A stretch of DNA of 64,000 nucleotides from the IMG/VR virus record IMGVR_UViG_3300010413_001187, positions 2,131 through 66,130 of that record; one strand, given 5' to 3'. How positions within the stretch are numbered: position 1 is the first letter of the stretch; the number at the start of each line of letters is the position of its first letter. The DNA is from a virus. Its lineage: Duplodnaviria; Caudoviricetes. Below the pieces are notes generated by a model. That model was not told where the DNA came from and ran no database searches. It was given only the letters and a program-made list of their open reading frames with translations. The position numbers were made by a program, and so were the translations under genes. Positions 1 through 64,000 of the stretch are shown here, in pieces.

Positions 1-4
1 TAAA

Positions 5-385
5 ATGTTTTTAAATCAATTAGATTCAGATTCATTGCATTTATTAACTAATTCTTATGTATCTGGTAATACCGTAACGAGTGGAGTAAGTCGTTTAGAG
101 GTATTTAATATAGATGAATCGTTAGCAGCATTCTTGAATGTTAATTCTTCTGATACAGTGATGCCAGCCGGAATTGGAGCAACGGCAGATATTATAGCAG
201 TGGTGGCTAATTGCTGGGGCACCACACTATCTGGTAAATTAGTACAATTCTGGGTATCTACCGGTGATGGTGGTGTATATCCAACATATGAATATACTGA
301 TGAAAACGGAAGGGCACAAACAACTTTTACTACTGGTGCAGTAGCAGGAGTAAGTAACGTTTCAGTAGTGGTAAATGAAGTCTAA
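5..385 (+). CDS. Ig-like (Big-1/invasin-type) domain protein, probably truncated at the 5' end by the window edge
   Basis: Pattern 'IIAVVANCWGTTLSGKLVQFWV...TDENGRAQTTFT' is typical of Big-1 domains; the frame is open back to the window start. Confidence 0.6.
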   Translation: MFLNQLDSDSLHLLTNSYVSGNTVTSGVSRLEVFNIDESLAAFLNVNSSDTVMPAGIGATADIIAVVANCWGTTLSGKLVQFWVSTGDGGVYPTYEYTDENGRAQTTFTTGAVAGVSNVSVVVNEV

Positions 386-3300
386 ATGTCATGTTATTAT
401 ACGTACAGCGGAGTTGTCAATGCTAGTGGCACACTTATGCCTGATGGTGAAACAACCGTATCAGGGGGCTGTGCTACATGCTCAGGAAGCCATGTTGTAA
501 ATTATACATGGGAATTTATAGTTCCATGCCCTAGTGCCGATTTTTCCCAATATCAAGGATCTCAAACCCCTAGTAGTATTCCAATAAAAATTAGAGGATC
601 TTCTGACTCTGAAGCGGCAGGTATCACACCATCTGAAATAGGCAGAGGTCTAATTGCGTGGCATAAATTAGATGATTTAGGCAGTATTCAATATGACTCT
701 TCTTCTAATAATCTGGATGCCACCGTCTATGGTGATGTGACTAATGTCTTAGCTAAGTCTGGGTATGGCAAACAAGTAGGTTCAGGGCCATATAGTTACA
801 TAAATGCTCCCATACCAACTCAATCTGGTAACCAATATATGATATCCTTTTGGATGAAGCCCACCGAATTATTAACATCTGGAATAGAGGGTAACAATTT
901 CATATTATTCAAATCTGAGTCATATAATGGAGACGATTTTGATCAGGTGTGGGATTATACAGATGCTTATCAATATAGAGGGTGGACTGAAGGTGCTGTT
1001 GGTAATGATTTTGTTACTTGTTCTGCTGGACATAACGGAACATATCTTTTGGCTCAAGGAGCATCTAATACTAATTGGGTAACTGCTAATTATACGGCTT
1101 CCACTTTATATTTTGAAATAGAAAAAACTAAAGAATGGGATATAGAAGTTAAATTTCTTTCTACACATTTAAATAATAATCAAGCTGTCGGACTAATCTT
1201 TACAAATAAATATACTTTAGGAGATCATTGTACCGTTTTATTGCAAGGTGTAGGTGGTGGTAGTTATGATTATAGTGACAAATCTCCTACAATGACTAGT
1301 AATACCACACCCTCTGGCTGGGCTATAAGTTCTTCTAATAATGATGTAATTGCATTTCAAGTATTTGATGATGTAGTGGATTATGATCAATATACGTCAT
1401 TCTCTTACACTAATTTAACTGGTTATATAGGTAGTTATCAGCCTAATTATTCTTATAGAGTTGTTATATTTAATGTTAGAACAAATTATTCAGGAAATGC
1501 AATCAGAATAGAACTAAGATCAGGCTCAAATTTTACTACTGCAGTTGATTTTGATTATGTTTCTATAGTAAAACGAAGTGGTAGCACAGCAAATGGCACT
1601 CAAACACCCACTGAAGTTACTTTTGATGGAGGACAACATGGTTGTTATATAGCAAAAAATGCTACCAAATGGAGTGATTGGATAACTTTTACTTTTGATG
1701 AGGCTTCTGATTATCTGGTAATTTTAGATTTGTCTTCGATGAGTCAATTTCCTGTAAGAAATTCTTCTTCTGACAGTAATGTGGGTGCTTATTATAGAAG
1801 TTCTTATGATTCATGGAATTTACAAAATGTAAGTGGTTTTTCATACTCATCAGGTTATGATTATTGGGTTCAAACTATACAAGTAAGACAGTATACTGCT
1901 TCAGGATGGGATTGTACTTCTTCTCTTCCACAATCCATAGCTATAGACTATACAGATTATGAGGAAATAATTAATGCTTATAAATGGCAAGCGCCTTATT
2001 CAGATGATCGAAAAACACCTAGATCATGGTCCTTTTATGGTAGCACTATGGCCTCACCTGATATAAATGACGATGATGACTGGGAAATACTTGATTCTGT
2101 AGGCGGTTATTCTGATCCAGGTGTGGGAGAATGGACAGAAACTTTTTCTTTTACAAATCATTCCATTGCATATAGACATTACAGATTAAAAGTTACTGAA
2201 GTTAATACTATTGGTAGTCCATCATATACTGTACAAATAGCAGAAATAGAATTATATAATTTAGATCCATCCAGTTCAGTTGGATATGTTAAGACTAAAA
2301 CGGCAGATCTTTCGTATGATGATATCATTGATCTTACTATGCCAGATCAATTCACAGGTGAGATCGGTACTTATTTATTCCAAATGGTAAAAAGAGGGGA
2401 CACTATAAAATTTTATTTTAAAGATAATTATGGTTCATCTGTGGAAAAATTAACCCACGAATTTGATTGTTCATCATGGGGAAACGATATGTTGATAGGA
2501 TTACAGAGCCGTAATTCTAGTGGTGCATCCCCTTCAGTTCAATTCGATTATTTAAAATTTGGAAAAGGACAGAAACCAGTCGATCTGGGTGAGACAACAG
2601 AGTCTGGTAGATTAGTGATAGCTTACAATGAATTGGATAATTCAGATGAGATAACTGAAAGAACAGACAGTAGATTTTGGGGGTACACTGATTATGGTGA
2701 ACCGGCCTATGGTACAGCAACTTTTTATTGGGATCCTGATACTTGGTATCTGATGCAGTTTGGATTGGATCCTGAAAATAATGAGATATGTTGGTGGGTT
2801 AATGGCACTAAAGAAAGAGGTATATCAATAGGGACAGGCTCAGTTCCTATACAATCTATAACTTCATTAGGTATTAATTATTTTGATCCTGCTATGAATG
2901 CCCCAAGCGGGTTAGTAATATTAGATGAGGTTTCTCATTGGAATAGATGGTTAAGCGCAGAAGAAATTCTTAAATTATTGAGCAAATTATCGCAAGCTGC
3001 TTGGTTTTATTCTACTGATTATATTCAATCCAGTGAGAATGTTTCAGACTATTATATCACTTTATCTGGTTCATATTCCCAGTGGGATTGGATACTCCCA
3101 TATTATATAGGATATACATTACCTGGAGATGATGCTCATGCCTTTAAAGTTGGCATTAGACAAGGAATAGATTCTTTGGAAGGTCACGCAGAATTTGATG
3201 CTATTAGTTTTAGAATAGAAAAAACTGTCAGATTACATACATGGGAATTAGAGGAAACTGTAGAAAAAATAACTAGATGTTCCAGCGGATGGATAGCTAA

Positions 3301-6300
3301 TAATTTGGGTTGTTATTCTTGCCCAGAGCATGCTGCTTGTTTCTGTGATGTGAGGGGGAATATAAGTGTTAATCTTATGGAATTTAATTGGCCTTCCACT
3401 GATGTCCTTATGTATGAATATTTTGATTTTATAACATTTGAGGAATATATAACATCTATAGATCCAGAACCTGACAGTGAGATTACTTTCAGAACTTTAG
3501 ATATAGTAGGCCCACAAGTTAGTCAATCGGTACCAGAAAATAATGCTAGAATGATACATCCAGAATTCTTATGGAGTCCGAATGAAGAACATTCAATATG
3601 TCTGCAAGAATATGGTTCAGATATTGTCGGTTATCGTACAAGAGTATGGATTAAACACACTAGACAGGGATATAATAGTTATGTAGCTGAGGATAATTTC
3701 TCATTTTATACAATGGATTTTACGGATATTAGAACTATATCTAATACAGATTATCTCGGAGTATACTTTACTGTATTACCAGAAGACCCTGGAATACACG
3801 AATTATTAATAGAATTAACAGCGGTTCCTGATGAGAGTTTAGTATGGAATAATGAACGATATTCCCACGGATGGAAAATAGTAAATTTTGAAAATGCAAA
3901 TATATTTAGAGCTAATGAAGACTTTAGTAGCAAGGTTACCTTAGATTATGCTGATATAGTAGCTTCTGGTGTGTATGGTTCTTTTACTACATCAGGAATA
4001 GATTCGAGTCTAGCACATATTCAAACTGCAGGAATACATTTTGATCCATCATGTGAAGTATATGGTTCTCAATTGTTAGAGATTAGCACTTCCAGTGGTG
4101 TATGGAATACAGAAGAACAGACTGCTCCCTTTGCTTTTTGGACGATCCCAAATAATCCTGCACTAGAGGGTTGGGAAATAAAGACAGAGGTATATGCCAC
4201 TAGAACGGGGGATCAGAGACAACAAAGTGCTGGACTGATGGTCACCACAAGAAATAATCCGGATATATTCTATCAGCTATTATTAACATCTAGTGGTATT
4301 TGTGTTGAATCACATGAAACAATAGCTTTTCCACCCACACAAGCAACAGAATTGGAATGGTGGGAGACAGTATTACTAAGAATTTCTAAAGATGATACTC
4401 TATTAAGATTCCATTGGTCCCAAGATGATGAAACGTGGAATGAAGTTTATCCAATTAATAATTATGATAAGATGACTCCTAATATGACTTCTAATTCTAC
4501 TCCAGCTCCATATTCTTGTTCAGCTAGCAGTGAATACAGTACAAGCTGGTCACCTTGGAGAGCATTTACACCAGGAAACAATGGGTGGCATGGAGTTAGT
4601 GGTGCTTCATTTCCTCAGTGGATAAGGTTCAATTTTCCCACTCCCGTGGCTATTTTATTTTATAGATTACTGGCTAGAGATGACCCACACTGGGATTGGA
4701 GAAATTTTCCTAAGAATTTTTCTTTACAAGGCTATAATGAAACAGAGGAAGAATGGGAAACAATAGACACTAGAACAAATGTTTATGACCCAGGCCAGGA
4801 CTCATGGTATCCAACTAGGGGCTATATGCTAGTGCAAACACCTAAACCCTACAAATCATATAGATTATATGTAACTGCTTCTAATAATACAAATGTATGT
4901 ATACAAGAAATAGAATATATTGGTGGGGGAGAAGTATCTTTTGATTTGGAATCAGATTTATTAGCTGGTCCGATAGTTATATCCGATAGAAATGTATTTA
5001 TTCCCTATAAAATAGCTAATCAAACTCCTGTTTTGACTAGTAATTCTGCTCCGTCACCCTATGCAGCTGCAGCCAGTTCAGAGTATACTGGTAATCAAGG
5101 GTATGCATTCAGAGCATGGGACAATGATGGTGCCTACTATAAGTCTTGGATAGCTGATGATGGTGGTAATTCTAGTCCAGATTGGGTACGTCTAGACTAT
5201 GGAAGCAGTAATAAAAAGAGAATAATAGGATATAGACTCAGAGGAACTTATGGAGAAGGAAGTAGTTGGGCTGGATGGGATCCTGTAGCTTGGCAATTAC
5301 AGGGGTCTAACAATGCATCAGATTGGTATATTCTAGATACTAGGGATTTCTTACGACGAGCAGCTGAATATTATGAAGGAGCATGGTATCCTTACCCAGA
5401 AGGAGATTATTTTTGGTTCACAAACACTACTTATTATAGGTACTATAGATTATATGTTAAAGCAACAGGAACCAACTTAACCTATTCAGCACCATATTCT
5501 GCCACACGAGCAATACAATTCATTGGTGTTACTGAGGATGAAACTTATGAATATATTTCTGCAGAAATTACCGCTCAATTTTTATTTGTTAAATTTGAAT
5601 CTTCATATAGTTCAATAGATGTCGGTATATCTGATGAGGGTTGGGAATTATTATTAGAGGGTAAAAATGCTTTAAGCTCGCCCGAGAGTTCTATGGATAC
5701 TAGATTTGAGGAAATTTCCGCTAGTAAATATTATTTATATTACAGTCCACAGGAAGATAAACCTTTATTAGGCGGTGATCAAGTTTATTTAAGAATTCAA
5801 ATTGAGGATGAACCAAGTATAAAAATAGATTATACATTAACTGATAATATTACTTTATGGTTAAATGCAGAAGGATTACCTGATGGACAGATAGCAACAA
5901 GCGCTTTTGGTGAGATAGAAGCATCTGGTATTTATACACAATTAGATTATTCAGCTAATAATTACAGGATATATTCTTCTTCTAATAATATTGTGATTTC
6001 TTATGATGAAAGGTGGGAAGGGCAGGCTGCTTTTGATAAACCAGCATCTAGCAATCTGTATACACCAGATGCAATAAATATTAATGTGGATGATGATAAT
6101 TGGACATTTCATATGTGGGTTTATCCTAGTGCTGCCTTAAATGGTGAAATAATTAGATTTAAACGAGAAGACGAAACTGATGCAGTAAGAATTGATATAA
6201 ACTCTAGTTACTTCAAATATTATGAGTATGATATTACTGGTAACAATCCTACTCTAATTGGCAGTAGCGGTCCACATTCTTTTTCTACTGACGAATGGCA

Positions 6301-7786
6301 ACACGTCGCGGTTGTAAAGAAGGATAATTTCTTATATTCGTTCCTAGACGGAAGAAAATCTTTTTATGATTATAATGGCGGTCTATCTACTTCGTCATCT
6401 TCTAACACACTACTACAAATAGGTGAATCTATAAACGGATATTTAGATCAAATTATAGTTGAATCAGGAACTAGATGGATAGGTGATTTTATATTAAATA
6501 GTAAATATGATCAAATAATATCATACAAAATAGTTGATAATTATGATCTAAATATTGATTTTGATATAGATATTGATACAGAAGCTCCTGTTGCTTTACC
6601 AGTAGAACCATATCATACTTCTTCAGGAATATGTCCTGCATCAGGTATAACTTTTGATGTATTAGATGATTTCTCTGGTGTCTATTGGAATAGTCTAATA
6701 ATAACAATAGATAATATCACAGTATATTCAGGAGGAGCGGATTTAACTGAATTCTATTGGGATCGCGGTTCTTTGGAATGGCAGACAAGGGGACAAGAAG
6801 ACGGCGAATGGTTAGGACTGAATGCTGATACTACACGTTCGAGCGGAATAAATCAATTATTATACCCACCAGGAACAGCATATAGTGGGAGTGGTGCTTG
6901 GGGGCGAAGATTTACTTATAATGTTCCTGATCATACAGAAATTCAATACTTTGGCAAAAGAGTTAATGTACATATAGAAGGAAACGATAGTATAGGATAT
7001 TTATCACAATTTGATGAATTAATACCAAATGAGTTCTCTTATGATTATTATTTTGATATGATTTCGAATGATAACATAAGATTTGGAAATTTTTGGTTAA
7101 ACCAGAGGGAGTCTGAGAGAATAGATATTCTAACTGCCCAAGGGCGCTATTTCTTTGTTGATATGTGGGACCTAAACTATCCTACAACTGATTTAGTAGA
7201 AGAAGAATGTACATTAACTGCTTCAGATGGGGTGCAAACTGTTACGTGTTCTGGTATATGGTTTACAACCTATTCAGGCATGGGTGGGCTAACTCCTTCT
7301 GGAGTTTTGGTGCATCGTATGCATTATAATCCGGAGAATGATTATAATTGGACAGGACACAGGACTATAGCCTTTACAGTTAGAGCTTATAATGATGATC
7401 CTCTTTGTGATGTTTATAATGAACAAACTTATAAGCTAGTTTATGGGTGGGAGATTTACTGGCATCATGCTGCTAATAAATATGATCCTTTTGATTTTAA
7501 CAAACATTTGCCAGTATTTGTAGCAGCTAAAACATATGAGTTTGTTCCTTCGCAGTTTGCTCGTTCTTATATGATTTGGACTTCTCCTGGATATCAACAG
7601 GATTTTAGAATATTTTTAAAGATCCCACCTAAACCATATGAAGATTTAGGTGTGGGTATTTTGGCACAAAGCCAATATTTACAATATAGCGAGGATGTCA
7701 CTGTCGAAGTTGAATGTAGTGATTTGGATGGTAATGAACTCATCTATTCATGGACGTTTACGACAGAAGACAAGCCTCAAAATTAA
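386..7786 (+). CDS. Giant (2466 aa) multi-lectin-domain virion/fibre-like protein with LamG/concanavalin and F5/8-type C (discoidin)-like modules
   Basis: LamG motifs GLIAWHKLDD, ISFWMKP, DEVSHWNRWLSAEEI, WTFHMWVYP, EWQHVAVVKK, GYLDQI; three discoidin-like starts PTMTSN, PNMTSN, PVLTSN with WQLQGSN and YRYYRLYV. Confidence 0.7.
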   Translation: MSCYYTYSGVVNASGTLMPDGETTVSGGCATCSGSHVVNYTWEFIVPCPSADFSQYQGSQTPSSIPIKIRGSSDSEAAGITPSEIGRGLIAWHKLDDLGSIQYDSSSNNLDATVYGDVTNVLAKSGYGKQVGSGPYSYINAPIPTQSGNQYMISFWMKPTELLTSGIEGNNFILFKSESYNGDDFDQVWDYTDAYQYRGWTEGAVGNDFVTCSAGHNGTYLLAQGASNTNWVTANYTASTLYFEIEKTKEWDIEVKFLSTHLNNNQAVGLIFTNKYTLGDHCTVLLQGVGGGSYDYSDKSPTMTSNTTPSGWAISSSNNDVIAFQVFDDVVDYDQYTSFSYTNLTGYIGSYQPNYSYRVVIFNVRTNYSGNAIRIELRSGSNFTTAVDFDYVSIVKRSGSTANGTQTPTEVTFDGGQHGCYIAKNATKWSDWITFTFDEASDYLVILDLSSMSQFPVRNSSSDSNVGAYYRSSYDSWNLQNVSGFSYSSGYDYWVQTIQVRQYTASGWDCTSSLPQSIAIDYTDYEEIINAYKWQAPYSDDRKTPRSWSFYGSTMASPDINDDDDWEILDSVGGYSDPGVGEWTETFSFTNHSIAYRHYRLKVTEVNTIGSPSYTVQIAEIELYNLDPSSSVGYVKTKTADLSYDDIIDLTMPDQFTGEIGTYLFQMVKRGDTIKFYFKDNYGSSVEKLTHEFDCSSWGNDMLIGLQSRNSSGASPSVQFDYLKFGKGQKPVDLGETTESGRLVIAYNELDNSDEITERTDSRFWGYTDYGEPAYGTATFYWDPDTWYLMQFGLDPENNEICWWVNGTKERGISIGTGSVPIQSITSLGINYFDPAMNAPSGLVILDEVSHWNRWLSAEEILKLLSKLSQAAWFYSTDYIQSSENVSDYYITLSGSYSQWDWILPYYIGYTLPGDDAHAFKVGIRQGIDSLEGHAEFDAISFRIEKTVRLHTWELEETVEKITRCSSGWIANNLGCYSCPEHAACFCDVRGNISVNLMEFNWPSTDVLMYEYFDFITFEEYITSIDPEPDSEITFRTLDIVGPQVSQSVPENNARMIHPEFLWSPNEEHSICLQEYGSDIVGYRTRVWIKHTRQGYNSYVAEDNFSFYTMDFTDIRTISNTDYLGVYFTVLPEDPGIHELLIELTAVPDESLVWNNERYSHGWKIVNFENANIFRANEDFSSKVTLDYADIVASGVYGSFTTSGIDSSLAHIQTAGIHFDPSCEVYGSQLLEISTSSGVWNTEEQTAPFAFWTIPNNPALEGWEIKTEVYATRTGDQRQQSAGLMVTTRNNPDIFYQLLLTSSGICVESHETIAFPPTQATELEWWETVLLRISKDDTLLRFHWSQDDETWNEVYPINNYDKMTPNMTSNSTPAPYSCSASSEYSTSWSPWRAFTPGNNGWHGVSGASFPQWIRFNFPTPVAILFYRLLARDDPHWDWRNFPKNFSLQGYNETEEEWETIDTRTNVYDPGQDSWYPTRGYMLVQTPKPYKSYRLYVTASNNTNVCIQEIEYIGGGEVSFDLESDLLAGPIVISDRNVFIPYKIANQTPVLTSNSAPSPYAAAASSEYTGNQGYAFRAWDNDGAYYKSWIADDGGNSSPDWVRLDYGSSNKKRIIGYRLRGTYGEGSSWAGWDPVAWQLQGSNNASDWYILDTRDFLRRAAEYYEGAWYPYPEGDYFWFTNTTYYRYYRLYVKATGTNLTYSAPYSATRAIQFIGVTEDETYEYISAEITAQFLFVKFESSYSSIDVGISDEGWELLLEGKNALSSPESSMDTRFEEISASKYYLYYSPQEDKPLLGGDQVYLRIQIEDEPSIKIDYTLTDNITLWLNAEGLPDGQIATSAFGEIEASGIYTQLDYSANNYRIYSSSNNIVISYDERWEGQAAFDKPASSNLYTPDAININVDDDNWTFHMWVYPSAALNGEIIRFKREDETDAVRIDINSSYFKYYEYDITGNNPTLIGSSGPHSFSTDEWQHVAVVKKDNFLYSFLDGRKSFYDYNGGLSTSSSSNTLLQIGESINGYLDQIIVESGTRWIGDFILNSKYDQIISYKIVDNYDLNIDFDIDIDTEAPVALPVEPYHTSSGICPASGITFDVLDDFSGVYWNSLIITIDNITVYSGGADLTEFYWDRGSLEWQTRGQEDGEWLGLNADTTRSSGINQLLYPPGTAYSGSGAWGRRFTYNVPDHTEIQYFGKRVNVHIEGNDSIGYLSQFDELIPNEFSYDYYFDMISNDNIRFGNFWLNQRESERIDILTAQGRYFFVDMWDLNYPTTDLVEEECTLTASDGVQTVTCSGIWFTTYSGMGGLTPSGVLVHRMHYNPENDYNWTGHRTIAFTVRAYNDDPLCDVYNEQTYKLVYGWEIYWHHAANKYDPFDFNKHLPVFVAAKTYEFVPSQFARSYMIWTSPGYQQDFRIFLKIPPKPYEDLGVGILAQSQYLQYSEDVTVEVECSDLDGNELIYSWTFTTEDKPQN

Positions 7787-7789
7787 CTA

Positions 7790-7825
7790 GCCTGCTTTGT
7801 AGTTTAGCAGGTATCACTATATAAT
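7790..7825 (+). promoter_or_regulatory. Possible sigma70-like promoter (TTGTAG-17 bp-TATAAT) overlapped by an inverted repeat GCCTGCT/AGCAGGT
   Basis: TTGTAG at 7797-7802, TATAAT at 7820-7825, stem arms 7790-7796 and 7806-7812 in one of the few intergenic gaps; no U-tract. Confidence 0.35.
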
Positions 7826-7841
7826 TTGGAGGGTTTATATA

Positions 7842-9473
7842 ATGGCAACGCCGAGATGGGTAGAAATGTATACGAACTCAAGCGGAATTGGACTGAGTTC
7901 GGACCAAAATTCAGGTCACGTAAATTCCAGTATGTATGGGCGCGGAACCCCTCCAGCTCTTCGTGGTAGCCTCCCTTCAGAGATACCTATAACATTAGCT
8001 TCTGATTCGAATAAACTAAATATTCGTATGCATAATGGGGTTAGTGAGTCCTCTAAAGTATTCACATTAGCTAGTGGTACCAATCTGGATCCAAGAGTTA
8101 TTGCTAGAGATATCACAGATCAGATGCATAGAAATCCACCAGTAAATCATGCTGTTTGGACTAGTGCTTATTGTTTTTGGAACTATAATGCGTTTGAGCT
8201 ACGTGGTGGTATATGTGGTTATAATAGTGCAGTAACAATAGATACCACAACTAATAGTGCTCATACGAAATTAGGATTCTCTACCGGAGTAACTGAGTAC
8301 GGGTCTGATAATTTCAGACTATATGGTGGTGGACTAGCAACAGATGGTAAAACAGTAAATACTTGGAGTGGCTCTATGTCCACAAGTGGTACATGTTTTG
8401 CTAGCTCGTGGGATGAATACACAATAGTAGCTGTGAATAATGATGCTGGAACTGGACAAGGCAGTGCAACTATTGTTACACATGCGAGCGGAACTTATCC
8501 AGGTACCGTTACTTTGGGCGGTGTTTATAATTATACTGAAAGTACCACTTATCATCTTACTGTAACTGTGAGTGGATCCGCTTCTTATATGAATGGTGTC
8601 TTGGATGCGGTTCCAGTTATGGATTGGTATGGAACCGGTGGTGACACAGCTAGCTCTGGAACACAACAATTATTATATCCAAACTATCCTTATCCTCTTG
8701 GTAACAAGGGAGTATGGGTTAAATTTAGCAATGCTCCTTTCTCCTATCCAGGAGATGCATGGCAGATATTAGCGAGTGGTATAGTAGCTCCATCTGGTTA
8801 TAATTATCAATGGGGCTCTGCAATGAGATCAGTCATATGGAGTTCTATAAAAGGAGACACTAGCTGGACTATTGTTCCTAATAGTGGTAACACTGCAACA
8901 TTTGGTAATTATTTCAAAGTTGGACGAAAAGGCATCTATCTATCAGCTAATCAGGATTATAATGTAGCTGCTGGTGACACACTTAGAGTAAGAGTCCCAG
9001 GTCCTATCCCATATAGTTATGATATTTCTTCTATTAATTTAGGTAATATTACTGTCACTACATCATCAAGAGTATTTACAGTTCGTTTCGATGTGATCGG
9101 AGGGGCTGTAGAATTAACTAATATAAAATTCAGCTTATTGAGTAATGGTGGCATGGGATATCATGATGGAGTAAACACTTCATTTAGATTTGGTACTGTT
9201 GGAAGAGGACAATATGCTACAACAACTGATTATGATATAGAATGGAGAAATGATGTTCAAGTAACTGATTTAGTTCCACCTAAGCCAGAATATTTACATA
9301 CTATAGTTGCTAATCTCACAGAAGTTTCAACAGCTGATGATTCACAAACAATTGGTATTGATGACTTTGATGGTGTTGTTTCAGACTATATCTTTAATGC
9401 TATTCAGTTGGGAGCAGACGAGAGTGGACAAAAAACAGTTGTTTATCGCTGTTATTACGACTATACAGAGTAA
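7842..9473 (+). CDS. Probable virion structural protein (S/T/G-rich, beta-rich), with a tail-sheath-insertion-like domain
   Basis: GGAGG RBS; composition; N-terminal domain 'FTLASGTNLDPRVIARDIT...AHTKLGF' resembles a segment of the 20716 protein. Confidence 0.5.
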   Translation: MATPRWVEMYTNSSGIGLSSDQNSGHVNSSMYGRGTPPALRGSLPSEIPITLASDSNKLNIRMHNGVSESSKVFTLASGTNLDPRVIARDITDQMHRNPPVNHAVWTSAYCFWNYNAFELRGGICGYNSAVTIDTTTNSAHTKLGFSTGVTEYGSDNFRLYGGGLATDGKTVNTWSGSMSTSGTCFASSWDEYTIVAVNNDAGTGQGSATIVTHASGTYPGTVTLGGVYNYTESTTYHLTVTVSGSASYMNGVLDAVPVMDWYGTGGDTASSGTQQLLYPNYPYPLGNKGVWVKFSNAPFSYPGDAWQILASGIVAPSGYNYQWGSAMRSVIWSSIKGDTSWTIVPNSGNTATFGNYFKVGRKGIYLSANQDYNVAAGDTLRVRVPGPIPYSYDISSINLGNITVTTSSRVFTVRFDVIGGAVELTNIKFSLLSNGGMGYHDGVNTSFRFGTVGRGQYATTTDYDIEWRNDVQVTDLVPPKPEYLHTIVANLTEVSTADDSQTIGIDDFDGVVSDYIFNAIQLGADESGQKTVVYRCYYDYTE

Positions 9474-9479
9474 AGAACT

Positions 9480-10121
9480 ATGCTAACAAGAACTTATCCT
9501 GCGGAATATGATACATTCAGCGGGGATGAAGTTATTATAAATGCTATCCGAGATAAGATAGGTGATCGGTTAGAATTAAAGAGATACGTACTAGCAGTTG
9601 GGTCACAAGAAGTAACAGATTATGTAATGTCAGATGGCACAACTTTCTATGATGCAGATGCTAGATTCTGGCCTTATCACCTAACTTACTCTGGTACAAC
9701 ATATTCAGGTACAACGAATCCCCAAGTGTTGAACTATCATTATATGCTATTCGAAAATCCTGTAGATTTAACAGCTTATGCATCAGATTTTTGGGTTGAG
9801 TCCTTCTACCTATCTGATTTTGAGATTTGGACAGCTTTTTTAGCTGTTGATTTGACACCATTGGTACCAGATGTTACTTGTATCACAGAGGATATGAATA
9901 TTGTAAAGGCTGCTTTAGATCTTGTACCATCATTGAGGGCATCTAAAGCCAAATATTTTTATGGTGGCCTGGAGATCCAAGATAATGATACTACCTTTAG
10001 GCAATCTGAATTAAGAAGTGATCCTTTTAAAGATCTGGTTGATAAATTACAAAAAGAATTAGATGATCTTATAAATGAATGTAAGACCAGATTATATCAG
10101 GGAGGATACAGGATCGAGTAA
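9480..10121 (+). CDS. Putative phage head-tail adaptor/neck protein
   Basis: 'AIRDKIGD' and 'LSDFEI' resemble the VRxxIGD...LSDEEI pattern of head-completion proteins; helical C-terminus. Confidence 0.45.
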   Translation: MLTRTYPAEYDTFSGDEVIINAIRDKIGDRLELKRYVLAVGSQEVTDYVMSDGTTFYDADARFWPYHLTYSGTTYSGTTNPQVLNYHYMLFENPVDLTAYASDFWVESFYLSDFEIWTAFLAVDLTPLVPDVTCITEDMNIVKAALDLVPSLRASKAKYFYGGLEIQDNDTTFRQSELRSDPFKDLVDKLQKELDDLINECKTRLYQGGYRIE

Positions 10122-10513
10122 TGGCAAAAACTCAATGGATAGCACAACGAGAAGACGGCACACCAGTTAGATTTGGGTGGGTGGTCAGATATAAAGATGG
10201 AACAGTTATGCCAGAATGGGAATTTGATGGTCCATTTAGTCAATTACCTAGACGTAACGAGATAGAGGCTGTAGCTCTTGTTTTAGATGACCGTTCATGG
10301 GTTATAAAAGGAAAAGAACATTATTATGCATCAAAGGGCGAATCTTTTCATGTCGTTTTCAGCAGAGGAAGGCCAGATCCTAATATGCAAATCCCTAAAA
10401 TCCGCACACTTGACAACATGTCTATTGGATATTGGGAGGATGGCCGAAGAGTTCAAATTACTGTGGACACCCGCACAGGAGAAATGCATGGGCCATATGA
10501 AGTACCAGCCTAA
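10121..10513 (+). CDS. Hypothetical protein
   Basis: 130-aa ORF, TAATG-coupled to the upstream gene. Confidence 0.7.
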   Translation: MAKTQWIAQREDGTPVRFGWVVRYKDGTVMPEWEFDGPFSQLPRRNEIEAVALVLDDRSWVIKGKEHYYASKGESFHVVFSRGRPDPNMQIPKIRTLDNMSIGYWEDGRRVQITVDTRTGEMHGPYEVPA

Positions 10514-10525
10514 GGAGGTACTCCC

Positions 10526-13500
10526 ATGCCCGACCTAAAATATCGTATAAAACGAGCCTCAGAACAAAAACAATCCGTCTACGAGTATGATACTTTGCCT
10601 CCCGGTGTATTAGACGCTATGAAGGAGGCAGGAACTTTCATAGACTCGGATAAGAATATAAAACCACATACATGTACTTTTATACAAAGATATCATTGGG
10701 ATAATAATGATTATTATCTATGTAATATAAGAATACGTTCTAAGAGAACCGATTTAATTTCCAGTGATATGAAAAATCAACCTAGAGAGAATCTAGAATA
10801 TAGATTAGAGACTCTTAAAGCCGCTAGGGATTATGCAGAGCAGCACAAATCAAGTGATATCCAGGCAATTGAAGATACTTACAATCCTAAAATTAATGAG
10901 GCTTCCAAACAAAATATGATGAGTGTGGTAAGGGCTTTGGAGGTTAAGAGGGATTCTGAAATAAATGATATTAATACCCAAATAGTGGAGTATGATACTT
11001 TAATAAAAAACTTAGAAATTCAATTAGATTCTTTATCTGGATCAATGCAACCAGAGGGGGAGGGGGAATACAGAGTATCTGGTGCATTAAAATTAAATAA
11101 AGAATCTTTCAGAGTATATGATTCTTATGAAGAAAAATATATTTATCCTGAATTCTCTATAATGTGTTTTGAATGTAAGCATTGTGATATACATAATGGT
11201 AAATCAGCTTATTCGGAATCTGGATTCTCAGAAAGAAATATACAATATCCTAAATGTAATTGTTACACTCCTAGGGGTGGTATGACAGTTACACACTATA
11301 GTGGGGCTTTAAAGACATCTGAGGCTCCTGGTTATTGGGCTGAAAGAGATATACTAACTGCTTATGATCAATGGAAGAAAGGGCCTAGTGCAGACTATCT
11401 CGGAACTATTCCATCTGTGGTTCCTGCCGTAGATGAAAAATATCCTGAAAACCCAAATCAATTAGGTTTTATTTATATGGTATTAAACGCGAGAGCCATT
11501 GTAGCATCGTGCTGCTGGTGGGCTGCTGAATCTGTTCTGGTCTATAAGAAAGAATACTTTAGAGCTATTGATTTAGCTGTTGCGAAAGCTAAAGCATTAA
11601 CTGATGCTGGATTACAAGCACCGCAAATGTCCGCTTCTTTAGGAGTAAGTAGTGCTGCAGAATATATATATAGAGAGGGAGATTATCCATTTGATGGTAT
11701 TGGTGATGAGGCTGGGGAAGAAGCAATAAAAAGAGTTTTATTAGGTAGGAATTATGATTGGACTCTTCCAGAAACTGGTAATAACACGAGAATAATATAT
11801 GCTTTAGACTCAAAGGTAACAGGAGATCTAACTAAATCAATAAGGGATGAGGATAAAGAAAATTGTGCTGAATTTCAAGGTATGTGGCATTTTGATAATC
11901 CTCTATGGTTTAGTCCAAAAAACTGTGCACATCCAGATTGTAAAGTTAAGTACGAATGGGGTGCCATATGTAATGGTGGAGGAGCTTTTTCTTTAGCGGA
12001 TGGCAGAGCATGTCCTTACTATGAAAGTTCTGTATTAGGCCCAGAGAGCGAATCAAAAAAATTATGTCGTATGGGACGTATGTATGCTGGAGATTATGTT
12101 ACAGGCGGAGCTATATTAGAATTGATGTGGTTGGCCAAGGGAGGTTTACCTTGGACTCAAGAGGAATGGGAATCTACTTGGAGAGTGCCTTATATTTGGA
12201 CTACAATGCCTTTTAATCCTATTACTGTTTTAATTGATGAAATGAGAGATAAATATGGTAATATGGAGAAAGTCAGTTTACGTAAAGATTATAGACTCTA
12301 TGGGCAAAAAACAAATATAAATCTTATAACAGGCTCAATATCAGACAGCCAACCTCCCCCTGTTTTGTTGCCTGGAGGAACCGTTACCGCACATAATAGA
12401 TCTCCTGAAGGAGAAGTTAGCAAAGCTGATAGAGTACCGGACTTTCCTACGTTCATTAAACAATTGGAAGTAAGATCAATGGGTAGTATAAGGATTATAT
12501 GGCCCAATACTGATTTGAATTCTGTTTTATTGTCTTATGAGCATAGTGAGGATTATATTGATCAACTTAGAGAAGCCAGTTCAAAATCATATAAGAAAAT
12601 TATATGGGATATGAATGGGCTCAATACTAATGTGATTGTACAGGGGTCAATAGGCTCATTTAAGAATGGTTTATATTGTATAAATACGTCTTTCTTGTCA
12701 GGAGCTTGGGCTGAAAAACGATTTGATCTGGAAGCTGAATTGCTGAATTTAAATAAATTAGAACCGAAAACTCAATATCTATTAAAGGATTTATGGCAAG
12801 CATTGATAATGTCTCAATTACCAGATAAGTCACCTATATTATCTGGTGCTCCTTTATTACGTACATATATGAACTCTAAAGGTATGTTTATTTTTGAAAA
12901 TGTAAAATTAAATTGTAGATCAGCTGAGAATTTTATTATGGTGTTTGGTTATACGGCAGAGGGAGTAATAGATTCAGCATTTATAAAAGTTACACCAGTA
13001 TTTCGTAGAAGTTATGCTTATCAATCAGAAGCTGAATTAATGACTTCTTGGAAAACAGTTTGGAATGGGAGACCTTCTTTATTCTTTAATATGCAATCAT
13101 TATATAATATAGGTGGAGAAAAATCTGATCCTGAGACAGAAATCAGAAGTGAAACTATAGCAATATCTGATTATAATGATAAAACTATCTCAATAAGGGA
13201 CCTTACCACTAAAATAGCTGCTTTAGAAAAGGAGATAGCAGGTTTAGAGAACGAGATAAAGGCTTTGGTTTCAGAAATCGCTACTTTAACTGGTGCCTCT
13301 GCATTAATTAATAAAGCTGAAGAAAGAAGAAATGCTGTAGCTAGGTTAACTGCTATTTTAACACAAAAGAAAAATGAATTACAAGATGCACGAAATGCTT
13401 TAGCTCTAAGACAGGAAGCTGCTGCTACCACAGAAGAACAGACTGAAAGTGAACTATCAACTATAGACAAAAGAATAGAATCAATAGATAAAGATATAGA

Positions 13501-16500
13501 GGATCTTGAGACCAGTTATTATAACAGAAAAAACACTCAAGGACCAGATGCTGATACTTCAGATATTGAGGCTGATATTAAAAGTAAAAGAGAAGAAAAG
13601 GAAAACTTATTAAATAGACAAGCGGAGCTTGAGGCAGAAGAGGCAGACCAAGAAGATACTGATGATGAAGAAGCAGCAGAAGATGATGAATCACAAGATT
13701 ATTTAGATTTGGATTTTCCGCCAGGGGATCCTGATAACCAGGAATTAATGTCTGATGAGGATGGGAATGTAGAAAAGCCTGATTATGATACGGTGACAAG
13801 ATTATATGTCCCTTTTATGAATTCTAATGAAAATACATGGAGAAATATAGATGCATATAAAAGAATAGATGGTCACACAGGAGGGGGACCAGCAGAATCA
13901 ATTACTCTTGAGATACCACAAGACTCTGGTGTAACTACTTGGAAATATCTTAATGTTTCCCAGCCGATGAATTATTCTTTTGATGTTTTTGCACAATATA
14001 CTTTTACTAGCAAAGCGGCCAAACGCGTAGTTGTTTATTCTACTAGAGAATCCGACATTTCTTCCGGAAATAATTTAGGGGTACCATTAACTGATGATAT
14101 AGGAAAATGGTATGCTCTTTCTACATGCTCTTCTATGATAATACTTGTTATGAATCCAGATATATTTAATAATCATACAGAAGCTATGATTTTTAGTCTG
14201 AGTGCAAAAGCTATTTATAAATGGAAAAATCAGCAAGGCGAAGAAACAGAGATAGAGAAAGTAATAAAGTTTGTCCCGATGCATTATTGTCAGGTAGAAA
14301 GATCTTTTCCTGGGTATACAGATGGAAAGGATGCAACATTAATAGGCACCAAATCAGCACATGGTACTACTGTTGCAAGAGTTGAGATATCAGAGGATAT
14401 AGAAATTATTGAAAGACCTAATATCGGTAGGCATCCATGGATATATTTTGCAACCCCGGTAACTGAGGAAACAGATGTAAAAGAATGGCATAATTATAAT
14501 AATATATGGTATCCAGAAATTCCTGATAGTGAGCCCACAATATTACCACACCCAGATAATGTTGAATTATATATAGAATTTGCTTATATAGCTGAAATAT
14601 ATGATCATAATGATAGAAATATGACAGAATGGGAAACTGATGAAGCTTCAACAGCCATAGCTTTCAATCATCCAAAGGCAGGAATTCAAAGGACAATCTT
14701 CTATCATGAAAGTATTGATGAAGAAGGTATTGATGGGTATACTACAGTTCCAATTGGCTCTCATGATATGGCAACATTATGGCCTTATGCTCGTTACGCG
14801 TCACGCGATTATGAAATAAAATATATATGGCGTGACGAAATGAAGAATGTACAGAAAGCTGATCATCCAAGAAGGGGTGCGAATAAGACTTGTGGCGGTC
14901 CTGCTAAAAGGTTTACTTCTTATGCTATTGGTGATCATGATTTGGGAACCGAGTTCCAGCAAGCAGTAACATATAAAGAACGAGCCGATAAGTATGATAG
15001 TTTATCTTTTACTGAAAGGGAAGGTCTTAAACTGTCTGGTAAAAATCCAATTGATGGATTTCCGACAGACGCAGGCAAACCTTTTGCAGCAGGAGAAAAA
15101 AGAGGGTCTTCCTATTATCCATATACTAGGTCAGAACCATATACTGTTTTTGTACCACAAAATAAAGACTATATTTGGGATTTCATGTTAATGTGGAGGA
15201 ATAAATATAGACCAGAAAAAGATAGCACTACACCTCCCCTGGGAAAGGGAAGAATGCTAGCCCCAAAATATTGTCAATTAGACACTGGAAACCCCCTTAA
15301 CAGAGGAGCATCTGATTGGTATAGATACTGGGAGTACAATCCTAAAGACAAGCCAACACAATATTTGGGTAAATCATTGACGAGAGGACCTGTCTTTCAA
15401 TTAGAATATAGAGAATATTTTGATGTAGATAATAAAATGGTTTATCTACGGCCATATGTAGCAAGATCTAATTATACTAGAAATGCACAATGGATGGTAT
15501 TGTTAGATAAATTGGTCCCTGAAGATTATGAATTAGAATCTGGAACTATTCAATGGGCTGAGGATTATGAACCAGCAGCTGGAGAAATAGGCCATGATAA
15601 GTGGGAAGAGTATGTAAAAAATAATCATAGGGCATGGAGTGTGAGAAAAAAATATCCTGCATTTTATGGGCATTATGGTAAAGCTTCTTATGGTCAATAT
15701 GTAGATGAATTAAATAGATTACATGATTACGGACTCAGACGAGGCTGGGCTTTTACATTTCCATTAGATCCAGATAAATTAGAATTTTGGACTATAAACA
15801 TTGATGATGATGATAAGAAAAAATGCTGTGAACAGGATGATGATATTTGTAAGAAAAACAATCCTTCTTATCCAATTTGTGGAGATTGTACAAAGACTGA
15901 CGCAGAATTAAAAGAAATACCAGGTTTAGAACAAACTCTAAGTAGTCTAAGAAATAAATTAAATGCTAAAGAACCACCATTAATTTGGACTGAATTACAA
16001 GCTATAAGAACCCAAATATATAATGCTGAAGCCAGATTAGCTTGGTTAAAATGTCAGGAAATACCTAAACCTCCTTATAATCCTGATGAGGTAGACTATG
16101 GTACTTGGACAACTGTAGTTATTAATCTTTATAATTATTGGAAAGACTCTGGTAAAGGATATGATGACTTAATGATTGAAGTAACCCGTGGTAGATCCTA
16201 CGGATGGCAAGTTATAATTGAACCAGAATTAAGATTTAGTAAAACCACAGAGTCAGAGGACGTAGCATATGAAGAATGTATGAAACAATTTAATGCAGCG
16301 ATGGATCTAACATTGCGAACAGAACAAAAAGTTAAGGCAACAACGGACGAGATCACTGCATTAGAGGCTGCACAAGAAAGGTACCCTACAGAGTCTATAC
16401 TTACTATTGAAAAGATAGCTAGATTAAAATCAATTTTAAAAGATCAAAAAGCTCTTTATTATAAATATTTAGATGATTGGGACAAGATAGACTGTCAAGA

Positions 16501-19500
16501 GCCACTAGGAGACACAGAGGTATCAGAAACATATGTAGCTAAAATTAATACTGATATGACTACGGGCTGTACTAGAAAAGATGTAGCCGTCAGAAATATT
16601 GATGAATCTGGTAGTTTTATGATCTTGGATAATTATGTTCCAAGTAGTATAACATCTGAAGCTGAAATGGATAAAAGGGCTGATGAACAAAAGAGTGTCT
16701 ATAGAAAATTACAAACGACTTCACAGAGATATTATCGCTATGAACAAAAACCGTTTGGTTATAATTACCCATGGAGTCCCTATGACTCACCACCATTATT
16801 TGGGAATACAGGTAGAGAATTATTTGTTCTTGAATTATGCACAATAGGCTCAATAATATCTTGGTTACCCCCAGACGAACAGGATAGTGATACCACGTCT
16901 TCAACAACTCTCTCAGAATATACTGGATTGACAGATGTAACTGATGATCCAGATGTGGAGCCAGAGGAGCCACCAGATCCTGCCGTAGAAATCAGTACGT
17001 CTACAGCAACTAGTGCTCCTGCTACAACTCCTAGTTGGTGGACAGGATGGAGGCCAGAAGGACAAGCTAAGGAAATGGTTACTCTCTTGGCTCCACCCTA
17101 TGAATGTAGTAGGGCCATAGAACCTCTCTCTTCAGAGGCATATAATCCATTTTATAATTATATATTTAATAATTCTATATGGGGAGAGATTGCTCCAGAT
17201 TTTATTGAGGACCCATCAGCTTATATGAGACCTCCAGATGTCAGAATAATTACAAAATATGATATCAGTCATTACGGAGAGCCATATTATAGATCAGATC
17301 TAGGTAGATTTACACTTGTTCCTGATGAAGAATCGGGTATGTCCTCTGTTAGAGTTTTGGGTGAAACAGCATCATATAGGAATAGTTGTTATGAAAATTT
17401 AATAGAAGAAGAAGAGGAGATTGAATTCGAAGAAGTCACTACTTCTGGAACGGAGGAAGGAGAAAAACAACCTTGTGATGAAACTAATCCAGATTATCCA
17501 GATTGTTATGAAGACTTATGTGATGATGGTTCAATGCCACCTTGTGATGAGCCTTGCGATGAAAATCATCCTGATTATCCTGATTGTGATGATACTTTGG
17601 AATCAGAAAAAGATGCAGCCGCTGAGGGTAATAATATAAAAGCTGAAGACATAAAAGGATTACCATTTAAAGATGGGGAAGAGATTAGCGTAGGCTTACG
17701 ATATCCTGGATTTTGTGGCCCATATAATTATGGAAAATTTTTTGTTGGGTATAAATTACAATATAGAAGTTATCCAGACTCTGGGGAATATAGTTTTTAT
17801 CCTCACTGGGCGTGGCCTATAGATAATAAAGACATAGTTGAAAGAGGAGTTTCTACAGTAAAATGGTGGATGGGGGCAACCACTTCATCAGGAAAATCTA
17901 TTGAGTCAGTAAATAGAGAGGGTTCATCATTAGCATCAATTTCAGATATTTATGCTGGTCCTTATTTAAGGAAACAAAAAGTTAATGATGACGGAAGAGA
18001 AATTTCTTGTGGTCCAGAATTAACAGATAGCAAAGATCAACACCCGAAAGAAGCGGAAAAATCTTATCAAGATGCTTATTATGCTATAATTGTTGAATCA
18101 GAGAGAATGTTTGATAATTCTTTACGCGCCCCTCTTATATGGGCTAAAAAAATTGATAATCCAAGTTTAACTAATCCATTAGGTTTCAAAGTACCAGAAG
18201 CTACATATCCAGCACATCAGGTACAGACTGATGGGACTTTAATTCCATGTCGTATTGGTGCAGGGGATGAAAATAAAACAGATAAATTTAATAATGTTAA
18301 TTTTAGTGATATTTTTTCAACAGGAAAGCCTGAATTATTGGATGATAAAACTCAAGATTCTTCTTTGCCTAATCTATTAACCTCATATGATAAAAATGAA
18401 GCTGGAGTGTTCCCAGGATTCAGAATACCCTATGTAAATTATAGGTTGTTGGGAAAAGTATTTTCGAATACTGAATATGATATAAGTAAAATAAGGTTGG
18501 ACCGTAAGGCTGGTTATTATGGTTCACATAACCATGTTATTGTAGCTGAAATTTATCTAAAACAATTTGAAGCTGATGCAATATTCTTAGACTTAGATTT
18601 CGTAAGTTTCTTCTCAGAGAATTTAACGAGCACATATTTTACAAGTGCTGTAGACAAAATGGCTGTTCAAGTAAGTGTAATTGGAACTCCTGCTGACCCG
18701 ACAGTAACGGCTGGGAAAACAATAAGTAAAGTTTTTGTAAGGCAGATGCCACTGGATACTAATGTAGATTCTAAAAAAGAAGGCAATACCGGAAGATTAA
18801 CATTTGATATGGATTTCGTGATCACCAAAGATTTAAAGATAATAATAGAATTGTTTGTTCAAACTGAAATAAATAATTTTCTTTATAATAAAAAATCACC
18901 TTGGGGGGTTGATAAACCGGACAAAACAACTGATCCACTAGATGAAGTATATTTAGATGCACTTCTGGATAAGTTATCTATAGGAACCTTATTACCAGGT
19001 AAATGTGCAGAAATAGTCAGAGTCAGAGAAATTGGTTTTATAATTTCTGGAGGAAATGGTTGTAGTGTAAAGGAAGAAACATATAACTTCTTTGATGAAG
19101 CTAAATCTGAATGGTTTATTTCTAAATGGGAAGAAGATGATAAACAAGTGAATAGAAATTATGGTTGGTGGACTGAATGGGTTGGTGGAGAAGCTTTAGA
19201 GCAAGACCCCACAACATTGGAAAAAAATCATGGTAAACGTGGTTCCAGTTTAGAGGGTATACCAGTTAGAACTGAAGATGCAGAAAATAAGAAATATGTA
19301 ACTGGCTATATGAATGATAAAATTAGACAAACTGACGAAAGTTTTAATAAAACAGTTAAAGCTAAAGCTTATCCTGATAGATGCCTGGAAATTCCAGAAT
19401 TACAACAATCTCGATTGAAGATAGAAGCTTGGAACAATATGAATAAAGGAAGCGAAGACGGTGATGGAACAGAGGACACCAATTTACATCCAGCTGAAAG

Positions 19501-20716
19501 ATGGACATATGGTGGAATTTGGACAACTCGGATGGCTGGTCCAGAATGGATGAGTTCGGATCCTAATCCAACCAGAGATTTAATATGGTGGCCCGCATTA
19601 CCATATTATACTGGTGACATAATTCTAAAGGGACGTTATTTTAAATTTGATGAACAATATAAAGACGAAGCTAAAGTTATGGGAGAGTCTAAATTACCAG
19701 ACCCTGATGATGAGTTTAATATTCATGCTAATAATTATGAACTTAGAGGCTTTGATGCCCTATTAAGAGTCATAGAGGAGTGGGAAACAAAAACTTCAGA
19801 GGAAAGAAAGACAGCTTTTTATAAAGGTAATGAATCTATAACAATGCCTGGGCGAGAAATGCGAGAGAGTAATCCTATGGTAGATGCTATTCGTCAAGGA
19901 GCTGGAGTAGGGAATCTATCTGCAACAAGACCATATGCTGGTACTAGTTGGGCAGGTTCAGATAGATATATAGGAGGAGCTACATTGCAAGGAGCTATGG
20001 CTGCGTCAGCGGTACAAGGAATATTGAATAGTATGACTCGTAATTATGTTGTATTTGATAGAAGAGAATATGTATATATAGATGAGGTTGGGATAAGCCC
20101 CACATTAAAGAGCTGGAAAGAATTACAAAAAAAAGAAGTAATACAGAAAGCTTTATTTGAAAAAGCTCAGCAACTGTTACCAGAAGATGTAGAAAATTCT
20201 GTCTCATTAACAGCAATAGTACCATACCATGATTGGGAAGAATTAATGAAAATAAGTGGAAAAGAATTAAATATAGGGAATCAGTCTTTTGATTATGAGC
20301 CATTAAATGCGTCTGATCTATCCCAGATAAAAGGATATTTTACAGCTAAATGGAAGAAGTGGGCTTGGGAAGAAATAGCAAGTTTTACCTTTAGAAACGA
20401 AGAAAGTGATCAAATAAAATTTCCTACAAGAAATACAGATGCTTCTGATTGGAGTCAAATTTTGGCTAGAGAGTGTGGTCAAAGATGGACACATGATAAA
20501 TATGATGAAGGACAAGTAATACAGGAAGACTGTGAAGATGTGAGTAGTATTGGAAAGGCTGGAAAATGCAGCGAATCAGAAATGAAATGGACGAAGACAT
20601 CTTTAGGATGGTCTTCTGACAGGGAAGCAGGTGGAGAGGCTACTAAATGGCCTCCGACAGTGAGTAAGGATGCTGGAATAACATTACTTCAACCGGATCC
20701 GTGGTGGAGATATTAA
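10526..20716 (+). CDS. Giant (3396 aa) hypothetical protein with Cys clusters, coiled coils and acidic linkers
   Basis: Uninterrupted 10.2-kb ORF with AAGGAGG RBS; heptad region LTTKIAALEKEIAGLENEIKAL; D/E tracts; CDExxPDYPDC repeats. Confidence 0.8.
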   Translation: MPDLKYRIKRASEQKQSVYEYDTLPPGVLDAMKEAGTFIDSDKNIKPHTCTFIQRYHWDNNDYYLCNIRIRSKRTDLISSDMKNQPRENLEYRLETLKAARDYAEQHKSSDIQAIEDTYNPKINEASKQNMMSVVRALEVKRDSEINDINTQIVEYDTLIKNLEIQLDSLSGSMQPEGEGEYRVSGALKLNKESFRVYDSYEEKYIYPEFSIMCFECKHCDIHNGKSAYSESGFSERNIQYPKCNCYTPRGGMTVTHYSGALKTSEAPGYWAERDILTAYDQWKKGPSADYLGTIPSVVPAVDEKYPENPNQLGFIYMVLNARAIVASCCWWAAESVLVYKKEYFRAIDLAVAKAKALTDAGLQAPQMSASLGVSSAAEYIYREGDYPFDGIGDEAGEEAIKRVLLGRNYDWTLPETGNNTRIIYALDSKVTGDLTKSIRDEDKENCAEFQGMWHFDNPLWFSPKNCAHPDCKVKYEWGAICNGGGAFSLADGRACPYYESSVLGPESESKKLCRMGRMYAGDYVTGGAILELMWLAKGGLPWTQEEWESTWRVPYIWTTMPFNPITVLIDEMRDKYGNMEKVSLRKDYRLYGQKTNINLITGSISDSQPPPVLLPGGTVTAHNRSPEGEVSKADRVPDFPTFIKQLEVRSMGSIRIIWPNTDLNSVLLSYEHSEDYIDQLREASSKSYKKIIWDMNGLNTNVIVQGSIGSFKNGLYCINTSFLSGAWAEKRFDLEAELLNLNKLEPKTQYLLKDLWQALIMSQLPDKSPILSGAPLLRTYMNSKGMFIFENVKLNCRSAENFIMVFGYTAEGVIDSAFIKVTPVFRRSYAYQSEAELMTSWKTVWNGRPSLFFNMQSLYNIGGEKSDPETEIRSETIAISDYNDKTISIRDLTTKIAALEKEIAGLENEIKALVSEIATLTGASALINKAEERRNAVARLTAILTQKKNELQDARNALALRQEAAATTEEQTESELSTIDKRIESIDKDIEDLETSYYNRKNTQGPDADTSDIEADIKSKREEKENLLNRQAELEAEEADQEDTDDEEAAEDDESQDYLDLDFPPGDPDNQELMSDEDGNVEKPDYDTVTRLYVPFMNSNENTWRNIDAYKRIDGHTGGGPAESITLEIPQDSGVTTWKYLNVSQPMNYSFDVFAQYTFTSKAAKRVVVYSTRESDISSGNNLGVPLTDDIGKWYALSTCSSMIILVMNPDIFNNHTEAMIFSLSAKAIYKWKNQQGEETEIEKVIKFVPMHYCQVERSFPGYTDGKDATLIGTKSAHGTTVARVEISEDIEIIERPNIGRHPWIYFATPVTEETDVKEWHNYNNIWYPEIPDSEPTILPHPDNVELYIEFAYIAEIYDHNDRNMTEWETDEASTAIAFNHPKAGIQRTIFYHESIDEEGIDGYTTVPIGSHDMATLWPYARYASRDYEIKYIWRDEMKNVQKADHPRRGANKTCGGPAKRFTSYAIGDHDLGTEFQQAVTYKERADKYDSLSFTEREGLKLSGKNPIDGFPTDAGKPFAAGEKRGSSYYPYTRSEPYTVFVPQNKDYIWDFMLMWRNKYRPEKDSTTPPLGKGRMLAPKYCQLDTGNPLNRGASDWYRYWEYNPKDKPTQYLGKSLTRGPVFQLEYREYFDVDNKMVYLRPYVARSNYTRNAQWMVLLDKLVPEDYELESGTIQWAEDYEPAAGEIGHDKWEEYVKNNHRAWSVRKKYPAFYGHYGKASYGQYVDELNRLHDYGLRRGWAFTFPLDPDKLEFWTINIDDDDKKKCCEQDDDICKKNNPSYPICGDCTKTDAELKEIPGLEQTLSSLRNKLNAKEPPLIWTELQAIRTQIYNAEARLAWLKCQEIPKPPYNPDEVDYGTWTTVVINLYNYWKDSGKGYDDLMIEVTRGRSYGWQVIIEPELRFSKTTESEDVAYEECMKQFNAAMDLTLRTEQKVKATTDEITALEAAQERYPTESILTIEKIARLKSILKDQKALYYKYLDDWDKIDCQEPLGDTEVSETYVAKINTDMTTGCTRKDVAVRNIDESGSFMILDNYVPSSITSEAEMDKRADEQKSVYRKLQTTSQRYYRYEQKPFGYNYPWSPYDSPPLFGNTGRELFVLELCTIGSIISWLPPDEQDSDTTSSTTLSEYTGLTDVTDDPDVEPEEPPDPAVEISTSTATSAPATTPSWWTGWRPEGQAKEMVTLLAPPYECSRAIEPLSSEAYNPFYNYIFNNSIWGEIAPDFIEDPSAYMRPPDVRIITKYDISHYGEPYYRSDLGRFTLVPDEESGMSSVRVLGETASYRNSCYENLIEEEEEIEFEEVTTSGTEEGEKQPCDETNPDYPDCYEDLCDDGSMPPCDEPCDENHPDYPDCDDTLESEKDAAAEGNNIKAEDIKGLPFKDGEEISVGLRYPGFCGPYNYGKFFVGYKLQYRSYPDSGEYSFYPHWAWPIDNKDIVERGVSTVKWWMGATTSSGKSIESVNREGSSLASISDIYAGPYLRKQKVNDDGREISCGPELTDSKDQHPKEAEKSYQDAYYAIIVESERMFDNSLRAPLIWAKKIDNPSLTNPLGFKVPEATYPAHQVQTDGTLIPCRIGAGDENKTDKFNNVNFSDIFSTGKPELLDDKTQDSSLPNLLTSYDKNEAGVFPGFRIPYVNYRLLGKVFSNTEYDISKIRLDRKAGYYGSHNHVIVAEIYLKQFEADAIFLDLDFVSFFSENLTSTYFTSAVDKMAVQVSVIGTPADPTVTAGKTISKVFVRQMPLDTNVDSKKEGNTGRLTFDMDFVITKDLKIIIELFVQTEINNFLYNKKSPWGVDKPDKTTDPLDEVYLDALLDKLSIGTLLPGKCAEIVRVREIGFIISGGNGCSVKEETYNFFDEAKSEWFISKWEEDDKQVNRNYGWWTEWVGGEALEQDPTTLEKNHGKRGSSLEGIPVRTEDAENKKYVTGYMNDKIRQTDESFNKTVKAKAYPDRCLEIPELQQSRLKIEAWNNMNKGSEDGDGTEDTNLHPAERWTYGGIWTTRMAGPEWMSSDPNPTRDLIWWPALPYYTGDIILKGRYFKFDEQYKDEAKVMGESKLPDPDDEFNIHANNYELRGFDALLRVIEEWETKTSEERKTAFYKGNESITMPGREMRESNPMVDAIRQGAGVGNLSATRPYAGTSWAGSDRYIGGATLQGAMAASAVQGILNSMTRNYVVFDRREYVYIDEVGISPTLKSWKELQKKEVIQKALFEKAQQLLPEDVENSVSLTAIVPYHDWEELMKISGKELNIGNQSFDYEPLNASDLSQIKGYFTAKWKKWAWEEIASFTFRNEESDQIKFPTRNTDASDWSQILARECGQRWTHDKYDEGQVIQEDCEDVSSIGKAGKCSESEMKWTKTSLGWSSDREAGGEATKWPPTVSKDAGITLLQPDPWWRY
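17471..17587 (+). repeat. Internal coding repeat PCDETNPDYPDC / PCDENHPDYPDC
   Basis: Two near-identical 36-nt units (ccttgtgatgaaactaatccagattatccagattgt; ccttgcgatgaaaatcatcctgattatcctgattgt). Confidence 0.8.
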
Positions 20717-23700
20717 TGGCAACATTAGAATCTACAGCAGCAACTGCTTATGATGTAAATGTTCAAGGAGAATATAATATATTAAATGACTGTAAATATA
20801 TAGTCAATAGGGATCGCTGTATCTATGATTCTAATACTGGTTATGAAGTCATATTTACACACGGCTTGCAGGGATGGGATACTTACACTAATTGGGATGC
20901 TATCTATGCTAAACATTTCTTATGGGGTCCAATGACAGCTGGGTCTGGTATGTTAGCTAGATCAGAATCATTTGATTTTGATTTTGAAGCAGATTATTTT
21001 ACTGATTTTGAATTGGATATGCTTATACGATATGATTCTTCTTGGGAAGGTAGAGAGAACTATACAGAGCTAACGGCTAAATTACAATGGAAAATGGTAT
21101 CTGATGGATATGCCTGGAGAGAAGACTCTGTTGCAGATTTTACGGTATATCCAGATGGTATTTGGCATAGATATAAAATTAATTTATTAGAAGAAGCTAA
21201 ATGGGTTGGTCGTTGCTATGATTTTAGAGTATCACCTATAGTAGATGGTGTGAAGGATATGGAAGTATTTATCAGAAGAATGGCATTCACTTCTGATATT
21301 AACTATAGATGTACTTATCCGCCTTGTGCATATAGCTCAGGCTATAAACACCCATGCCCAGCAATAGGGACTTATTCTAGAGCATATAGTGATATAAGGA
21401 AGAATCACCCAGTTATAACTGATGATACATCTAGGATAGGAGTAAGCATTGATGGTTATCCAGCTCAGTATATTGATTTAGATCTTAATTTATGTACTGA
21501 TCCACATTCTATAGCTCAGAGTATAACTATCAAATTAAATACTTTAAGTTTCGGTGGATATAAATTTGCTCTATGTACCTATAACGAAATAAATGAAAAT
21601 TTTTCTATTTATTCTGGCACAGTTGGACAGAATGGCTCAGTAGCTATTTATAGGCCAACTGAGAAAGACGCAACGATTGAATTAGGCTTTTTTGACGAAA
21701 ACGGTAATAAACGTTGGTATACTGAACAAGGTATTAATCCAGTTGATGGGTTCCTTCCAGCTTATTATAGATTGCCAGCAACCATCCTATATAGGCTACC
21801 TAATGCAGATACAGTTACAATAGATTATGATCCTAGCGATCCATTGGTAGAAATAGGACGTAATGATTTAAGAGATTTGCCTGCTGAAATGTTATTTGAG
21901 GAAGGTTGTATAGAAGGATTTTTGATGGTTGATATGTTTGGTAAATGTAGTTATTATGGGACCATAACTACATTACAGTATCTTGGAGCGTTAGTTGGTT
22001 CAAAAAGCAAAATATTATTATTAAGGCCAGTAGGAGATTATCAGTATGAAATAATATATAGCACCTCAATACTATCCGGAGATAATAAGAGAGGTAGTTT
22101 GTACGAGAAATCTATATCCTGGGAGGTTCGTCCTGGAGATGTTTTTGGTTTGTATATGTGCCAGCCTGCAATACATAGTGAAGCAGAATACAGAGCTTTA
22201 CCAGAGCAAATATATAAATTCTCGTGGATTGAAACTAGAATATTTGATCTAACTATTGGTACCACTATCTCATTTAATGTGAGTAATGTAAAATTTTTTG
22301 GATATGAGGGACTCCCTGCTTATGGATTTTCATCAGAAAAGATGCTAGCAATTGGAATAGATGCGGAACTTAGATGGGAATATGGCGTGAGTCAAGTTGC
22401 TCTTATAGGAGAATCGGACAGTGACTTTATAGACGTTGATCTCATGGAATTGGATTCTACAAAAATACAGGTGAAGTCCTCCGAGGGTAATAGTGAATTA
22501 ACATCTGCTCCAGATATGGATTTAATGCTAGAATTTCAGAATGATACTGAACAGTTTTATATTGATTTTTGGTTCCCAGGTTTTATGAAAGATATTTATA
22601 AGACTTGTATGAGATTCGAAGACTCACATAATCTTCGAGCTTTTTGTTGGGAAGGATACATGGAGCCAGAAGTAATAACTACGGCAAGGTTATTATGGGG
22701 ACAATATTATGCTTATCCAACTGAAGCTTTAAGTGTTGGATCTGAAAAACCATGGATGAGATTAACTTCGCCGTACTATGTAGCTCTGGATGGAGCCAAT
22801 GATGTGTCTCAGAGTCTTTATTTGCAATGGAATTATGTAACAAATGATCCGGAAGATAGATATCCAGCTCTTTCTATCACTGAAGCACAAGATAGAGCAT
22901 ATGACTCTGAATTCAAAATATGGAATAAATTAGAACAAGAATGGTATACTTTTCATACAAGAGCTATGCGTCTTAATTGTTGGGCATGGAATAATGCTCG
23001 TTTTAGAGATATTGAAATATGGACCACATTAAGTGGATCTCATACATTAATACATGCAGTAGATGCGGTAGGAATAAGTGGTCCAGAAGTCTTTAGCACA
23101 GAAAATTATAATATTGTGGATCTTTATGGTGATTTATTTTCTACTAGTAGAATAAGCAGAGCGGAAACAACAGATTACACATATGGTTTGGCTTTCTGGT
23201 TACAGAGTGATGACATTGCGCTAGCTCCCGTAGGGACAACTCTCAGAAAATTGCAATTAGACGTAAGCGGGTTGAGGGCTAAGATTAAACAAGTTAAGTT
23301 AATACCACAAAAATTGTCGGTTCAAGTAAGGACGGAATCAGGAGAACCATTAACAGAAATATCTAATTTAAATTGGGCGCTACCATCAGATGGTTCAGAA
23401 TATACATATGGACCGGCAAAAAAATATAGTATTTGTAATGATACAGGATTCAAAGCCAATCTTATTTTAGGTATAGCCGATCATTTATCCATAGATCATG
23501 CTTGTGTGTTTTCTAGTGATTTGAAAAGTCAAGCTAATATTGATGATCCTCTGCGTGGTATGCCAGCTAAGTTAATTTCGTCTCCTGACTATCAATATTG
23601 TAATCATAAAGCTATAAATTATCATGCTACGGCATATGCAGTTGTAGAAGAATCTCCAGTTAATTGGTATAGTTCGTCTACGAGTGGTATGGTCTGGCAA

Positions 23701-26700
23701 ACATTGACTTCTGGTAATCCTTTTTATGATGTATTAAGATGGAATGAACCAAAAAATCCATATCATGAAGATTGGCATGTTTATAATATTGCAAAAGCTG
23801 AGGATGTTAGCATAAGTGGTGGTTATTTATCTATGTCAATGTCTTCTAGAACACAAGATGCTGGTACAGAGTCATGGGATAATCCTACATATTTTATGGA
23901 AGTAGATTTAAATTCCACTTTCTTTATAGATTTACAAGTCCCTTCAACTCCTGAACAAATATCTGGAATAGATGTTTCTACTGGTTTGGTTATGTTTGAT
24001 AACACGGATCGTACTAAATATATTCGCATAGATAGATATTCTGGCAATGACGCCTCCTCAGTTTCGGGTGTTGATATACTTCCTTATAAAGCTGTTGTGC
24101 CACACGGAGACTATATTAGTTATGGATCCAAATATGATTATACAATAAGCGGTGTGCCAAGGCCTGTAATACCTATTGAATATATTGATCAGCCAATTTT
24201 AATAAAAATATCTAAAGAAGCATATAATATATCAGTTGGGTGGCGTTATTCACAATTGGAAGGCCAATTTACTACAGTTAGTTCCTTTGACATATCAACC
24301 TGGTCTGATCAAATAAGAATAGGAGCTTTTACTGCAGCAATAGATGTTACAGGGGATACTTCACATCTACTTGTTGAATCAGCTATTGATTATTTATCAT
24401 ATAAATATAATGATTTTAGATCAACTGATAGGTTTGATTATATTGTTGATTTCAATGAGATAACAACTCAGACAGGTAGATGGTCTGAGATAAATGCTGA
24501 ATCAGCTGAAATATTTAGAACAGGACCAGAAGGTCTGAGAATAAAAAGATGGCTTAATGTTGGAGTAGATAATTTCTTTGATGAAAATATTTATACTCCT
24601 GCTTTAATGACAGAGTGGGGTTCTCCTAATGATTATAGTAATATAAGTATGAGGATTTCTGATTATACTGAGCGTATGGTTGCTTCAGGTATATTTTCTG
24701 TAGGAATGTTAGTTAGAGATCAATCTGCACCTGAAAATTATATAAAATTTGCATTAGGATCTACTGATAAAGTAAGATTAGATTATACTAATAATGATAC
24801 AGCTTGGACAGCTCTAAGTAGTGCTGTTAATACTACCTCTGGTATTTGGTTAAAAATGCAAAAGGTAGCTGGGATCGTTATATCATCTTATTCTTTGGAT
24901 GGATATAGCTATACGGTTGTATCTGGTATATCAATAAAAGACTGGAACAGTGAATCCGCAACAGAATTAATTATATCATCTGATATATTAGAAACTCAGA
25001 TAGGTGATATAGATTTAGGTGGATCACGTATAGGAGCCACCCATTTAGTCGCTGAGTTTGATCCGCCTATTCCTGCTGGTCCTATTTATGGGACACAAGT
25101 AGAATTAGAAGATATACAATATTCTAGTAGTACACTAGAGGATTTTTCATCTGAAGTACCAGATTTGTCATATTTTATTAAATTCAAGAAACCAAAATCA
25201 TATACATTAGATCTAGCTGCCATAAAATTCATGCCTAATCTGGAAACAGCAGTTGAATTGGATCATAGCTTAGCAGTTATTGAATTACCTAAAGCTAATG
25301 AACGGTTATATGATAGAGCTGGAGAGCCTAGAGTTATAATAAGTGATGAACAAGGACAATGGTCTGATTCAGCAAGTTTTCAAGGCTTACCTATGTATGA
25401 TGCACCCCTATTAGTGTTTGATCTAGGTAGAATTTATGAAATTGGCAGATGTCCATATATGTTTGATAAAGCTTATGGTAGATTTTCACAATCAAACTAC
25501 AATTTATTATCAAATGTAGATTGGAATAATACAAGATACGATTATTGTGGATTCGATTATAAATGTGAGTTAAGTGCCAGTGATGAATGTACCGTATCCC
25601 GAACATGGAAACCAATGCATCTTTATAATAAATATGATGATGTGCCGGGATATTATTATCCTGGGACTTGCAATGGCCAAAGTACTGAAGCAGGAAAGGT
25701 GTCCAGAGCATGTCCTTGGTATTCTAGAAATTCCGGAAGGTGGTGGTTACTGGAGAGTAAGGATTATTTAACTATCAGTACAAATGTATCTGGATCCGCT
25801 GTTTGGTCAATACCTCCTATTCATGCTAATCCTCGTGATTATCCTATAAGTTTAACTGACCAATCATCGTGGTGGTCTACCTCATATGGACAGATTAGTT
25901 GGTCTTATATAACTGATTACGAGGAATATTGTTTGGTTTATAGTTATCCAGGATTGAATATAGGCGGATCTTTTTATTTTAATGGATATGGTTCTTCCTG
26001 GTGGAGACTACCTTCTGATAGGGAATGGACGGCAGGAGATAAATTAGCTTTAGATTTAAGCTTGTTCCAACCAGAAAATATTAATTCCATAGAATTAAAG
26101 ATAGGTAGAGATCCAAAATGTTATTGGCTTTTTACCATCACAGGAACATTGACAGAGGCATGGTCTACACATGAGTTAGAATACAATAATGCTCAGTTGG
26201 TTATGAATCAATTTATTGATTTAGAAGAACCATCTTATACGATTAATGATATAGAAAATTATGAAATCGATGATTTACCTTATGGTCCAATGCCTTTTGT
26301 TAATTTAGGATATGTGGAAGTTACAGTTTCAGGACACGATTATTCTGATATTTATATGAAAAATCTACGTCATGTAAGAGGTAAATTTTCTAATCAAGGA
26401 TTATATTTAGGATTAAATGAATCATTATATATTCCAGACTTAGATTTAACAAACACTGGAACTATAGAGTTTGATTATTACCCCAATGAAATAGCCATGG
26501 GGCTGCGACCTGGAGAGCCCAGAGATTTCTTATATTCAGTTATAACTGTAAGTAATGAAAATTCTGGTATAGCTATTGTTTTGAATAAGACTTGGGGATG
26601 GAACATTTATGCATTCACACCATTACACAAAGAATTATATGGATTCTTACCATCATTAGCGGAAGCACAAAGAGTATTACCATCATTAGAATCAGGAAGA

Positions 26701-27201
26701 AAACCAGGCCCATTCAGTATAATGTTAAGTTGGGCTCCTAATAATTTGCCTGGGCTAGATTATAATGTAGTTCTGTGGGTTGATAAATTAATGGTTTGTT
26801 ATGGCACTCTCGCCAGTTTAGGTGAATATTTTGATTCTGATGATATTGAAGTCACATTAGGGAGAGGGGCGACTGTTTGGGATCCGAATAATCAAGATCG
26901 ATATGCTGCGTATGCTACATTTTCTAACCTTAAAATTTATAAAAGGGCAGTAGGATCTCCCTATGCTTATATAGACAGTGAATCCTCAGTACCAGAGAAT
27001 TTATTTGAGCTATCTAGTAATGGTACTGATTGGAAGACTTTTAAAGATGGTGAGCTACCGTTGTATGTACATGGGGTAGAGACTGGTGATTGTGTTGATT
27101 TCTGGATGAGAAACAGAAGACCGAAGAACGACATAAAAAAATTACATAAGAGAAGCACAGCTTATCTAGCTGTCAAATGGGAAGTAACAGGAATTAGTTA
27201 A
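20716..27201 (+). CDS. Giant (~2160 aa) beta-rich structural protein with CBM-like and LamG/concanavalin-like domains
   Basis: Start placed at the ATG at 20716 (TAATG overlap, GGAG RBS); 'PDGIWHRYKINL...WVG...FRVSP' CBM-like motif; 'IWLKMQKVAG...YSLDGYSY' concanavalin-like motif. Confidence 0.65.
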   Translation: MATLESTAATAYDVNVQGEYNILNDCKYIVNRDRCIYDSNTGYEVIFTHGLQGWDTYTNWDAIYAKHFLWGPMTAGSGMLARSESFDFDFEADYFTDFELDMLIRYDSSWEGRENYTELTAKLQWKMVSDGYAWREDSVADFTVYPDGIWHRYKINLLEEAKWVGRCYDFRVSPIVDGVKDMEVFIRRMAFTSDINYRCTYPPCAYSSGYKHPCPAIGTYSRAYSDIRKNHPVITDDTSRIGVSIDGYPAQYIDLDLNLCTDPHSIAQSITIKLNTLSFGGYKFALCTYNEINENFSIYSGTVGQNGSVAIYRPTEKDATIELGFFDENGNKRWYTEQGINPVDGFLPAYYRLPATILYRLPNADTVTIDYDPSDPLVEIGRNDLRDLPAEMLFEEGCIEGFLMVDMFGKCSYYGTITTLQYLGALVGSKSKILLLRPVGDYQYEIIYSTSILSGDNKRGSLYEKSISWEVRPGDVFGLYMCQPAIHSEAEYRALPEQIYKFSWIETRIFDLTIGTTISFNVSNVKFFGYEGLPAYGFSSEKMLAIGIDAELRWEYGVSQVALIGESDSDFIDVDLMELDSTKIQVKSSEGNSELTSAPDMDLMLEFQNDTEQFYIDFWFPGFMKDIYKTCMRFEDSHNLRAFCWEGYMEPEVITTARLLWGQYYAYPTEALSVGSEKPWMRLTSPYYVALDGANDVSQSLYLQWNYVTNDPEDRYPALSITEAQDRAYDSEFKIWNKLEQEWYTFHTRAMRLNCWAWNNARFRDIEIWTTLSGSHTLIHAVDAVGISGPEVFSTENYNIVDLYGDLFSTSRISRAETTDYTYGLAFWLQSDDIALAPVGTTLRKLQLDVSGLRAKIKQVKLIPQKLSVQVRTESGEPLTEISNLNWALPSDGSEYTYGPAKKYSICNDTGFKANLILGIADHLSIDHACVFSSDLKSQANIDDPLRGMPAKLISSPDYQYCNHKAINYHATAYAVVEESPVNWYSSSTSGMVWQTLTSGNPFYDVLRWNEPKNPYHEDWHVYNIAKAEDVSISGGYLSMSMSSRTQDAGTESWDNPTYFMEVDLNSTFFIDLQVPSTPEQISGIDVSTGLVMFDNTDRTKYIRIDRYSGNDASSVSGVDILPYKAVVPHGDYISYGSKYDYTISGVPRPVIPIEYIDQPILIKISKEAYNISVGWRYSQLEGQFTTVSSFDISTWSDQIRIGAFTAAIDVTGDTSHLLVESAIDYLSYKYNDFRSTDRFDYIVDFNEITTQTGRWSEINAESAEIFRTGPEGLRIKRWLNVGVDNFFDENIYTPALMTEWGSPNDYSNISMRISDYTERMVASGIFSVGMLVRDQSAPENYIKFALGSTDKVRLDYTNNDTAWTALSSAVNTTSGIWLKMQKVAGIVISSYSLDGYSYTVVSGISIKDWNSESATELIISSDILETQIGDIDLGGSRIGATHLVAEFDPPIPAGPIYGTQVELEDIQYSSSTLEDFSSEVPDLSYFIKFKKPKSYTLDLAAIKFMPNLETAVELDHSLAVIELPKANERLYDRAGEPRVIISDEQGQWSDSASFQGLPMYDAPLLVFDLGRIYEIGRCPYMFDKAYGRFSQSNYNLLSNVDWNNTRYDYCGFDYKCELSASDECTVSRTWKPMHLYNKYDDVPGYYYPGTCNGQSTEAGKVSRACPWYSRNSGRWWLLESKDYLTISTNVSGSAVWSIPPIHANPRDYPISLTDQSSWWSTSYGQISWSYITDYEEYCLVYSYPGLNIGGSFYFNGYGSSWWRLPSDREWTAGDKLALDLSLFQPENINSIELKIGRDPKCYWLFTITGTLTEAWSTHELEYNNAQLVMNQFIDLEEPSYTINDIENYEIDDLPYGPMPFVNLGYVEVTVSGHDYSDIYMKNLRHVRGKFSNQGLYLGLNESLYIPDLDLTNTGTIEFDYYPNEIAMGLRPGEPRDFLYSVITVSNENSGIAIVLNKTWGWNIYAFTPLHKELYGFLPSLAEAQRVLPSLESGRKPGPFSIMLSWAPNNLPGLDYNVVLWVDKLMVCYGTLASLGEYFDSDDIEVTLGRGATVWDPNNQDRYAAYATFSNLKIYKRAVGSPYAYIDSESSVPENLFELSSNGTDWKTFKDGELPLYVHGVETGDCVDFWMRNRRPKNDIKKLHKRSTAYLAVKWEVTGIS

Positions 27202-29207
27202 TGCCTATTATTGTAGCAACCGAAGATGGTTTAGAAATAGATGGTATTTTGTTAAAGAATGCACAGGAGATGCAGCTTTACATAGAAGCTCACTCTCCAT
27301 CCGCTGTTAATGTTAGCATAGATATGCATCAACCTGCTGATCTTTATGCCTATATAGAGGCCATGTGGAAAGGCTCACCAACTCCTCTTTATATTTATTT
27401 AAATGTTTTAGATGTTTATTTCTATTATCATTTATCAGCTATAATAGATATGCATTCTCCAGAAGATTTAAACACCTTCATAGGGGCACACCCACCATCT
27501 GATCTCCAGGCTATTATAGACAGCCATTTACCTCAAGATTTAGATGTAGATTTGTATGCTGTTCCTTACAAACGATTGGATATAATTATAGATTGGATTG
27601 TTCACCATTCATACCTGGAAGCCACTGTTAAAATGCATTCTCCTTGGCCTATAGATATACCTATAGGAATGCATGATCCGGAAGATTTCTTGATTTACAT
27701 GAATCCAATGTCTTTTCATACATTTATTATACCGTTTCTGGTGGAGCAGACAGGAGAGTTTGACCTGGGCGCATGGTTAAAATGTGTGACTCCAGGTACA
27801 TTAGATTTAGAAATCTATATGCATATATGGAGCATGCAACCATTAAGCATAGACTTAAAAATGCATGATATACCTTCGTTCAGTGTGTTTACACATGTCT
27901 GGACACCAATAAATATAAGTGCATTTTTAGATATGCATTTCCCGAATCCATTAGGAATAGAGGCATGGGCCGAGCCTGAGCCAGGTTCAGATCTTATTAT
28001 ATATCATGCCTCGCGCCAAATGACTGAGTTTTTTGTAGAGTTTGATACTTGGGATGATTTTACTTTTCTATCAGTAAATTTCTATGGGTTTTACGAGAGC
28101 TTGATGAATGTTATTTTCACCATGGGAGCCTATCGTAATCTTTCAATTGATTTACCAGGAACTTCAGGATATAGGAATCTCTTTGTAACTATAAGACCCT
28201 CTAGTAGAATTATGTCTACATTTATTCCTATATATACCATGGAAATAAAAGATATATTCATTTCTATAAATCAAGGGTGGCCGTGTGGGTTTTATTCTAC
28301 ATATTCTTTATTAGAAGTTGTTGCAGGTGTAGCATATTTAAAACCATTAGATATTATTTTCGCGATTATTGATGGAAGCGGGTATAAGCCCTTAGGCATC
28401 TATTTGAATAAAATGTTTTTTGATACTTATTTTGATACCTTAGGAATAAGTCTTTATGTTCCAGAAGAAATTACCAGGCCAGAATCAATCATACCGGACT
28501 CAACAGAAATTGTTTATGATAATGAATTCTTAGACTTGTACCAAGAAGTATTGCATATAACTTTTCCATGGCCCCGCTTTAAATTAATTACAGGATTTTC
28601 TTCATTTTCAGTGGAACTTTATCCGTTCTACGGTGACAAAATATATAGTCTAGAGATTTATTTGGTTGCTAATAGACAACAACCCCCAATAATGCCAACG
28701 TCTCAGCCTTTACAGGTTGCGACAGATGGTTACGGAGAGACTATATGGCCAGATGTCTTTCAAGTAAAAGAAATAGAATTGTGGTCTTTGGACCCTCCGG
28801 AATTGGTTAGACGAATAGAAGTAATGTTTGATGAACAAGTTAAAGAATACTATTGGGTCTCTCAAGACCAGAGAGCTTATAGTAAAAATATGTGGGAAAG
28901 ATGGGCTTTTCTCACAAGAGGTTATCTACCACACGCTGAGTACAGTGGTCAAATTCAATATGAGACACTGAGAACTCTTAGCTCAATGAAAAGATATTCT
29001 ACTATAGATGAAGCAGTCAGAGCTATGCTAGCTGGCTTCCTATATAGTGACGCAAAAACTGTCTCCGTATCATTATTAGCTTCTGGTGGTTATAATAATA
29101 TGAAAATATTCATGGATATATGGGGATGGAATCGATTAAAAAATCTAAACATCAGTTTGTGGCCTGTTAAAACATCTGATTTATCTATAGAATTACAAGC
29201 AGTATAA
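27201..29207 (+). CDS. Repeat protein with ~12-aa H-x-P-x-D-L units (possible beta-helical fibre)
   Basis: HSPSAVNVSIDM, HQPADLYAYIEA, HSPEDLNTFIGA, HPPSDLQAIIDS, HLPQDLDVDLYA, HSPWPIDIPIGM, HDPEDFLIYMNP. Confidence 0.65.
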   Translation: MPIIVATEDGLEIDGILLKNAQEMQLYIEAHSPSAVNVSIDMHQPADLYAYIEAMWKGSPTPLYIYLNVLDVYFYYHLSAIIDMHSPEDLNTFIGAHPPSDLQAIIDSHLPQDLDVDLYAVPYKRLDIIIDWIVHHSYLEATVKMHSPWPIDIPIGMHDPEDFLIYMNPMSFHTFIIPFLVEQTGEFDLGAWLKCVTPGTLDLEIYMHIWSMQPLSIDLKMHDIPSFSVFTHVWTPINISAFLDMHFPNPLGIEAWAEPEPGSDLIIYHASRQMTEFFVEFDTWDDFTFLSVNFYGFYESLMNVIFTMGAYRNLSIDLPGTSGYRNLFVTIRPSSRIMSTFIPIYTMEIKDIFISINQGWPCGFYSTYSLLEVVAGVAYLKPLDIIFAIIDGSGYKPLGIYLNKMFFDTYFDTLGISLYVPEEITRPESIIPDSTEIVYDNEFLDLYQEVLHITFPWPRFKLITGFSSFSVELYPFYGDKIYSLEIYLVANRQQPPIMPTSQPLQVATDGYGETIWPDVFQVKEIELWSLDPPELVRRIEVMFDEQVKEYYWVSQDQRAYSKNMWERWAFLTRGYLPHAEYSGQIQYETLRTLSSMKRYSTIDEAVRAMLAGFLYSDAKTVSVSLLASGGYNNMKIFMDIWGWNRLKNLNISLWPVKTSDLSIELQAV

Positions 29208-29216
29208 GGGTGAAAC

Positions 29217-30389
29217 ATGCATATAGTTGTACCTACGGCTGATCTTGTTCATATATTGTCAAGATTACAGCCTATAAAGTCTGTTAAAACGTCTGGAGGT
29301 CTATTTGCCATATATACTATGGAAGCTCAAGACGGAAAACTCAGACTGATCGCTGGCGATGGTGCTAGTTTTACTGCTACCACCGAAATATTTGCTAAAG
29401 TGAAGGTTCCTGGTAGAATTAGCATAAATGGAACAGACTTTCAGACTGCTATGCTGAAGATCATTCCTGTTGGTAAAGGTATAGCAGGGTCAGATAACAT
29501 AGAAATGAAAGTGGAAGGAACCAAACTTAGAATAAAAACTAAAACAACTTATAGTGATACAAATGCAGAAATAAAACAAACAAGAGATTTTACGTTAGTA
29601 AAGGCTAAACTCTCCCCTAAGGATGATGAATTACCTTCTGGCTACCATTTGAGTATTCCTGGACAATACATGGCTCAGATATTTAAAGTAATGACTAAAA
29701 TGATATCTGCCTATACTTCAGATATTGCTGGGTTATCAGGAGTTATGATGAAAATTGAGGGAGGTAAACTACTATTTGTAGTCTCTGATGGAGTGAGGTT
29801 ATTAGAGATCGAATGCCCTTATCAAATTCAATCTTCTGATTTCTTTGTAATATTACATAAAATGACATGTTCTTTAATTCAATCTTTGATCAGTCAAGGT
29901 GAACAAGTAGAAATATATTCTAGCCAGAGCAGAATAAAATTCATAACAGAACAAGATGGTCTTAAAACCACTCTGTTAGCATCATTAATTCCAGCTGGAT
30001 TCCCAGATTATTCTAGTCTATTCACAGCAATTGGGCCAACTATAACAGTTGATTCCAAAATCTTTAGAGATAATATAATGAATGTACGAAGAGCTTTGGA
30101 TGATGAAACCTATAGAGTAAAAATAGAATTTAATGGAAAAACCATGTCATTAAACAACGCGCATGCGAGCAGTCATTTAACCTTTTCTAATGAAAATATT
30201 CCGGTTAGTTACACAAATGGTGAGAAGTTTTCTCTATTAATAAATGCTTTCTTACTAGAAAGCTTATTGAGTTTAATGGGAAAAGTAGACTTAAATTTGG
30301 TGGTACCAGAAAATGATAAGCCTATCATAATGTCTGCTTCGATTGATGATATTAAATTAAGATCAGCATTAGGTGTTGCTATAGAGTAG
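29217..30389 (+). CDS. dnaN: DNA polymerase III beta subunit (sliding clamp)-like
   Basis: 390 aa; 'LSGVMM...FVVSDGVRL', 'LIPAGFPDYSSLF' and 'INAFLL' match beta-clamp motifs (vatDg.RL, Li.g.fPdy, fN..yl). Confidence 0.8.
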   Translation: MHIVVPTADLVHILSRLQPIKSVKTSGGLFAIYTMEAQDGKLRLIAGDGASFTATTEIFAKVKVPGRISINGTDFQTAMLKIIPVGKGIAGSDNIEMKVEGTKLRIKTKTTYSDTNAEIKQTRDFTLVKAKLSPKDDELPSGYHLSIPGQYMAQIFKVMTKMISAYTSDIAGLSGVMMKIEGGKLLFVVSDGVRLLEIECPYQIQSSDFFVILHKMTCSLIQSLISQGEQVEIYSSQSRIKFITEQDGLKTTLLASLIPAGFPDYSSLFTAIGPTITVDSKIFRDNIMNVRRALDDETYRVKIEFNGKTMSLNNAHASSHLTFSNENIPVSYTNGEKFSLLINAFLLESLLSLMGKVDLNLVVPENDKPIIMSASIDDIKLRSALGVAIE

Positions 30390-30397
30390 GAGTAATA

Positions 30398-31069
30398 ATG
30401 CCCAAGAAAAGAAAACCAGACCTTTTTAGTGAAGAAGACCAAGAAAGACAAGCTATAGATTTTCTCAGGAATAGAGGGTACGGGGTTTTTAAAATAGGAA
30501 ATATACCGGATAGAGAAGAGGCGGAGGCTGTTAAGAGATTAAGAGCTATAGGATATAAGGTAGAGCATATCAAAGACGCTTTAGTAAAAATAGATACAAA
30601 ACAAATTTCTTCTGTAGATGATATAGCAATATATTTCCATGAGATGTTAAGAAGACATAATAAGATATATTTTGATAGAAACAAACTTATTGATAAAGAG
30701 TCTAGAGCAATAGATAGAAGTATATTGAACCATCTTATAAACTGGAGGGTAGAAGAGGGTGAAGTATCTTTACAAGAAGCCATATCAGAAGTGTTTATTA
30801 TGATTGATGTATTATTTGAGAAAGCTACTACATGGAACATAACAGTGAAAAGTATAGGCATATTGAGCATCTTGAATAATAAACCTTTTGTTCTAAGTTT
30901 ATTTAGAGAAGCCAGACTAAAACAAGATTCAGAATTAAGATTTAGTATTGATAGACAGATAGAAAAGAAAGACAAAGACAGTTATTTTGATTTATTAGAT
31001 AGATCACGAGAGGCTATGATATCTATTAAGGGTACGGTTTCTAAGAAACCTAGAAAAATAAAAACATAG
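30398..31069 (+). CDS. Hypothetical protein
   Basis: 223-aa ORF with AGGAG RBS; short internal duplication AIDFLRNRGYGV / AVKRLRAIGYKV. Confidence 0.7.
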   Translation: MPKKRKPDLFSEEDQERQAIDFLRNRGYGVFKIGNIPDREEAEAVKRLRAIGYKVEHIKDALVKIDTKQISSVDDIAIYFHEMLRRHNKIYFDRNKLIDKESRAIDRSILNHLINWRVEEGEVSLQEAISEVFIMIDVLFEKATTWNITVKSIGILSILNNKPFVLSLFREARLKQDSELRFSIDRQIEKKDKDSYFDLLDRSREAMISIKGTVSKKPRKIKT

Positions 31070-31077
31070 GAGATCTA

Positions 31078-32301
31078 ATGGCTAGAGGTAAGAAAAAAGA
31101 GGAACCAAAGAAAGAGAAAAAGAAAGAAGAAAAGGGAGAGGAAATAATTACTCCTGAACAACATTTTCAAATGGCTGCTGCAGCGGCAGCAACCAACTTT
31201 TCTGATGCATTTCAAGCATTCATATATGAATCGGATAAACTTAAGCAACACTATTATGATACAGGTTCTGTCAGTTTAAATACGGCTTTGGGTGGTTATG
31301 GTGTACCACAAGGCAGGATAGTGGAAATATGGGGACCAACTGGCGGAGGAAAGACTAGCTTAGCTTTAGAGATTGCTTGGCATATCCAAAACATTACTAA
31401 TAAGGGTGTAGTATTTGTGGATATTGAGCATAAATTTGACACAGATTTATTTGATCAATGGAAAGGTGGATTTAATCGTAATATGACCTATTACATAGAA
31501 CCATGGACAGGTGAACAAGCATTAGATGTCATTAAATCATTTCTGCAATCTCCTGGGGTTGGGGCTATCATTTTAGATAGTGTTGGCGCGTTAATGCCAG
31601 CAGCGTTTATGGATGGTGAATCTAATCAAATGGCACAACAAGCTAGTTTAATCAGAGATAAACTACCTACCATTACAGCTTTAGCTTCAAGGGCAGGAGT
31701 GACTATCTTGGCAGTAAACCAGGTTAGAGCTAAACTGGAGTTAATACAAAATAAAGGCGGTAAGCAGCCTAGAGGTAGGTTCAGATTAAAGAAAACTGGT
31801 GGTTATGCTTTAGAACATTGGATTTGTGTCTCTATGTATATGGATAAAAATAGTTCAAAAACTTTTGAGGCAAAAGAAAAAGGATTATTAACAGACGGTA
31901 TTAGAGATTTAGGACATTGGGCTAAAATTTACATAGAAAAGAATCATGCTGGGCCAACGTTATTAAAAGAATTGGATCTATGCTTAATGTATGGTTATGG
32001 ATTTGATATGTTTGCAGACTTGGTGGATAGAGCAGTATCTGTTGGTATAATTGTAAAAAGTGGGGCATGGTATGCTATTGATGATATAAAAATACAAGGA
32101 TTATCTAATTTTATTGAAGCATTACGTACGAGACCAGATCTTAAAGAGAAAATAATCACAGAAATGAAAACTATGCAATTAGCATCTATAAATACTCAAG
32201 ATTTGGGCACTGTAGATACAGCAAATTCTATAGGTGGAGCAGAGGGAATAGAAATAGATGAAACTTCTGTGACTACTGAAATGGTTATAGCAAATGACTA
32301 A
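31078..32301 (+). CDS. recA: RecA recombinase (divergent)
   Basis: TGSVSLNTALGGYGVPQGRIVEIWGPTGGGKT, FVDIEH, IILDSVGAL, NQVR, TGGYALEH, KSGAWY. Confidence 0.92.
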   Translation: MARGKKKEEPKKEKKKEEKGEEIITPEQHFQMAAAAAATNFSDAFQAFIYESDKLKQHYYDTGSVSLNTALGGYGVPQGRIVEIWGPTGGGKTSLALEIAWHIQNITNKGVVFVDIEHKFDTDLFDQWKGGFNRNMTYYIEPWTGEQALDVIKSFLQSPGVGAIILDSVGALMPAAFMDGESNQMAQQASLIRDKLPTITALASRAGVTILAVNQVRAKLELIQNKGGKQPRGRFRLKKTGGYALEHWICVSMYMDKNSSKTFEAKEKGLLTDGIRDLGHWAKIYIEKNHAGPTLLKELDLCLMYGYGFDMFADLVDRAVSVGIIVKSGAWYAIDDIKIQGLSNFIEALRTRPDLKEKIITEMKTMQLASINTQDLGTVDTANSIGGAEGIEIDETSVTTEMVIAND

Positions 32302-32656
32302 TTTTGAATCGGTTATAAAAAAACAGTTAAAGGAATTATTTCCTCACGCTGGATTAAAAGAGCAGTACCATATCAAGAAAAAAGGTATGGATCTTTATTT
32401 TGATTTTTATTTACCTCATATAAACTTATTGATAGAGTGCCAGGGAGAACAACATTATAAATTCATATCACATTTTCATGCAGATAAAAAAGATTTCCAA
32501 TCTTATCAATACAGAGATGAATTGAAAAAAGAATGGGCTGAGGAAAATGAAAAATTATTGTTGGAAATAAAATATGATGATATACCATCCAATAAAAGTA
32601 ATTTATTTTGGAAAATAAATAAGGTAATAGAGCATGCTAGAAAAGGAACATCTTAG
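32294..32656 (+). CDS. PD-(D/E)XK / Vsr-like (DUF559-type) endonuclease
   Basis: LYFDFYLP..NLLIECQGEQHY...RDELKKEWA...LLEIKY. Confidence 0.75.
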   Translation: MTNFESVIKKQLKELFPHAGLKEQYHIKKKGMDLYFDFYLPHINLLIECQGEQHYKFISHFHADKKDFQSYQYRDELKKEWAEENEKLLLEIKYDDIPSNKSNLFWKINKVIEHARKGTS

Positions 32657-33113
32657 ATCATTTTTAGATGAATTCTTACAATATTATCCAGATCCATATG
32701 GGCTAGTGGCTAAAAGTTATACTCCAGATTTTTTAGTCTCACTTGGTATTCAACCCTATCAGCAACTAATTGTAATCGCTGATGCTCTAGCACAGTTCGT
32801 TGCTCATATAAGGTTCTATGGGAACCAGAAATATTCTGAGTTGTCTGTACTGAAGAGTCAGTTCGAAAAACAACTGGCCATCACGGTGTCGGATATCTCA
32901 GCTCAAGAAAAGATAACTGATCGAACACCCAGCCAGTTCAGGTTTGCAAAAGCTCTGAAAGCAAATCCTACACTGTCTGATTTATATGATCGTATAATAG
33001 AACTAGAAAAACAAGCTAGATTATATGATTATATGCCTGATGCCATTAGAGAACATTTGAACATTATTAAATTAGAAATAAAAACGAGACAAGAACAAAG
33101 GAATTTTGATTAA
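32634..33113 (+). CDS. Helical hypothetical protein (possibly a UvsY-like recombination mediator)
   Basis: 159 aa, coiled-coil-like, lies between recA and the helicase; function inferred from size and context only. Confidence 0.4.
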   Translation: MLEKEHLRSFLDEFLQYYPDPYGLVAKSYTPDFLVSLGIQPYQQLIVIADALAQFVAHIRFYGNQKYSELSVLKSQFEKQLAITVSDISAQEKITDRTPSQFRFAKALKANPTLSDLYDRIIELEKQARLYDYMPDAIREHLNIIKLEIKTRQEQRNFD

Positions 33114-34558
33114 TGGATAGCTTGCACGCTGAAAGAGCTATACTAGCTAGTGTCTTACAAAAACCTGATCTATTGATAGATCTAGATATAGATGGTCGCA
33201 CCAAGCTAACAACATTTCGATCTCCTGTTAATCGGACTATTCTGTCTGTTATAGTTAAACTATATAACGATGGATACAGAGTTTTTGATAGAGAGCTATT
33301 ATATAATAAAACTCTTATGTATCCTTCAGAAGGATATGATTTTCAACAGCTTCAACTATATATTAATTCCCTTTTTAATTCGGACATTAGTAGTGTAAAT
33401 TTTCATAAATATCTGGATGAAATAACAGAGGCTTATTTAAAAGAAGAAACTAAAAATATCTTAGTCACAAATTTACAGGCTCTAAATGAGAAGGGAATAA
33501 CAACATCTACTAGTAATTTAGTGGAAAACGTTCAAACCCAATTATATGAATTAAGGGCGGGAATTAATAGATCTGATGACCCAAGAGATATAACTAAGGG
33601 CATAGGAGAAGTAATATATAAAAGATTAGAGGGAGGAGATTCTAATTATGGTATTCCAACAGGTATTAGTTTATTAGACGATGCTACCTTAGGCTATCTA
33701 CCAAAGAAATTTTATTTTGTCTCTGCTAGGCCAGGTGAAGGTAAATCAGCTTTTTTATTACAAAGTGCGGCCCACGCTGTATTTTTTGCTAAACGTAATA
33801 GAACCAGAGTACTTTATTTAGATACAGAAATTTCTGAAGAAGAATTTCAAATGAGATTGATAGGTCATATTGCTGGTGTAAATGTTCTTGATATAATGAA
33901 GGGAGATTGGGCTACAGATAAAAGAACTTCAGATAATATAAACTATGCAATACAATTAGTACAAAATGTTGGTGGATTATACCACAAATATATACCTGGA
34001 TTTACTCATGGCCAAGTAATAAATTTTATGAAGAAGTTTGTTTATAATGAGGGCGTCGGAATGGTAATTGTTGACTATCTAAAGATGCCTAGTGGCGGTG
34101 GGGACCAGGAAGAACGTTGGCAAAAGATTGGTGACCTGTCCAGAGCCTTAAAAGATCATGCTGGTTTGCTGGATATACCTGTTATCACAGCTTTACAGCA
34201 GAATAAGAAAGGAATAGATCAAAGCCGCGTTACAGCTGATGCTAATGCAGAAAGTGACGATCCATTTAAAGAAGCTGATGGTCAATTTGCATTGAATTGG
34301 AAGACAGCAAAAGAAATAAATGAAGAAGGAATAGAAGCTGGAACTCATAGATTACAGATTCTAAAGGGTAGATATTTCAGAACAAACTGGAGTGGTATAA
34401 ATCTTAGATTCATAGGATATTGCATGAGATTTTTACCAGCTCAAATGCAAGCATTGGAGGACAGACCGGATGATGCAACAGCCTATGTATCAGAGGAAGG
34501 CGCACACAAACAATTACCGGAGGCGTTCATTGACTACGCAGGGCCTCTCAGAGCCTAG
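33113..34558 (+). CDS. dnaB: Replicative DnaB-like helicase
   Basis: AERAILAS N-terminus, GIPTGISLLD, Walker A ARPGEGKS, VIVDYLK, LSRALK..A..LDIPVI. Confidence 0.92.
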   Translation: MDSLHAERAILASVLQKPDLLIDLDIDGRTKLTTFRSPVNRTILSVIVKLYNDGYRVFDRELLYNKTLMYPSEGYDFQQLQLYINSLFNSDISSVNFHKYLDEITEAYLKEETKNILVTNLQALNEKGITTSTSNLVENVQTQLYELRAGINRSDDPRDITKGIGEVIYKRLEGGDSNYGIPTGISLLDDATLGYLPKKFYFVSARPGEGKSAFLLQSAAHAVFFAKRNRTRVLYLDTEISEEEFQMRLIGHIAGVNVLDIMKGDWATDKRTSDNINYAIQLVQNVGGLYHKYIPGFTHGQVINFMKKFVYNEGVGMVIVDYLKMPSGGGDQEERWQKIGDLSRALKDHAGLLDIPVITALQQNKKGIDQSRVTADANAESDDPFKEADGQFALNWKTAKEINEEGIEAGTHRLQILKGRYFRTNWSGINLRFIGYCMRFLPAQMQALEDRPDDATAYVSEEGAHKQLPEAFIDYAGPLRA

Positions 34559-35555
34559 AATTGATAGAGATTTGGTTGATTATATCAAGCAGATTGCTGA
34601 TCCTATTTCTATTGCCTATAGTTTAGGGATATCTCTTGATAAGAGGAATAGAGCAGCATGTCCTATTCATGGTGGAGATAATAGAACAGCATTCTCTATA
34701 GACGAAAAGACAGGCAGATGGGCTTGTTTTTCTCATGGTTGCCATAATGGACGTAGTGACATGGTAGGATTAGTAATGCTTATGAGAAGATGTACTTTTG
34801 TAGAAGCTATACAATTCATGGCTGCAGTGGTTGGTGTTAATTTAGAAGCAGATCATGATGAAGAAATAACTAAAGCATTATTAAAAAAAGACACAAACGA
34901 TTTTATAAGAAGATCTAGTAACTCGCGTGCAGATGATGAATTATCATTTAAGTTCGAGGAAGAAATCTATTATATGCAACAATATAGAACTGATTATTTT
35001 TATAAACAAGGATATTCAAAAGCTATTTTAGATTATTTTGAGGTAGGACACGGCAAAGACAGATTCGGTATACCTAGAGAATACTTCCCCCTCAGAAATA
35101 AAGATGGTATGATTGTTGCTATGGATGGAAGAAGGACAGATGGTGACGGTGAGCCACGATATTCCATATGGCCACCAGGATTTAATAAAGGATCCATATT
35201 GTACCATTATGATAGAGCAAAAGATTATATACAGACATTTAAAAATATATTATTAATCGTAGAAGGTTATAAAGCTTGTTGGTCTATGGTACAGGCTGGC
35301 TTTATGAATACAGTCGCAGCAATGGGTGCTGGATTAACAAAAGAACAACCTAGATTAATATTAGAGAACATTAATATAGAGAAAGTTGTCTTAATATTTG
35401 ACGGCGATGAAGCGGGTAGAAATGCCACTGTTAGAAATAAAAGAGAATTGGGACATATATGTAATATTGAATCAATACATATGCCAGATGATCAAGATCC
35501 TAGCACATTAGACATACAAACCCTTAGACAATTAATTTATAAATATATTCAGTAG
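34470..35555 (+). CDS. dnaG: DnaG-type DNA primase (CHC2 zinc finger + TOPRIM)
   Basis: CPIH...WACFSHGC; IVEGY; IFDGDEAG; DQDP; GGAGG RBS upstream of the ATG at 34470. Confidence 0.9.
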   Translation: MMQQPMYQRKAHTNNYRRRSLTTQGLSEPRIDRDLVDYIKQIADPISIAYSLGISLDKRNRAACPIHGGDNRTAFSIDEKTGRWACFSHGCHNGRSDMVGLVMLMRRCTFVEAIQFMAAVVGVNLEADHDEEITKALLKKDTNDFIRRSSNSRADDELSFKFEEEIYYMQQYRTDYFYKQGYSKAILDYFEVGHGKDRFGIPREYFPLRNKDGMIVAMDGRRTDGDGEPRYSIWPPGFNKGSILYHYDRAKDYIQTFKNILLIVEGYKACWSMVQAGFMNTVAAMGAGLTKEQPRLILENINIEKVVLIFDGDEAGRNATVRNKRELGHICNIESIHMPDDQDPSTLDIQTLRQLIYKYIQ

Positions 35556-35564
35556 GAGAAGAAA

Positions 35565-36236
35565 ATGGAATACGAAGTGGTGAATCAAAATTATCAGCCA
35601 CAACAAGAGATGTATACGCCTGATGGTCAGACGTATGTACCTAATCAAGATCAATCGGGGTATCAACAACCACCCCAGGCACCGCCACAGTCATATCCAC
35701 AAGGGGCTCCTCAAGCGGCACCGCCTCAGGCACCGCCTCAGGCACCGCCTCAGGCACCTCCTCAACAGCAGCCTGGGTATCAAACGCCTCAACAGCATTA
35801 TCAACAAAATCCCCAGGCGTATGGCAGTGGGCAACCTCAAGGTTATCAGGCACCCCCTGTACAAAAAAGACCAACTCAGAGCGGGCAACCAGTACAAAGT
35901 ACTAATTTAGTTATCCTTGAAGGTTATATGAATAATATCAATCACCGTGTATTACCTAGTGGCACTAGTCGTTTGGGTTTTCATGTGATTATAGAGGTTC
36001 CGGTATTTCAACAAGGACAACAACAAGTAAATCCACAAACGGGACAACCTGTAACCAGAGATGTAAAATATAGATGTCAAGCTTGGGGCAATGTAGCTGA
36101 TGGTCTAGCACAATGGCCTGAAGGTACGCCTGTAAAAATTACTGGATCTCTAAATAGATGGAGCATGCAAGATACTAATACTGGTCAAACAATATGGTAT
36201 ACCGATGTGAAAGTAAATAGATATGATATATTGTAA
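35565..36236 (+). CDS. ssb: Single-stranded DNA-binding protein with an N-terminal Q/P-rich disordered region
   Basis: C-terminal OB fold NLVILEGY...CQAWGNVAD...GTPVKITGSL...YTDVKV. Confidence 0.8.
   Translation: MEYEVVNQNYQPQQEMYTPDGQTYVPNQDQSGYQQPPQAPPQSYPQGAPQAAPPQAPPQAPPQAPPQQQPGYQTPQQHYQQNPQAYGSGQPQGYQAPPVQKRPTQSGQPVQSTNLVILEGYMNNINHRVLPSGTSRLGFHVIIEVPVFQQGQQQVNPQTGQPVTRDVKYRCQAWGNVADGLAQWPEGTPVKITGSLNRWSMQDTNTGQTIWYTDVKVNRYDIL
35718..35765 (+). repeat. 12-bp tandem repeat GCACCGCCTCAG (3 perfect copies + 1 degenerate), encoding (APPQ)n
   Basis: Read directly from the sequence. Confidence 0.95.
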
Positions 36237-36252
36237 TTGGAGTTAATTTTTA

Positions 36253-37029
36253 ATGGATCCATATGAGATTTTGGGTGTCTCAAAAAATGCTTCACCAGAA
36301 GAGATTAAAAAAGCCTACAGGAGATTAGCATTAGAGACACATCCCGATAGAAATAAAGGGGATAAACAGGCTGAAGAAAAATTTAAAGAAATAGGGCGCG
36401 CTTGGGAGATACTTTCTGATCCTAAAAAGAAAGCCGAGTATGATAATCCAGGTGCGCCTTTTGGTTTTTCTTTTTCTTTTGGATTTGATTCTATTTTTAA
36501 TAGACCACCACCTCCCCCACCACCACGAAGGGGAACAATTGTTGGTAGGCCTGTTCAATTAACAGTAGATGTATCAGTTTTCGATATTCTTTTACAAAAT
36601 ACCCTACATATAAAATACAAAAAATTGGTACCATGTGTTTCATGTGAAGGCCATGGGGCCGATCTTAAACAATGTACTAAATGTGGTGGTTATGGATTAG
36701 TGAGAGAGGTGCAAGAGCGCGGAAGACAGCGGATGATAAGAGATTATCCCTGTGATGAATGTGGCCAGAGAGGGTTTGTTCAAGAGTTTGCTTGTGAAGA
36801 CTGTAAAGGAACAGGATTAACTACAGCTGAAATAGATTTTACTTTTGCTTTAACCTCTGGAAAATCAGAATATGTAATTCCAGACGAAGGAAATCATGGT
36901 CCATATGGTGGACCTCCAGGAGCTTTGATATTACAAGTGAATATAGTATATCCAGAATCACAGAAAATTAATGAAGAGGCTAAGAAACATATAAAAGAAG
37001 CAATGGATATAATATATAAGAAGGAGTAA
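36253..37029 (+). CDS. dnaJ: DnaJ-like chaperone (J domain + zinc finger, shortened C-terminus)
   Basis: DPYEILGV...HPDRN; four CxxCxxxG repeats ([32 protein letters not shown]). Confidence 0.88.
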
Positions 37030-37032
37030 ATT

Positions 37033-37590
37033 TTGGAAAGAGTTCTAGCAATAGATGGGGCTCTAAATCATAGTGGATGGGCGATATTAGAGGATACAGG
37101 AAAGGGCAAAGATGAAATAATAGCAAAACAATATGGTATTATAAAGCCTAAAGCTACAATGTCTTTGGGATTTAAGCTATTTTATATTCGCACAGAACTT
37201 AACAGCCTATTCAATAAATATAAGCCCACTATAATAGTTTTTGAAGATACTTATGCAGGTAAAAATGCTAAGACAAACGCTAGATTAAATAATGCAAAGG
37301 GAGTTTTTTATGTAACAGCATATGAATTACTTAAAGGTAATGAACCAGCGTATGTTAGTTCAGTAGAAGCTCGTAGATGTCTTGGCTTTAAGAATAATAA
37401 AAATGAACCATATGAGTTTTTCAAAAAAATGTATGGTTTAAAAGAGTCTTTTGAAAAAGCTAATGATATTACAGATGCTATGACAGTGGGTTTTTGGTAT
37501 TTATATGATAAAAATGGAGACTGTGCTTCTAATAAAAAAGAAAAAAAGAAGAAGTCTACTAAACAGAGATCAACCAAAAAGAAGAGATGA
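37033..37590 (+). CDS. ruvC: RuvC-like Holliday junction resolvase
   Basis: VLAIDGALNHSGWA, IVFED, DITDA; TTG start with AAGGAG RBS. Confidence 0.85.
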   Translation: MERVLAIDGALNHSGWAILEDTGKGKDEIIAKQYGIIKPKATMSLGFKLFYIRTELNSLFNKYKPTIIVFEDTYAGKNAKTNARLNNAKGVFYVTAYELLKGNEPAYVSSVEARRCLGFKNNKNEPYEFFKKMYGLKESFEKANDITDAMTVGFWYLYDKNGDCASNKKEKKKKSTKQRSTKKKR

Positions 37591-37832
37591 ATGAGCTAGA
37601 TCAGTATATAACCTCATATAATAAAAGTAGAAAACGAGAAAAATCTGGTAGGACTATTGGATTGTGGCTTACAGGCGGTGAAAGAATAATAGGAGAACTT
37701 GTGAGGCATGAGACTAATAAATTATATGTTAAAGACTGGTTAGACCATGGTATAGAGAAAGAAATCCATAGAGCGACAGTAGCGAGATTCATGATTATAA
37801 TAGAGGGAGGAATGGATGGAAAAGAAGAGTAG
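37587..37832 (+). CDS. Sm/Hfq-like small protein
   Basis: 'TIGLWLTGGERIIGELVRHETNKLYVKD...EIHRATVARFM' aligns by eye with the Hfq Sm1/Sm2 pattern. Confidence 0.5.
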   Translation: MNELDQYITSYNKSRKREKSGRTIGLWLTGGERIIGELVRHETNKLYVKDWLDHGIEKEIHRATVARFMIIIEGGMDGKEE

Positions 37833-39249
37833 CAATATGATGCGTGGAACATCAATAGTAACACCAGCGGGAGTACCGATTAGGTCTTTTAATACGCAGG
37901 TAGCAGAAGGTACACCGATGGTGGATATGGAATCAACCAAAGAAGATCCAGGAAAGAAAATCAGACTGGTTTATTATGGTGATGCTCCTAGTGTAGCAAC
38001 AGGGTTTGGGAAGGTATCTAAAAATATTCTAGGACCTTTATATCAGACTGGCAAATATGAGATATTTTGTTTTGGAGTAAATTATATGGGAGTCCCGCAT
38101 CCTTTCCCATTTCAAATTTACCCTATGTTACCTAATCCTCAAGGGGATCCATATGGAAGAGAAAAAGTTAAACAAATAATTCCACAAATGGAATTTGATT
38201 TATTGTTTATGTTACAAGACTCATTTATTATGACTTTCATACCAGATCTGGTAAATGATCTTAAAAGAAGAGGAAAACCATTCCGCTCAGTAGTCTATTT
38301 TCCTATAGATGGTGAGCCGGAAGCAGATTGGATAGAAGCTATGTCACATGCAGATGTTTGTGTGACATATACAGAATTTGGGCGAAAACAATGTATAACT
38401 AAATACCCACCCATAGCAGAAAAATTACAAATCATACCTCATGGTATAAGCTTAAAAGAATTTTATCCTAAACCACCAGAAGAAATAAAAAGGATGAGAG
38501 AATTTTATTTTGGCTCACATGCTAACAAGTTTATAGTGATGAATGTAAATAGAAATCAGCAAAGAAAAGATATTCCTAGATCAATGGTGGCATTCAGAGA
38601 ATTTAAAAAACAATGTCCTAATAGCCTATACTATTTACATTGTGCAGAAAAAGATGTTGGTTGGGACCTTAGGAAGGTGGCACGTAATATTGGATTGGTC
38701 GTTGGCGAGGATATTATGTTCCCTAAAAATTTTAATGTAAATACAGGGGTACCTGTTTCAGTCGTTAATGATTTATATAATTGTTGCGATGTTGTCATAA
38801 GTACTTGCGTTGGCGAGGGCTGGGGTTTAAGCTCAGTTGAAGCTATGGCTACTGGTACCCCAGCAATTTTTCCGGATAATACATCTTTGACAGAGATTTT
38901 TGCTGATGGAAGAGGATTCTTGTGTAGAAGTGGAGACACTCCAAACTTCTGGACTTTTATGACAATGGATAATGACGTGGCTAGACCCCTAGCTAATATC
39001 AATGATTTGGTTAAATACCTGAAAAGATTATACGAAAAACCTGATATAGGTAGGAAGATGGCACAAAAATCTCTTAGATGGGTACAGGATAATCTACAGT
39101 GGGAAAAGAATATAGTTCCACGGTTTGATAATATATTGATGCAATTATATAATGATCTAAAAAATCCTAAACAGCATGATAGATTGCCTGGAGAAACACC
39201 TGTTAAAGAAGCGGCATCAAAGGGATGGAAGCAAGGAGAGATGATATAA
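37816..39249 (+). CDS. Glycosyltransferase, GT4 (GT-B)
   Basis: DAPSVATGFG, YFPIDG, IPHG, VNRNQQRKD, GEGWGLSSVEAMATG. Confidence 0.9.
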   Translation: MEKKSSNMMRGTSIVTPAGVPIRSFNTQVAEGTPMVDMESTKEDPGKKIRLVYYGDAPSVATGFGKVSKNILGPLYQTGKYEIFCFGVNYMGVPHPFPFQIYPMLPNPQGDPYGREKVKQIIPQMEFDLLFMLQDSFIMTFIPDLVNDLKRRGKPFRSVVYFPIDGEPEADWIEAMSHADVCVTYTEFGRKQCITKYPPIAEKLQIIPHGISLKEFYPKPPEEIKRMREFYFGSHANKFIVMNVNRNQQRKDIPRSMVAFREFKKQCPNSLYYLHCAEKDVGWDLRKVARNIGLVVGEDIMFPKNFNVNTGVPVSVVNDLYNCCDVVISTCVGEGWGLSSVEAMATGTPAIFPDNTSLTEIFADGRGFLCRSGDTPNFWTFMTMDNDVARPLANINDLVKYLKRLYEKPDIGRKMAQKSLRWVQDNLQWEKNIVPRFDNILMQLYNDLKNPKQHDRLPGETPVKEAASKGWKQGEMI

Positions 39250-40409
39250 TGACAGATGACACAAACAGAATAAAAGTAGAATTAAAGGGATTAAAGATTG
39301 TCTCATGTGTTTTTGATGGATCTGGGTATGGGCAGGGTGTAAGAAATTGGATAAAAGGACTACATTCTTTTAATATTCCGATGTATATTCAACCAGTTTC
39401 TTTTGAACGCGATAGACCAGATTTAGGTGAAGATTTTGAGTTATTAGATGGGTTAGCCAGAACTCAAAGACCATGCGATGTAAATTTTGTTCGTCTAAGC
39501 CCAGAAATAGCTATCAATTTCTTGGATCCATCTATGATAAATATCTGTAGTTGTGCTTGGGAGACTACTAAGTTAGACAAACATTGGGTGGATTGTTGTA
39601 ATAAATTTGATGCTGTTTTTGTTGAAAGTAAATGGTTGGTACAGGTATTTAAATCATCGGGGGTTCAGGTTCCTGTATATTGTGTTCCTAATATGGTAGA
39701 TACGTCATTATTTAAAATAAAAACAGAGCCTAATTTGGATAAGACCTATGTGTTTTATTCTATTCAACAATGGATCGAAAGAAAAAATGGGCTAGGGTTA
39801 TTGAAAGCATATTTCAATGCATTCTCACCAGCTGATGATGTACTATTGGTATTAAAAACATATATGACACGGGTAGAAGCTAATATAGAACAAGGACAAA
39901 AGATAAAAGAAGATATAGAGCATATAAAAAGAAGTCTTAATATGGACAAAGAATTCCCTCCTATTTATTTAGTCACAGATAAACTAATGACTGATGATTT
40001 GATTCGAATGCATGAAGAATGTGATTGCTATGTACTATTTGATCGTGGTGAGGGGTTTGGTTTGCCATATATGGATGCGGCAGCAGCTGCAAATCCTATT
40101 ATAAGAACAGATTTTGGTGGCACAGGAGAATTTTTAAACTCTAACAATTCATATGGTACTCGTTGTCAACCAACTTTTGTTTGTAATATGGAATGGTCCC
40201 CATATTATAGGGGAGATCAGTTATGGGCTGAACCTGATATAGTTCATGGCGCTAGTTTAATGAGACATGTTTTTGAGAACAGAGAAGAAGCCTTTAAAAA
40301 AGGCAGGCAAGCCAGAGAAGATATGGAAACAAAATTTAATAGGGATATAATTACTCAGCGTTTATTGAATGCTATATCAGATTTATTGAGATCTAAAAGG
40401 GGTGGATAA
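39249..40409 (+). CDS. Glycosyltransferase, GT4 (GT-B)
   Basis: SGYG, AWET, ERKN...LLKAY, RGEGFGLPYMDA; start placed at the TAATG overlap. Confidence 0.88.
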   Translation: MTDDTNRIKVELKGLKIVSCVFDGSGYGQGVRNWIKGLHSFNIPMYIQPVSFERDRPDLGEDFELLDGLARTQRPCDVNFVRLSPEIAINFLDPSMINICSCAWETTKLDKHWVDCCNKFDAVFVESKWLVQVFKSSGVQVPVYCVPNMVDTSLFKIKTEPNLDKTYVFYSIQQWIERKNGLGLLKAYFNAFSPADDVLLVLKTYMTRVEANIEQGQKIKEDIEHIKRSLNMDKEFPPIYLVTDKLMTDDLIRMHEECDCYVLFDRGEGFGLPYMDAAAAANPIIRTDFGGTGEFLNSNNSYGTRCQPTFVCNMEWSPYYRGDQLWAEPDIVHGASLMRHVFENREEAFKKGRQAREDMETKFNRDIITQRLLNAISDLLRSKRGG

Positions 40410-41311
40410 TGCCTCGCGCTATACCGATACCTGATAGGATTTCTGTAATCATAGCTATACATAATAGAGCTAATTTATTACGTTATGGTCTAATGGGAAT
40501 ATATGATCAATTTTTAATCAATGATGGCAGAATAGATGTTGAACTAAATATAGCTGATGATGGATCCACAGATGATCTAGACGATCTTTTAGAACAAGTT
40601 AGTGGTGAATATGAATGGGTTGTTAATAAATATACAACAAGTCCATTAGACGAAAGATTTTTTCGCAGATTCAATTGTCCAGCGGCTAAATATAATTTTT
40701 TAGTAGCCGCGAGTTCTGAACCATTTATATTGAAAATAGATCCAGAATTTGTTTTAATAACGAAGGGTTTTGTAGAAGATTGTTTGATTCAATTAAACAG
40801 TGGAGCCTTCATGCCATATTTTTTGATGCCATACCCATATCATGTTTATGATTTTAAATATTCCTCATTAGAAGATATTAAAGAAAAATACAAAGATCAT
40901 GTATATGAAACACACATAAGCCCACAAACTGCACATTACAATAATGTTTATTATGCTTGTATGTTTAGACGAAAAGCATTTATACAGCTTGGAGGGATAG
41001 AGATGCTGTTTTTAGATGGCATAGGTAGTGAAGATGATCATTTTCTTGATCAATGGAGAAGGCATTATGGTAATTATGTTGAAACTCTAATGGGACATAA
41101 AGGCATTCATCTCTGGCATGGAGAGTGGGGTAAGGGAGTACCACAGGAATTATACGGATGGGTAAATAAGAACGCTTCCCTAAGAAAAGATCTTGATAAA
41201 ATTCTTCCCAATAAAGGTGATTTTGCTTCAATAAAATTTCCATTAATACATAAACAAACATGGGAAGACGGAAAAAAACTAGAAGGTAAATATTGGAGAG
41301 TAGATATATAA
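40409..41311 (+). CDS. Glycosyltransferase, GT2 (GT-A)
   Basis: ISVIIAIHNR, ADDGSTD, LGG...GIGSEDD, HLWH. Confidence 0.85.
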   Translation: MPRAIPIPDRISVIIAIHNRANLLRYGLMGIYDQFLINDGRIDVELNIADDGSTDDLDDLLEQVSGEYEWVVNKYTTSPLDERFFRRFNCPAAKYNFLVAASSEPFILKIDPEFVLITKGFVEDCLIQLNSGAFMPYFLMPYPYHVYDFKYSSLEDIKEKYKDHVYETHISPQTAHYNNVYYACMFRRKAFIQLGGIEMLFLDGIGSEDDHFLDQWRRHYGNYVETLMGHKGIHLWHGEWGKGVPQELYGWVNKNASLRKDLDKILPNKGDFASIKFPLIHKQTWEDGKKLEGKYWRVDI

Positions 41312-42243
41312 TGAATATAGCAGCACTTGGCCCCAATTATTCGGATTTGGGGCTTAGCACAATAATAGATGGATTATTAGATTTAGGACACAAAGTATAT
41401 GATGTAGGTGGTGGGGGATTGAATTATATGGAACCATTTACACAGGAATCACCAAAAATTGATTTCTATATGATGGCAGATACTGATAATTTACGTGGTA
41501 TGAGAGAACAATCAGATGTACCAAAGGTTATAGCACATTTACATGATAGGTGGACGGACTATATATCAGTTCCAGACAGCCCAATTAAATATCCTAACAT
41601 GGCTGAAGCTATATTTGATATAATGTTCTATCGTGATTATGACGGCAGTCTGGGGGATGATGTATATCCGATGGAGTTTGGTATTGAACGCAGATTTAAT
41701 GAGGCATGTCAAAATATGATCCCTTTCCCTAATAGAGAGTTTGATATTTCTTTCTATGGCACTAGAGCGACTGCCCAGCGGTGGATGATTCTAGATGATC
41801 TAGCTAAAATGTTCAAATGTGATTTTGGTGATCAATTAAAATTTAAGGAACCAGATGATTACTGGTCCAAATGGGTTAATGGTAGATATGTACATGCCCC
41901 TAAGTATTATGAAGCAATGATGAATTCTAAGATGGTGTTTTGTGGGCTAGGGGCTGGGGCTAGTTGCGGAAGAACTTATGAAGCTTACGCGGCGGGCTGT
42001 GTGCCACTAATACAAAGGTATCCGTCAGAGATAATTCAATTAGTCTCTTTTGAAGACGGACGAAATTGCATACTTTGGTCTACTGCAGATGAATTAAAAT
42101 CAAAAATAAAAGAATGGTTATCAAGTCCTTATGATCTAGTAAAATTAGCAAATTCTTGTTATGTCTTTGGACAGGAGAATTTGCTCTCAAGGCATAGAGC
42201 CCAATATATGCTTGATAAGATGTATGAAAGAGAAGTTATATGA
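41311..42243 (+). CDS. Glycosyltransferase (GT-B, CgeB/Glyco_trans_1_2-like)
   Basis: REFDISFYG, YYEAMMNSK...G.G..CGRTYEAYAAGC, FEDGRNCI. Confidence 0.75.
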   Translation: MNIAALGPNYSDLGLSTIIDGLLDLGHKVYDVGGGGLNYMEPFTQESPKIDFYMMADTDNLRGMREQSDVPKVIAHLHDRWTDYISVPDSPIKYPNMAEAIFDIMFYRDYDGSLGDDVYPMEFGIERRFNEACQNMIPFPNREFDISFYGTRATAQRWMILDDLAKMFKCDFGDQLKFKEPDDYWSKWVNGRYVHAPKYYEAMMNSKMVFCGLGAGASCGRTYEAYAAGCVPLIQRYPSEIIQLVSFEDGRNCILWSTADELKSKIKEWLSSPYDLVKLANSCYVFGQENLLSRHRAQYMLDKMYEREVI

Positions 42244-43040
42244 AATTATCTTTAGTTATGGCTTCCAGCAACAGTGATTTTGGTAATATTATATTTAGAG
42301 ACCCTGAGCCAGCTGTTCCCACGCCTGAGCATAAAAGATTGGAATTGTGTATCTATACTTTGCACGAAGCTTTTAAGGCGGTAGATTATGAAGTTGTGTT
42401 TATTGAATGGAATAGACTAGAGCATAGAAAACCATACAGGGAATATGATTTCATGCAGCACCCTAGAATTCGTGTTATAGAAATTCCTAAATCTTTTAGT
42501 GAAAAAGTATTAGGTACAGACTTACAATTCCATGAGATGTGGGCCAAGAATATAGGGATACGAAGAGCTGTGGGTGAATATATATTAGGTACTAATATAG
42601 ATGTATTATGGCTGTATCCTTTTAAAGAGAGCTTTTTAGAGAGTTGGCCTATGGTTGCCTGGAGATGGAGTGTATATCATCCAGTACTAGATCTGGGAAA
42701 GGATATGGATTCACTTAGGAACTATTGTTTTAATGACCGTAACAGATTAGATCATGATAGAAATAGTAATGGAGATTTTACATTATTACATAAAGAAGGA
42801 TGGGAGAGATTACAGGGCTATTCCATAACTCTAGAAGGATGGGCAGGGCAGGATATGTGGATGGTAAAAAGGGCATCTGATTTCTATCAACGTCTTTACG
42901 AACTTCCATTTCCTATATTTCACATACGTCATCCAGGAGCGCCACTCGCTTCATCATATGGTGTAACTAATATCTCTCCTGATTGGGGAGCACCAAAAGA
43001 GGATTTTTCTGAATGGATAAATGGAGAACAAATCAAATGA
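42240..43040 (+). CDS. Glycosyltransferase, GT2-like
   Basis: LSLVMAS, YEVVFIEWN, AKNIGIRRAVGEYILGTNID, GDFTLL...W..LQGY, FHIRH. Confidence 0.75.
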   Translation: MKLSLVMASSNSDFGNIIFRDPEPAVPTPEHKRLELCIYTLHEAFKAVDYEVVFIEWNRLEHRKPYREYDFMQHPRIRVIEIPKSFSEKVLGTDLQFHEMWAKNIGIRRAVGEYILGTNIDVLWLYPFKESFLESWPMVAWRWSVYHPVLDLGKDMDSLRNYCFNDRNRLDHDRNSNGDFTLLHKEGWERLQGYSITLEGWAGQDMWMVKRASDFYQRLYELPFPIFHIRHPGAPLASSYGVTNISPDWGAPKEDFSEWINGEQIK

Positions 43041-43609
43041 TAATGGATCTATTGGATATAACATCAGTAGTAGCTGCACATGAGATGTGTAAGAATGCAG
43101 CAAGATATAGACCAGAGATGGGAAGGAAAGGTATTGTTGGTTTACTATCTGGAGCATGGGATTTATTTCATTATAGTCATCTGAGAGCTATACAACAGGC
43201 TAGACGGCTATGTGATTTTCTTTTAATAGGGGTTGGCACAGACCGGTTAGTTGGAGAGAATAAAGGTCTTTTAAGGCCTATAATAGTACAGGAACAGAGA
43301 TTAGCTATTGTAGCTAGTCTGAAAGAAGTAGACATAGCTTTCCTGATGGACAGTGAGTTTGATTATGGTGAGGTGGCTCTATCACTAGTAGTACCTTATA
43401 ATGGCGTAATGTTTAAATCCAAAGAATGGTTAGATCAATTAGAAGCTATTCCAGGGTTTGATGAGACTGCTGGATATGATCCTGGATATAATAAAACTGT
43501 CGAAGTAAACCGAATAGGTAATGTTATAATCTTAGATCGAGGGCCTATTAGTACTTCTAGTATAATCTCTGGGATATGTAAAAGATTAGAGGAATATAAA
43601 TGCATATAG
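43037..43609 (+). CDS. Cytidylyl/adenylyltransferase (RfaE domain II / TagD-like)
   Basis: SGAWDLFHYSH, LLIGVGTD..V..NKG..RPI, ISTSSII. Confidence 0.85.
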   Translation: MIMDLLDITSVVAAHEMCKNAARYRPEMGRKGIVGLLSGAWDLFHYSHLRAIQQARRLCDFLLIGVGTDRLVGENKGLLRPIIVQEQRLAIVASLKEVDIAFLMDSEFDYGEVALSLVVPYNGVMFKSKEWLDQLEAIPGFDETAGYDPGYNKTVEVNRIGNVIILDRGPISTSSIISGICKRLEEYKCI

Positions 43610-44271
43610 TTACCGAACATCCCATAGCTCTAGATTCTAATGACCATCTGAAACCATGGGGAGCCATTCAGGATTATGGAGACCCTACTAATTTATGTAA
43701 TTATATGATTACTGAATGGCCAGATAAAAAAACTTTATTAGATTTAGGCACAGCAAACGGTTCAGTAGTTGCTGGTGCAACATTTATGGGCTATGATGCT
43801 TATGGTATAGAAGGATCAGATGCTGCTCGAAAAGGACAAGGAGAGTCTGAGCCATGGGGGATTTATTATAATACTAGACTATTCAATGCCGATTTACGCT
43901 ATCCATTTTATCTTTATAAGACTATGCAGGGATATTTCAATAGAAGATGTGATATACATTATGAAACATATGATCTTCTATGCACATTTTCGTTAATTAC
44001 AGCTTGGGATGTCATGGAACATCTAACTGAGGACACGATTGATGTCACCATGAATAATATAGCTAGGCATAGCCATAGAGGTACATTCTTCTTAGCTACT
44101 ATCCAGTTTGATAATGTTGGTAATAAACTATATCACCATCTACTCAAGCATAGAGAGTGGTGGTTGGCTAAATTTGCAGAATTTGGATTTAAAAATAAAG
44201 GATTTTGTGGTGCTCATGAATTAATGCGTGGGGTTCCACAGCCAAATAGATTTTGGTTTGAAAAAGAATAA
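43600..44271 (+). CDS. Class I SAM-dependent methyltransferase
   Basis: LLDLGTANG, AYGIEGS, ITAWDVMEHL. Confidence 0.85.
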   Translation: MHIVTEHPIALDSNDHLKPWGAIQDYGDPTNLCNYMITEWPDKKTLLDLGTANGSVVAGATFMGYDAYGIEGSDAARKGQGESEPWGIYYNTRLFNADLRYPFYLYKTMQGYFNRRCDIHYETYDLLCTFSLITAWDVMEHLTEDTIDVTMNNIARHSHRGTFFLATIQFDNVGNKLYHHLLKHREWWLAKFAEFGFKNKGFCGAHELMRGVPQPNRFWFEKE

Positions 44272-44292
44272 TTTAATTTTTAGGGACTATTT

Positions 44293-44910
44293 ATGAGAAT
44301 AATTACTAATAAACCTATTGCTTTAGAGTCGGAGGACCATTTGCATCCTGCTGGTGCTCTTGATGACAGGTGGGTAAATGGCAAAGAGTTTTGGTCTATG
44401 TTTAAAGAGGAATTCGGAGGTGGATTTAAAATATTAGACCTTGGTACAGGTGTTGGTCAGATAGTTATTAGTGGGATTGAAGCTGGGTATGATATATATG
44501 GAATTGATGGAACGGATGCCTGTTTAGCTCTGAATACATGGAAGAAGTATCATGGTACTCGACTCTTTTTAGCAGATGTCACTGAGCCATTTACTATTGT
44601 AGACTGGAGTGCAGAGATTATAAAATTCGATTTTATAACTCTCTTTGATTTTCTGGAGCATATTCCAGAAGAAAAATTAGGTGTATTAATAACTAATATT
44701 AAGAAACATTTAAAGAAAGGTGGAACTCTCTTAGGAACTGTAGCACATGATCCAACCCAACGCCAGCATGTAACTAATTATATTCGTGCTTGGTGGTTGG
44801 AGCTATTTGCTAAATATGGATTTGTTGACAAAGGGCACCACGAGATGCTCACAATAGTAAGAAAGGATTCTATACCAAAGAAACATTTTTGGATGCAATG
44901 GGAGGCATAA
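44293..44910 (+). CDS. Class I SAM-dependent methyltransferase (paralog of the upstream gene)
   Basis: ILDLGTGVG, YGIDG, FDFLEHI, HLKKGG; shared N-terminus PIAL.S.DHL.P.GA. Confidence 0.88.
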   Translation: MRIITNKPIALESEDHLHPAGALDDRWVNGKEFWSMFKEEFGGGFKILDLGTGVGQIVISGIEAGYDIYGIDGTDACLALNTWKKYHGTRLFLADVTEPFTIVDWSAEIIKFDFITLFDFLEHIPEEKLGVLITNIKKHLKKGGTLLGTVAHDPTQRQHVTNYIRAWWLELFAKYGFVDKGHHEMLTIVRKDSIPKKHFWMQWEA

Positions 44911-45671
44911 TGGATCTAAAATTTTATAGGAAGGAAATGGAGAAAAAATTCTGGTCTAAATTTAATGAATTAGAGTGGATAAGTAACATAGAAGGAACTA
45001 ATTCTCCCCGAATACAGCATCTAGTTAATCTAGCTGTATCATGCTTGCCGGAAGGAGAGGCATATTTTGAGGTAGGATGTTTAAATGGATCTTCATTAGA
45101 CTCGGCAAATAGAGGAAATGAAGATAAAATAAAATATGCTATGGATATAGAGATCCAGGGTCAGATGCATAATCTGATCAGAACCATGCCTAACTTGCAT
45201 TTTATGCATGGAGATTTTTTTACAGCGGATTTAAATACTTTTTTGAAGCATCCTGTTGGTGTATATTATTATGATGCAAACCATGATTACAAACCCACTA
45301 TGGATGCCCTAGAAAAAATAATTCCCTTTCTAGCTGATAAAGCAATAATATTCATGGATGATATACATGGATACAGTCGTGTATATAATGCATGGAGAGA
45401 CTTCATGAGATCTCACTCAGAACAATTTACTATTGTACATGAGTTCTGGACCGAGGACGAGTTTATCTCGTGCTCATATGGCTATAAGGAAGGCTGGTGG
45501 GATGGATTTGCTATAGCTGAATATCAGAAAGAATTTGAAAGACATGATGAAAATATAGAAGGTATAGCTATAGCTAGATATCATAGAATAGGAGACTATA
45601 GACATAAACCGAAGGTTTTATACCCAGAAGAATTGAAATATATTCATGGCAAAGAGGAGGTTCCTATATAA
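44910..45671 (+). CDS. Methyltransferase (Methyltransf_24-like)
   Basis: YFEVGCLNGSS, YYYDANHDY, IFMDD. Confidence 0.8.
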   Translation: MDLKFYRKEMEKKFWSKFNELEWISNIEGTNSPRIQHLVNLAVSCLPEGEAYFEVGCLNGSSLDSANRGNEDKIKYAMDIEIQGQMHNLIRTMPNLHFMHGDFFTADLNTFLKHPVGVYYYDANHDYKPTMDALEKIIPFLADKAIIFMDDIHGYSRVYNAWRDFMRSHSEQFTIVHEFWTEDEFISCSYGYKEGWWDGFAIAEYQKEFERHDENIEGIAIARYHRIGDYRHKPKVLYPEELKYIHGKEEVPI

Positions 45672-46579
45672 TGAATATCATTTGTACATTCCCATTCTCT
45701 GAAGCATATGAGTTGGATATTCTATTACTGAAATTTAATTTGGAAAACAATTGGGTTTCTGAGTGGATAATAGCAGAAAATGATTATACTTTCATGGGAC
45801 AACCTAAAGGATTCAGTTTAAAAAGATTATTGAACGAGGATGAAAGATTTATTCCATTTAGAAATAAAATAACAGTTATAGAGAAAAGTATTAATCTGAA
45901 ATTAAGTGGTAAGGAGGGAGACTTTTCAATAGGGCATAATCAACGTAATTCTGTAAAAGATTACATAGTCGATAAACATCCTGATGGAACTAGAGTTATT
46001 GTGTGTGATATAGATCAGGCTTATGATTTTGAGGGAGGTTTAAGAACCAAGTCAATGCTTGATTTCTTAACTCAATATAAGGACCAAGCTATATCCTTTC
46101 CTATTATGAAGTTTTGGTACGACATAGATAATTTTGGACACTATCTCAGGCAACATTGTATCAAACCAATAGAGCATATAAAAAGAAGAGATGGTATTGT
46201 TTACTCTGAATCTCCAGGGGCCAGATTTCATGCTCTAGATTATAACCTTAATCAATTTACTATATTCGAATATACTTTTTGTTATTCTAAGAAAGATATA
46301 ATGAGAAAGCTTGATACCTACGGACATTTTCCTTTCAATGAGTATGATGTAAATATAGCTCTAAAATGTAATCATTGGATCAGACGAAGTCAAGTAGGAG
46401 ACGTATGCCCTCCCCCTAGTAAAGAACATAATCCATGGTTTGAAATGGTGGAACTAAATTATGGTAATGCACCACAGTATGTTTTAGAGAATTTTGATTT
46501 ATTAAAAACAAAGAATGTTGATCTAAATTATAAAGAAAATAGAAAAGAACATTATCCTCAGTATTTTAGGAGAGACTAA
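45671..46579 (+). CDS. GT17-like (GnT-III/MGAT3 family) glycosyltransferase, copy A
   Basis: ELDILLLK..LE..V..WIIAENDYTFMGQPK, QRN, CDID, IMRKLDTYGH. Confidence 0.65.
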   Translation: MNIICTFPFSEAYELDILLLKFNLENNWVSEWIIAENDYTFMGQPKGFSLKRLLNEDERFIPFRNKITVIEKSINLKLSGKEGDFSIGHNQRNSVKDYIVDKHPDGTRVIVCDIDQAYDFEGGLRTKSMLDFLTQYKDQAISFPIMKFWYDIDNFGHYLRQHCIKPIEHIKRRDGIVYSESPGARFHALDYNLNQFTIFEYTFCYSKKDIMRKLDTYGHFPFNEYDVNIALKCNHWIRRSQVGDVCPPPSKEHNPWFEMVELNYGNAPQYVLENFDLLKTKNVDLNYKENRKEHYPQYFRRD

Positions 46580-47580
46580 TGAAAGCAATTGTATTAGGAG
46601 GTGCAGGGTATATAGGATCCGTATTGTGTCCGGTTTTATTATATAAGGATTGGGATGTAGTAATCTTTGACAGATTTTTCTTTGGCCGACCAACTATGTC
46701 TAATGGGATTGAATTAGTGCAAGGTGATATTAGATCAATAAATGCAAATCTCTTTGATGACGTAGAGTTAGTTATTGATTTAGCCGGTATGTCTAATGAT
46801 CCTTCTGCAGATTTAGATCCTAAGATAACGAAAGATATTCATTATAGTACTGTAAAGGCTGCTAAGAAAGCTAAGTCTAAAAGAGTCTCTAGATACATAT
46901 ATGCTTCATCTTGCAGTGTATATGGACATGGGGAAGAAAAGCTACTTAAAGAAACCTCCCCAACTAATCCAGTATCTCTATATGCTAAGACAAAATTAAA
47001 AGCAGAGCAGGATTTATTAGCATTATCAGACAAATCTTTCTGTGTTACAATTTTACGTAATGCCACTGTCTATGGACTTTCACCACGCATGAGATTTGAT
47101 TTAGTAGTAAATCTAATGACTCTTACAGCATGGCAAAAAGGACGTATTTATATTATGGGTGGAGGGGCTCAGTGGAGACCATTGATACATGTCGAAGATG
47201 TGGCTAGAGCTTTTATGCTAATTGCTGATAAACCTGTGACTCAGGTACTTAGTCAAATTTTTAATGTAGGGTTTGATGACCAGAATTATCAGATCATGGA
47301 TATTGCTAAACTAATAAAGAGAGTTATGCCAACTGTTGAATTGGAAGTAATACCAGAGGATGCTGATAAAAGAACTTATAATGTTAGTTTTGAAAAATTA
47401 AGAAGACTAGGACTAATTGCTAGAAATGATGTTGAAAAAGGGATTCGTGAGATAAAACAAGCTTTGGAGGAGGGTCTAATCTCTGATACAATAAAAACTA
47501 GAACAGTAAAATATTATCAATATCTAATCGAAGCAGATAAACTATTAGATGAAGTAAAATATAAGGGGAAATTATTCTAA
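46579..47580 (+). CDS. NAD-dependent epimerase/dehydratase (extended SDR), copy A
   Basis: GGAGYIG, YASSCSVYG, YAKTK, RFDLVVN. Confidence 0.92.
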   Translation: MKAIVLGGAGYIGSVLCPVLLYKDWDVVIFDRFFFGRPTMSNGIELVQGDIRSINANLFDDVELVIDLAGMSNDPSADLDPKITKDIHYSTVKAAKKAKSKRVSRYIYASSCSVYGHGEEKLLKETSPTNPVSLYAKTKLKAEQDLLALSDKSFCVTILRNATVYGLSPRMRFDLVVNLMTLTAWQKGRIYIMGGGAQWRPLIHVEDVARAFMLIADKPVTQVLSQIFNVGFDDQNYQIMDIAKLIKRVMPTVELEVIPEDADKRTYNVSFEKLRRLGLIARNDVEKGIREIKQALEEGLISDTIKTRTVKYYQYLIEADKLLDEVKYKGKLF

Positions 47581-48731
47581 TGCAAGTTCCATTTTATAGA
47601 CACAATGTTGGGGAAAAAGAAATAGAGGCTGTTAATGATGTACTACGATCAGTCTTTCTAACAACGGGCGAAGTAACAAAAGAGTTTGAAGAAAAGTTTG
47701 CTAGATATCTTCGAGTAGATTATGTTATAGGTGTATCAAGTTGTACTGAAGCTATGTTTTTACTTCTAAAAGCCCATGATATAGGTGAGGGAGATTTTGT
47801 AATAACAACTCCACTTAGTTTTATTGCAACAGCTAATGCAATAATCCACACGGGAGCCATTCCAAAATTTGTCGATGTTGATTACCGTACAGGCAATATG
47901 GATCTTCGTCAAGTTGGATATGAGATAGATCGTTATAGGGGAGATAAGGATTCTCAGGGTTATGCAGCTGTCATGCCGGTACATCTATATGGCCATATGG
48001 TTGATATGTATAGACTTGAACAGATAGCTGCTAGACATGGTTTAATTGTTATAGAAGATGCCGCGCATTCTATTGAGGCTACGGATGAAAATGGGCACGG
48101 ACCAGCCTGTTTTAGTGTTGGAGCTTGTTTTAGTTTTTATGCAACAAAGAATATAACATGCGGAGAGGGCGGGGCAATAGCAACTAATTATTATAGTTTA
48201 GACCCACAACTAAGACAAATGCGCCTTCACGGTATGACTAAGGGCGCAGCGGACAGGTATAATAAAAAATATACTCATTATGATATGTTAACAATGGGCT
48301 ATAAATCCAATATGACAAATATTCAAGCTGCTATGCTTTTAAATCAATTAGATCATATAGAGGAAAGATTGAAACTACGTGAATCAATATGTAAAAAATA
48401 TGAAGAGGCATTCAAGCCAATAGATGGGATAGATTTCCCTAAAGTTTTGCCTGATTATAGAAGCGCTAGGCACCTATTCACCATTTGGGTAGACCCACAC
48501 AGACGCGATACAATATTGCATAGATTACAAGATGCAGGAATTGGAGTATCTGTTCATTTTAGACCTATTCATTTAATGGAATATTATAAAGATCGATTCG
48601 GGTATAGAAGGGGAGACTTTCCTGTGGCAGAGCGTATTGGCGATTCAACTATTACTCTCCCATTGTATCCTACTCTAACTGATATTGAAGTAGAATATGT
48701 AATTGAACAGACAATTAAGGCAGTAAAATGA
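47580..48731 (+). CDS. DegT/DnrJ/EryC1/StrS PLP-dependent sugar aminotransferase
   Basis: SSCT, PVHLYG, IEDAAH, FSFYATKNITCGEGG. Confidence 0.95.
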   Translation: MQVPFYRHNVGEKEIEAVNDVLRSVFLTTGEVTKEFEEKFARYLRVDYVIGVSSCTEAMFLLLKAHDIGEGDFVITTPLSFIATANAIIHTGAIPKFVDVDYRTGNMDLRQVGYEIDRYRGDKDSQGYAAVMPVHLYGHMVDMYRLEQIAARHGLIVIEDAAHSIEATDENGHGPACFSVGACFSFYATKNITCGEGGAIATNYYSLDPQLRQMRLHGMTKGAADRYNKKYTHYDMLTMGYKSNMTNIQAAMLLNQLDHIEERLKLRESICKKYEEAFKPIDGIDFPKVLPDYRSARHLFTIWVDPHRRDTILHRLQDAGIGVSVHFRPIHLMEYYKDRFGYRRGDFPVAERIGDSTITLPLYPTLTDIEVEYVIEQTIKAVK

Positions 48732-49471
48732 CAATAGTTATACCCATCATAACCATACCACGTAGTGGAACACATTTCACGAATGAAATTATTCGACAAT
48801 ATAGTTTGCTTAAGAATCAACGATTTATTAAATTCTTTTCATCTTATGCTGGTGGCATATCAGAATCTTTTTGTCAACGGGGGCTAGAAGATATAAAAGG
48901 CGAGATAAATGAATATATAGATGATTCTGAATATTTTACTTTTCTAGGCCATTGGTCATATGATGAATCTTTATATGAATTTTTTAGACAATTTAAACCA
49001 ATCTTTGTTTACAGGAATCCTTTAGATGTTGCAGTATCATATCTTGAAGGAGCATATAGTCTTAAACTTGTAGATCCTGTAGCTGGTTTATTAAAACTAC
49101 ATGAGCACAAAATCTCAGCTTATTATAAATTTTTGAGAGGCATCCCGCATATAGATCATCCATGGGCTCGTGGGTTCAGACAGATATTTGAAGATAGATT
49201 GGCTTGGTTAGATAAAGAACTTCTTATTATAAGATATGAAGACCTTCTGCTTAATCCTGATACAATAGCTAAAAAATTATCTAGATATTTGGGCCTTGAA
49301 CTTGAAGGTACTATAATTGCTATAAAGAATGCTACTCATAATCCTGATAGTATTACACTAAGGAACGGCGAAATAGGGGATTGGAAATCTTGTATGCCGC
49401 CTGAAATGCAAGAGATATATATTAAAGAGATAGGAGATATTATTGAGGAGTTGGGATATGAATATAATTGA
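48728..49471 (+). CDS. Sulfotransferase (Sulfotransfer_1/3-like)
   Basis: 5'-PSB PRSGTH, 3'-PB YRNPLDVAVS, IRYEDL, RNGEIGDWK. Confidence 0.88.
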   Translation: MTIVIPIITIPRSGTHFTNEIIRQYSLLKNQRFIKFFSSYAGGISESFCQRGLEDIKGEINEYIDDSEYFTFLGHWSYDESLYEFFRQFKPIFVYRNPLDVAVSYLEGAYSLKLVDPVAGLLKLHEHKISAYYKFLRGIPHIDHPWARGFRQIFEDRLAWLDKELLIIRYEDLLLNPDTIAKKLSRYLGLELEGTIIAIKNATHNPDSITLRNGEIGDWKSCMPPEMQEIYIKEIGDIIEELGYEYN

Positions 49472-50357
49472 TACATTTCCTTATTCTGAGCCTCATGAGC
49501 TAGATATATTATTGATTAAATTTCACCTAGAAGACGCTGGTGTTAATAAATGGATTATATGTGAGAATGATTATACTTTTAGAAATCAATATAAAGGTTT
49601 TACTTTGATAAGTAGTTTAGATACTGATTCTAGATTTGATAAATTTAGAGATAAGATAATTGTGATAGAAAAATCGTACTCATCCACTGTCAATGATTTA
49701 TCGGATGATTTTAAGATAGGAAACAAACAAAGAAAATTTGGACAAGATTATATTGATAATAATTTTGATGATGATACATGGGTAATAATATCTGATGTGG
49801 ATGAAAGTTTCGATTTTAATGATCAGAGAAGTGCTAATCGTATTTATGATGTTCTTGAAAGAGATAGGGATCAGTCGCTTTATTATTTTTCTAGACGTAG
49901 ATATTGGTATGATTTTAATAATTATGCTTTTATCTTATATCACTTTCCTATTATGTCTTTAAGTAAAGCTAGAGGTAATTTGCTTAATCATTCTCATAAG
50001 AAACTATATCCATACAACTTAGACACACCTGTAGGTTTTGAGTATTCATTCTGTTTTAGTTTAGAACACATAATCAGGAAACTAGATACTTATGGTCATA
50101 TTGGTTATACAAGAGAGGATGTTGAATTAGCCTTGAAGTTGAATTGTTGGATGCTGAAATCTTACAAGAAAGAAAGGTTACGAAGCCCTCAATATTATAT
50201 AGATAATAATAGCTTGCAATGTTGGTTTGAAACAATAGAATTAACTGACAATAATTCCCCGGCCTACGTAAGAGAGAATTTGGAATGGTTAAAGACTAAT
50301 GTAGTGGATAAGAATTATATTAATAATAGAAAGGTAGAGTACCCAGAATATTTTTAG
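49458..50357 (+). CDS. GT17-like glycosyltransferase, copy B
   Basis: ELDILLIK..LE...V.KWIICENDYTF, IISDVDE, IIRKLDTYGH; clear paralog of the 45671 gene. Confidence 0.7.
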   Translation: MNIIDTFPYSEPHELDILLIKFHLEDAGVNKWIICENDYTFRNQYKGFTLISSLDTDSRFDKFRDKIIVIEKSYSSTVNDLSDDFKIGNKQRKFGQDYIDNNFDDDTWVIISDVDESFDFNDQRSANRIYDVLERDRDQSLYYFSRRRYWYDFNNYAFILYHFPIMSLSKARGNLLNHSHKKLYPYNLDTPVGFEYSFCFSLEHIIRKLDTYGHIGYTREDVELALKLNCWMLKSYKKERLRSPQYYIDNNSLQCWFETIELTDNNSPAYVRENLEWLKTNVVDKNYINNRKVEYPEYF

Positions 50358-50366
50358 GGAGTTATT

Positions 50367-51386
50367 ATGAAAATTTTGGTTTTAGGAGGGGCTGGTTATA
50401 TTGGGGTGCCTCTAATTAAACGGCTTCTCGATGAAGGTGATATAGTTATATTAAAAGATAGATTCTTATATGGGCGCGATAGTCTATTATGCTTAAAAGA
50501 TTATGCTAATTTGTATGTAGAAAAAACTGATGTGAGAGATGTGCATCATTCTTGGTTTAATAAAGTAGATGCAGTAGTTGATCTGGCTTCTCTTACTGGG
50601 GATCCAGCTTCTAATTTGGTACCTGAGGCTACTAAAGATTTTCATTTGGCTACGGGAAATGTACTACAAATGTCTAAAAAGATGGGTATATCCAGATATG
50701 TTTATGCCTCTTCATGTAGTGTATATGGCGCAGCAAACTTGGATATAGTTAATGAAACTTCTCCTGTTAATCCTGTTTCGCTGTATGCCAGGACTAAACT
50801 AGAAGCTGAGAAATTAGTTATGGGACAATCCACAGATGAATTGGGAGTAGTTTGTTTACGTAATAGTACTATATATGGGCTCGCACCACGTATGCGCTTT
50901 GATCTGGTAGTGAATATCATGGCTCTTAATGCTTGGCAATATGGAAGAGTCGATGTACATGGTGGTGGAACACAATGGAGGCCATTTATTCACGTAGAGG
51001 ACACCGCTAGAGCATTTTTGCTCGCGACTAAAGCTCCTCATGCGGTTGTTAAAGATAAGATATTTAATGTGGGTGATAACGAGCATAATTATCGCATTAT
51101 TGATATAGCTAATATAATAAAAAGTATGAGACCCAGTACCGAAATCATTATCCACAGGGACACAGAGGACCATAGAACGTATAATGTTAAGTTTGATCTA
51201 ATAGAACAGGAGTTAGGCTTTAAAGCAATATTGGGAATTCAAGATGGGGTCTCAGAGATTTGGAATGCTTTGGATAATGGACTGGATTATAATGATATTA
51301 GAACTAGTAACGTTAAGTATCTAGAGCATCTTTTACAATTGGAATCTTTTATAGATAAACTAAAATATAAAGGCAGAATTTTATAA
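50367..51386 (+). CDS. NAD-dependent epimerase/dehydratase, copy B
   Basis: GGAGYIG, YASSCSVYG, YARTK, RFDLVVN; paralog of the 46579 gene. Confidence 0.92.
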   Translation: MKILVLGGAGYIGVPLIKRLLDEGDIVILKDRFLYGRDSLLCLKDYANLYVEKTDVRDVHHSWFNKVDAVVDLASLTGDPASNLVPEATKDFHLATGNVLQMSKKMGISRYVYASSCSVYGAANLDIVNETSPVNPVSLYARTKLEAEKLVMGQSTDELGVVCLRNSTIYGLAPRMRFDLVVNIMALNAWQYGRVDVHGGGTQWRPFIHVEDTARAFLLATKAPHAVVKDKIFNVGDNEHNYRIIDIANIIKSMRPSTEIIIHRDTEDHRTYNVKFDLIEQELGFKAILGIQDGVSEIWNALDNGLDYNDIRTSNVKYLEHLLQLESFIDKLKYKGRIL

Positions 51387-51391
51387 GTAAT

Positions 51392-52090
51392 ATGGTTGAT
51401 AAAATATTTAAAAAAGACGAATGGCTAACTAATATATTAGAGTACGATGTTTATAATATTGATTATGATAGCATTAAACATTATAAAAAGGAATTAGTGC
51501 TACCCTATTCTGCTTTATATTGTATTAAAATCCCTAATAATGATGTAATTACTACAATCACATTAATTAATTCTGGCTTTGAATACATATGCAATAATAT
51601 AGTTTTTGAATTAGTGGAGCATTCAATCGTTCAGAATAATACAGGGATTAATATATGTCCTTACTCTGCTAAAATGCAGTCTGATATCTTATGGACTGCT
51701 GGAAAAAGTTTTTCTTTTAGTCGATTTCATAAGGATCAAAAAATACCAGAGTATAAAGCTAATAAGATATATCAAGAATGGATAAAAAATCATATTGAAG
51801 GAAAGAGAGGGGATGGGTTATTGGTAGCAGAAAAAGACGGAATCACAGTAGGTTTCTTGGCTACAATATCAACTGAAAACTATGTTTCTATTGATTTGAT
51901 ATGTGTTAATAGTGATTACCAAAAACTAGGAGTAGCGTCATCATTGGTAAGTTTTTTTATTGAAACTGTTTATGGCAAAAAGATAAGAGTAGAAACGCAA
52001 TCAAGCAATATACCTGCTATAAAATTATATGAAAAATATAACTTTAAGATAAAAGAAACTTTTAATGTTTTTCATTTTCATAAATTTTAA
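51392..52090 (+). CDS. GNAT acetyltransferase, WecD/RffC (TDP-fucosamine acetyltransferase)-like
   Basis: SRFHKD...A..IY.EW, IDLICV...YQKLGVA, VETQSSNIPAIKLYEK. Confidence 0.8.
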   Translation: MVDKIFKKDEWLTNILEYDVYNIDYDSIKHYKKELVLPYSALYCIKIPNNDVITTITLINSGFEYICNNIVFELVEHSIVQNNTGINICPYSAKMQSDILWTAGKSFSFSRFHKDQKIPEYKANKIYQEWIKNHIEGKRGDGLLVAEKDGITVGFLATISTENYVSIDLICVNSDYQKLGVASSLVSFFIETVYGKKIRVETQSSNIPAIKLYEKYNFKIKETFNVFHFHKF

Positions 52091-52111
52091 TAAATGTGTA
52101 GGAGACAAGAC

Positions 52112-52855
52112 ATGAAAGATAAGATAAATTCATTGTTGGGCCAAGATATGATTATACTTAAGCATTCAGATAATTCTATTGTTGGTGAGTTAAACCGAAG
52201 ATCACCATTAGAGGAATGTCCGACTATGTTAGAATTACTTAATTTAATAAAAGACTTTCCAGGTGTAGGAGAGTATTATGAGGCACATGTACTATTCGTC
52301 TTGGCTTGTTATAATATAGTAGCATTGACTGGATCCAAGACCATAGTAGAAGTTGGCACCTTACATGGTTTATCTTCTAGTGCCTTTATGCGGGCTTTAG
52401 GAGACAGCGGGCATCTTATAAGTTTTGATCCCAATATGAGCGAAATAGTTTGGGATTGGATGCCATCAAATTATGAGGATTTATGGACCAGATACACTAT
52501 GACTGGTCAAGCTGGCTATAATGCAGTAAAGGATAGATTAGATGAAGAATATATAGACTTATTATTTATTGATGCTGCACATGATTACAATGATACACAA
52601 CAATTGTTGAATGGTTATTGGCTTAATAAGATCCGCCCTGGTGGTTATATAGCATTAGATGATTGCACCCCTCAGTTTCAAGCTGAAGTAAACTATGATC
52701 AAATACCAGAACATCTTTATGAACGAGGGAATCTTAATTATGGAGTATTAAGAGCATTACTAGAATTTACAAAAAGAAATAATGATCGTATAGAGTATGC
52801 TTTCATAATTAATACTGTACGTTCTACTGGCTTTGGTGTAATTAAATTACGGTAA
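52112..52855 (+). CDS. Methyltransferase (Methyltransf_24-like)
   Basis: IVEVGTLHGLS, DLLFIDAAHDY, RPGGYIALDD; start placed after the AGGAG RBS. Confidence 0.85.
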   Translation: MKDKINSLLGQDMIILKHSDNSIVGELNRRSPLEECPTMLELLNLIKDFPGVGEYYEAHVLFVLACYNIVALTGSKTIVEVGTLHGLSSSAFMRALGDSGHLISFDPNMSEIVWDWMPSNYEDLWTRYTMTGQAGYNAVKDRLDEEYIDLLFIDAAHDYNDTQQLLNGYWLNKIRPGGYIALDDCTPQFQAEVNYDQIPEHLYERGNLNYGVLRALLEFTKRNNDRIEYAFIINTVRSTGFGVIKLR

Positions 52856-52859
52856 TACT

Positions 52860-52970
52860 ATGCAGAGATTAAATCAACCTATTGTATACACTAGACGATT
52901 CTATTCTTACAGTCCTTTTTACCATAGTGAATATTTTTTAAATGTACGATATGAAGAGCTACTTTATTAG
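52860..52970 (+). pseudogene. 36-codon ORF resembling a sulfotransferase fragment
   Basis: Hand translation MQRLNQPIVYTRRFYSYSPFYHSEYFLNVRYEELLY*; VRYEELL resembles IRYEDLL of the 48728 gene. Confidence 0.3.
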
Positions 52971-52983
52971 AGGTATGTTCATA

Positions 52984-53517
52984 ATGACAGGTAAGCATGA
53001 ACAAGTTAAATTATTTGGTAATGTTATTTGGTTATATGGTATGTCTGGTGCCGGTAAGACTACACTAGGCACTAGACTCGCAAAAGATTTGAACTATATG
53101 TTCATTGATAGTGATTATTTTAGACAGGTGCGATGGATCAAACCTGATTTTACTCCTAAAGGTAGACGTAAATATCAGAATGAACTAAGAAATGAGGTTG
53201 CTAGACTACAATTATCTTTTAGTCCAGGTATAGTAGTAGCTTCAATAACTCCATATACAGATATGAGAGAAAAGAACAGAAGAGTCTTTGGTAAAGAATA
53301 TCTTGAAGTACTTCTGAAGTGTGATATTGATACTCTTATTCAAAGAGATCCAAAAGGCTTATATAAGCGGGCAATGGAAGGAGATTTATTTAATTTCACT
53401 GGGCTTACGGACTCATTTGAGGAGGGTGAGCCCCACTTAATAGTGTACACAAATGATGGAGAAGATCTATCATATAAAATTTTATTAGAAAATGTGAGGA
53501 AATGGTTAAATGTGTAG
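52984..53517 (+). CDS. cysC: Adenylyl-sulfate (APS) kinase
   Basis: IWLYGMSGAGKTT, ASITPY, RDPKGLYKRA..G...NFTG..DSFE. Confidence 0.92.
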   Translation: MTGKHEQVKLFGNVIWLYGMSGAGKTTLGTRLAKDLNYMFIDSDYFRQVRWIKPDFTPKGRRKYQNELRNEVARLQLSFSPGIVVASITPYTDMREKNRRVFGKEYLEVLLKCDIDTLIQRDPKGLYKRAMEGDLFNFTGLTDSFEEGEPHLIVYTNDGEDLSYKILLENVRKWLNV

Positions 53518-53674
53518 TAGATGTAATTTTAATCCAAATGTTAGAGAAGATTTACCGCCTGTGCATATGCCTAATGGGGATCTAATATATAAGATATTAA
53601 AAGAAAAATCAAAACAAATTATGGACGAATGGGATAGACAAGATATGATTGAAAGAGAGAAGTATGTCGATTAA
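53510..53674 (+). CDS. Small hypothetical protein (54 aa, not in the ORF track)
   Basis: MCSRCNFNPNVREDLPPVHMPNGDLIYKILKEKSKQIMDEWDRQDMIEREKYVD fills the gap and overlaps both neighbours. Confidence 0.45.
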   Translation: MCSRCNFNPNVREDLPPVHMPNGDLIYKILKEKSKQIMDEWDRQDMIEREKYVD

Positions 53675-54401
53675 AGTAATACATTGGAGTGAAGCATCAT
53701 TAAATGATGTATTACTCTTTCATCATTTACCTAAAACTGCTGGTACTGCTGTGTCATCAGCACTTGAAGGGCTCTATGGCGCTGAGTATTATAGATGGTT
53801 TCATGGGCCAGCTGGGGCTTTAAAGACATTGGTGGATGGACACTCATTAAAAGCTTTGGGCGGGCATTTTCATTTGAGCCATCCACTTGCTGCGCAGATT
53901 GATGCACAAGTAATTATGATTACTCTTATCAGAGACCCAGTTGATCGAGTCATCTCTAATTTTTATTATTTACGTGCTAATGAAAAACATCATCTTTACG
54001 AATTAGCTAATGCATATTCATTGGAGGAAGCACTAAATAAAGGTCTTGCTAAAAAATTACAGATAGATAATGAAATAGTCAGAATGCTATCTACAGCGGA
54101 TCCAAAGAATTCCTTAGGCACAGCTTTTAGAAGTGCAAAAGAAACTATTAATTCGTATACCTTTTTTGGTCTACAGGAACAGACAAGAATGCTTCAATTG
54201 TTAATAAATAGAGTTTTCAACATTGAGCATTTTAAAATACCTGTAATGACAACTTATACAGCTAGGCCCAAGAAAGAAGAAGTAGATCCCGGCTTGATAG
54301 AGTTGATAAAGAAATATAATCAGTATGATGTAGAACTATATGAATATGCAAAAGAAATATATAATAGAAAATTGGAAAAAGAATGGAGATTGAAACGTTA
54401 A
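53664..54401 (+). CDS. Sulfotransferase (Sulfotransfer_2 / Gal-3-O-sulfotransferase-like)
   Basis: FHHLPKTAGT, GGHF, IRDPVDRVISNFYY, N.YD.ELY. Confidence 0.88.
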   Translation: MSIKVIHWSEASLNDVLLFHHLPKTAGTAVSSALEGLYGAEYYRWFHGPAGALKTLVDGHSLKALGGHFHLSHPLAAQIDAQVIMITLIRDPVDRVISNFYYLRANEKHHLYELANAYSLEEALNKGLAKKLQIDNEIVRMLSTADPKNSLGTAFRSAKETINSYTFFGLQEQTRMLQLLINRVFNIEHFKIPVMTTYTARPKKEEVDPGLIELIKKYNQYDVELYEYAKEIYNRKLEKEWRLKR

Positions 54402-55120
54402 CAAATATTATTCCATGGGATAAAGCATCATCAGATGATTTTCTTTTATTCCATCATATACCGAAGACTGCAGGAACAGCTTTATCGGCTGCCTTGCGCC
54501 GGTACTATGGGCCTGAGAACTATCATTGGTTTCACGGTCCTAGTGGTGCTCTGGATGCTATTTATGAGGGCACTGAATTACGAGCTGTGGGGGGTCATTT
54601 CGATTTAAATCATCGTTTATTAGATATGATACAAACTCCAATGATTTTAATCACAATCTTCAGAGAACCCGTCGAAAGAGTAATTTCATCATATTACTAT
54701 TTAAAGAATAATGGTAAACATAATTTACATGAGTTAGCTATGAGATTCAGTTTAGAAGATATTTTTGATAAAAAATGGGCTCGGCGGCTACAAATGGAAA
54801 ACCAAATGGTCCGCACGGTGTCTAATATAGAGTATAGACGATGGGCTGATCCTGTGTCGGGGGCTAAAGAAAATATTTTGAAATATACCTTTTTTGGATT
54901 ACAAGATGATTTAGACACTTTCGAACAGCTATTCAATTCTAAATTTAATACCACAGACCTACAGATACTAAGATCCAAAAAGAAATATGAAACCCCTAAA
55001 CCAGATGAACTCGATGCAAGAACTTTAGAATTAATTAAAATGAATAATAAAGATGATATATGTTTGTATGAATATATACAAGAAGTCTATTTACAGAAAA
55101 TAAAAGAAGACTGGATATGA
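54383..55120 (+). CDS. Sulfotransferase (tandem paralog)
   Basis: FHHIPKTAGT, GGHF, FREPVERVISSYYY. Confidence 0.88.
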   Translation: MEIETLTNIIPWDKASSDDFLLFHHIPKTAGTALSAALRRYYGPENYHWFHGPSGALDAIYEGTELRAVGGHFDLNHRLLDMIQTPMILITIFREPVERVISSYYYLKNNGKHNLHELAMRFSLEDIFDKKWARRLQMENQMVRTVSNIEYRRWADPVSGAKENILKYTFFGLQDDLDTFEQLFNSKFNTTDLQILRSKKKYETPKPDELDARTLELIKMNNKDDICLYEYIQEVYLQKIKEDWI

Positions 55121-55161
55121 AGGTAAAAGTAAGAGATAGAGGAATTTATGGAGACAGAATA

Positions 55162-55560
55162 ATGAAAAGAAGAAATTTTTTAGTCGGAGCTTTGATAGGG
55201 CTTTCATCAATATTTACAGTAAAGAAATCATCAGCATATAATACTCCAGGTTTATGTTTGGAAAACATTGTTGGCGAGATAAATAAATATGGATACAAAG
55301 TCGATAGTGAACATAGAGACCAGAAACTAGAAGAAATTAGTTTTTGTCAAACACATAAAGAATTTACTGAAGATATTGTAAGGGTTTGGAAAGTTACTAA
55401 TATTCATAATAGAGAACCTATGTTTTATGTTCAAAAATTTATTTTTGGCACTAACATGGATGGAAATTTATATAATTTGAATACTCAATGTTATCTGACT
55501 GATAATTGGAAGAAAGAACTATATACTTTAATCAATATGCAGCCAGAAAGGTTATGTTAA
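55162..55560 (+). CDS. Hypothetical protein with a twin-arginine (Tat)-like N-terminus
   Basis: MKRRNFLVGALIGLSSIFTVKKSSA after a GGAG RBS; alternative start at 55117. Confidence 0.5.
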   Translation: MKRRNFLVGALIGLSSIFTVKKSSAYNTPGLCLENIVGEINKYGYKVDSEHRDQKLEEISFCQTHKEFTEDIVRVWKVTNIHNREPMFYVQKFIFGTNMDGNLYNLNTQCYLTDNWKKELYTLINMQPERLC

Positions 55561-56081
55561 TGCCGACTGCTGAAGCAAGACAAAGTTTAGCAAAATATTG
55601 TCAAGGTAATGGAATAGATGTTGGATATGGTGGTATTGCTATAACTCCCAATACAATAAATCTTGATTTGCCGGAAAAGAAACAACATGGTGGGAATGAT
55701 CCACAACATTTATTTGGCAATGGCAAAGAATTATATTGGTTCAAGGATGAAGTTCTTGATTATGTTTATTCATCCCATCTATTAGAGAATTTCTATATAC
55801 CAGAGATGCATGAGTTTTTAAAGGAATGGTTTCGAGTATTAAAACCAGGAGGCTTAATCATATTATATCTACCTGATCAGAAAGTCTATGAAGAACATTG
55901 TCGTAAGGCAGGGGCGAATCATAATCCCGCTCACAAGTACAAAGAACTAAGCTTAGAATGGTTTATAGAAAGTGTAATAAAACCATTGAATAAAGAAATA
56001 GAAGTATATAAATTAGACATTATATATAAGAATCCTAACGCTGGTAAATTTTCGTTCGAGTTAGTCTTAAGAAAAGGTTAA
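55560..56081 (+). CDS. Class I SAM methyltransferase (Methyltransf_11-like)
   Basis: GIDVGYGG, LDYVYSSHLLE, EWFRVLKPGG...LYLPD. Confidence 0.88.
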   Translation: MPTAEARQSLAKYCQGNGIDVGYGGIAITPNTINLDLPEKKQHGGNDPQHLFGNGKELYWFKDEVLDYVYSSHLLENFYIPEMHEFLKEWFRVLKPGGLIILYLPDQKVYEEHCRKAGANHNPAHKYKELSLEWFIESVIKPLNKEIEVYKLDIIYKNPNAGKFSFELVLRKG

Positions 56082-56086
56082 TCACG

Positions 56087-56269
56087 ATGTTACAAAAATT
56101 ATTGAGAAAGCTATTTTATTGGAAAAGATGTAATAAGTGTGGCAGTATAAATACATATGTGGAATACAGACCCATAATAGGCTATCAAGTTGGTAAGCCA
56201 TACGAATACATAGAGAAAACTTTAATTTGTAGAGACTGTCATGACATTTACCAAAAAGATTTATGGTAA
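56087..56269 (+). CDS. Small zinc-ribbon-like hypothetical protein
   Basis: CNKC...CRDC. Confidence 0.5.
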   Translation: MLQKLLRKLFYWKRCNKCGSINTYVEYRPIIGYQVGKPYEYIEKTLICRDCHDIYQKDLW

Positions 56270-56580
56270 AGGGGATAGAAATGGGAGAGAAGAAAAGTTT
56301 ATTAGAATTGAATGACGAAGTAAATGAGGGAATAGAGATTGCCAAAGAAGCAGCGGGCGAAGATGAAGAATTATTAGAGACAATATATACATTAGAGCGT
56401 GCTTGGAATAAGTTACTAGGACAAATTATTATTATGTCTGTTGGTTTAACAGCTATGAAATATAGAGAAGATGAGCAAATAAGAGAATTGTTACGAATAT
56501 ATAAAAGGAAAATTGGTGGCTTAACTCTGTTTAGTGATTGGATGAAAGATGATCCTAACAAAAAGCCTCCAAAAAATTAG
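56263..56580 (+). CDS. Hypothetical protein
   Basis: ORF in the operon-like run. Confidence 0.55.
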   Translation: MVKGIEMGEKKSLLELNDEVNEGIEIAKEAAGEDEELLETIYTLERAWNKLLGQIIIMSVGLTAMKYREDEQIRELLRIYKRKIGGLTLFSDWMKDDPNKKPPKN

Positions 56581-56589
56581 GAGCGGCAA

Positions 56590-57648
56590 ATGAAAATATT
56601 GATTACTGGTGGGGCTGGGTATATAGGCTCAGTATTAGTTAAGAAATTATTAGAGTGGAAACCTATATCTCTTGATGCTTTGGTTAATACTGGTAATGGT
56701 ATTAGATGGTCTAGCCCTATAGAAAAAATAACAGTAGTAGATAATCTTATTCGTAAACAAAATGTCTTGGGCGAGTTCGTAACTGATTCAAGATTCGAAT
56801 TCATCAAAACAAATATAGATTCCTTTTTCACTTATCAAGGTGATATGCACCCGTTCCATAAAGGCGATGAGATAGACGTTACTGAGTTAGCTTGTTTTTA
56901 TGATGTCGTCATTCCTCTAGCTGGAATTGTAGGTGCTCCTAGATGTCAAGAAGAGCAAGAACTCAGTTGGAAATATAATAGGATATGGATTTTTGAGTTA
57001 ATAAAAGAATTGGAAGAACATGCACCTGTGCCTCCTAAAGTTATATTCCCATGTACTAATTCAGGTTATGGATCAAGACCAGACGGCGCAATGATTACTG
57101 AAGAGGACCCATTAAGACCTGTTTCTGCTTATGGTAGATCAAAGGTAGCAGCAGAAAAAGATATATTAAGCTATGGGGGAATTAGTTTGAGGCTGGCCAC
57201 AGTTATGGGCTGGTCTCCATGTATGCGTCTGGATCTATTAGTTAATGACTTTGTATGGCAAGCTGTTAAACGAAGAAACATAGTTCTCTTTGAAAAACAT
57301 TTCAAGAGAAATTATATTCATGTAGAAGATGTCGCGCAAGCTTTTATTCTAGCTATAGAAAAATATTATCAGATGGGTGGACAATCTTTCAATGTTGGTC
57401 TATCTAGTGCGAACTTATCTAAAGAAGAGTTGTCTAAAAAGATAGCTGAACATATAGAGTTGCATATAATTGATGCCCCTCTGATGGAGGATCCAGATAA
57501 GAGGGATTACATAGTTAGTAATGAGAAGATAGAAGCATTGGGGTTTAAACCTAGATGGGATATTGATTCAACTATTGAACAACTTATTAAATTTTATCAA
57601 ACTGTTGGATTAGATTCAGCAAATATATTTTATGAGAATTGGAAGTAA
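56590..57648 (+). CDS. NAD-dependent epimerase/dehydratase
   Basis: TGGAGYIG, TNSGYG, YGRSK, RLDLLVN. Confidence 0.92.
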   Translation: MKILITGGAGYIGSVLVKKLLEWKPISLDALVNTGNGIRWSSPIEKITVVDNLIRKQNVLGEFVTDSRFEFIKTNIDSFFTYQGDMHPFHKGDEIDVTELACFYDVVIPLAGIVGAPRCQEEQELSWKYNRIWIFELIKELEEHAPVPPKVIFPCTNSGYGSRPDGAMITEEDPLRPVSAYGRSKVAAEKDILSYGGISLRLATVMGWSPCMRLDLLVNDFVWQAVKRRNIVLFEKHFKRNYIHVEDVAQAFILAIEKYYQMGGQSFNVGLSSANLSKEELSKKIAEHIELHIIDAPLMEDPDKRDYIVSNEKIEALGFKPRWDIDSTIEQLIKFYQTVGLDSANIFYENWK

Positions 57649-57651
57649 ATT

Positions 57652-57900
57652 ATGAAGATTAAATCTTGTTTATGTGTTCACGCAGAACGTATTTATGTGG
57701 AATACCTTGGAGCCACCTTATTAGACATGGAACATGTTACGTGTTATTGTAAAGGTGAGCCACGTAAGGTAAATGTAAAACATTGTGATAAATGTGAAAT
57801 AGAAATAGAGGATGAAACAGATGACGACTTTCCACGATGGGCGAAAAGTAAGATTAAAGCCTCTTACAGAAAACACTTCATTGAGAATAGTGGAGAATAA
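57652..57900 (+). CDS. Small Cys-rich hypothetical protein
   Basis: CLC, CYC, CDKC. Confidence 0.5.
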   Translation: MKIKSCLCVHAERIYVEYLGATLLDMEHVTCYCKGEPRKVNVKHCDKCEIEIEDETDDDFPRWAKSKIKASYRKHFIENSGE

Positions 57901-58090
57901 ATCTCTACTTTGTAAAACATGTATATTAGGTGAAGAGATTAGAAGTAATACTGTATTATGCAATCTAAATCCAGAACAAAGAGAGGTAAAAGCCACAGGG
58001 TTTTGTGGACAAGGCGTGTGGGTAATTGATGGCGAAATAATGGATTTCAAAGAGGCATGGAGTCATATTAACAAGGAGGATAAATGTTAG
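57812..58090 (+). CDS. Small Cys-rich hypothetical protein
   Basis: CKTC...C..NP.......FCGQG; overlaps the upstream ORF. Confidence 0.5.
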   Translation: MKQMTTFHDGRKVRLKPLTENTSLRIVENKSLLCKTCILGEEIRSNTVLCNLNPEQREVKATGFCGQGVWVIDGEIMDFKEAWSHINKEDKC

Positions 58091-59076
58091 CGAGGTACAA
58101 GAGAGGAATTCCCTATAATAAAAGAATATTGGTAACCGGTGATCGGGGCTTTTTAGCACATCATTTAATTCCAGAATTAGAAAATAAATACCCAAGAGCA
58201 GATATAGTAAAACCACAGGGACGAAAATTTTTTGATCTAACCAGACAAGAACAAGTTGAAGCTATGTTTAAGTCTATGACAGAAGAAGGATATGTATCAG
58301 AAATATGGAATCTTGCTGCACTCTCTGGTGGTATAGAAGATAATAGAAATAGACCAGCCCAATATTATTATCAAAATCTTATGATCACAACAAATATATT
58401 AGAAACAGCAACTGTTTTTAAGGCTCGTAGATTAGTTCAATTCATGGGCGGATGCTCCTATCCTAACAAGGAGGGTGAAGATTTATTTACCGAAGAAATG
58501 ATGTGGGAGGGCCGTCCAGTTGGTACCTCAGCTGGCTATAGTATGGCAAAGAAAATGTCAATTATAGCCGCTGAGGTTTATGAACAACAATTCGGAATAA
58601 ATACAACAGTATTAATTCCTACAAATATGATTGGTGAGTGGGATAATTTTCATCCTGTAGAATCTCATGTCGTTCCTGGATTAATTGCTAGATTTATAGA
58701 GTCAAGGGAAGAGGGATATAAAACTGTTTCTGTATGGGGCAGTGGCAAGCCTGTCAGGGATTTTATTTATGCTGGGGATGTGGCTAAAATTGCAGTGGAA
58801 ATAATTCCTAAATATAAAAAGGTTGGTCCTATTAATATATCTACAGGTAAGGGAACATCTATCGCTGAATTAGCTGAGATTATTATGAAAGCTGTAGGAT
58901 TTGATGGTACAATACATTTTGATAGAAGTAAACCAGACGGTCAAATGCATAAAGTTCTTGATAATACTAAGATGATGAATGCCATTGAAGAATTTGCATT
59001 TACCTCTGTAGAAGAGGCTGTGGGGAGGACAGTAGAATGGTGCGAGAGGCGGATAATGACCAAGAAGCAACCCTAG
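58084..59076 (+). CDS. GDP-L-fucose synthase-like epimerase/reductase (Fcl/WcaG family)
   Basis: DLTRQEQV, LAALSGGI..N...PA, CSYP, YSMAK, PTN..G..DNF...SHVVPGLI, VWGSGKPVRDFIY, DRSKPDG. Confidence 0.9.
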   Translation: MLARYKRGIPYNKRILVTGDRGFLAHHLIPELENKYPRADIVKPQGRKFFDLTRQEQVEAMFKSMTEEGYVSEIWNLAALSGGIEDNRNRPAQYYYQNLMITTNILETATVFKARRLVQFMGGCSYPNKEGEDLFTEEMMWEGRPVGTSAGYSMAKKMSIIAAEVYEQQFGINTTVLIPTNMIGEWDNFHPVESHVVPGLIARFIESREEGYKTVSVWGSGKPVRDFIYAGDVAKIAVEIIPKYKKVGPINISTGKGTSIAELAEIIMKAVGFDGTIHFDRSKPDGQMHKVLDNTKMMNAIEEFAFTSVEEAVGRTVEWCERRIMTKKQP

Positions 59077-59318
59077 ACTATATATTAGATAGATTCAAAA
59101 CTAATAAACACATGAGAATAAGTTTAACACAGGACATTACTGGTCTTGCCAACGATGTACATCCAGAATATTTATTAGCTTTAATTAGAAGTGCTTGGAA
59201 GTCCTGGGAAGAAAAGAAAAAATCTAACATAGCAAAAACTATTGCTGGGCCAATGTATTATGACTCTTTTTTAGAGATTATGGAGAATGATGTTAGCGAC
59301 GAAGTTAAAGGCGCATAA
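59037..59318 (+). CDS. Hypothetical protein
   Basis: 93-aa ORF in the gene run. Confidence 0.5.
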   Translation: MVREADNDQEATLDYILDRFKTNKHMRISLTQDITGLANDVHPEYLLALIRSAWKSWEEKKKSNIAKTIAGPMYYDSFLEIMENDVSDEVKGA

Positions 59319-59784
59319 AGAATATATATCTTATTTTTTCAGACATAAATACTGGGTATATATAGAAGGAAAAAAGTTAGGGCTCCCAAGATGGAGATTA
59401 TTAGTTCATGACTTATCTAAACTAAGGCCTTCCGAATGGTTTGGTTATGTTAATTGGAAGTATAGTCAAATAATTAATGAAGGTGGGGGAACTAATAAGA
59501 ACAATAGAGGCTATGGAAGAAGCTGGCACCTTCATTATCTTAGGAATCCACATCATTATCAGCATTGGTTGTATATTGATGATCAAACCGGAGAGTGTTA
59601 TCCTGTGGAGATGCCAGATATTTATAGAAGAGAGATGCTTGCAGACTGGTCATCTGCTGGAATAGTGAGGTTTGGCAAACCAGGTTTATGGGAATATTAT
59701 CAAGCTAATGAAGAGATTCTGAGGAAACTCATTCACCCACAGACCTTGGGATGGTTAGAAAAGGAGATTAAACATGGTGGATAG
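59287..59784 (+). CDS. DUF5662-like (HD-related) phage protein
   Basis: HK..V, HDLSK..PSE, H...NPHH..HW, EMLADW. Confidence 0.7.
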   Translation: MMLATKLKAHKEYISYFFRHKYWVYIEGKKLGLPRWRLLVHDLSKLRPSEWFGYVNWKYSQIINEGGGTNKNNRGYGRSWHLHYLRNPHHYQHWLYIDDQTGECYPVEMPDIYRREMLADWSSAGIVRFGKPGLWEYYQANEEILRKLIHPQTLGWLEKEIKHGG

Positions 59785-60745
59785 AATAAGTTTAGAAAGA
59801 GGACTAAATCATCATGCTATAATAGGAAGTAATGGATTTATAGGTAGTGCACTAAAACGCTATGCTGATACACATTATTCTGAACAATTCTTAAGTAAAT
59901 GGCACGGAATAACTAGAGAAAATTATATGGGGTATAGAGGTAATCGTTTTAATAGAGTTATTTGGGCCGCTGGTAACCCGTCTAAGGAATATTGTCAAGA
60001 AAATCCTGAAAGATGTATGTATGATAATGCTTATATGGTACTGGAGGCTCTGAAAGATTTTCCTGCATATCAGTTTATATATATATCTAGCCAAGCGGTA
60101 TACACTGGTGAACAAAGAGAAGACTCCTTCATTGATATAGCTAAACTAGATACATATGGCTTATCCAAATATGTAGGTGAACTAATGGTGAAAGATTTTT
60201 GTGGATCGCATCAGATTGATTATATTATTATTAGGCCAAACGGTTTTACTGGGCCTGGATTAAAGAAAAATATAGTTCATGAAATAGCTACAGGATATAC
60301 CTTAAAGAAGACATGGGACAGTCGAGCACAATATATACATGTAGATACTTTTGCAGATATAGTATTATTTTTGACATTTAATCGTTATTTAGATTATAAA
60401 ATACTTAACGTTGCTCCGCCTGATGTTTTAACCCCCGTAGATATTGCTCGTATACTTAACAAAGATCTAACACAGATTAAACAACCTTCTAACGGTAATG
60501 TGAGGCACACAGATGCCGTTATGGATGTAACAAAAATGTTTAATCTTTTAAACAAGTATAAAAGATCAATCCCAACTAGTGAAAGAGCAGTGAGGTTATG
60601 GAATGAACCAGCTGAAGTATCAATGTCTGTTTTGCGGGGTCCAATGGGGGAATCCTGCCGCGGGAGAGGATCAGATATCGCATGGAATTTGTCCCGTGTG
60701 CGTTCGAATAAACCACACGGAATTAATACGGAAACACCAGATTAA
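59774..60745 (+). CDS. NAD-dependent epimerase/dehydratase (short form)
   Basis: IIGSNGFIG, YISSQAVY, YGLSK. Confidence 0.85.
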   Translation: MVDRISLERGLNHHAIIGSNGFIGSALKRYADTHYSEQFLSKWHGITRENYMGYRGNRFNRVIWAAGNPSKEYCQENPERCMYDNAYMVLEALKDFPAYQFIYISSQAVYTGEQREDSFIDIAKLDTYGLSKYVGELMVKDFCGSHQIDYIIIRPNGFTGPGLKKNIVHEIATGYTLKKTWDSRAQYIHVDTFADIVLFLTFNRYLDYKILNVAPPDVLTPVDIARILNKDLTQIKQPSNGNVRHTDAVMDVTKMFNLLNKYKRSIPTSERAVRLWNEPAEVSMSVLRGPMGESCRGRGSDIAWNLSRVRSNKPHGINTETPD

Positions 60746-60899
60746 AGGAGGCTACGAAGATTGTTTTGCAAGAGGCTACGAAGATTGTACAGAGGAAGAA
60801 TGCCTGTATAGATTAGCCTGTCAAAAAGCACATATTCAGGAATGGCAAGGAACAGTAATAGATGGTAGCGGAGACGGAAAAATTTATCCCATCTTTTAA
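60603..60899 (+). CDS. Cys-rich putative zinc-binding protein
   Basis: CLFC, SHGICPVC, DCFA...DC....CLYR..C. Confidence 0.55.
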   Translation: MNQLKYQCLFCGVQWGNPAAGEDQISHGICPVCVRINHTELIRKHQIKGGYEDCFARGYEDCTEEECLYRLACQKAHIQEWQGTVIDGSGDGKIYPIF

Positions 60900-61503
60900 G
60901 AGGGAAACGCAATTAGCAAAAGAAGGCTATAATCTAATAGCCGGTGTAGATGAAGCTGGTTTAGGGCCTTTGGCTGGACCGGTGGTGGCTGCAGCGGTAT
61001 CTTTTGATTTGTCTAATTTCAAGAAAATAAAAAATCTAAATGATTCAAAACAATTAACAGAAAAACAAAGAGAAGAATTATTTCCAATCATCTATAATGA
61101 GGCTAAGAGTATTGGAGTCGGAATAATTTCAGTTAAAATTATAGACATTATCAATATATATTGGGCTGGTAGGCAAGCCATGATCGAAGCAATTAAAAAT
61201 ATGTACTTAGCACCAGATTATTTATTGATAGATGGGAATAAACCCCTTAAAATAGATATAGCACAAGAAAGTATAGTAAAAGGAGACAGTAAAGTATTAT
61301 CTATAGCCGCAGCTAGTATTATAGCTAAGGTTACACGAGATAGACTTATGATAAAATATCATGAAGTATATCCCGAATATGATTTTATAAATAATAAAGG
61401 ATACAGAACACCTAAACATTTAGCTGCACTGGAAGAATACGGAATCACTCCTATTCATAGACGCAGTTATAAAGATGTACAAAGGTGTATGGAGGCACAA
61501 TGA
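60862..61503 (+). CDS. rnhB: Ribonuclease HII
   Basis: AGVDEAGLGPLAGPVVAAAV, DSKQL, LIDGN, KGDS...SIAAASIIAKVTRD, KGY.T..H. Confidence 0.95.
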   Translation: MVAETEKFIPSFKRETQLAKEGYNLIAGVDEAGLGPLAGPVVAAAVSFDLSNFKKIKNLNDSKQLTEKQREELFPIIYNEAKSIGVGIISVKIIDIINIYWAGRQAMIEAIKNMYLAPDYLLIDGNKPLKIDIAQESIVKGDSKVLSIAAASIIAKVTRDRLMIKYHEVYPEYDFINNKGYRTPKHLAALEEYGITPIHRRSYKDVQRCMEAQ

Positions 61504-62249
61504 TAGAAAGAAAATGGGGTTGGAAGAAAGATTTACCTGATCCTAGAGATCCTAAGTATAGGGCACCAAGAATAGCTATCCCGGCACATGTCGATCTAAG
61601 GAGCGGTTGTTCACCTGTAGAAGACCAAGGAAATCTAGGAAGTTGTACAGCAAACGCTTTAGCTGGAGCATTAGAGTTTTTAGAAATTAAAAACAAAGTT
61701 CCTTTCAAAGATTTTAGCAGATTAATGTTATATTTTGCTGAGAGAGAACAAGAGGGTACAATACATGAAGATGGTGGTGCCATGCTTCGTACTGGAGTTA
61801 AAGTCTTAGAGCAACAAGGAGTATGTTACGAAACTACATGGCCATACCTCATCGAAAATTTTGATGTCAAACCTGACAAGAAAAGTTATAAAGAAGCTGA
61901 AGAACACCAGATAACCTCTTATCAGAGAATAGACACTATAGGGCAATTATTTTCTTGTTTAGCTAGTGGATATCCTATCGCATTTGGATTCGTTGTCTTC
62001 GATTTTGTTAAATCTGAAGAAGTAGCTAAGTCAGGAATATTGCCTATGCCAACAGACCCAGAAGCACAAGCATTAGGAGGCCACGCTGTTCTTATGGTTG
62101 GTTATGATATGAAAGCAGAACATTTCATTATAAGAAACTCATGGGGTCCCGAATGGGGAGATAAAGGTTATTTCTATATGCCTTTTGGTTATATAGAGGA
62201 AGGATTTTGCGCAGACTTCTGGACTATACGAAAAGGTGAAGGAATGTAG
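61500..62249 (+). CDS. Papain-family (C1A, xylellain-like) cysteine peptidase
   Basis: DQGNLGSCTANA (Cys), GGHAV (His), RNSWG (Asn); N-terminal GW..DLPDPRD. Confidence 0.92.
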   Translation: MIERKWGWKKDLPDPRDPKYRAPRIAIPAHVDLRSGCSPVEDQGNLGSCTANALAGALEFLEIKNKVPFKDFSRLMLYFAEREQEGTIHEDGGAMLRTGVKVLEQQGVCYETTWPYLIENFDVKPDKKSYKEAEEHQITSYQRIDTIGQLFSCLASGYPIAFGFVVFDFVKSEEVAKSGILPMPTDPEAQALGGHAVLMVGYDMKAEHFIIRNSWGPEWGDKGYFYMPFGYIEEGFCADFWTIRKGEGM

Positions 62250-62418
62250 TATGTGTTGTAATGGTCATTACTTTATAGGAGAAGATGTATCTAAAGAAAT
62301 CATATATGATGAAAATGGTGAAGTAAAAATGATAATTACTACTTATTCTGGACCATTAAAAAAGGTTTATTTCCCATGTAAGGAGAGCAACAAATGCGAA
62401 CCCCAGAAGAAAGATTAG
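62236..62418 (+). CDS. Small hypothetical protein
   Basis: Short ORF in the gene run; true start may be 62251. Confidence 0.4.
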   Translation: MKECSMCCNGHYFIGEDVSKEIIYDENGEVKMIITTYSGPLKKVYFPCKESNKCEPQKKD

Positions 62419-62591
62419 CAGAACTTTATGACAAATGTCGTAAACTGATTAAGGAGCCTATACCCTGTGGTGGTCCAAGGGATATGTATCTTGAAGCTCT
62501 TGAGCGTAAGTCTAAAAGAGCATTAGAGATGGCCAAATTTCTGTATGAAAAGGAATTGGAAGATGGATGCAATAGTGATATGCGGCGGTAA
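62394..62591 (+). CDS. Small hypothetical protein
   Basis: 65-aa ORF with AAGGAG RBS. Confidence 0.55.
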   Translation: MRTPEERLAELYDKCRKLIKEPIPCGGPRDMYLEALERKSKRALEMAKFLYEKELEDGCNSDMRR

Positions 62592-63342
62592 GGCAACTAG
62601 ATTAAGATCGATTACCAAAGATGAAATACCAAAGATTATGGTTCCAATAAAAGGGGTTACTCTTTTCTTAGACTATTTTATAAAAAATTTGTATAATCTA
62701 GGTGTTAGAAATATAATCTTTGCAGCTGGATTTAGAGCAGACCAACTAGAATATGAATTAGAACTAATGGAAAGAGTATCTAAAGGATATTTATTTCCTA
62801 GATGTTATGTAGCTAAGGAAGATGAGCCTTTAGATACAGGCGGCGCTGTACTTAATGCAATGAATACTTTTCCGTTACATAGCAATCCTTTCATAATAAT
62901 TAATGGTGATACATTGGCCTTATTCAGAGATGCTGAATGTTTAGAAGAAATATATTATACTAACAATTGTTATTTTAGACCTAAATGTTTAATATTAGGA
63001 AAATATATGGAACATGATGGACGTTATGGTACAATAGATCATATGCCTTCATATAGGCAAGTAGATGGTATATTGCCACCAACAAACACACCTAGCAAAG
63101 GGATTATTAATTCTGGCTGGTACTTTTTTAGAAGAGAATTCTTTGATCCTTATAAAGCGAAAAAAGGAAGCAAGCTATATGATGCTAGTAAGCGATCTCT
63201 GGACAATGACATAATTGAGAGTAAATGCCATGGGATAGAACAACCTGAATATACGGATGATTTCACATTTGAATTTCTAGAAATAGGAACACCAAATGCT
63301 TTGGAGGAAACTAAAAAAAGATTAGCACTAGGAGTATATTAA
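62563..63342 (+). CDS. Sugar-phosphate nucleotidyltransferase (HddC-like)
   Basis: CGGKATRL......PK.M, EDEPLDTGGA, INGDT, INSGWY, EIGTP. Confidence 0.85.
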   Translation: MDAIVICGGKATRLRSITKDEIPKIMVPIKGVTLFLDYFIKNLYNLGVRNIIFAAGFRADQLEYELELMERVSKGYLFPRCYVAKEDEPLDTGGAVLNAMNTFPLHSNPFIIINGDTLALFRDAECLEEIYYTNNCYFRPKCLILGKYMEHDGRYGTIDHMPSYRQVDGILPPTNTPSKGIINSGWYFFRREFFDPYKAKKGSKLYDASKRSLDNDIIESKCHGIEQPEYTDDFTFEFLEIGTPNALEETKKRLALGVY

Positions 63343-63343
63343 A

Positions 63344-64000
63344 ATGATTATTTCAAGCTGTCCTACAAGGATCAGTCTTGGCTCGGCTGATCATAGCCCC
63401 TTCGCTGAGAGATGGGGCGGAATAGCTTTGAACTTTTGTATTAATAAGAGAGTCTATGTATTTAGAGAGATTTAAATATAGGATCTCGTATTCAAAAACA
63501 GAGTTGTGTAATTCAATAGATGAAATAGAAAATTCCATAGTAAGAGGCGCACTAGATATGCTTGATATGGATATGCCTTTGGAGATAATCTATTCATCTG
63601 ATGTTCCTACTAGACTTGGTTTAGGCACAAGTAGTTCATTTACTTTAGCGATGCTGAAAGGATTATATATGTTAAGGAATGCATCAATCTGTCATGAGAT
63701 ATTGGCAGATAAAGCTTATAAATTAGAGAGAATTAATCTTAAGGAGGCTGGAGGATTTCAAGATCAATATAGTTGCTTTGGCGGAATAAATTATCTCACT
63801 GGTAGCCCACCTGATGTTAGACGAAGATCTATTCCATTGGGGCCTGAACAAGCTAAAGATATGGAACAACATATGTTACTGATATATACCGGTAAACAAG
63901 GTAATTCACCAGAAGTATTATCAGATCAATTAAAGAAGCTAAAGAAAGGTAAAACTCTTGAGGAAACAATAAAGATAAAGAGACTAGTTGAAGAGATGTT
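63344..64000 (+). pseudogene. GHMP kinase (HddA, heptose-7-phosphate kinase-like), split by a frameshift and truncated by the window end
   Basis: Frame 1: MIISSCPTRISLG...INKRVYVFREI* (stop 63473-63475). Frame +1 continues KYRISYSKTE...SDVPTRLGLGTSSSF...GFQDQY..FGGIN...LIYTG. Confidence 0.75.

Follow-up and report, generated by a model that had tools for sequence, protein, structure and literature searches.

What does a virus build with some 26 kb of sugar genes, and onto which acceptor would the product be placed? The question is raised by IMG/VR virus record IMGVR_UViG_3300010413_001187 (G000; ~17% complete), of which we analysed a stretch of 64,000 nucleotides (the window). An earlier note on this DNA had described a glycan island at 37816-64000 and read it as a viral, membrane-independent pathway. 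The viral origin holds, as the sequence is a virus record whose gene order is the same in four IMG/VR relatives of 47-545 kb, with synteny over 15 consecutive genes, from that of a 3396-aa protein to the first island glycosyltransferase (GT4#1), in all four. For three of these relatives, viral contigs of 211-545 kb, CheckV gives a completeness of 86-100% (17% for the 47-kb relative), and one relative, G004, encodes a Terminase_6N domain (T4-type terminase). The contig ends at 64000 within a GHMP kinase gene, and the island is therefore truncated. We conclude that the source is an uncultured huge phage and that the island is an enlarged version of a variable glycan-biosynthesis slot. The reading that we favor, with a probability of roughly 0.85, is that the phage encodes here a set of soluble enzymes which together make a modified glycan.

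A conserved edge and an exchangeable cassette

A Pfam profile search of the 35 plus-strand ORFs in 37816-64000 (E<=0.001) found a family for 28, of which 25 are glycan-related; the ORFs at 42240, 55117, 56263, 57652, 57812, 59037 and 60603 matched none. The island is real at this level, comprising about eight glycosyltransferases, five SDRs, five methyltransferases, three sulfotransferases and one APS kinase, together with DegT, GNAT and heptose-activation genes. Its left edge consists of the following genes.

37587..37832, + strand: conserved small protein of 81 aa, its end overlapping the start of GT4#1; no family match
37816..39249, + strand: GT4 glycosyltransferase #1, core gene; PF00534 38.7 bits (cut-off 26.4), phrog_2170 E 6e-45
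39225..40409, + strand: GT4 glycosyltransferase #2, core gene; PF00534 26.3 bits (cut-off 26.4), phrog_2170 E 7e-23

Homologs of the small protein, 48-58% identical, occupy the same position in all four IMG/VR relatives and occur also in L019 and L021. GT4#2 is a paralog of GT4#1 and clusters with it; identities in the relatives G001, G003 and G004 are 62-69% for GT4#1 and 57-62% for GT4#2. GT4#1 belongs to a virus-specific family with 167 IMG/VR relatives; across 185,579 species genomes, relatives occurred on just two short MAG contigs, and one of these displays phage synteny. Residues 1-45 of GT4#1 are variable and disordered. An AF2 model was obtained (pLDDT 82), for which the best PDB match is 3oy2, a glycosyltransferase of chlorovirus NY-2A (Z 38.8).

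The position of the GT4 pair is widely maintained. Among 66 dereplicated IMG/VR loci of the wider family, the pair follows DnaB in 65, primase in 65, DnaJ in 62 and RuvC in 55, and it is succeeded by a cassette of at least three different types that is closed by PolA. The island is flanked by recombination genes on one side and DNA polymerase on the other, both in the window and in each of the 66 loci; in G004 its far end is marked by PolA, NrdD and a C5 DNA methylase. Virion genes are not adjacent to it, and in this respect the reading of the earlier note is not supported. When the 35 island ORFs were compared with G001, G003 and G004, 12 had homologs in all three, 15 in some and eight in none. 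The slot is therefore kept across relatives while its enzymes are exchanged, the window's cassette being much enlarged, and from this pattern the virus probably builds its own variable sugar decoration.

Sulfation, amino-sugar and heptose genes

Beyond the GT4 pair, the first part of the window's cassette contains glycosyltransferases interspersed with tailoring enzymes.

40409..41311, + strand: GT2-like glycosyltransferase, marginal; PF00535 23.0 bits (cut-off 23.3)
41293..42243, + strand: Glyco_trans_1_2 (CgeB-type) glycosyltransferase, core in the window's clade; PF13524 34.1 bits
42240..43040, + strand: candidate GT-A-fold glycosyltransferase, a lead only; no Pfam match, Atlas structure matches
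43013..43609, + strand: cytidylyl/adenylyl-transferase-like sugar-phosphate nucleotidyltransferase; PF01467 37 bits, rfaE_dom_II 59.7 bits (cut-off 181.5)
43600..44271, 44293..44910 and 44889..45671, + strand: three SAM-dependent methyltransferases; PF13489 31.4 and 53.2 bits, PF13578 33.9 bits
45671..46579, + strand: GT17-like glycosyltransferase, sub-threshold; PF04724 24.3 bits (cut-off 26)
46579..47580, + strand: SDR nucleotide-sugar epimerase/dehydratase of the amino-sugar module; PF01370 130 bits
47580..48731, + strand: DegT-family PLP sugar aminotransferase; PF01041 362 bits, PseC 319 bits (cut-off 423.5)
48728..49471, + strand: sulfotransferase, Sulfotransfer_1 type; PF00685 61.6 bits, motifs PRSGT and RNPLDVAVS
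49443..50357, + strand: GT17-like glycosyltransferase; PF04724 28.1 bits (cut-off 26)
50367..51386, + strand: window-specific SDR, possibly a sugar C4 dehydrogenase or dehydratase; PF01370 128.8 bits, PDB 6vo6 4.9e-24
51392..52090, + strand: GNAT N-acetyltransferase, WecD-like lead; PF00583 44.1 bits, NF008212 68 bits (cut-off 219)
52094..52855, + strand: Methyltransf_24 (TylF-class) methyltransferase, core; PF13578 55.1 bits
52942..53517, + strand: APS kinase (APS to PAPS); PF01583 80.1 bits, P-loop GMSGAGKT
53649..54401 and 54383..55120, + strand: two Sulfotransfer_2 sulfotransferases; PF03567 44.7 and 36.4 bits
55117..56081, + strand: 147-aa ORF (55117) and Methyltransf_11 methyltransferase (55506-56081); Pfam family for the methyltransferase only

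The two GT2-like genes counted earlier fared differently. That at 40409, with homologs in G001, G004 and L019, is a marginal Pfam match, whereas the second, probably 42240 (homologs in G004 and L019), matches only structures in the Atlas, which are viral GT2/GT-A clusters at TM 0.69-0.81; from this modeled similarity it is probably a GT-A-fold glycosyltransferase. The CgeB-type gene, present in two copies in G001 and also in G003, G004 and L019, gave no tblastn match among 50,697 phage records. Homologs 35% identical to the GT17-like proteins were found in L019 for 45671 and in G003 and G004 for 49443, the latter having no match in phage records.

The amino-sugar module (two SDRs, DegT and GNAT) occurs in the window only; its SDR at 46579 has no match in G001, G003 or G004, and the best PDB match of the DegT protein is ArnB (9e-55). 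The TylF-class methyltransferase is represented in G001, G003, G004 and L019, and the 55506 protein shares 46% identity with a homolog in G001. In the sulfation arm, both Sulfotransfer_2 proteins carry the motif PKTAGT, and the 53649 protein has RDPVDRVIS in addition; neither gene has a match in phage records. Sulfotransferases are present in four of the five records, and APS kinase homologs stand at the matching relative position in G001 and G003, with none in G004.

The remainder of the island combines heptose genes with genes of other kinds.

56590..57648, + strand: SDR like the PDB 6vo6/6vo8 enzyme, core; 6vo6 E 8.8e-71, 242 bits
57652..58090, + strand: two small overlapping ORFs of 82 and 92 aa; no family match
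58084..59076, + strand: GDP-L-fucose-synthase-like SDR (4-keto sugar epimerase/reductase), core; NF047922 224 bits (cut-off 500)
59287..59784, + strand: DUF5662, a phage-typical domain; PF18907 100 bits, viral Atlas clusters
59774..60745, + strand: divergent SDR, core; PF01370 57.2 bits
60862..61503, + strand: RNase HII; NF000594 273.5 bits (above cut-off 243)
61485..62249, + strand: papain-family (C1) cysteine peptidase; PF00112 72.5 bits
62545..63342, + strand: sugar-1-phosphate nucleotidyltransferase (NTP_transferase), HddC-like lead, core; PF00483 51.2 bits, HddC 70 bits (cut-off 300)
63456..63998, + strand: GHMP sugar kinase, HddA-like lead, core, cut by the contig end; PF00288 42.2 bits

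The SDR at 56590 (40-55% identity in G001, G003 and G004) is read, from its similarity to PDB 6vo6, which we take to be C. jejuni Cj1427, as a putative GDP-heptose C4 dehydrogenase. PDB GDP-fucose synthases match the SDR at 58084 at 5e-48, and its identity in relatives is 48-52%. For the SDR at 59774 no PDB sequence match was obtained; it and the second small ORF, at 57812, have homologs in G001, G003 and G004. The nucleotidyltransferase also has homologs in relatives, and the truncated kinase is 54-61% identical to their full-length proteins of 327-330 aa, just downstream of which there is a SIS-domain (GmhA-like) gene, as the very next gene in G004 and after one intervening ORF in G003. By family assignment, the kinase and nucleotidyltransferase of the window and the SIS isomerase of the relatives form a heptose-activation module. 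This module, the 6vo6-like C4 dehydrogenase and the GDP-fucose-synthase-like reductase constitute a layout shared with the Campylobacter capsule heptose pathway. A cupin C3/C5 epimerase and a GmhB phosphatase were not seen by Pfam in the window.

Sulfation, methylation, amino/acetamido sugars and a heptose module, all proposed earlier, are well founded on Pfam, NCBIfam and PDB matches and on motifs. The names RfaE-II, HddC, HddA and WecD stand at the family level and are leads only, since their scores fall under the NCBIfam cut-offs. The block, which had been described as glycan genes, also includes the RNase HII, papain-like peptidase and DUF5662 genes. The peptidase has no match in relatives and is confined to the window, while RNase HII, an enzyme of DNA metabolism, keeps its placement among the glycan genes of relatives at 52-57% identity. 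The earlier designation of a candidate new system is too strong, as sugar clusters of jumbo phages (PMC7824862), glycosylation of mycobacteriophage virions and the hypermodification of phage DNA with glycans have all been published; among such clusters the island is notable for its sulfation arm and Campylobacter-type heptose module.

Candidate acceptors

During infection, the enzymes would draw on host sedoheptulose-7-phosphate, nucleotides, SAM and APS to build up, within the cytoplasm, a heteroglycan bearing methyl and sulfate groups. The conserved, virus-specific GT4 pair may start the chain on a conserved acceptor, with outer sugars supplied by the variable cassette. As the likeliest of the acceptors considered, though at somewhat short of even odds, we tentatively propose a protein of the virion (fibre, capsid or tail), in which case each phage lineage would have its own type of surface glycan.

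A hydropathy scan confirmed that polytopic membrane proteins are absent, with none of the 54 window ORFs having two or more hydrophobic 19-mers and six having a single one. The absence of priming, flippase and polymerase genes was likewise upheld and extends to five records, two of them near-complete: Bac_transf, Wzx and Wzy_C were each found in 0/5, and the WecA/MraY family in 0/5 over the cut-off. The conclusion drawn earlier, that the acceptor is cytoplasmic, cannot be derived from the lack of membrane genes. Enzymes that add sugars to undecaprenyl-linked or lipid A-core acceptors are likewise soluble or peripheral, and priming and export could be left to the host. The phage enzymes might therefore build an oligosaccharide on a host lipid-linked acceptor, such as undecaprenyl-PP-GlcNAc or lipid A-core, at the inner membrane face, with a host priming transferase, flippase or ABC transporter, and ligase completing its export; the altered surface would block superinfecting phages during long infection or pseudolysogeny. 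We consider this possible but doubtful. WaaG, PimA and PglA, which use lipid-linked acceptors and need no transmembrane helices, match the GT4#1 model at Z 30-32, many GT4#1 relatives carry the Pfam family 'GT4-conflict', and a universal acceptor such as Und-PP-GlcNAc would fit a conserved initiating pair with variable outer enzymes. However, envelope glycan pathway enzymes are usually common to bacteria, whereas the GT4#1 family is nearly absent from cellular genomes, and homologs 33-37% identical occur in phages of Tetrasphaera and Synechococcus, hosts with widely different envelopes. Ligase families, too, were found in none of the five records, and no ORF of G004 exceeds three hydrophobic segments, so that a foreign sulfated, methylated unit would have to pass the host export machinery. 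In print, sugar clusters of 15 and more genes in jumbo cyanophages have been interpreted as host-envelope remodelling, with polymorphism among related phages cited in support (PMC7824862, section 3.4.10).

The same section proposes secondary metabolites as products of jumbo cyanophage sugar/amino-acid modifying clusters, and the enzymes here could similarly make a soluble glycoconjugate or a sugar-bearing small molecule, or could glycosylate host proteins or phage proteins outside the virion, serving secondary metabolism or host takeover. The tailoring of sugars in natural products also typically involves TylF-class O-methyltransferases and DegT/SDR sets, and BshA- and MshA-type small-molecule enzymes are close structural matches of GT4#1. 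This explanation appears improbable, as aglycone-forming genes (PKS, NRPS, cyclases) were found neither in the window nor in the fetched relatives' islands, the number of glycosyltransferases points to an oligo- or polysaccharide, and a slot kept across a large phage family with varying content is more in keeping with a recognition surface than with a metabolite.

Location within the replication/recombination module, in the window and in 66/66 wider-family loci, and in G004 beside PolA, NrdD and the C5 DNA methylase, would fit a scheme in which the GT4 pair glycosylates a modified base and the cassette extends and decorates this glycan to guard against restriction and CRISPR nucleases. Phage clusters that place heptose and di-heptose on 5hmC have been demonstrated and comprise a cytidylyltransferase and a GT-B enzyme, the latter resembling T4 beta-GT and also BshA, MshA and PglH (bioRxiv 10.1101/2023.12.21.572611); the thymidine substituent of phage YerA41 is described as oligosaccharide-like and ~1 kDa (PMC9023294). 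We nevertheless judge DNA an unlikely acceptor. In 12 of the 66 loci the two GT4 genes are separated by a divergent ThyA-like gene, but ThyX occupies the equivalent place in four, which suggests ordinary thymidylate synthesis, and the five records of the window's clade yielded no thymidylate-synthase-family gene and thus no hydroxymethylase. Pfam revealed no 2OG oxygenase in G004 (68/72 ORFs >=230 aa and 115/116 ORFs of 120-229 aa outside 3-70 kb); Tet/JBP was found in 0/5 records, in a search whose positive control likewise gave no match. The several site-specific DNA methyltransferases and restriction-enzyme-like genes of G004 fit ordinary bases, and GT4#1 family members show no consistent basic character (median pI 6.2, n=17), a weak argument. 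The sheer complement of glycosyltransferases, sulfotransferases and methyltransferases is also far above any DNA glycan described in the portions of the literature consulted.

Against a virion-protein acceptor stand the lack of virion genes next to the island, the interleaved RNase HII gene, a GT4 homolog that comes after the primase gene in S-EIVl, the nearly equal matches of WaaG, PimA and PglA to GT4#1, and the several enzyme names that fall below their cut-offs. Pointers toward it are the near virus-only GT4#1 family, its homologs in phages of very different hosts, and the structural match to the chlorovirus enzyme. Gene neighborhoods provide further pointers: the GT4#1 homolog of S-CBS4 lies between portal and head protease genes, that of TJE1 is part of a sugar cassette which immediately precedes the terminase genes, and in G004 an additional sulfotransferase is located with the fibre-side genes.

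Gene content of the island

When the 35 plus-strand ORFs between 37816 and 64000 were run against Pfam (family call at E≤0.001), a family match was obtained for 28, and 25 of those 28 are glycan-related. The earlier note had described this region as an island of glycan enzymes, a description that is confirmed by 25 glycan-related ORFs among 35 and needs correction in its finer assignments: the specific names RfaE-II, HddC, HddA and WecD all fall under the NCBIfam cut-offs, as does the PseC model for the DegT aminotransferase.

Pfam assignments in the island, by ORF start coordinate
37816, 39225; + strand; GT4 glycosyltransferases (2), here GT4#1 and GT4#2
40409; + strand; GT2, marginal
41293; + strand; Glyco_trans_1_2 (CgeB-type) transferase
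43013; + strand; cytidylyltransferase-like protein
43600, 44293, 44889, 52094, 55506; + strand; SAM methyltransferases (5)
45671 (sub-threshold), 49443; + strand; GT17-like proteins (2)
46579, 50367, 56590, 58084, 59774; + strand; SDR epimerase/dehydratases (5)
47580; + strand; DegT aminotransferase (362 bits)
48728, 53649, 54383; + strand; sulfotransferases (3)
51392; + strand; GNAT
52942; + strand; APS kinase
62545; + strand; NTP_transferase
63456; + strand; GHMP kinase
within the island; + strand; non-glycan matches: RNase HII, papain-like peptidase, DUF5662

ORF 42240 is without a Pfam match, and its structural model pairs with viral GT2/GT-A clusters in the Atlas (TM 0.69-0.81), making it a candidate eighth glycosyltransferase. 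A tblastn search of 50,697 phage records returned no match for the CgeB-like transferase, for one GT17-like transferase or for one Sulfotransfer_2 gene.

The three sulfotransferase domains score 61.6, 44.7 and 36.4 bits against a Pfam cut-off of 22. All three proteins carry a PKTAGT or PRSGT motif, and two carry RDP or RNP, with REP in the third; we take the former to be 5′-PSB-like and RDP/RNP to be 3′-PB-like motifs of sulfotransferases. By sequence, the three ORFs are thus predicted sulfotransferases with PAPS-binding loops. The APS kinase (80.1 bits against 21.1 in Pfam) retains its P-loop. Because ATP sulfurylase (PF01747) is absent from all five records searched, namely the window's own record and four relatives, the host is the presumed source of APS for this kinase. 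Four of the five records carry Sulfotransfer_2 genes, and the near-complete relative G004 has an extra sulfotransferase among its fibre-side genes, at 255.5 kb; homologs of the APS kinase are found in the relatives G001 and G003, and none in G004. In large phages, cysC, the APS kinase gene, is treated as a sulfur-cycle auxiliary metabolic gene in one account (PMC13172472). Here the gene lies between sulfotransferases in a glycan island, which points instead to PAPS supply for glycan sulfation, and the usual reading of cysC annotations in large phages should change in this light.

A second branch of the predicted chemistry concerns heptose. ORF 56590 matches PDB entries 6vo6/6vo8 with E 8.8e-71 and 242 bits, the next match reaching 46 bits. 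The database title of 6vo6 is only 'putative sugar-nucleotide epimerase/dehydratase'; we take this structure to be Campylobacter jejuni Cj1427, the GDP-D-glycero-D-manno-heptose C4 dehydrogenase, and on that identification ORF 56590 would be a Cj1427-like C4 dehydrogenase. ORF 58084 matches GDP-L-fucose synthases in the PDB (5e-48) and scores 224 bits with NF047922 against a cut-off of 500. The truncated kinase ORF 63456 scores 42.2 bits with GHMP_kinases_N in Pfam and 48.5 against 600 with the NCBIfam HddA model, and nucleotidyltransferase 62545 scores 51.2 bits with NTP_transferase and 70.3 against 300 with HddC. In G004 a gene for a SIS_2 protein follows the kinase immediately, and in G003 such a gene comes after one further ORF (E 1.5e-18 and 1.4e-14). 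Taken together, the kinase, the nucleotidyltransferase, SDRs 56590 and 58084 and the SIS gene of the relatives would match in layout the pathway for capsule heptose in C. jejuni.

That pathway comprises GmhA, HddA, GmhB, HddC, Cj1427, Cj1430 and Cj1428 and feeds an exported capsule (PMC10680097). The window shares with it a GHMP kinase, a nucleotidyltransferase, a 6vo6-like SDR and a GDP-fucose-synthase-like reductase, with the SIS gene in relatives; unlike the C. jejuni set, it shows neither a cupin C3/C5 epimerase nor GmhB, and the equivalog models are not reached. Specifically, Pfam scans of the window found no HAD phosphatase, and no cupin or dTDP-sugar-isomerase family was present among the 35 island ORFs, 7 of which have no family at all. 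The C. jejuni account places the GmhB gene likewise outside the capsule heptose cluster (PMC10680097). A 4-amino or 4-acetamido sugar is a further plausible product, because DegT 47580 is nearest to ArnB, QdtB and perosamine synthases in the PDB and SDR 50367 is 6vo6-like (4.9e-24).

The absence of a priming transferase, a flippase and a polymerase, remarked on in the earlier note, extends beyond the window. In family searches of the same five records, Bac_transf (PF02397), Wzx (PF01943) and Wzy_C (PF04932) were found in none, and WecA/MraY-type PF00953 in none over the cut-off, with a single 16.7-bit match in a 108-aa ORF of G004. Controls were positive in 10-13 of 14 genomes (PF02397 in 10 of 14, PF00953 in 12 of 14). 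The window likewise lacks a polytopic membrane protein, a permease of the Wzm type included, as had been noticed: by Kyte-Doolittle hydropathy, none of its 54 ORFs has two or more hydrophobic 19-mers. In G004, 15 of 385 ORFs have 2-3 hydrophobic segments and none has more than three; every 3-segment ORF encodes only 91-141 aa, and the two longest 2-segment ORFs are glycosyltransferases. On these searches, priming and export are not encoded by the phage. The cytoplasmic acceptor that the earlier note had drawn from the missing membrane genes does not follow, because the host has these carrier-lipid functions and could supply them.

Phage relatives and a slot of variable content

The source record of the window, IMGVR_UViG_3300010413_001187, is a virus record assembled as a single 66,130-base contig that lacks a terminal repeat; contig and window share their right end, which falls within the kinase gene at 63456. 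CheckV estimates its completeness at 17%, from which a full genome of roughly 390 kb would be expected. The long ORFs of the window all lie on the plus strand, and upstream of the island they include three giant ORFs of about 24 kb together, followed in order by a 668-aa protein and by genes for sliding clamp, UvsX/RecA, an HNH protein, DnaB, primase, DnaJ and RuvC.

Selected features upstream of the island
386-7786; + strand; giant ORF, 2466 aa
10526-20716; + strand; giant ORF, 3396 aa
20701-27201; + strand; giant ORF, 2166 aa
27201-29207; + strand; 668-aa protein, 14 homologs on contigs up to 658 kb, no family match
32294-32656; 120-aa HNH/homing-endonuclease-like ORF between UvsX and DnaB

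The 2466-aa protein has a discoidin domain and tail-protein PHROG matches. The 3396-aa and 2166-aa proteins gave no Pfam, PHROG or PDB sequence match, and a regular-expression search found no DxDxD motif of the RNA-polymerase type in either; the 2166-aa protein has full-length counterparts, 43-48% identical, in four relatives. The giant ORFs presumably encode virion or ejection proteins. The N-terminal ~300 residues of the 668-aa protein form a run of short H-x-P-x-D-L-type repeats, and its C-terminal domain is highly conserved, with many invariant Trp, Pro and Gly residues. Scans for tRNAs and Rfam families found nothing, and promoter and terminator scans gave counts at chance level.

Cultured phages are remote from this lineage: none gave a megablast match to 20 kb of the island, and the closest DnaB in phage records is 26.5% identical. 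Scanning IMG/VR with the window's DnaB as a single protein returned no relative. A profile built from homologs of the 668-aa protein retrieved four IMG/VR contigs of 47, 211, 260 and 545 kb (CheckV completeness 17, 86, 96 and 100%), among them the 260-kb, near-complete G004, which encodes a Terminase_6N domain, domains of fibre type and numerous proteins of DNA metabolism. The virus record, its syntenic viral relatives and the terminase domain of G004 together uphold the viral rather than cellular nature of the contig, on which the earlier note had depended. All four relatives keep 15 consecutive genes, from the 3396-aa protein to GT4#1. The latter is 62-69% identical over its full length, compared with 30-60% for most neighbour genes; a 543-aa protein is conserved to a similar degree (67%).

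Downstream of this block the gene set varies. When the relatives' downstream ORFs were compared with the window by BLASTP and assigned by best hit, 12 of the 35 island ORFs had homologs in all of G001, G003 and G004: both GT4 genes, the CgeB-like transferase, methyltransferase 52094, SDRs 56590, 58084 and 59774, ORFs 57812 and 60603, RNase HII, the nucleotidyltransferase and the kinase. Another 15, the APS kinase included, had homologs in some of these genomes, and eight (45671, 46579, 47580, 50367, 51392, 55117, 56263 and 61485) had none in the three; ORF 45671 has a homolog in a further locus, L019. Because its genes are without homologs in G001, G003 and G004, the predicted SDR-DegT-SDR-GNAT amino-sugar module is specific to the window in this comparison. 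In its place the relatives carry TylF-class methyltransferases, a 796-819-aa GT2+GT4 fusion, a hexapeptide acyltransferase and an ADP-ribosylglycohydrolase. The relatives' islands also contain homing endonucleases (two LAGLIDADG in G001; five LAGLIDADG and one HNH in G003, loci L010/L011), the window's island none, and such enzymes may drive cassette exchange. At its right end, the G004 island runs into a PD-(D/E)XK nuclease, an SDR, PolA, NrdD/NrdG and a C5 DNA methylase.

Several other genes of these relatives deserve mention. A 591-aa protein of G001 (L008, 2645-4417) and a 658-aa protein of G004 (L012, 1446-3419) combine many repeats of zinc-ribbon type with a region resembling nucleases and, at the C terminus, a Mom-family (GNAT-like) domain; they are 38% identical and are inserted at different spots among the first island genes. 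We considered the Mom-family domain of G004 as a sign of DNA modification and rejected it, since it belongs to a zinc-ribbon/nuclease-like protein whose position shifts between G001 and G004 and which looks mobile. Outside its island (loci L026-L037), G004 encodes R.HinP1I-like and BglII-like restriction genes, several DNA methylases, a PARP with WGR, an ADP-ribosylglycohydrolase, two TnpB/Cas12f-like genes, a volactin homolog, ClpB- and ClpP-like proteins, RNA ligases and a 1000-aa PAS histidine kinase with a receiver domain.

The GT4 pair across a wider phage family

GT4#1 has 715 homologs at E≤1e-10 among 8000 candidates scored, many of them on contigs of 100-658 kb. A 17-sequence profile found 167 relatives in IMG/VR, and the same kind of scan over 185,579 prokaryote species, one genome per species, found two, on MAG contigs shorter than 5 kb. 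These two GTDB contigs, L041 and L042 (a Saccharibacteria MAG and an Altiarchaeales MAG), encode members of the GT4#1 family (46-48% identity); they are probably mis-binned phage fragments, because L041 has the phage-type DnaJ-RuvC-392 aa-GT4 synteny. The practically virus-only GT4 pair is a convenient marker of this phage family, represented by 167 IMG/VR stretches, and a defined starting point for an acceptor search.

We used 80 of the 167 IMG/VR loci, which merged at GT identity of at least 97% into 66. Upstream of the transferase these encode DnaB (65 of 66), primase (65), DnaJ (62), RuvC (55) and a 389-aa PD-(D/E)XK nuclease (61), the last being replaced in the window's clade by an 81-aa gene. 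The 120-aa HNH-like ORF of the window occupies the same position in 49 of the 66 loci and, because it is kept in place in this way, may be a stable resident and not a mobile gene. A second GT4 paralog comes after the first in the wider family, and at least three downstream genes are present in only 45 loci. The cassettes beyond include GT2-SDR-DegT-hexapeptide transferase-GT2-GT2-SDR; GT2-GFO/IDH/MocA-hexapeptide transferase-GT2; and a set with UDP-GlcNAc 2-epimerase between two unassigned genes, followed by a DXD transferase and GT2. Three of the 66 loci have a sulfotransferase, and in 5 of 66 PolA closes the slot within 8 kb. Thus the survey of related genomes that the earlier note had proposed finds the island again as a slot among replication genes in all 66 loci, with variable content, and by gene order the window represents an enlarged form of this conserved slot. 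In the cultured cyanophage Synechococcus phage S-EIVl (L040), which has a GT4#1 homolog, a gene annotated as sulfate adenylyltransferase lies some 8 kb from it.

Domain and predicted fold assign GT4#1 to the GT4-type GT-B glycosyltransferases: PF00534 scores 38.7 bits against 26.4, and the AF2 model (pLDDT 82) has the two-Rossmann GT-B fold. Its best structural match is 3oy2, a putative glycosyltransferase of chlorovirus NY-2A, with a Foldseek E of 6e-24 (next 3e-18) and, in VIA, Z 38.8 and an rmsd of 2.6 over 370 residues, followed by BshA at Z 36.1. The Foldseek and VIA matches listed are GT4-family enzymes, and no T4 DNA glucosyltransferase is among them.

The acceptor of the glycan

We favour a virion protein as the acceptor, with a probability of about 40%, because the GT4#1 family is nearly virus-only, because of its genomic contexts in the phages S-CBS4 and TJE1, and because of the chlorovirus structural match. 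TJE1, which infects a Gram-positive actinobacterium, and the cyanobacterial phage S-CBS4 encode homologs 33-37% identical to GT4#1. The S-CBS4 gene stands between portal and head-protease genes, beside a galactosyltransferase and a methyltransferase, and that of TJE1 belongs to a short cassette of sugar genes that immediately precedes the terminase genes. Together with the fibre-side sulfotransferase of G004, these gene contexts are indirect pointers to virion-protein glycosylation. The combination seen here, soluble virus-encoded glycosyltransferases and sugar-nucleotide enzymes without a carrier-lipid pathway, is also that expected of virion glycosylation. In mycobacteriophages, phage-encoded soluble transferases reportedly decorate the phage's own capsid and tail proteins and are said to be encoded in small operons beside capsid genes (Freeman et al. 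2023, as cited in PMC12619734); to our knowledge, neither sulfation nor sugar-nucleotide synthesis is part of that system. This is the mechanism that we favour for the window, but none of the 10 phage-record matches of GT4#1 is a mycobacteriophage. Chloroviruses and giant viruses resemble the window in combining a virus-encoded GT4-fold transferase with sugar-nucleotide enzymes and in needing no host membrane pathway; they differ in their eukaryotic algal hosts and their gene sets, and 3oy2 is only 16% identical to GT4#1.

Remodeling of the host surface, with the host envelope as acceptor, strikes us as less likely, although it would accord with the structural closeness of the GT4#1 model to WaaG, PimA and PglA as well, and it is the published reading for the 'LPS' clusters of jumbo cyanophages such as P-SSM2 (PMC7824862). 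Those clusters are likewise large soluble sets of SDRs, sugar kinases, nucleotidyltransferases and paralogous transferases in big phages; like the island, they are polymorphic between relatives and have no experimentally demonstrated target (PMC7824862). The island belongs to another phage lineage (DnaB 26.5% identical at best), occupies a fixed RuvC-PolA slot with a virus-only GT4 anchor and is larger (>26 kb), and it has a sulfation arm, an APS kinase with three sulfotransferases that goes unmentioned for the cyanophage clusters (PMC7824862, section 3.4.10). Still less probable, in our judgment, is an acceptor on DNA, whereby, throughout a widespread group of large to huge phages, the virus-only GT4 pair in the replication module would start an oligosaccharide on phage DNA and the swappable cassettes would extend it into lineage-specific glycans. 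The slot does lie inside the replication module in every locus, and the S-EIVl homolog of GT4#1 directly follows the primase gene. Heptosylation of 5hmC by a phage cytidylyltransferase and a GT-B enzyme has been shown (bioRxiv 10.1101/2023.12.21.572611), and phage YerA41 has a thymidine substituent of ~1 kDa (PMC9023294). In 12 of 66 loci the GT4 genes are separated by a divergent ThyA-like gene, which would also fit, but ThyX occupies that place in 4 of 66, and the thymidylate-synthase family PF00303 is absent from all five records of the window's clade. G004 further encodes several site-specific DNA methylases and restriction-like genes, its Pfam scans contain no 2OG/Tet oxygenase (68 of the 72 ORFs of at least 230 aa and 115 of the 116 ORFs of 120-229 aa outside 3-70 kb), and GT4#1 proteins are not consistently basic (median pI 6.2, n=17); a search with Tet_JBP (PF12851) was silent, as was its control, and so says nothing either way. 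Clusters for phage DNA glycans also place transferases, a cytidylyltransferase and sugar enzymes near DNA-metabolism genes, but their defining feature is either a neighbouring C5 methyltransferase accompanied by a 5mYOX dioxygenase or a hydroxymethylase of the ThyA type. Neither was found in the window's clade, and the DNA glycans described there are far smaller than the window's gene set implies (Pyle et al., bioRxiv 10.1101/2023.12.21.572611; YerA41, PMC9023294). If glycans were nonetheless built on DNA, they would far surpass in complexity any nucleic-acid modification on record, in this case being methylated, sulfated and heptose-containing. To other products we assign the smallest share.

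The divergent ThyA-like gene, which may specify either a synthase or a hydroxymethylase, encodes ~250 aa and was seen in loci L046, L048, L068, L077, L079, L080, L084, L094, L099, L102, L104 and L114; in the PDB it comes closest to thymidylate synthases, with no more than 43.7 bits.

Several elements of this picture are already in print: sugar clusters of jumbo phages, core glycosyltransferases in aquatic jumbo phages (PMC12619734), virion glycosylation and DNA glycan hypermodification. The account of the 'Moraphages', aquatic jumbo phages, places four putative glycosyltransferases among the core gene groups, and the authors leave their target open (PMC12619734). By description only, these phages can be likened to the window's wider family, both being large uncultured aquatic phages with DnaJ, antitoxin-like genes and many homing endonucleases; the consulted sections of that account include no variable cassette, sulfation or heptose genes (PMC12619734). 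A literature search, with incomplete coverage of subscription journals and supplements, found no account of a phage glycan-sulfation arm or of sulfated phage glycans, nor of a Campylobacter-type heptose module in a phage or a GT4-anchored variable slot.

Should the product coat the particle, huge phages would make sulfated, methylated rare-sugar glycans without a membrane pathway, a bacterial-virus counterpart of giant-virus glycosylation, and a constant slot holding exchangeable cassettes would be equivalent to phage 'serotypes' subject to diversifying selection. We tentatively propose, while giving it somewhat less than even odds, that the particles of these phages wear self-made sulfated glycan 'serotypes', which co-infecting relatives exchange with the aid of homing endonucleases. 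The predicted 6vo6-like heptose dehydrogenase, soluble sulfotransferases and TylF-class methyltransferases are candidates for glyco-engineering. A different combination of sugar genes is seen in L023, a 9.8-kb metagenome contig on which a distant GT4#1 relative (35% identical) ends a 13-gene single-strand cassette containing an NTP_transferase, three GT2, two SDRs, three methyltransferases and a 'reversibly glycosylated polypeptide' (UDP-arabinose-mutase-type) gene, the last being unusual for a prokaryotic virus.
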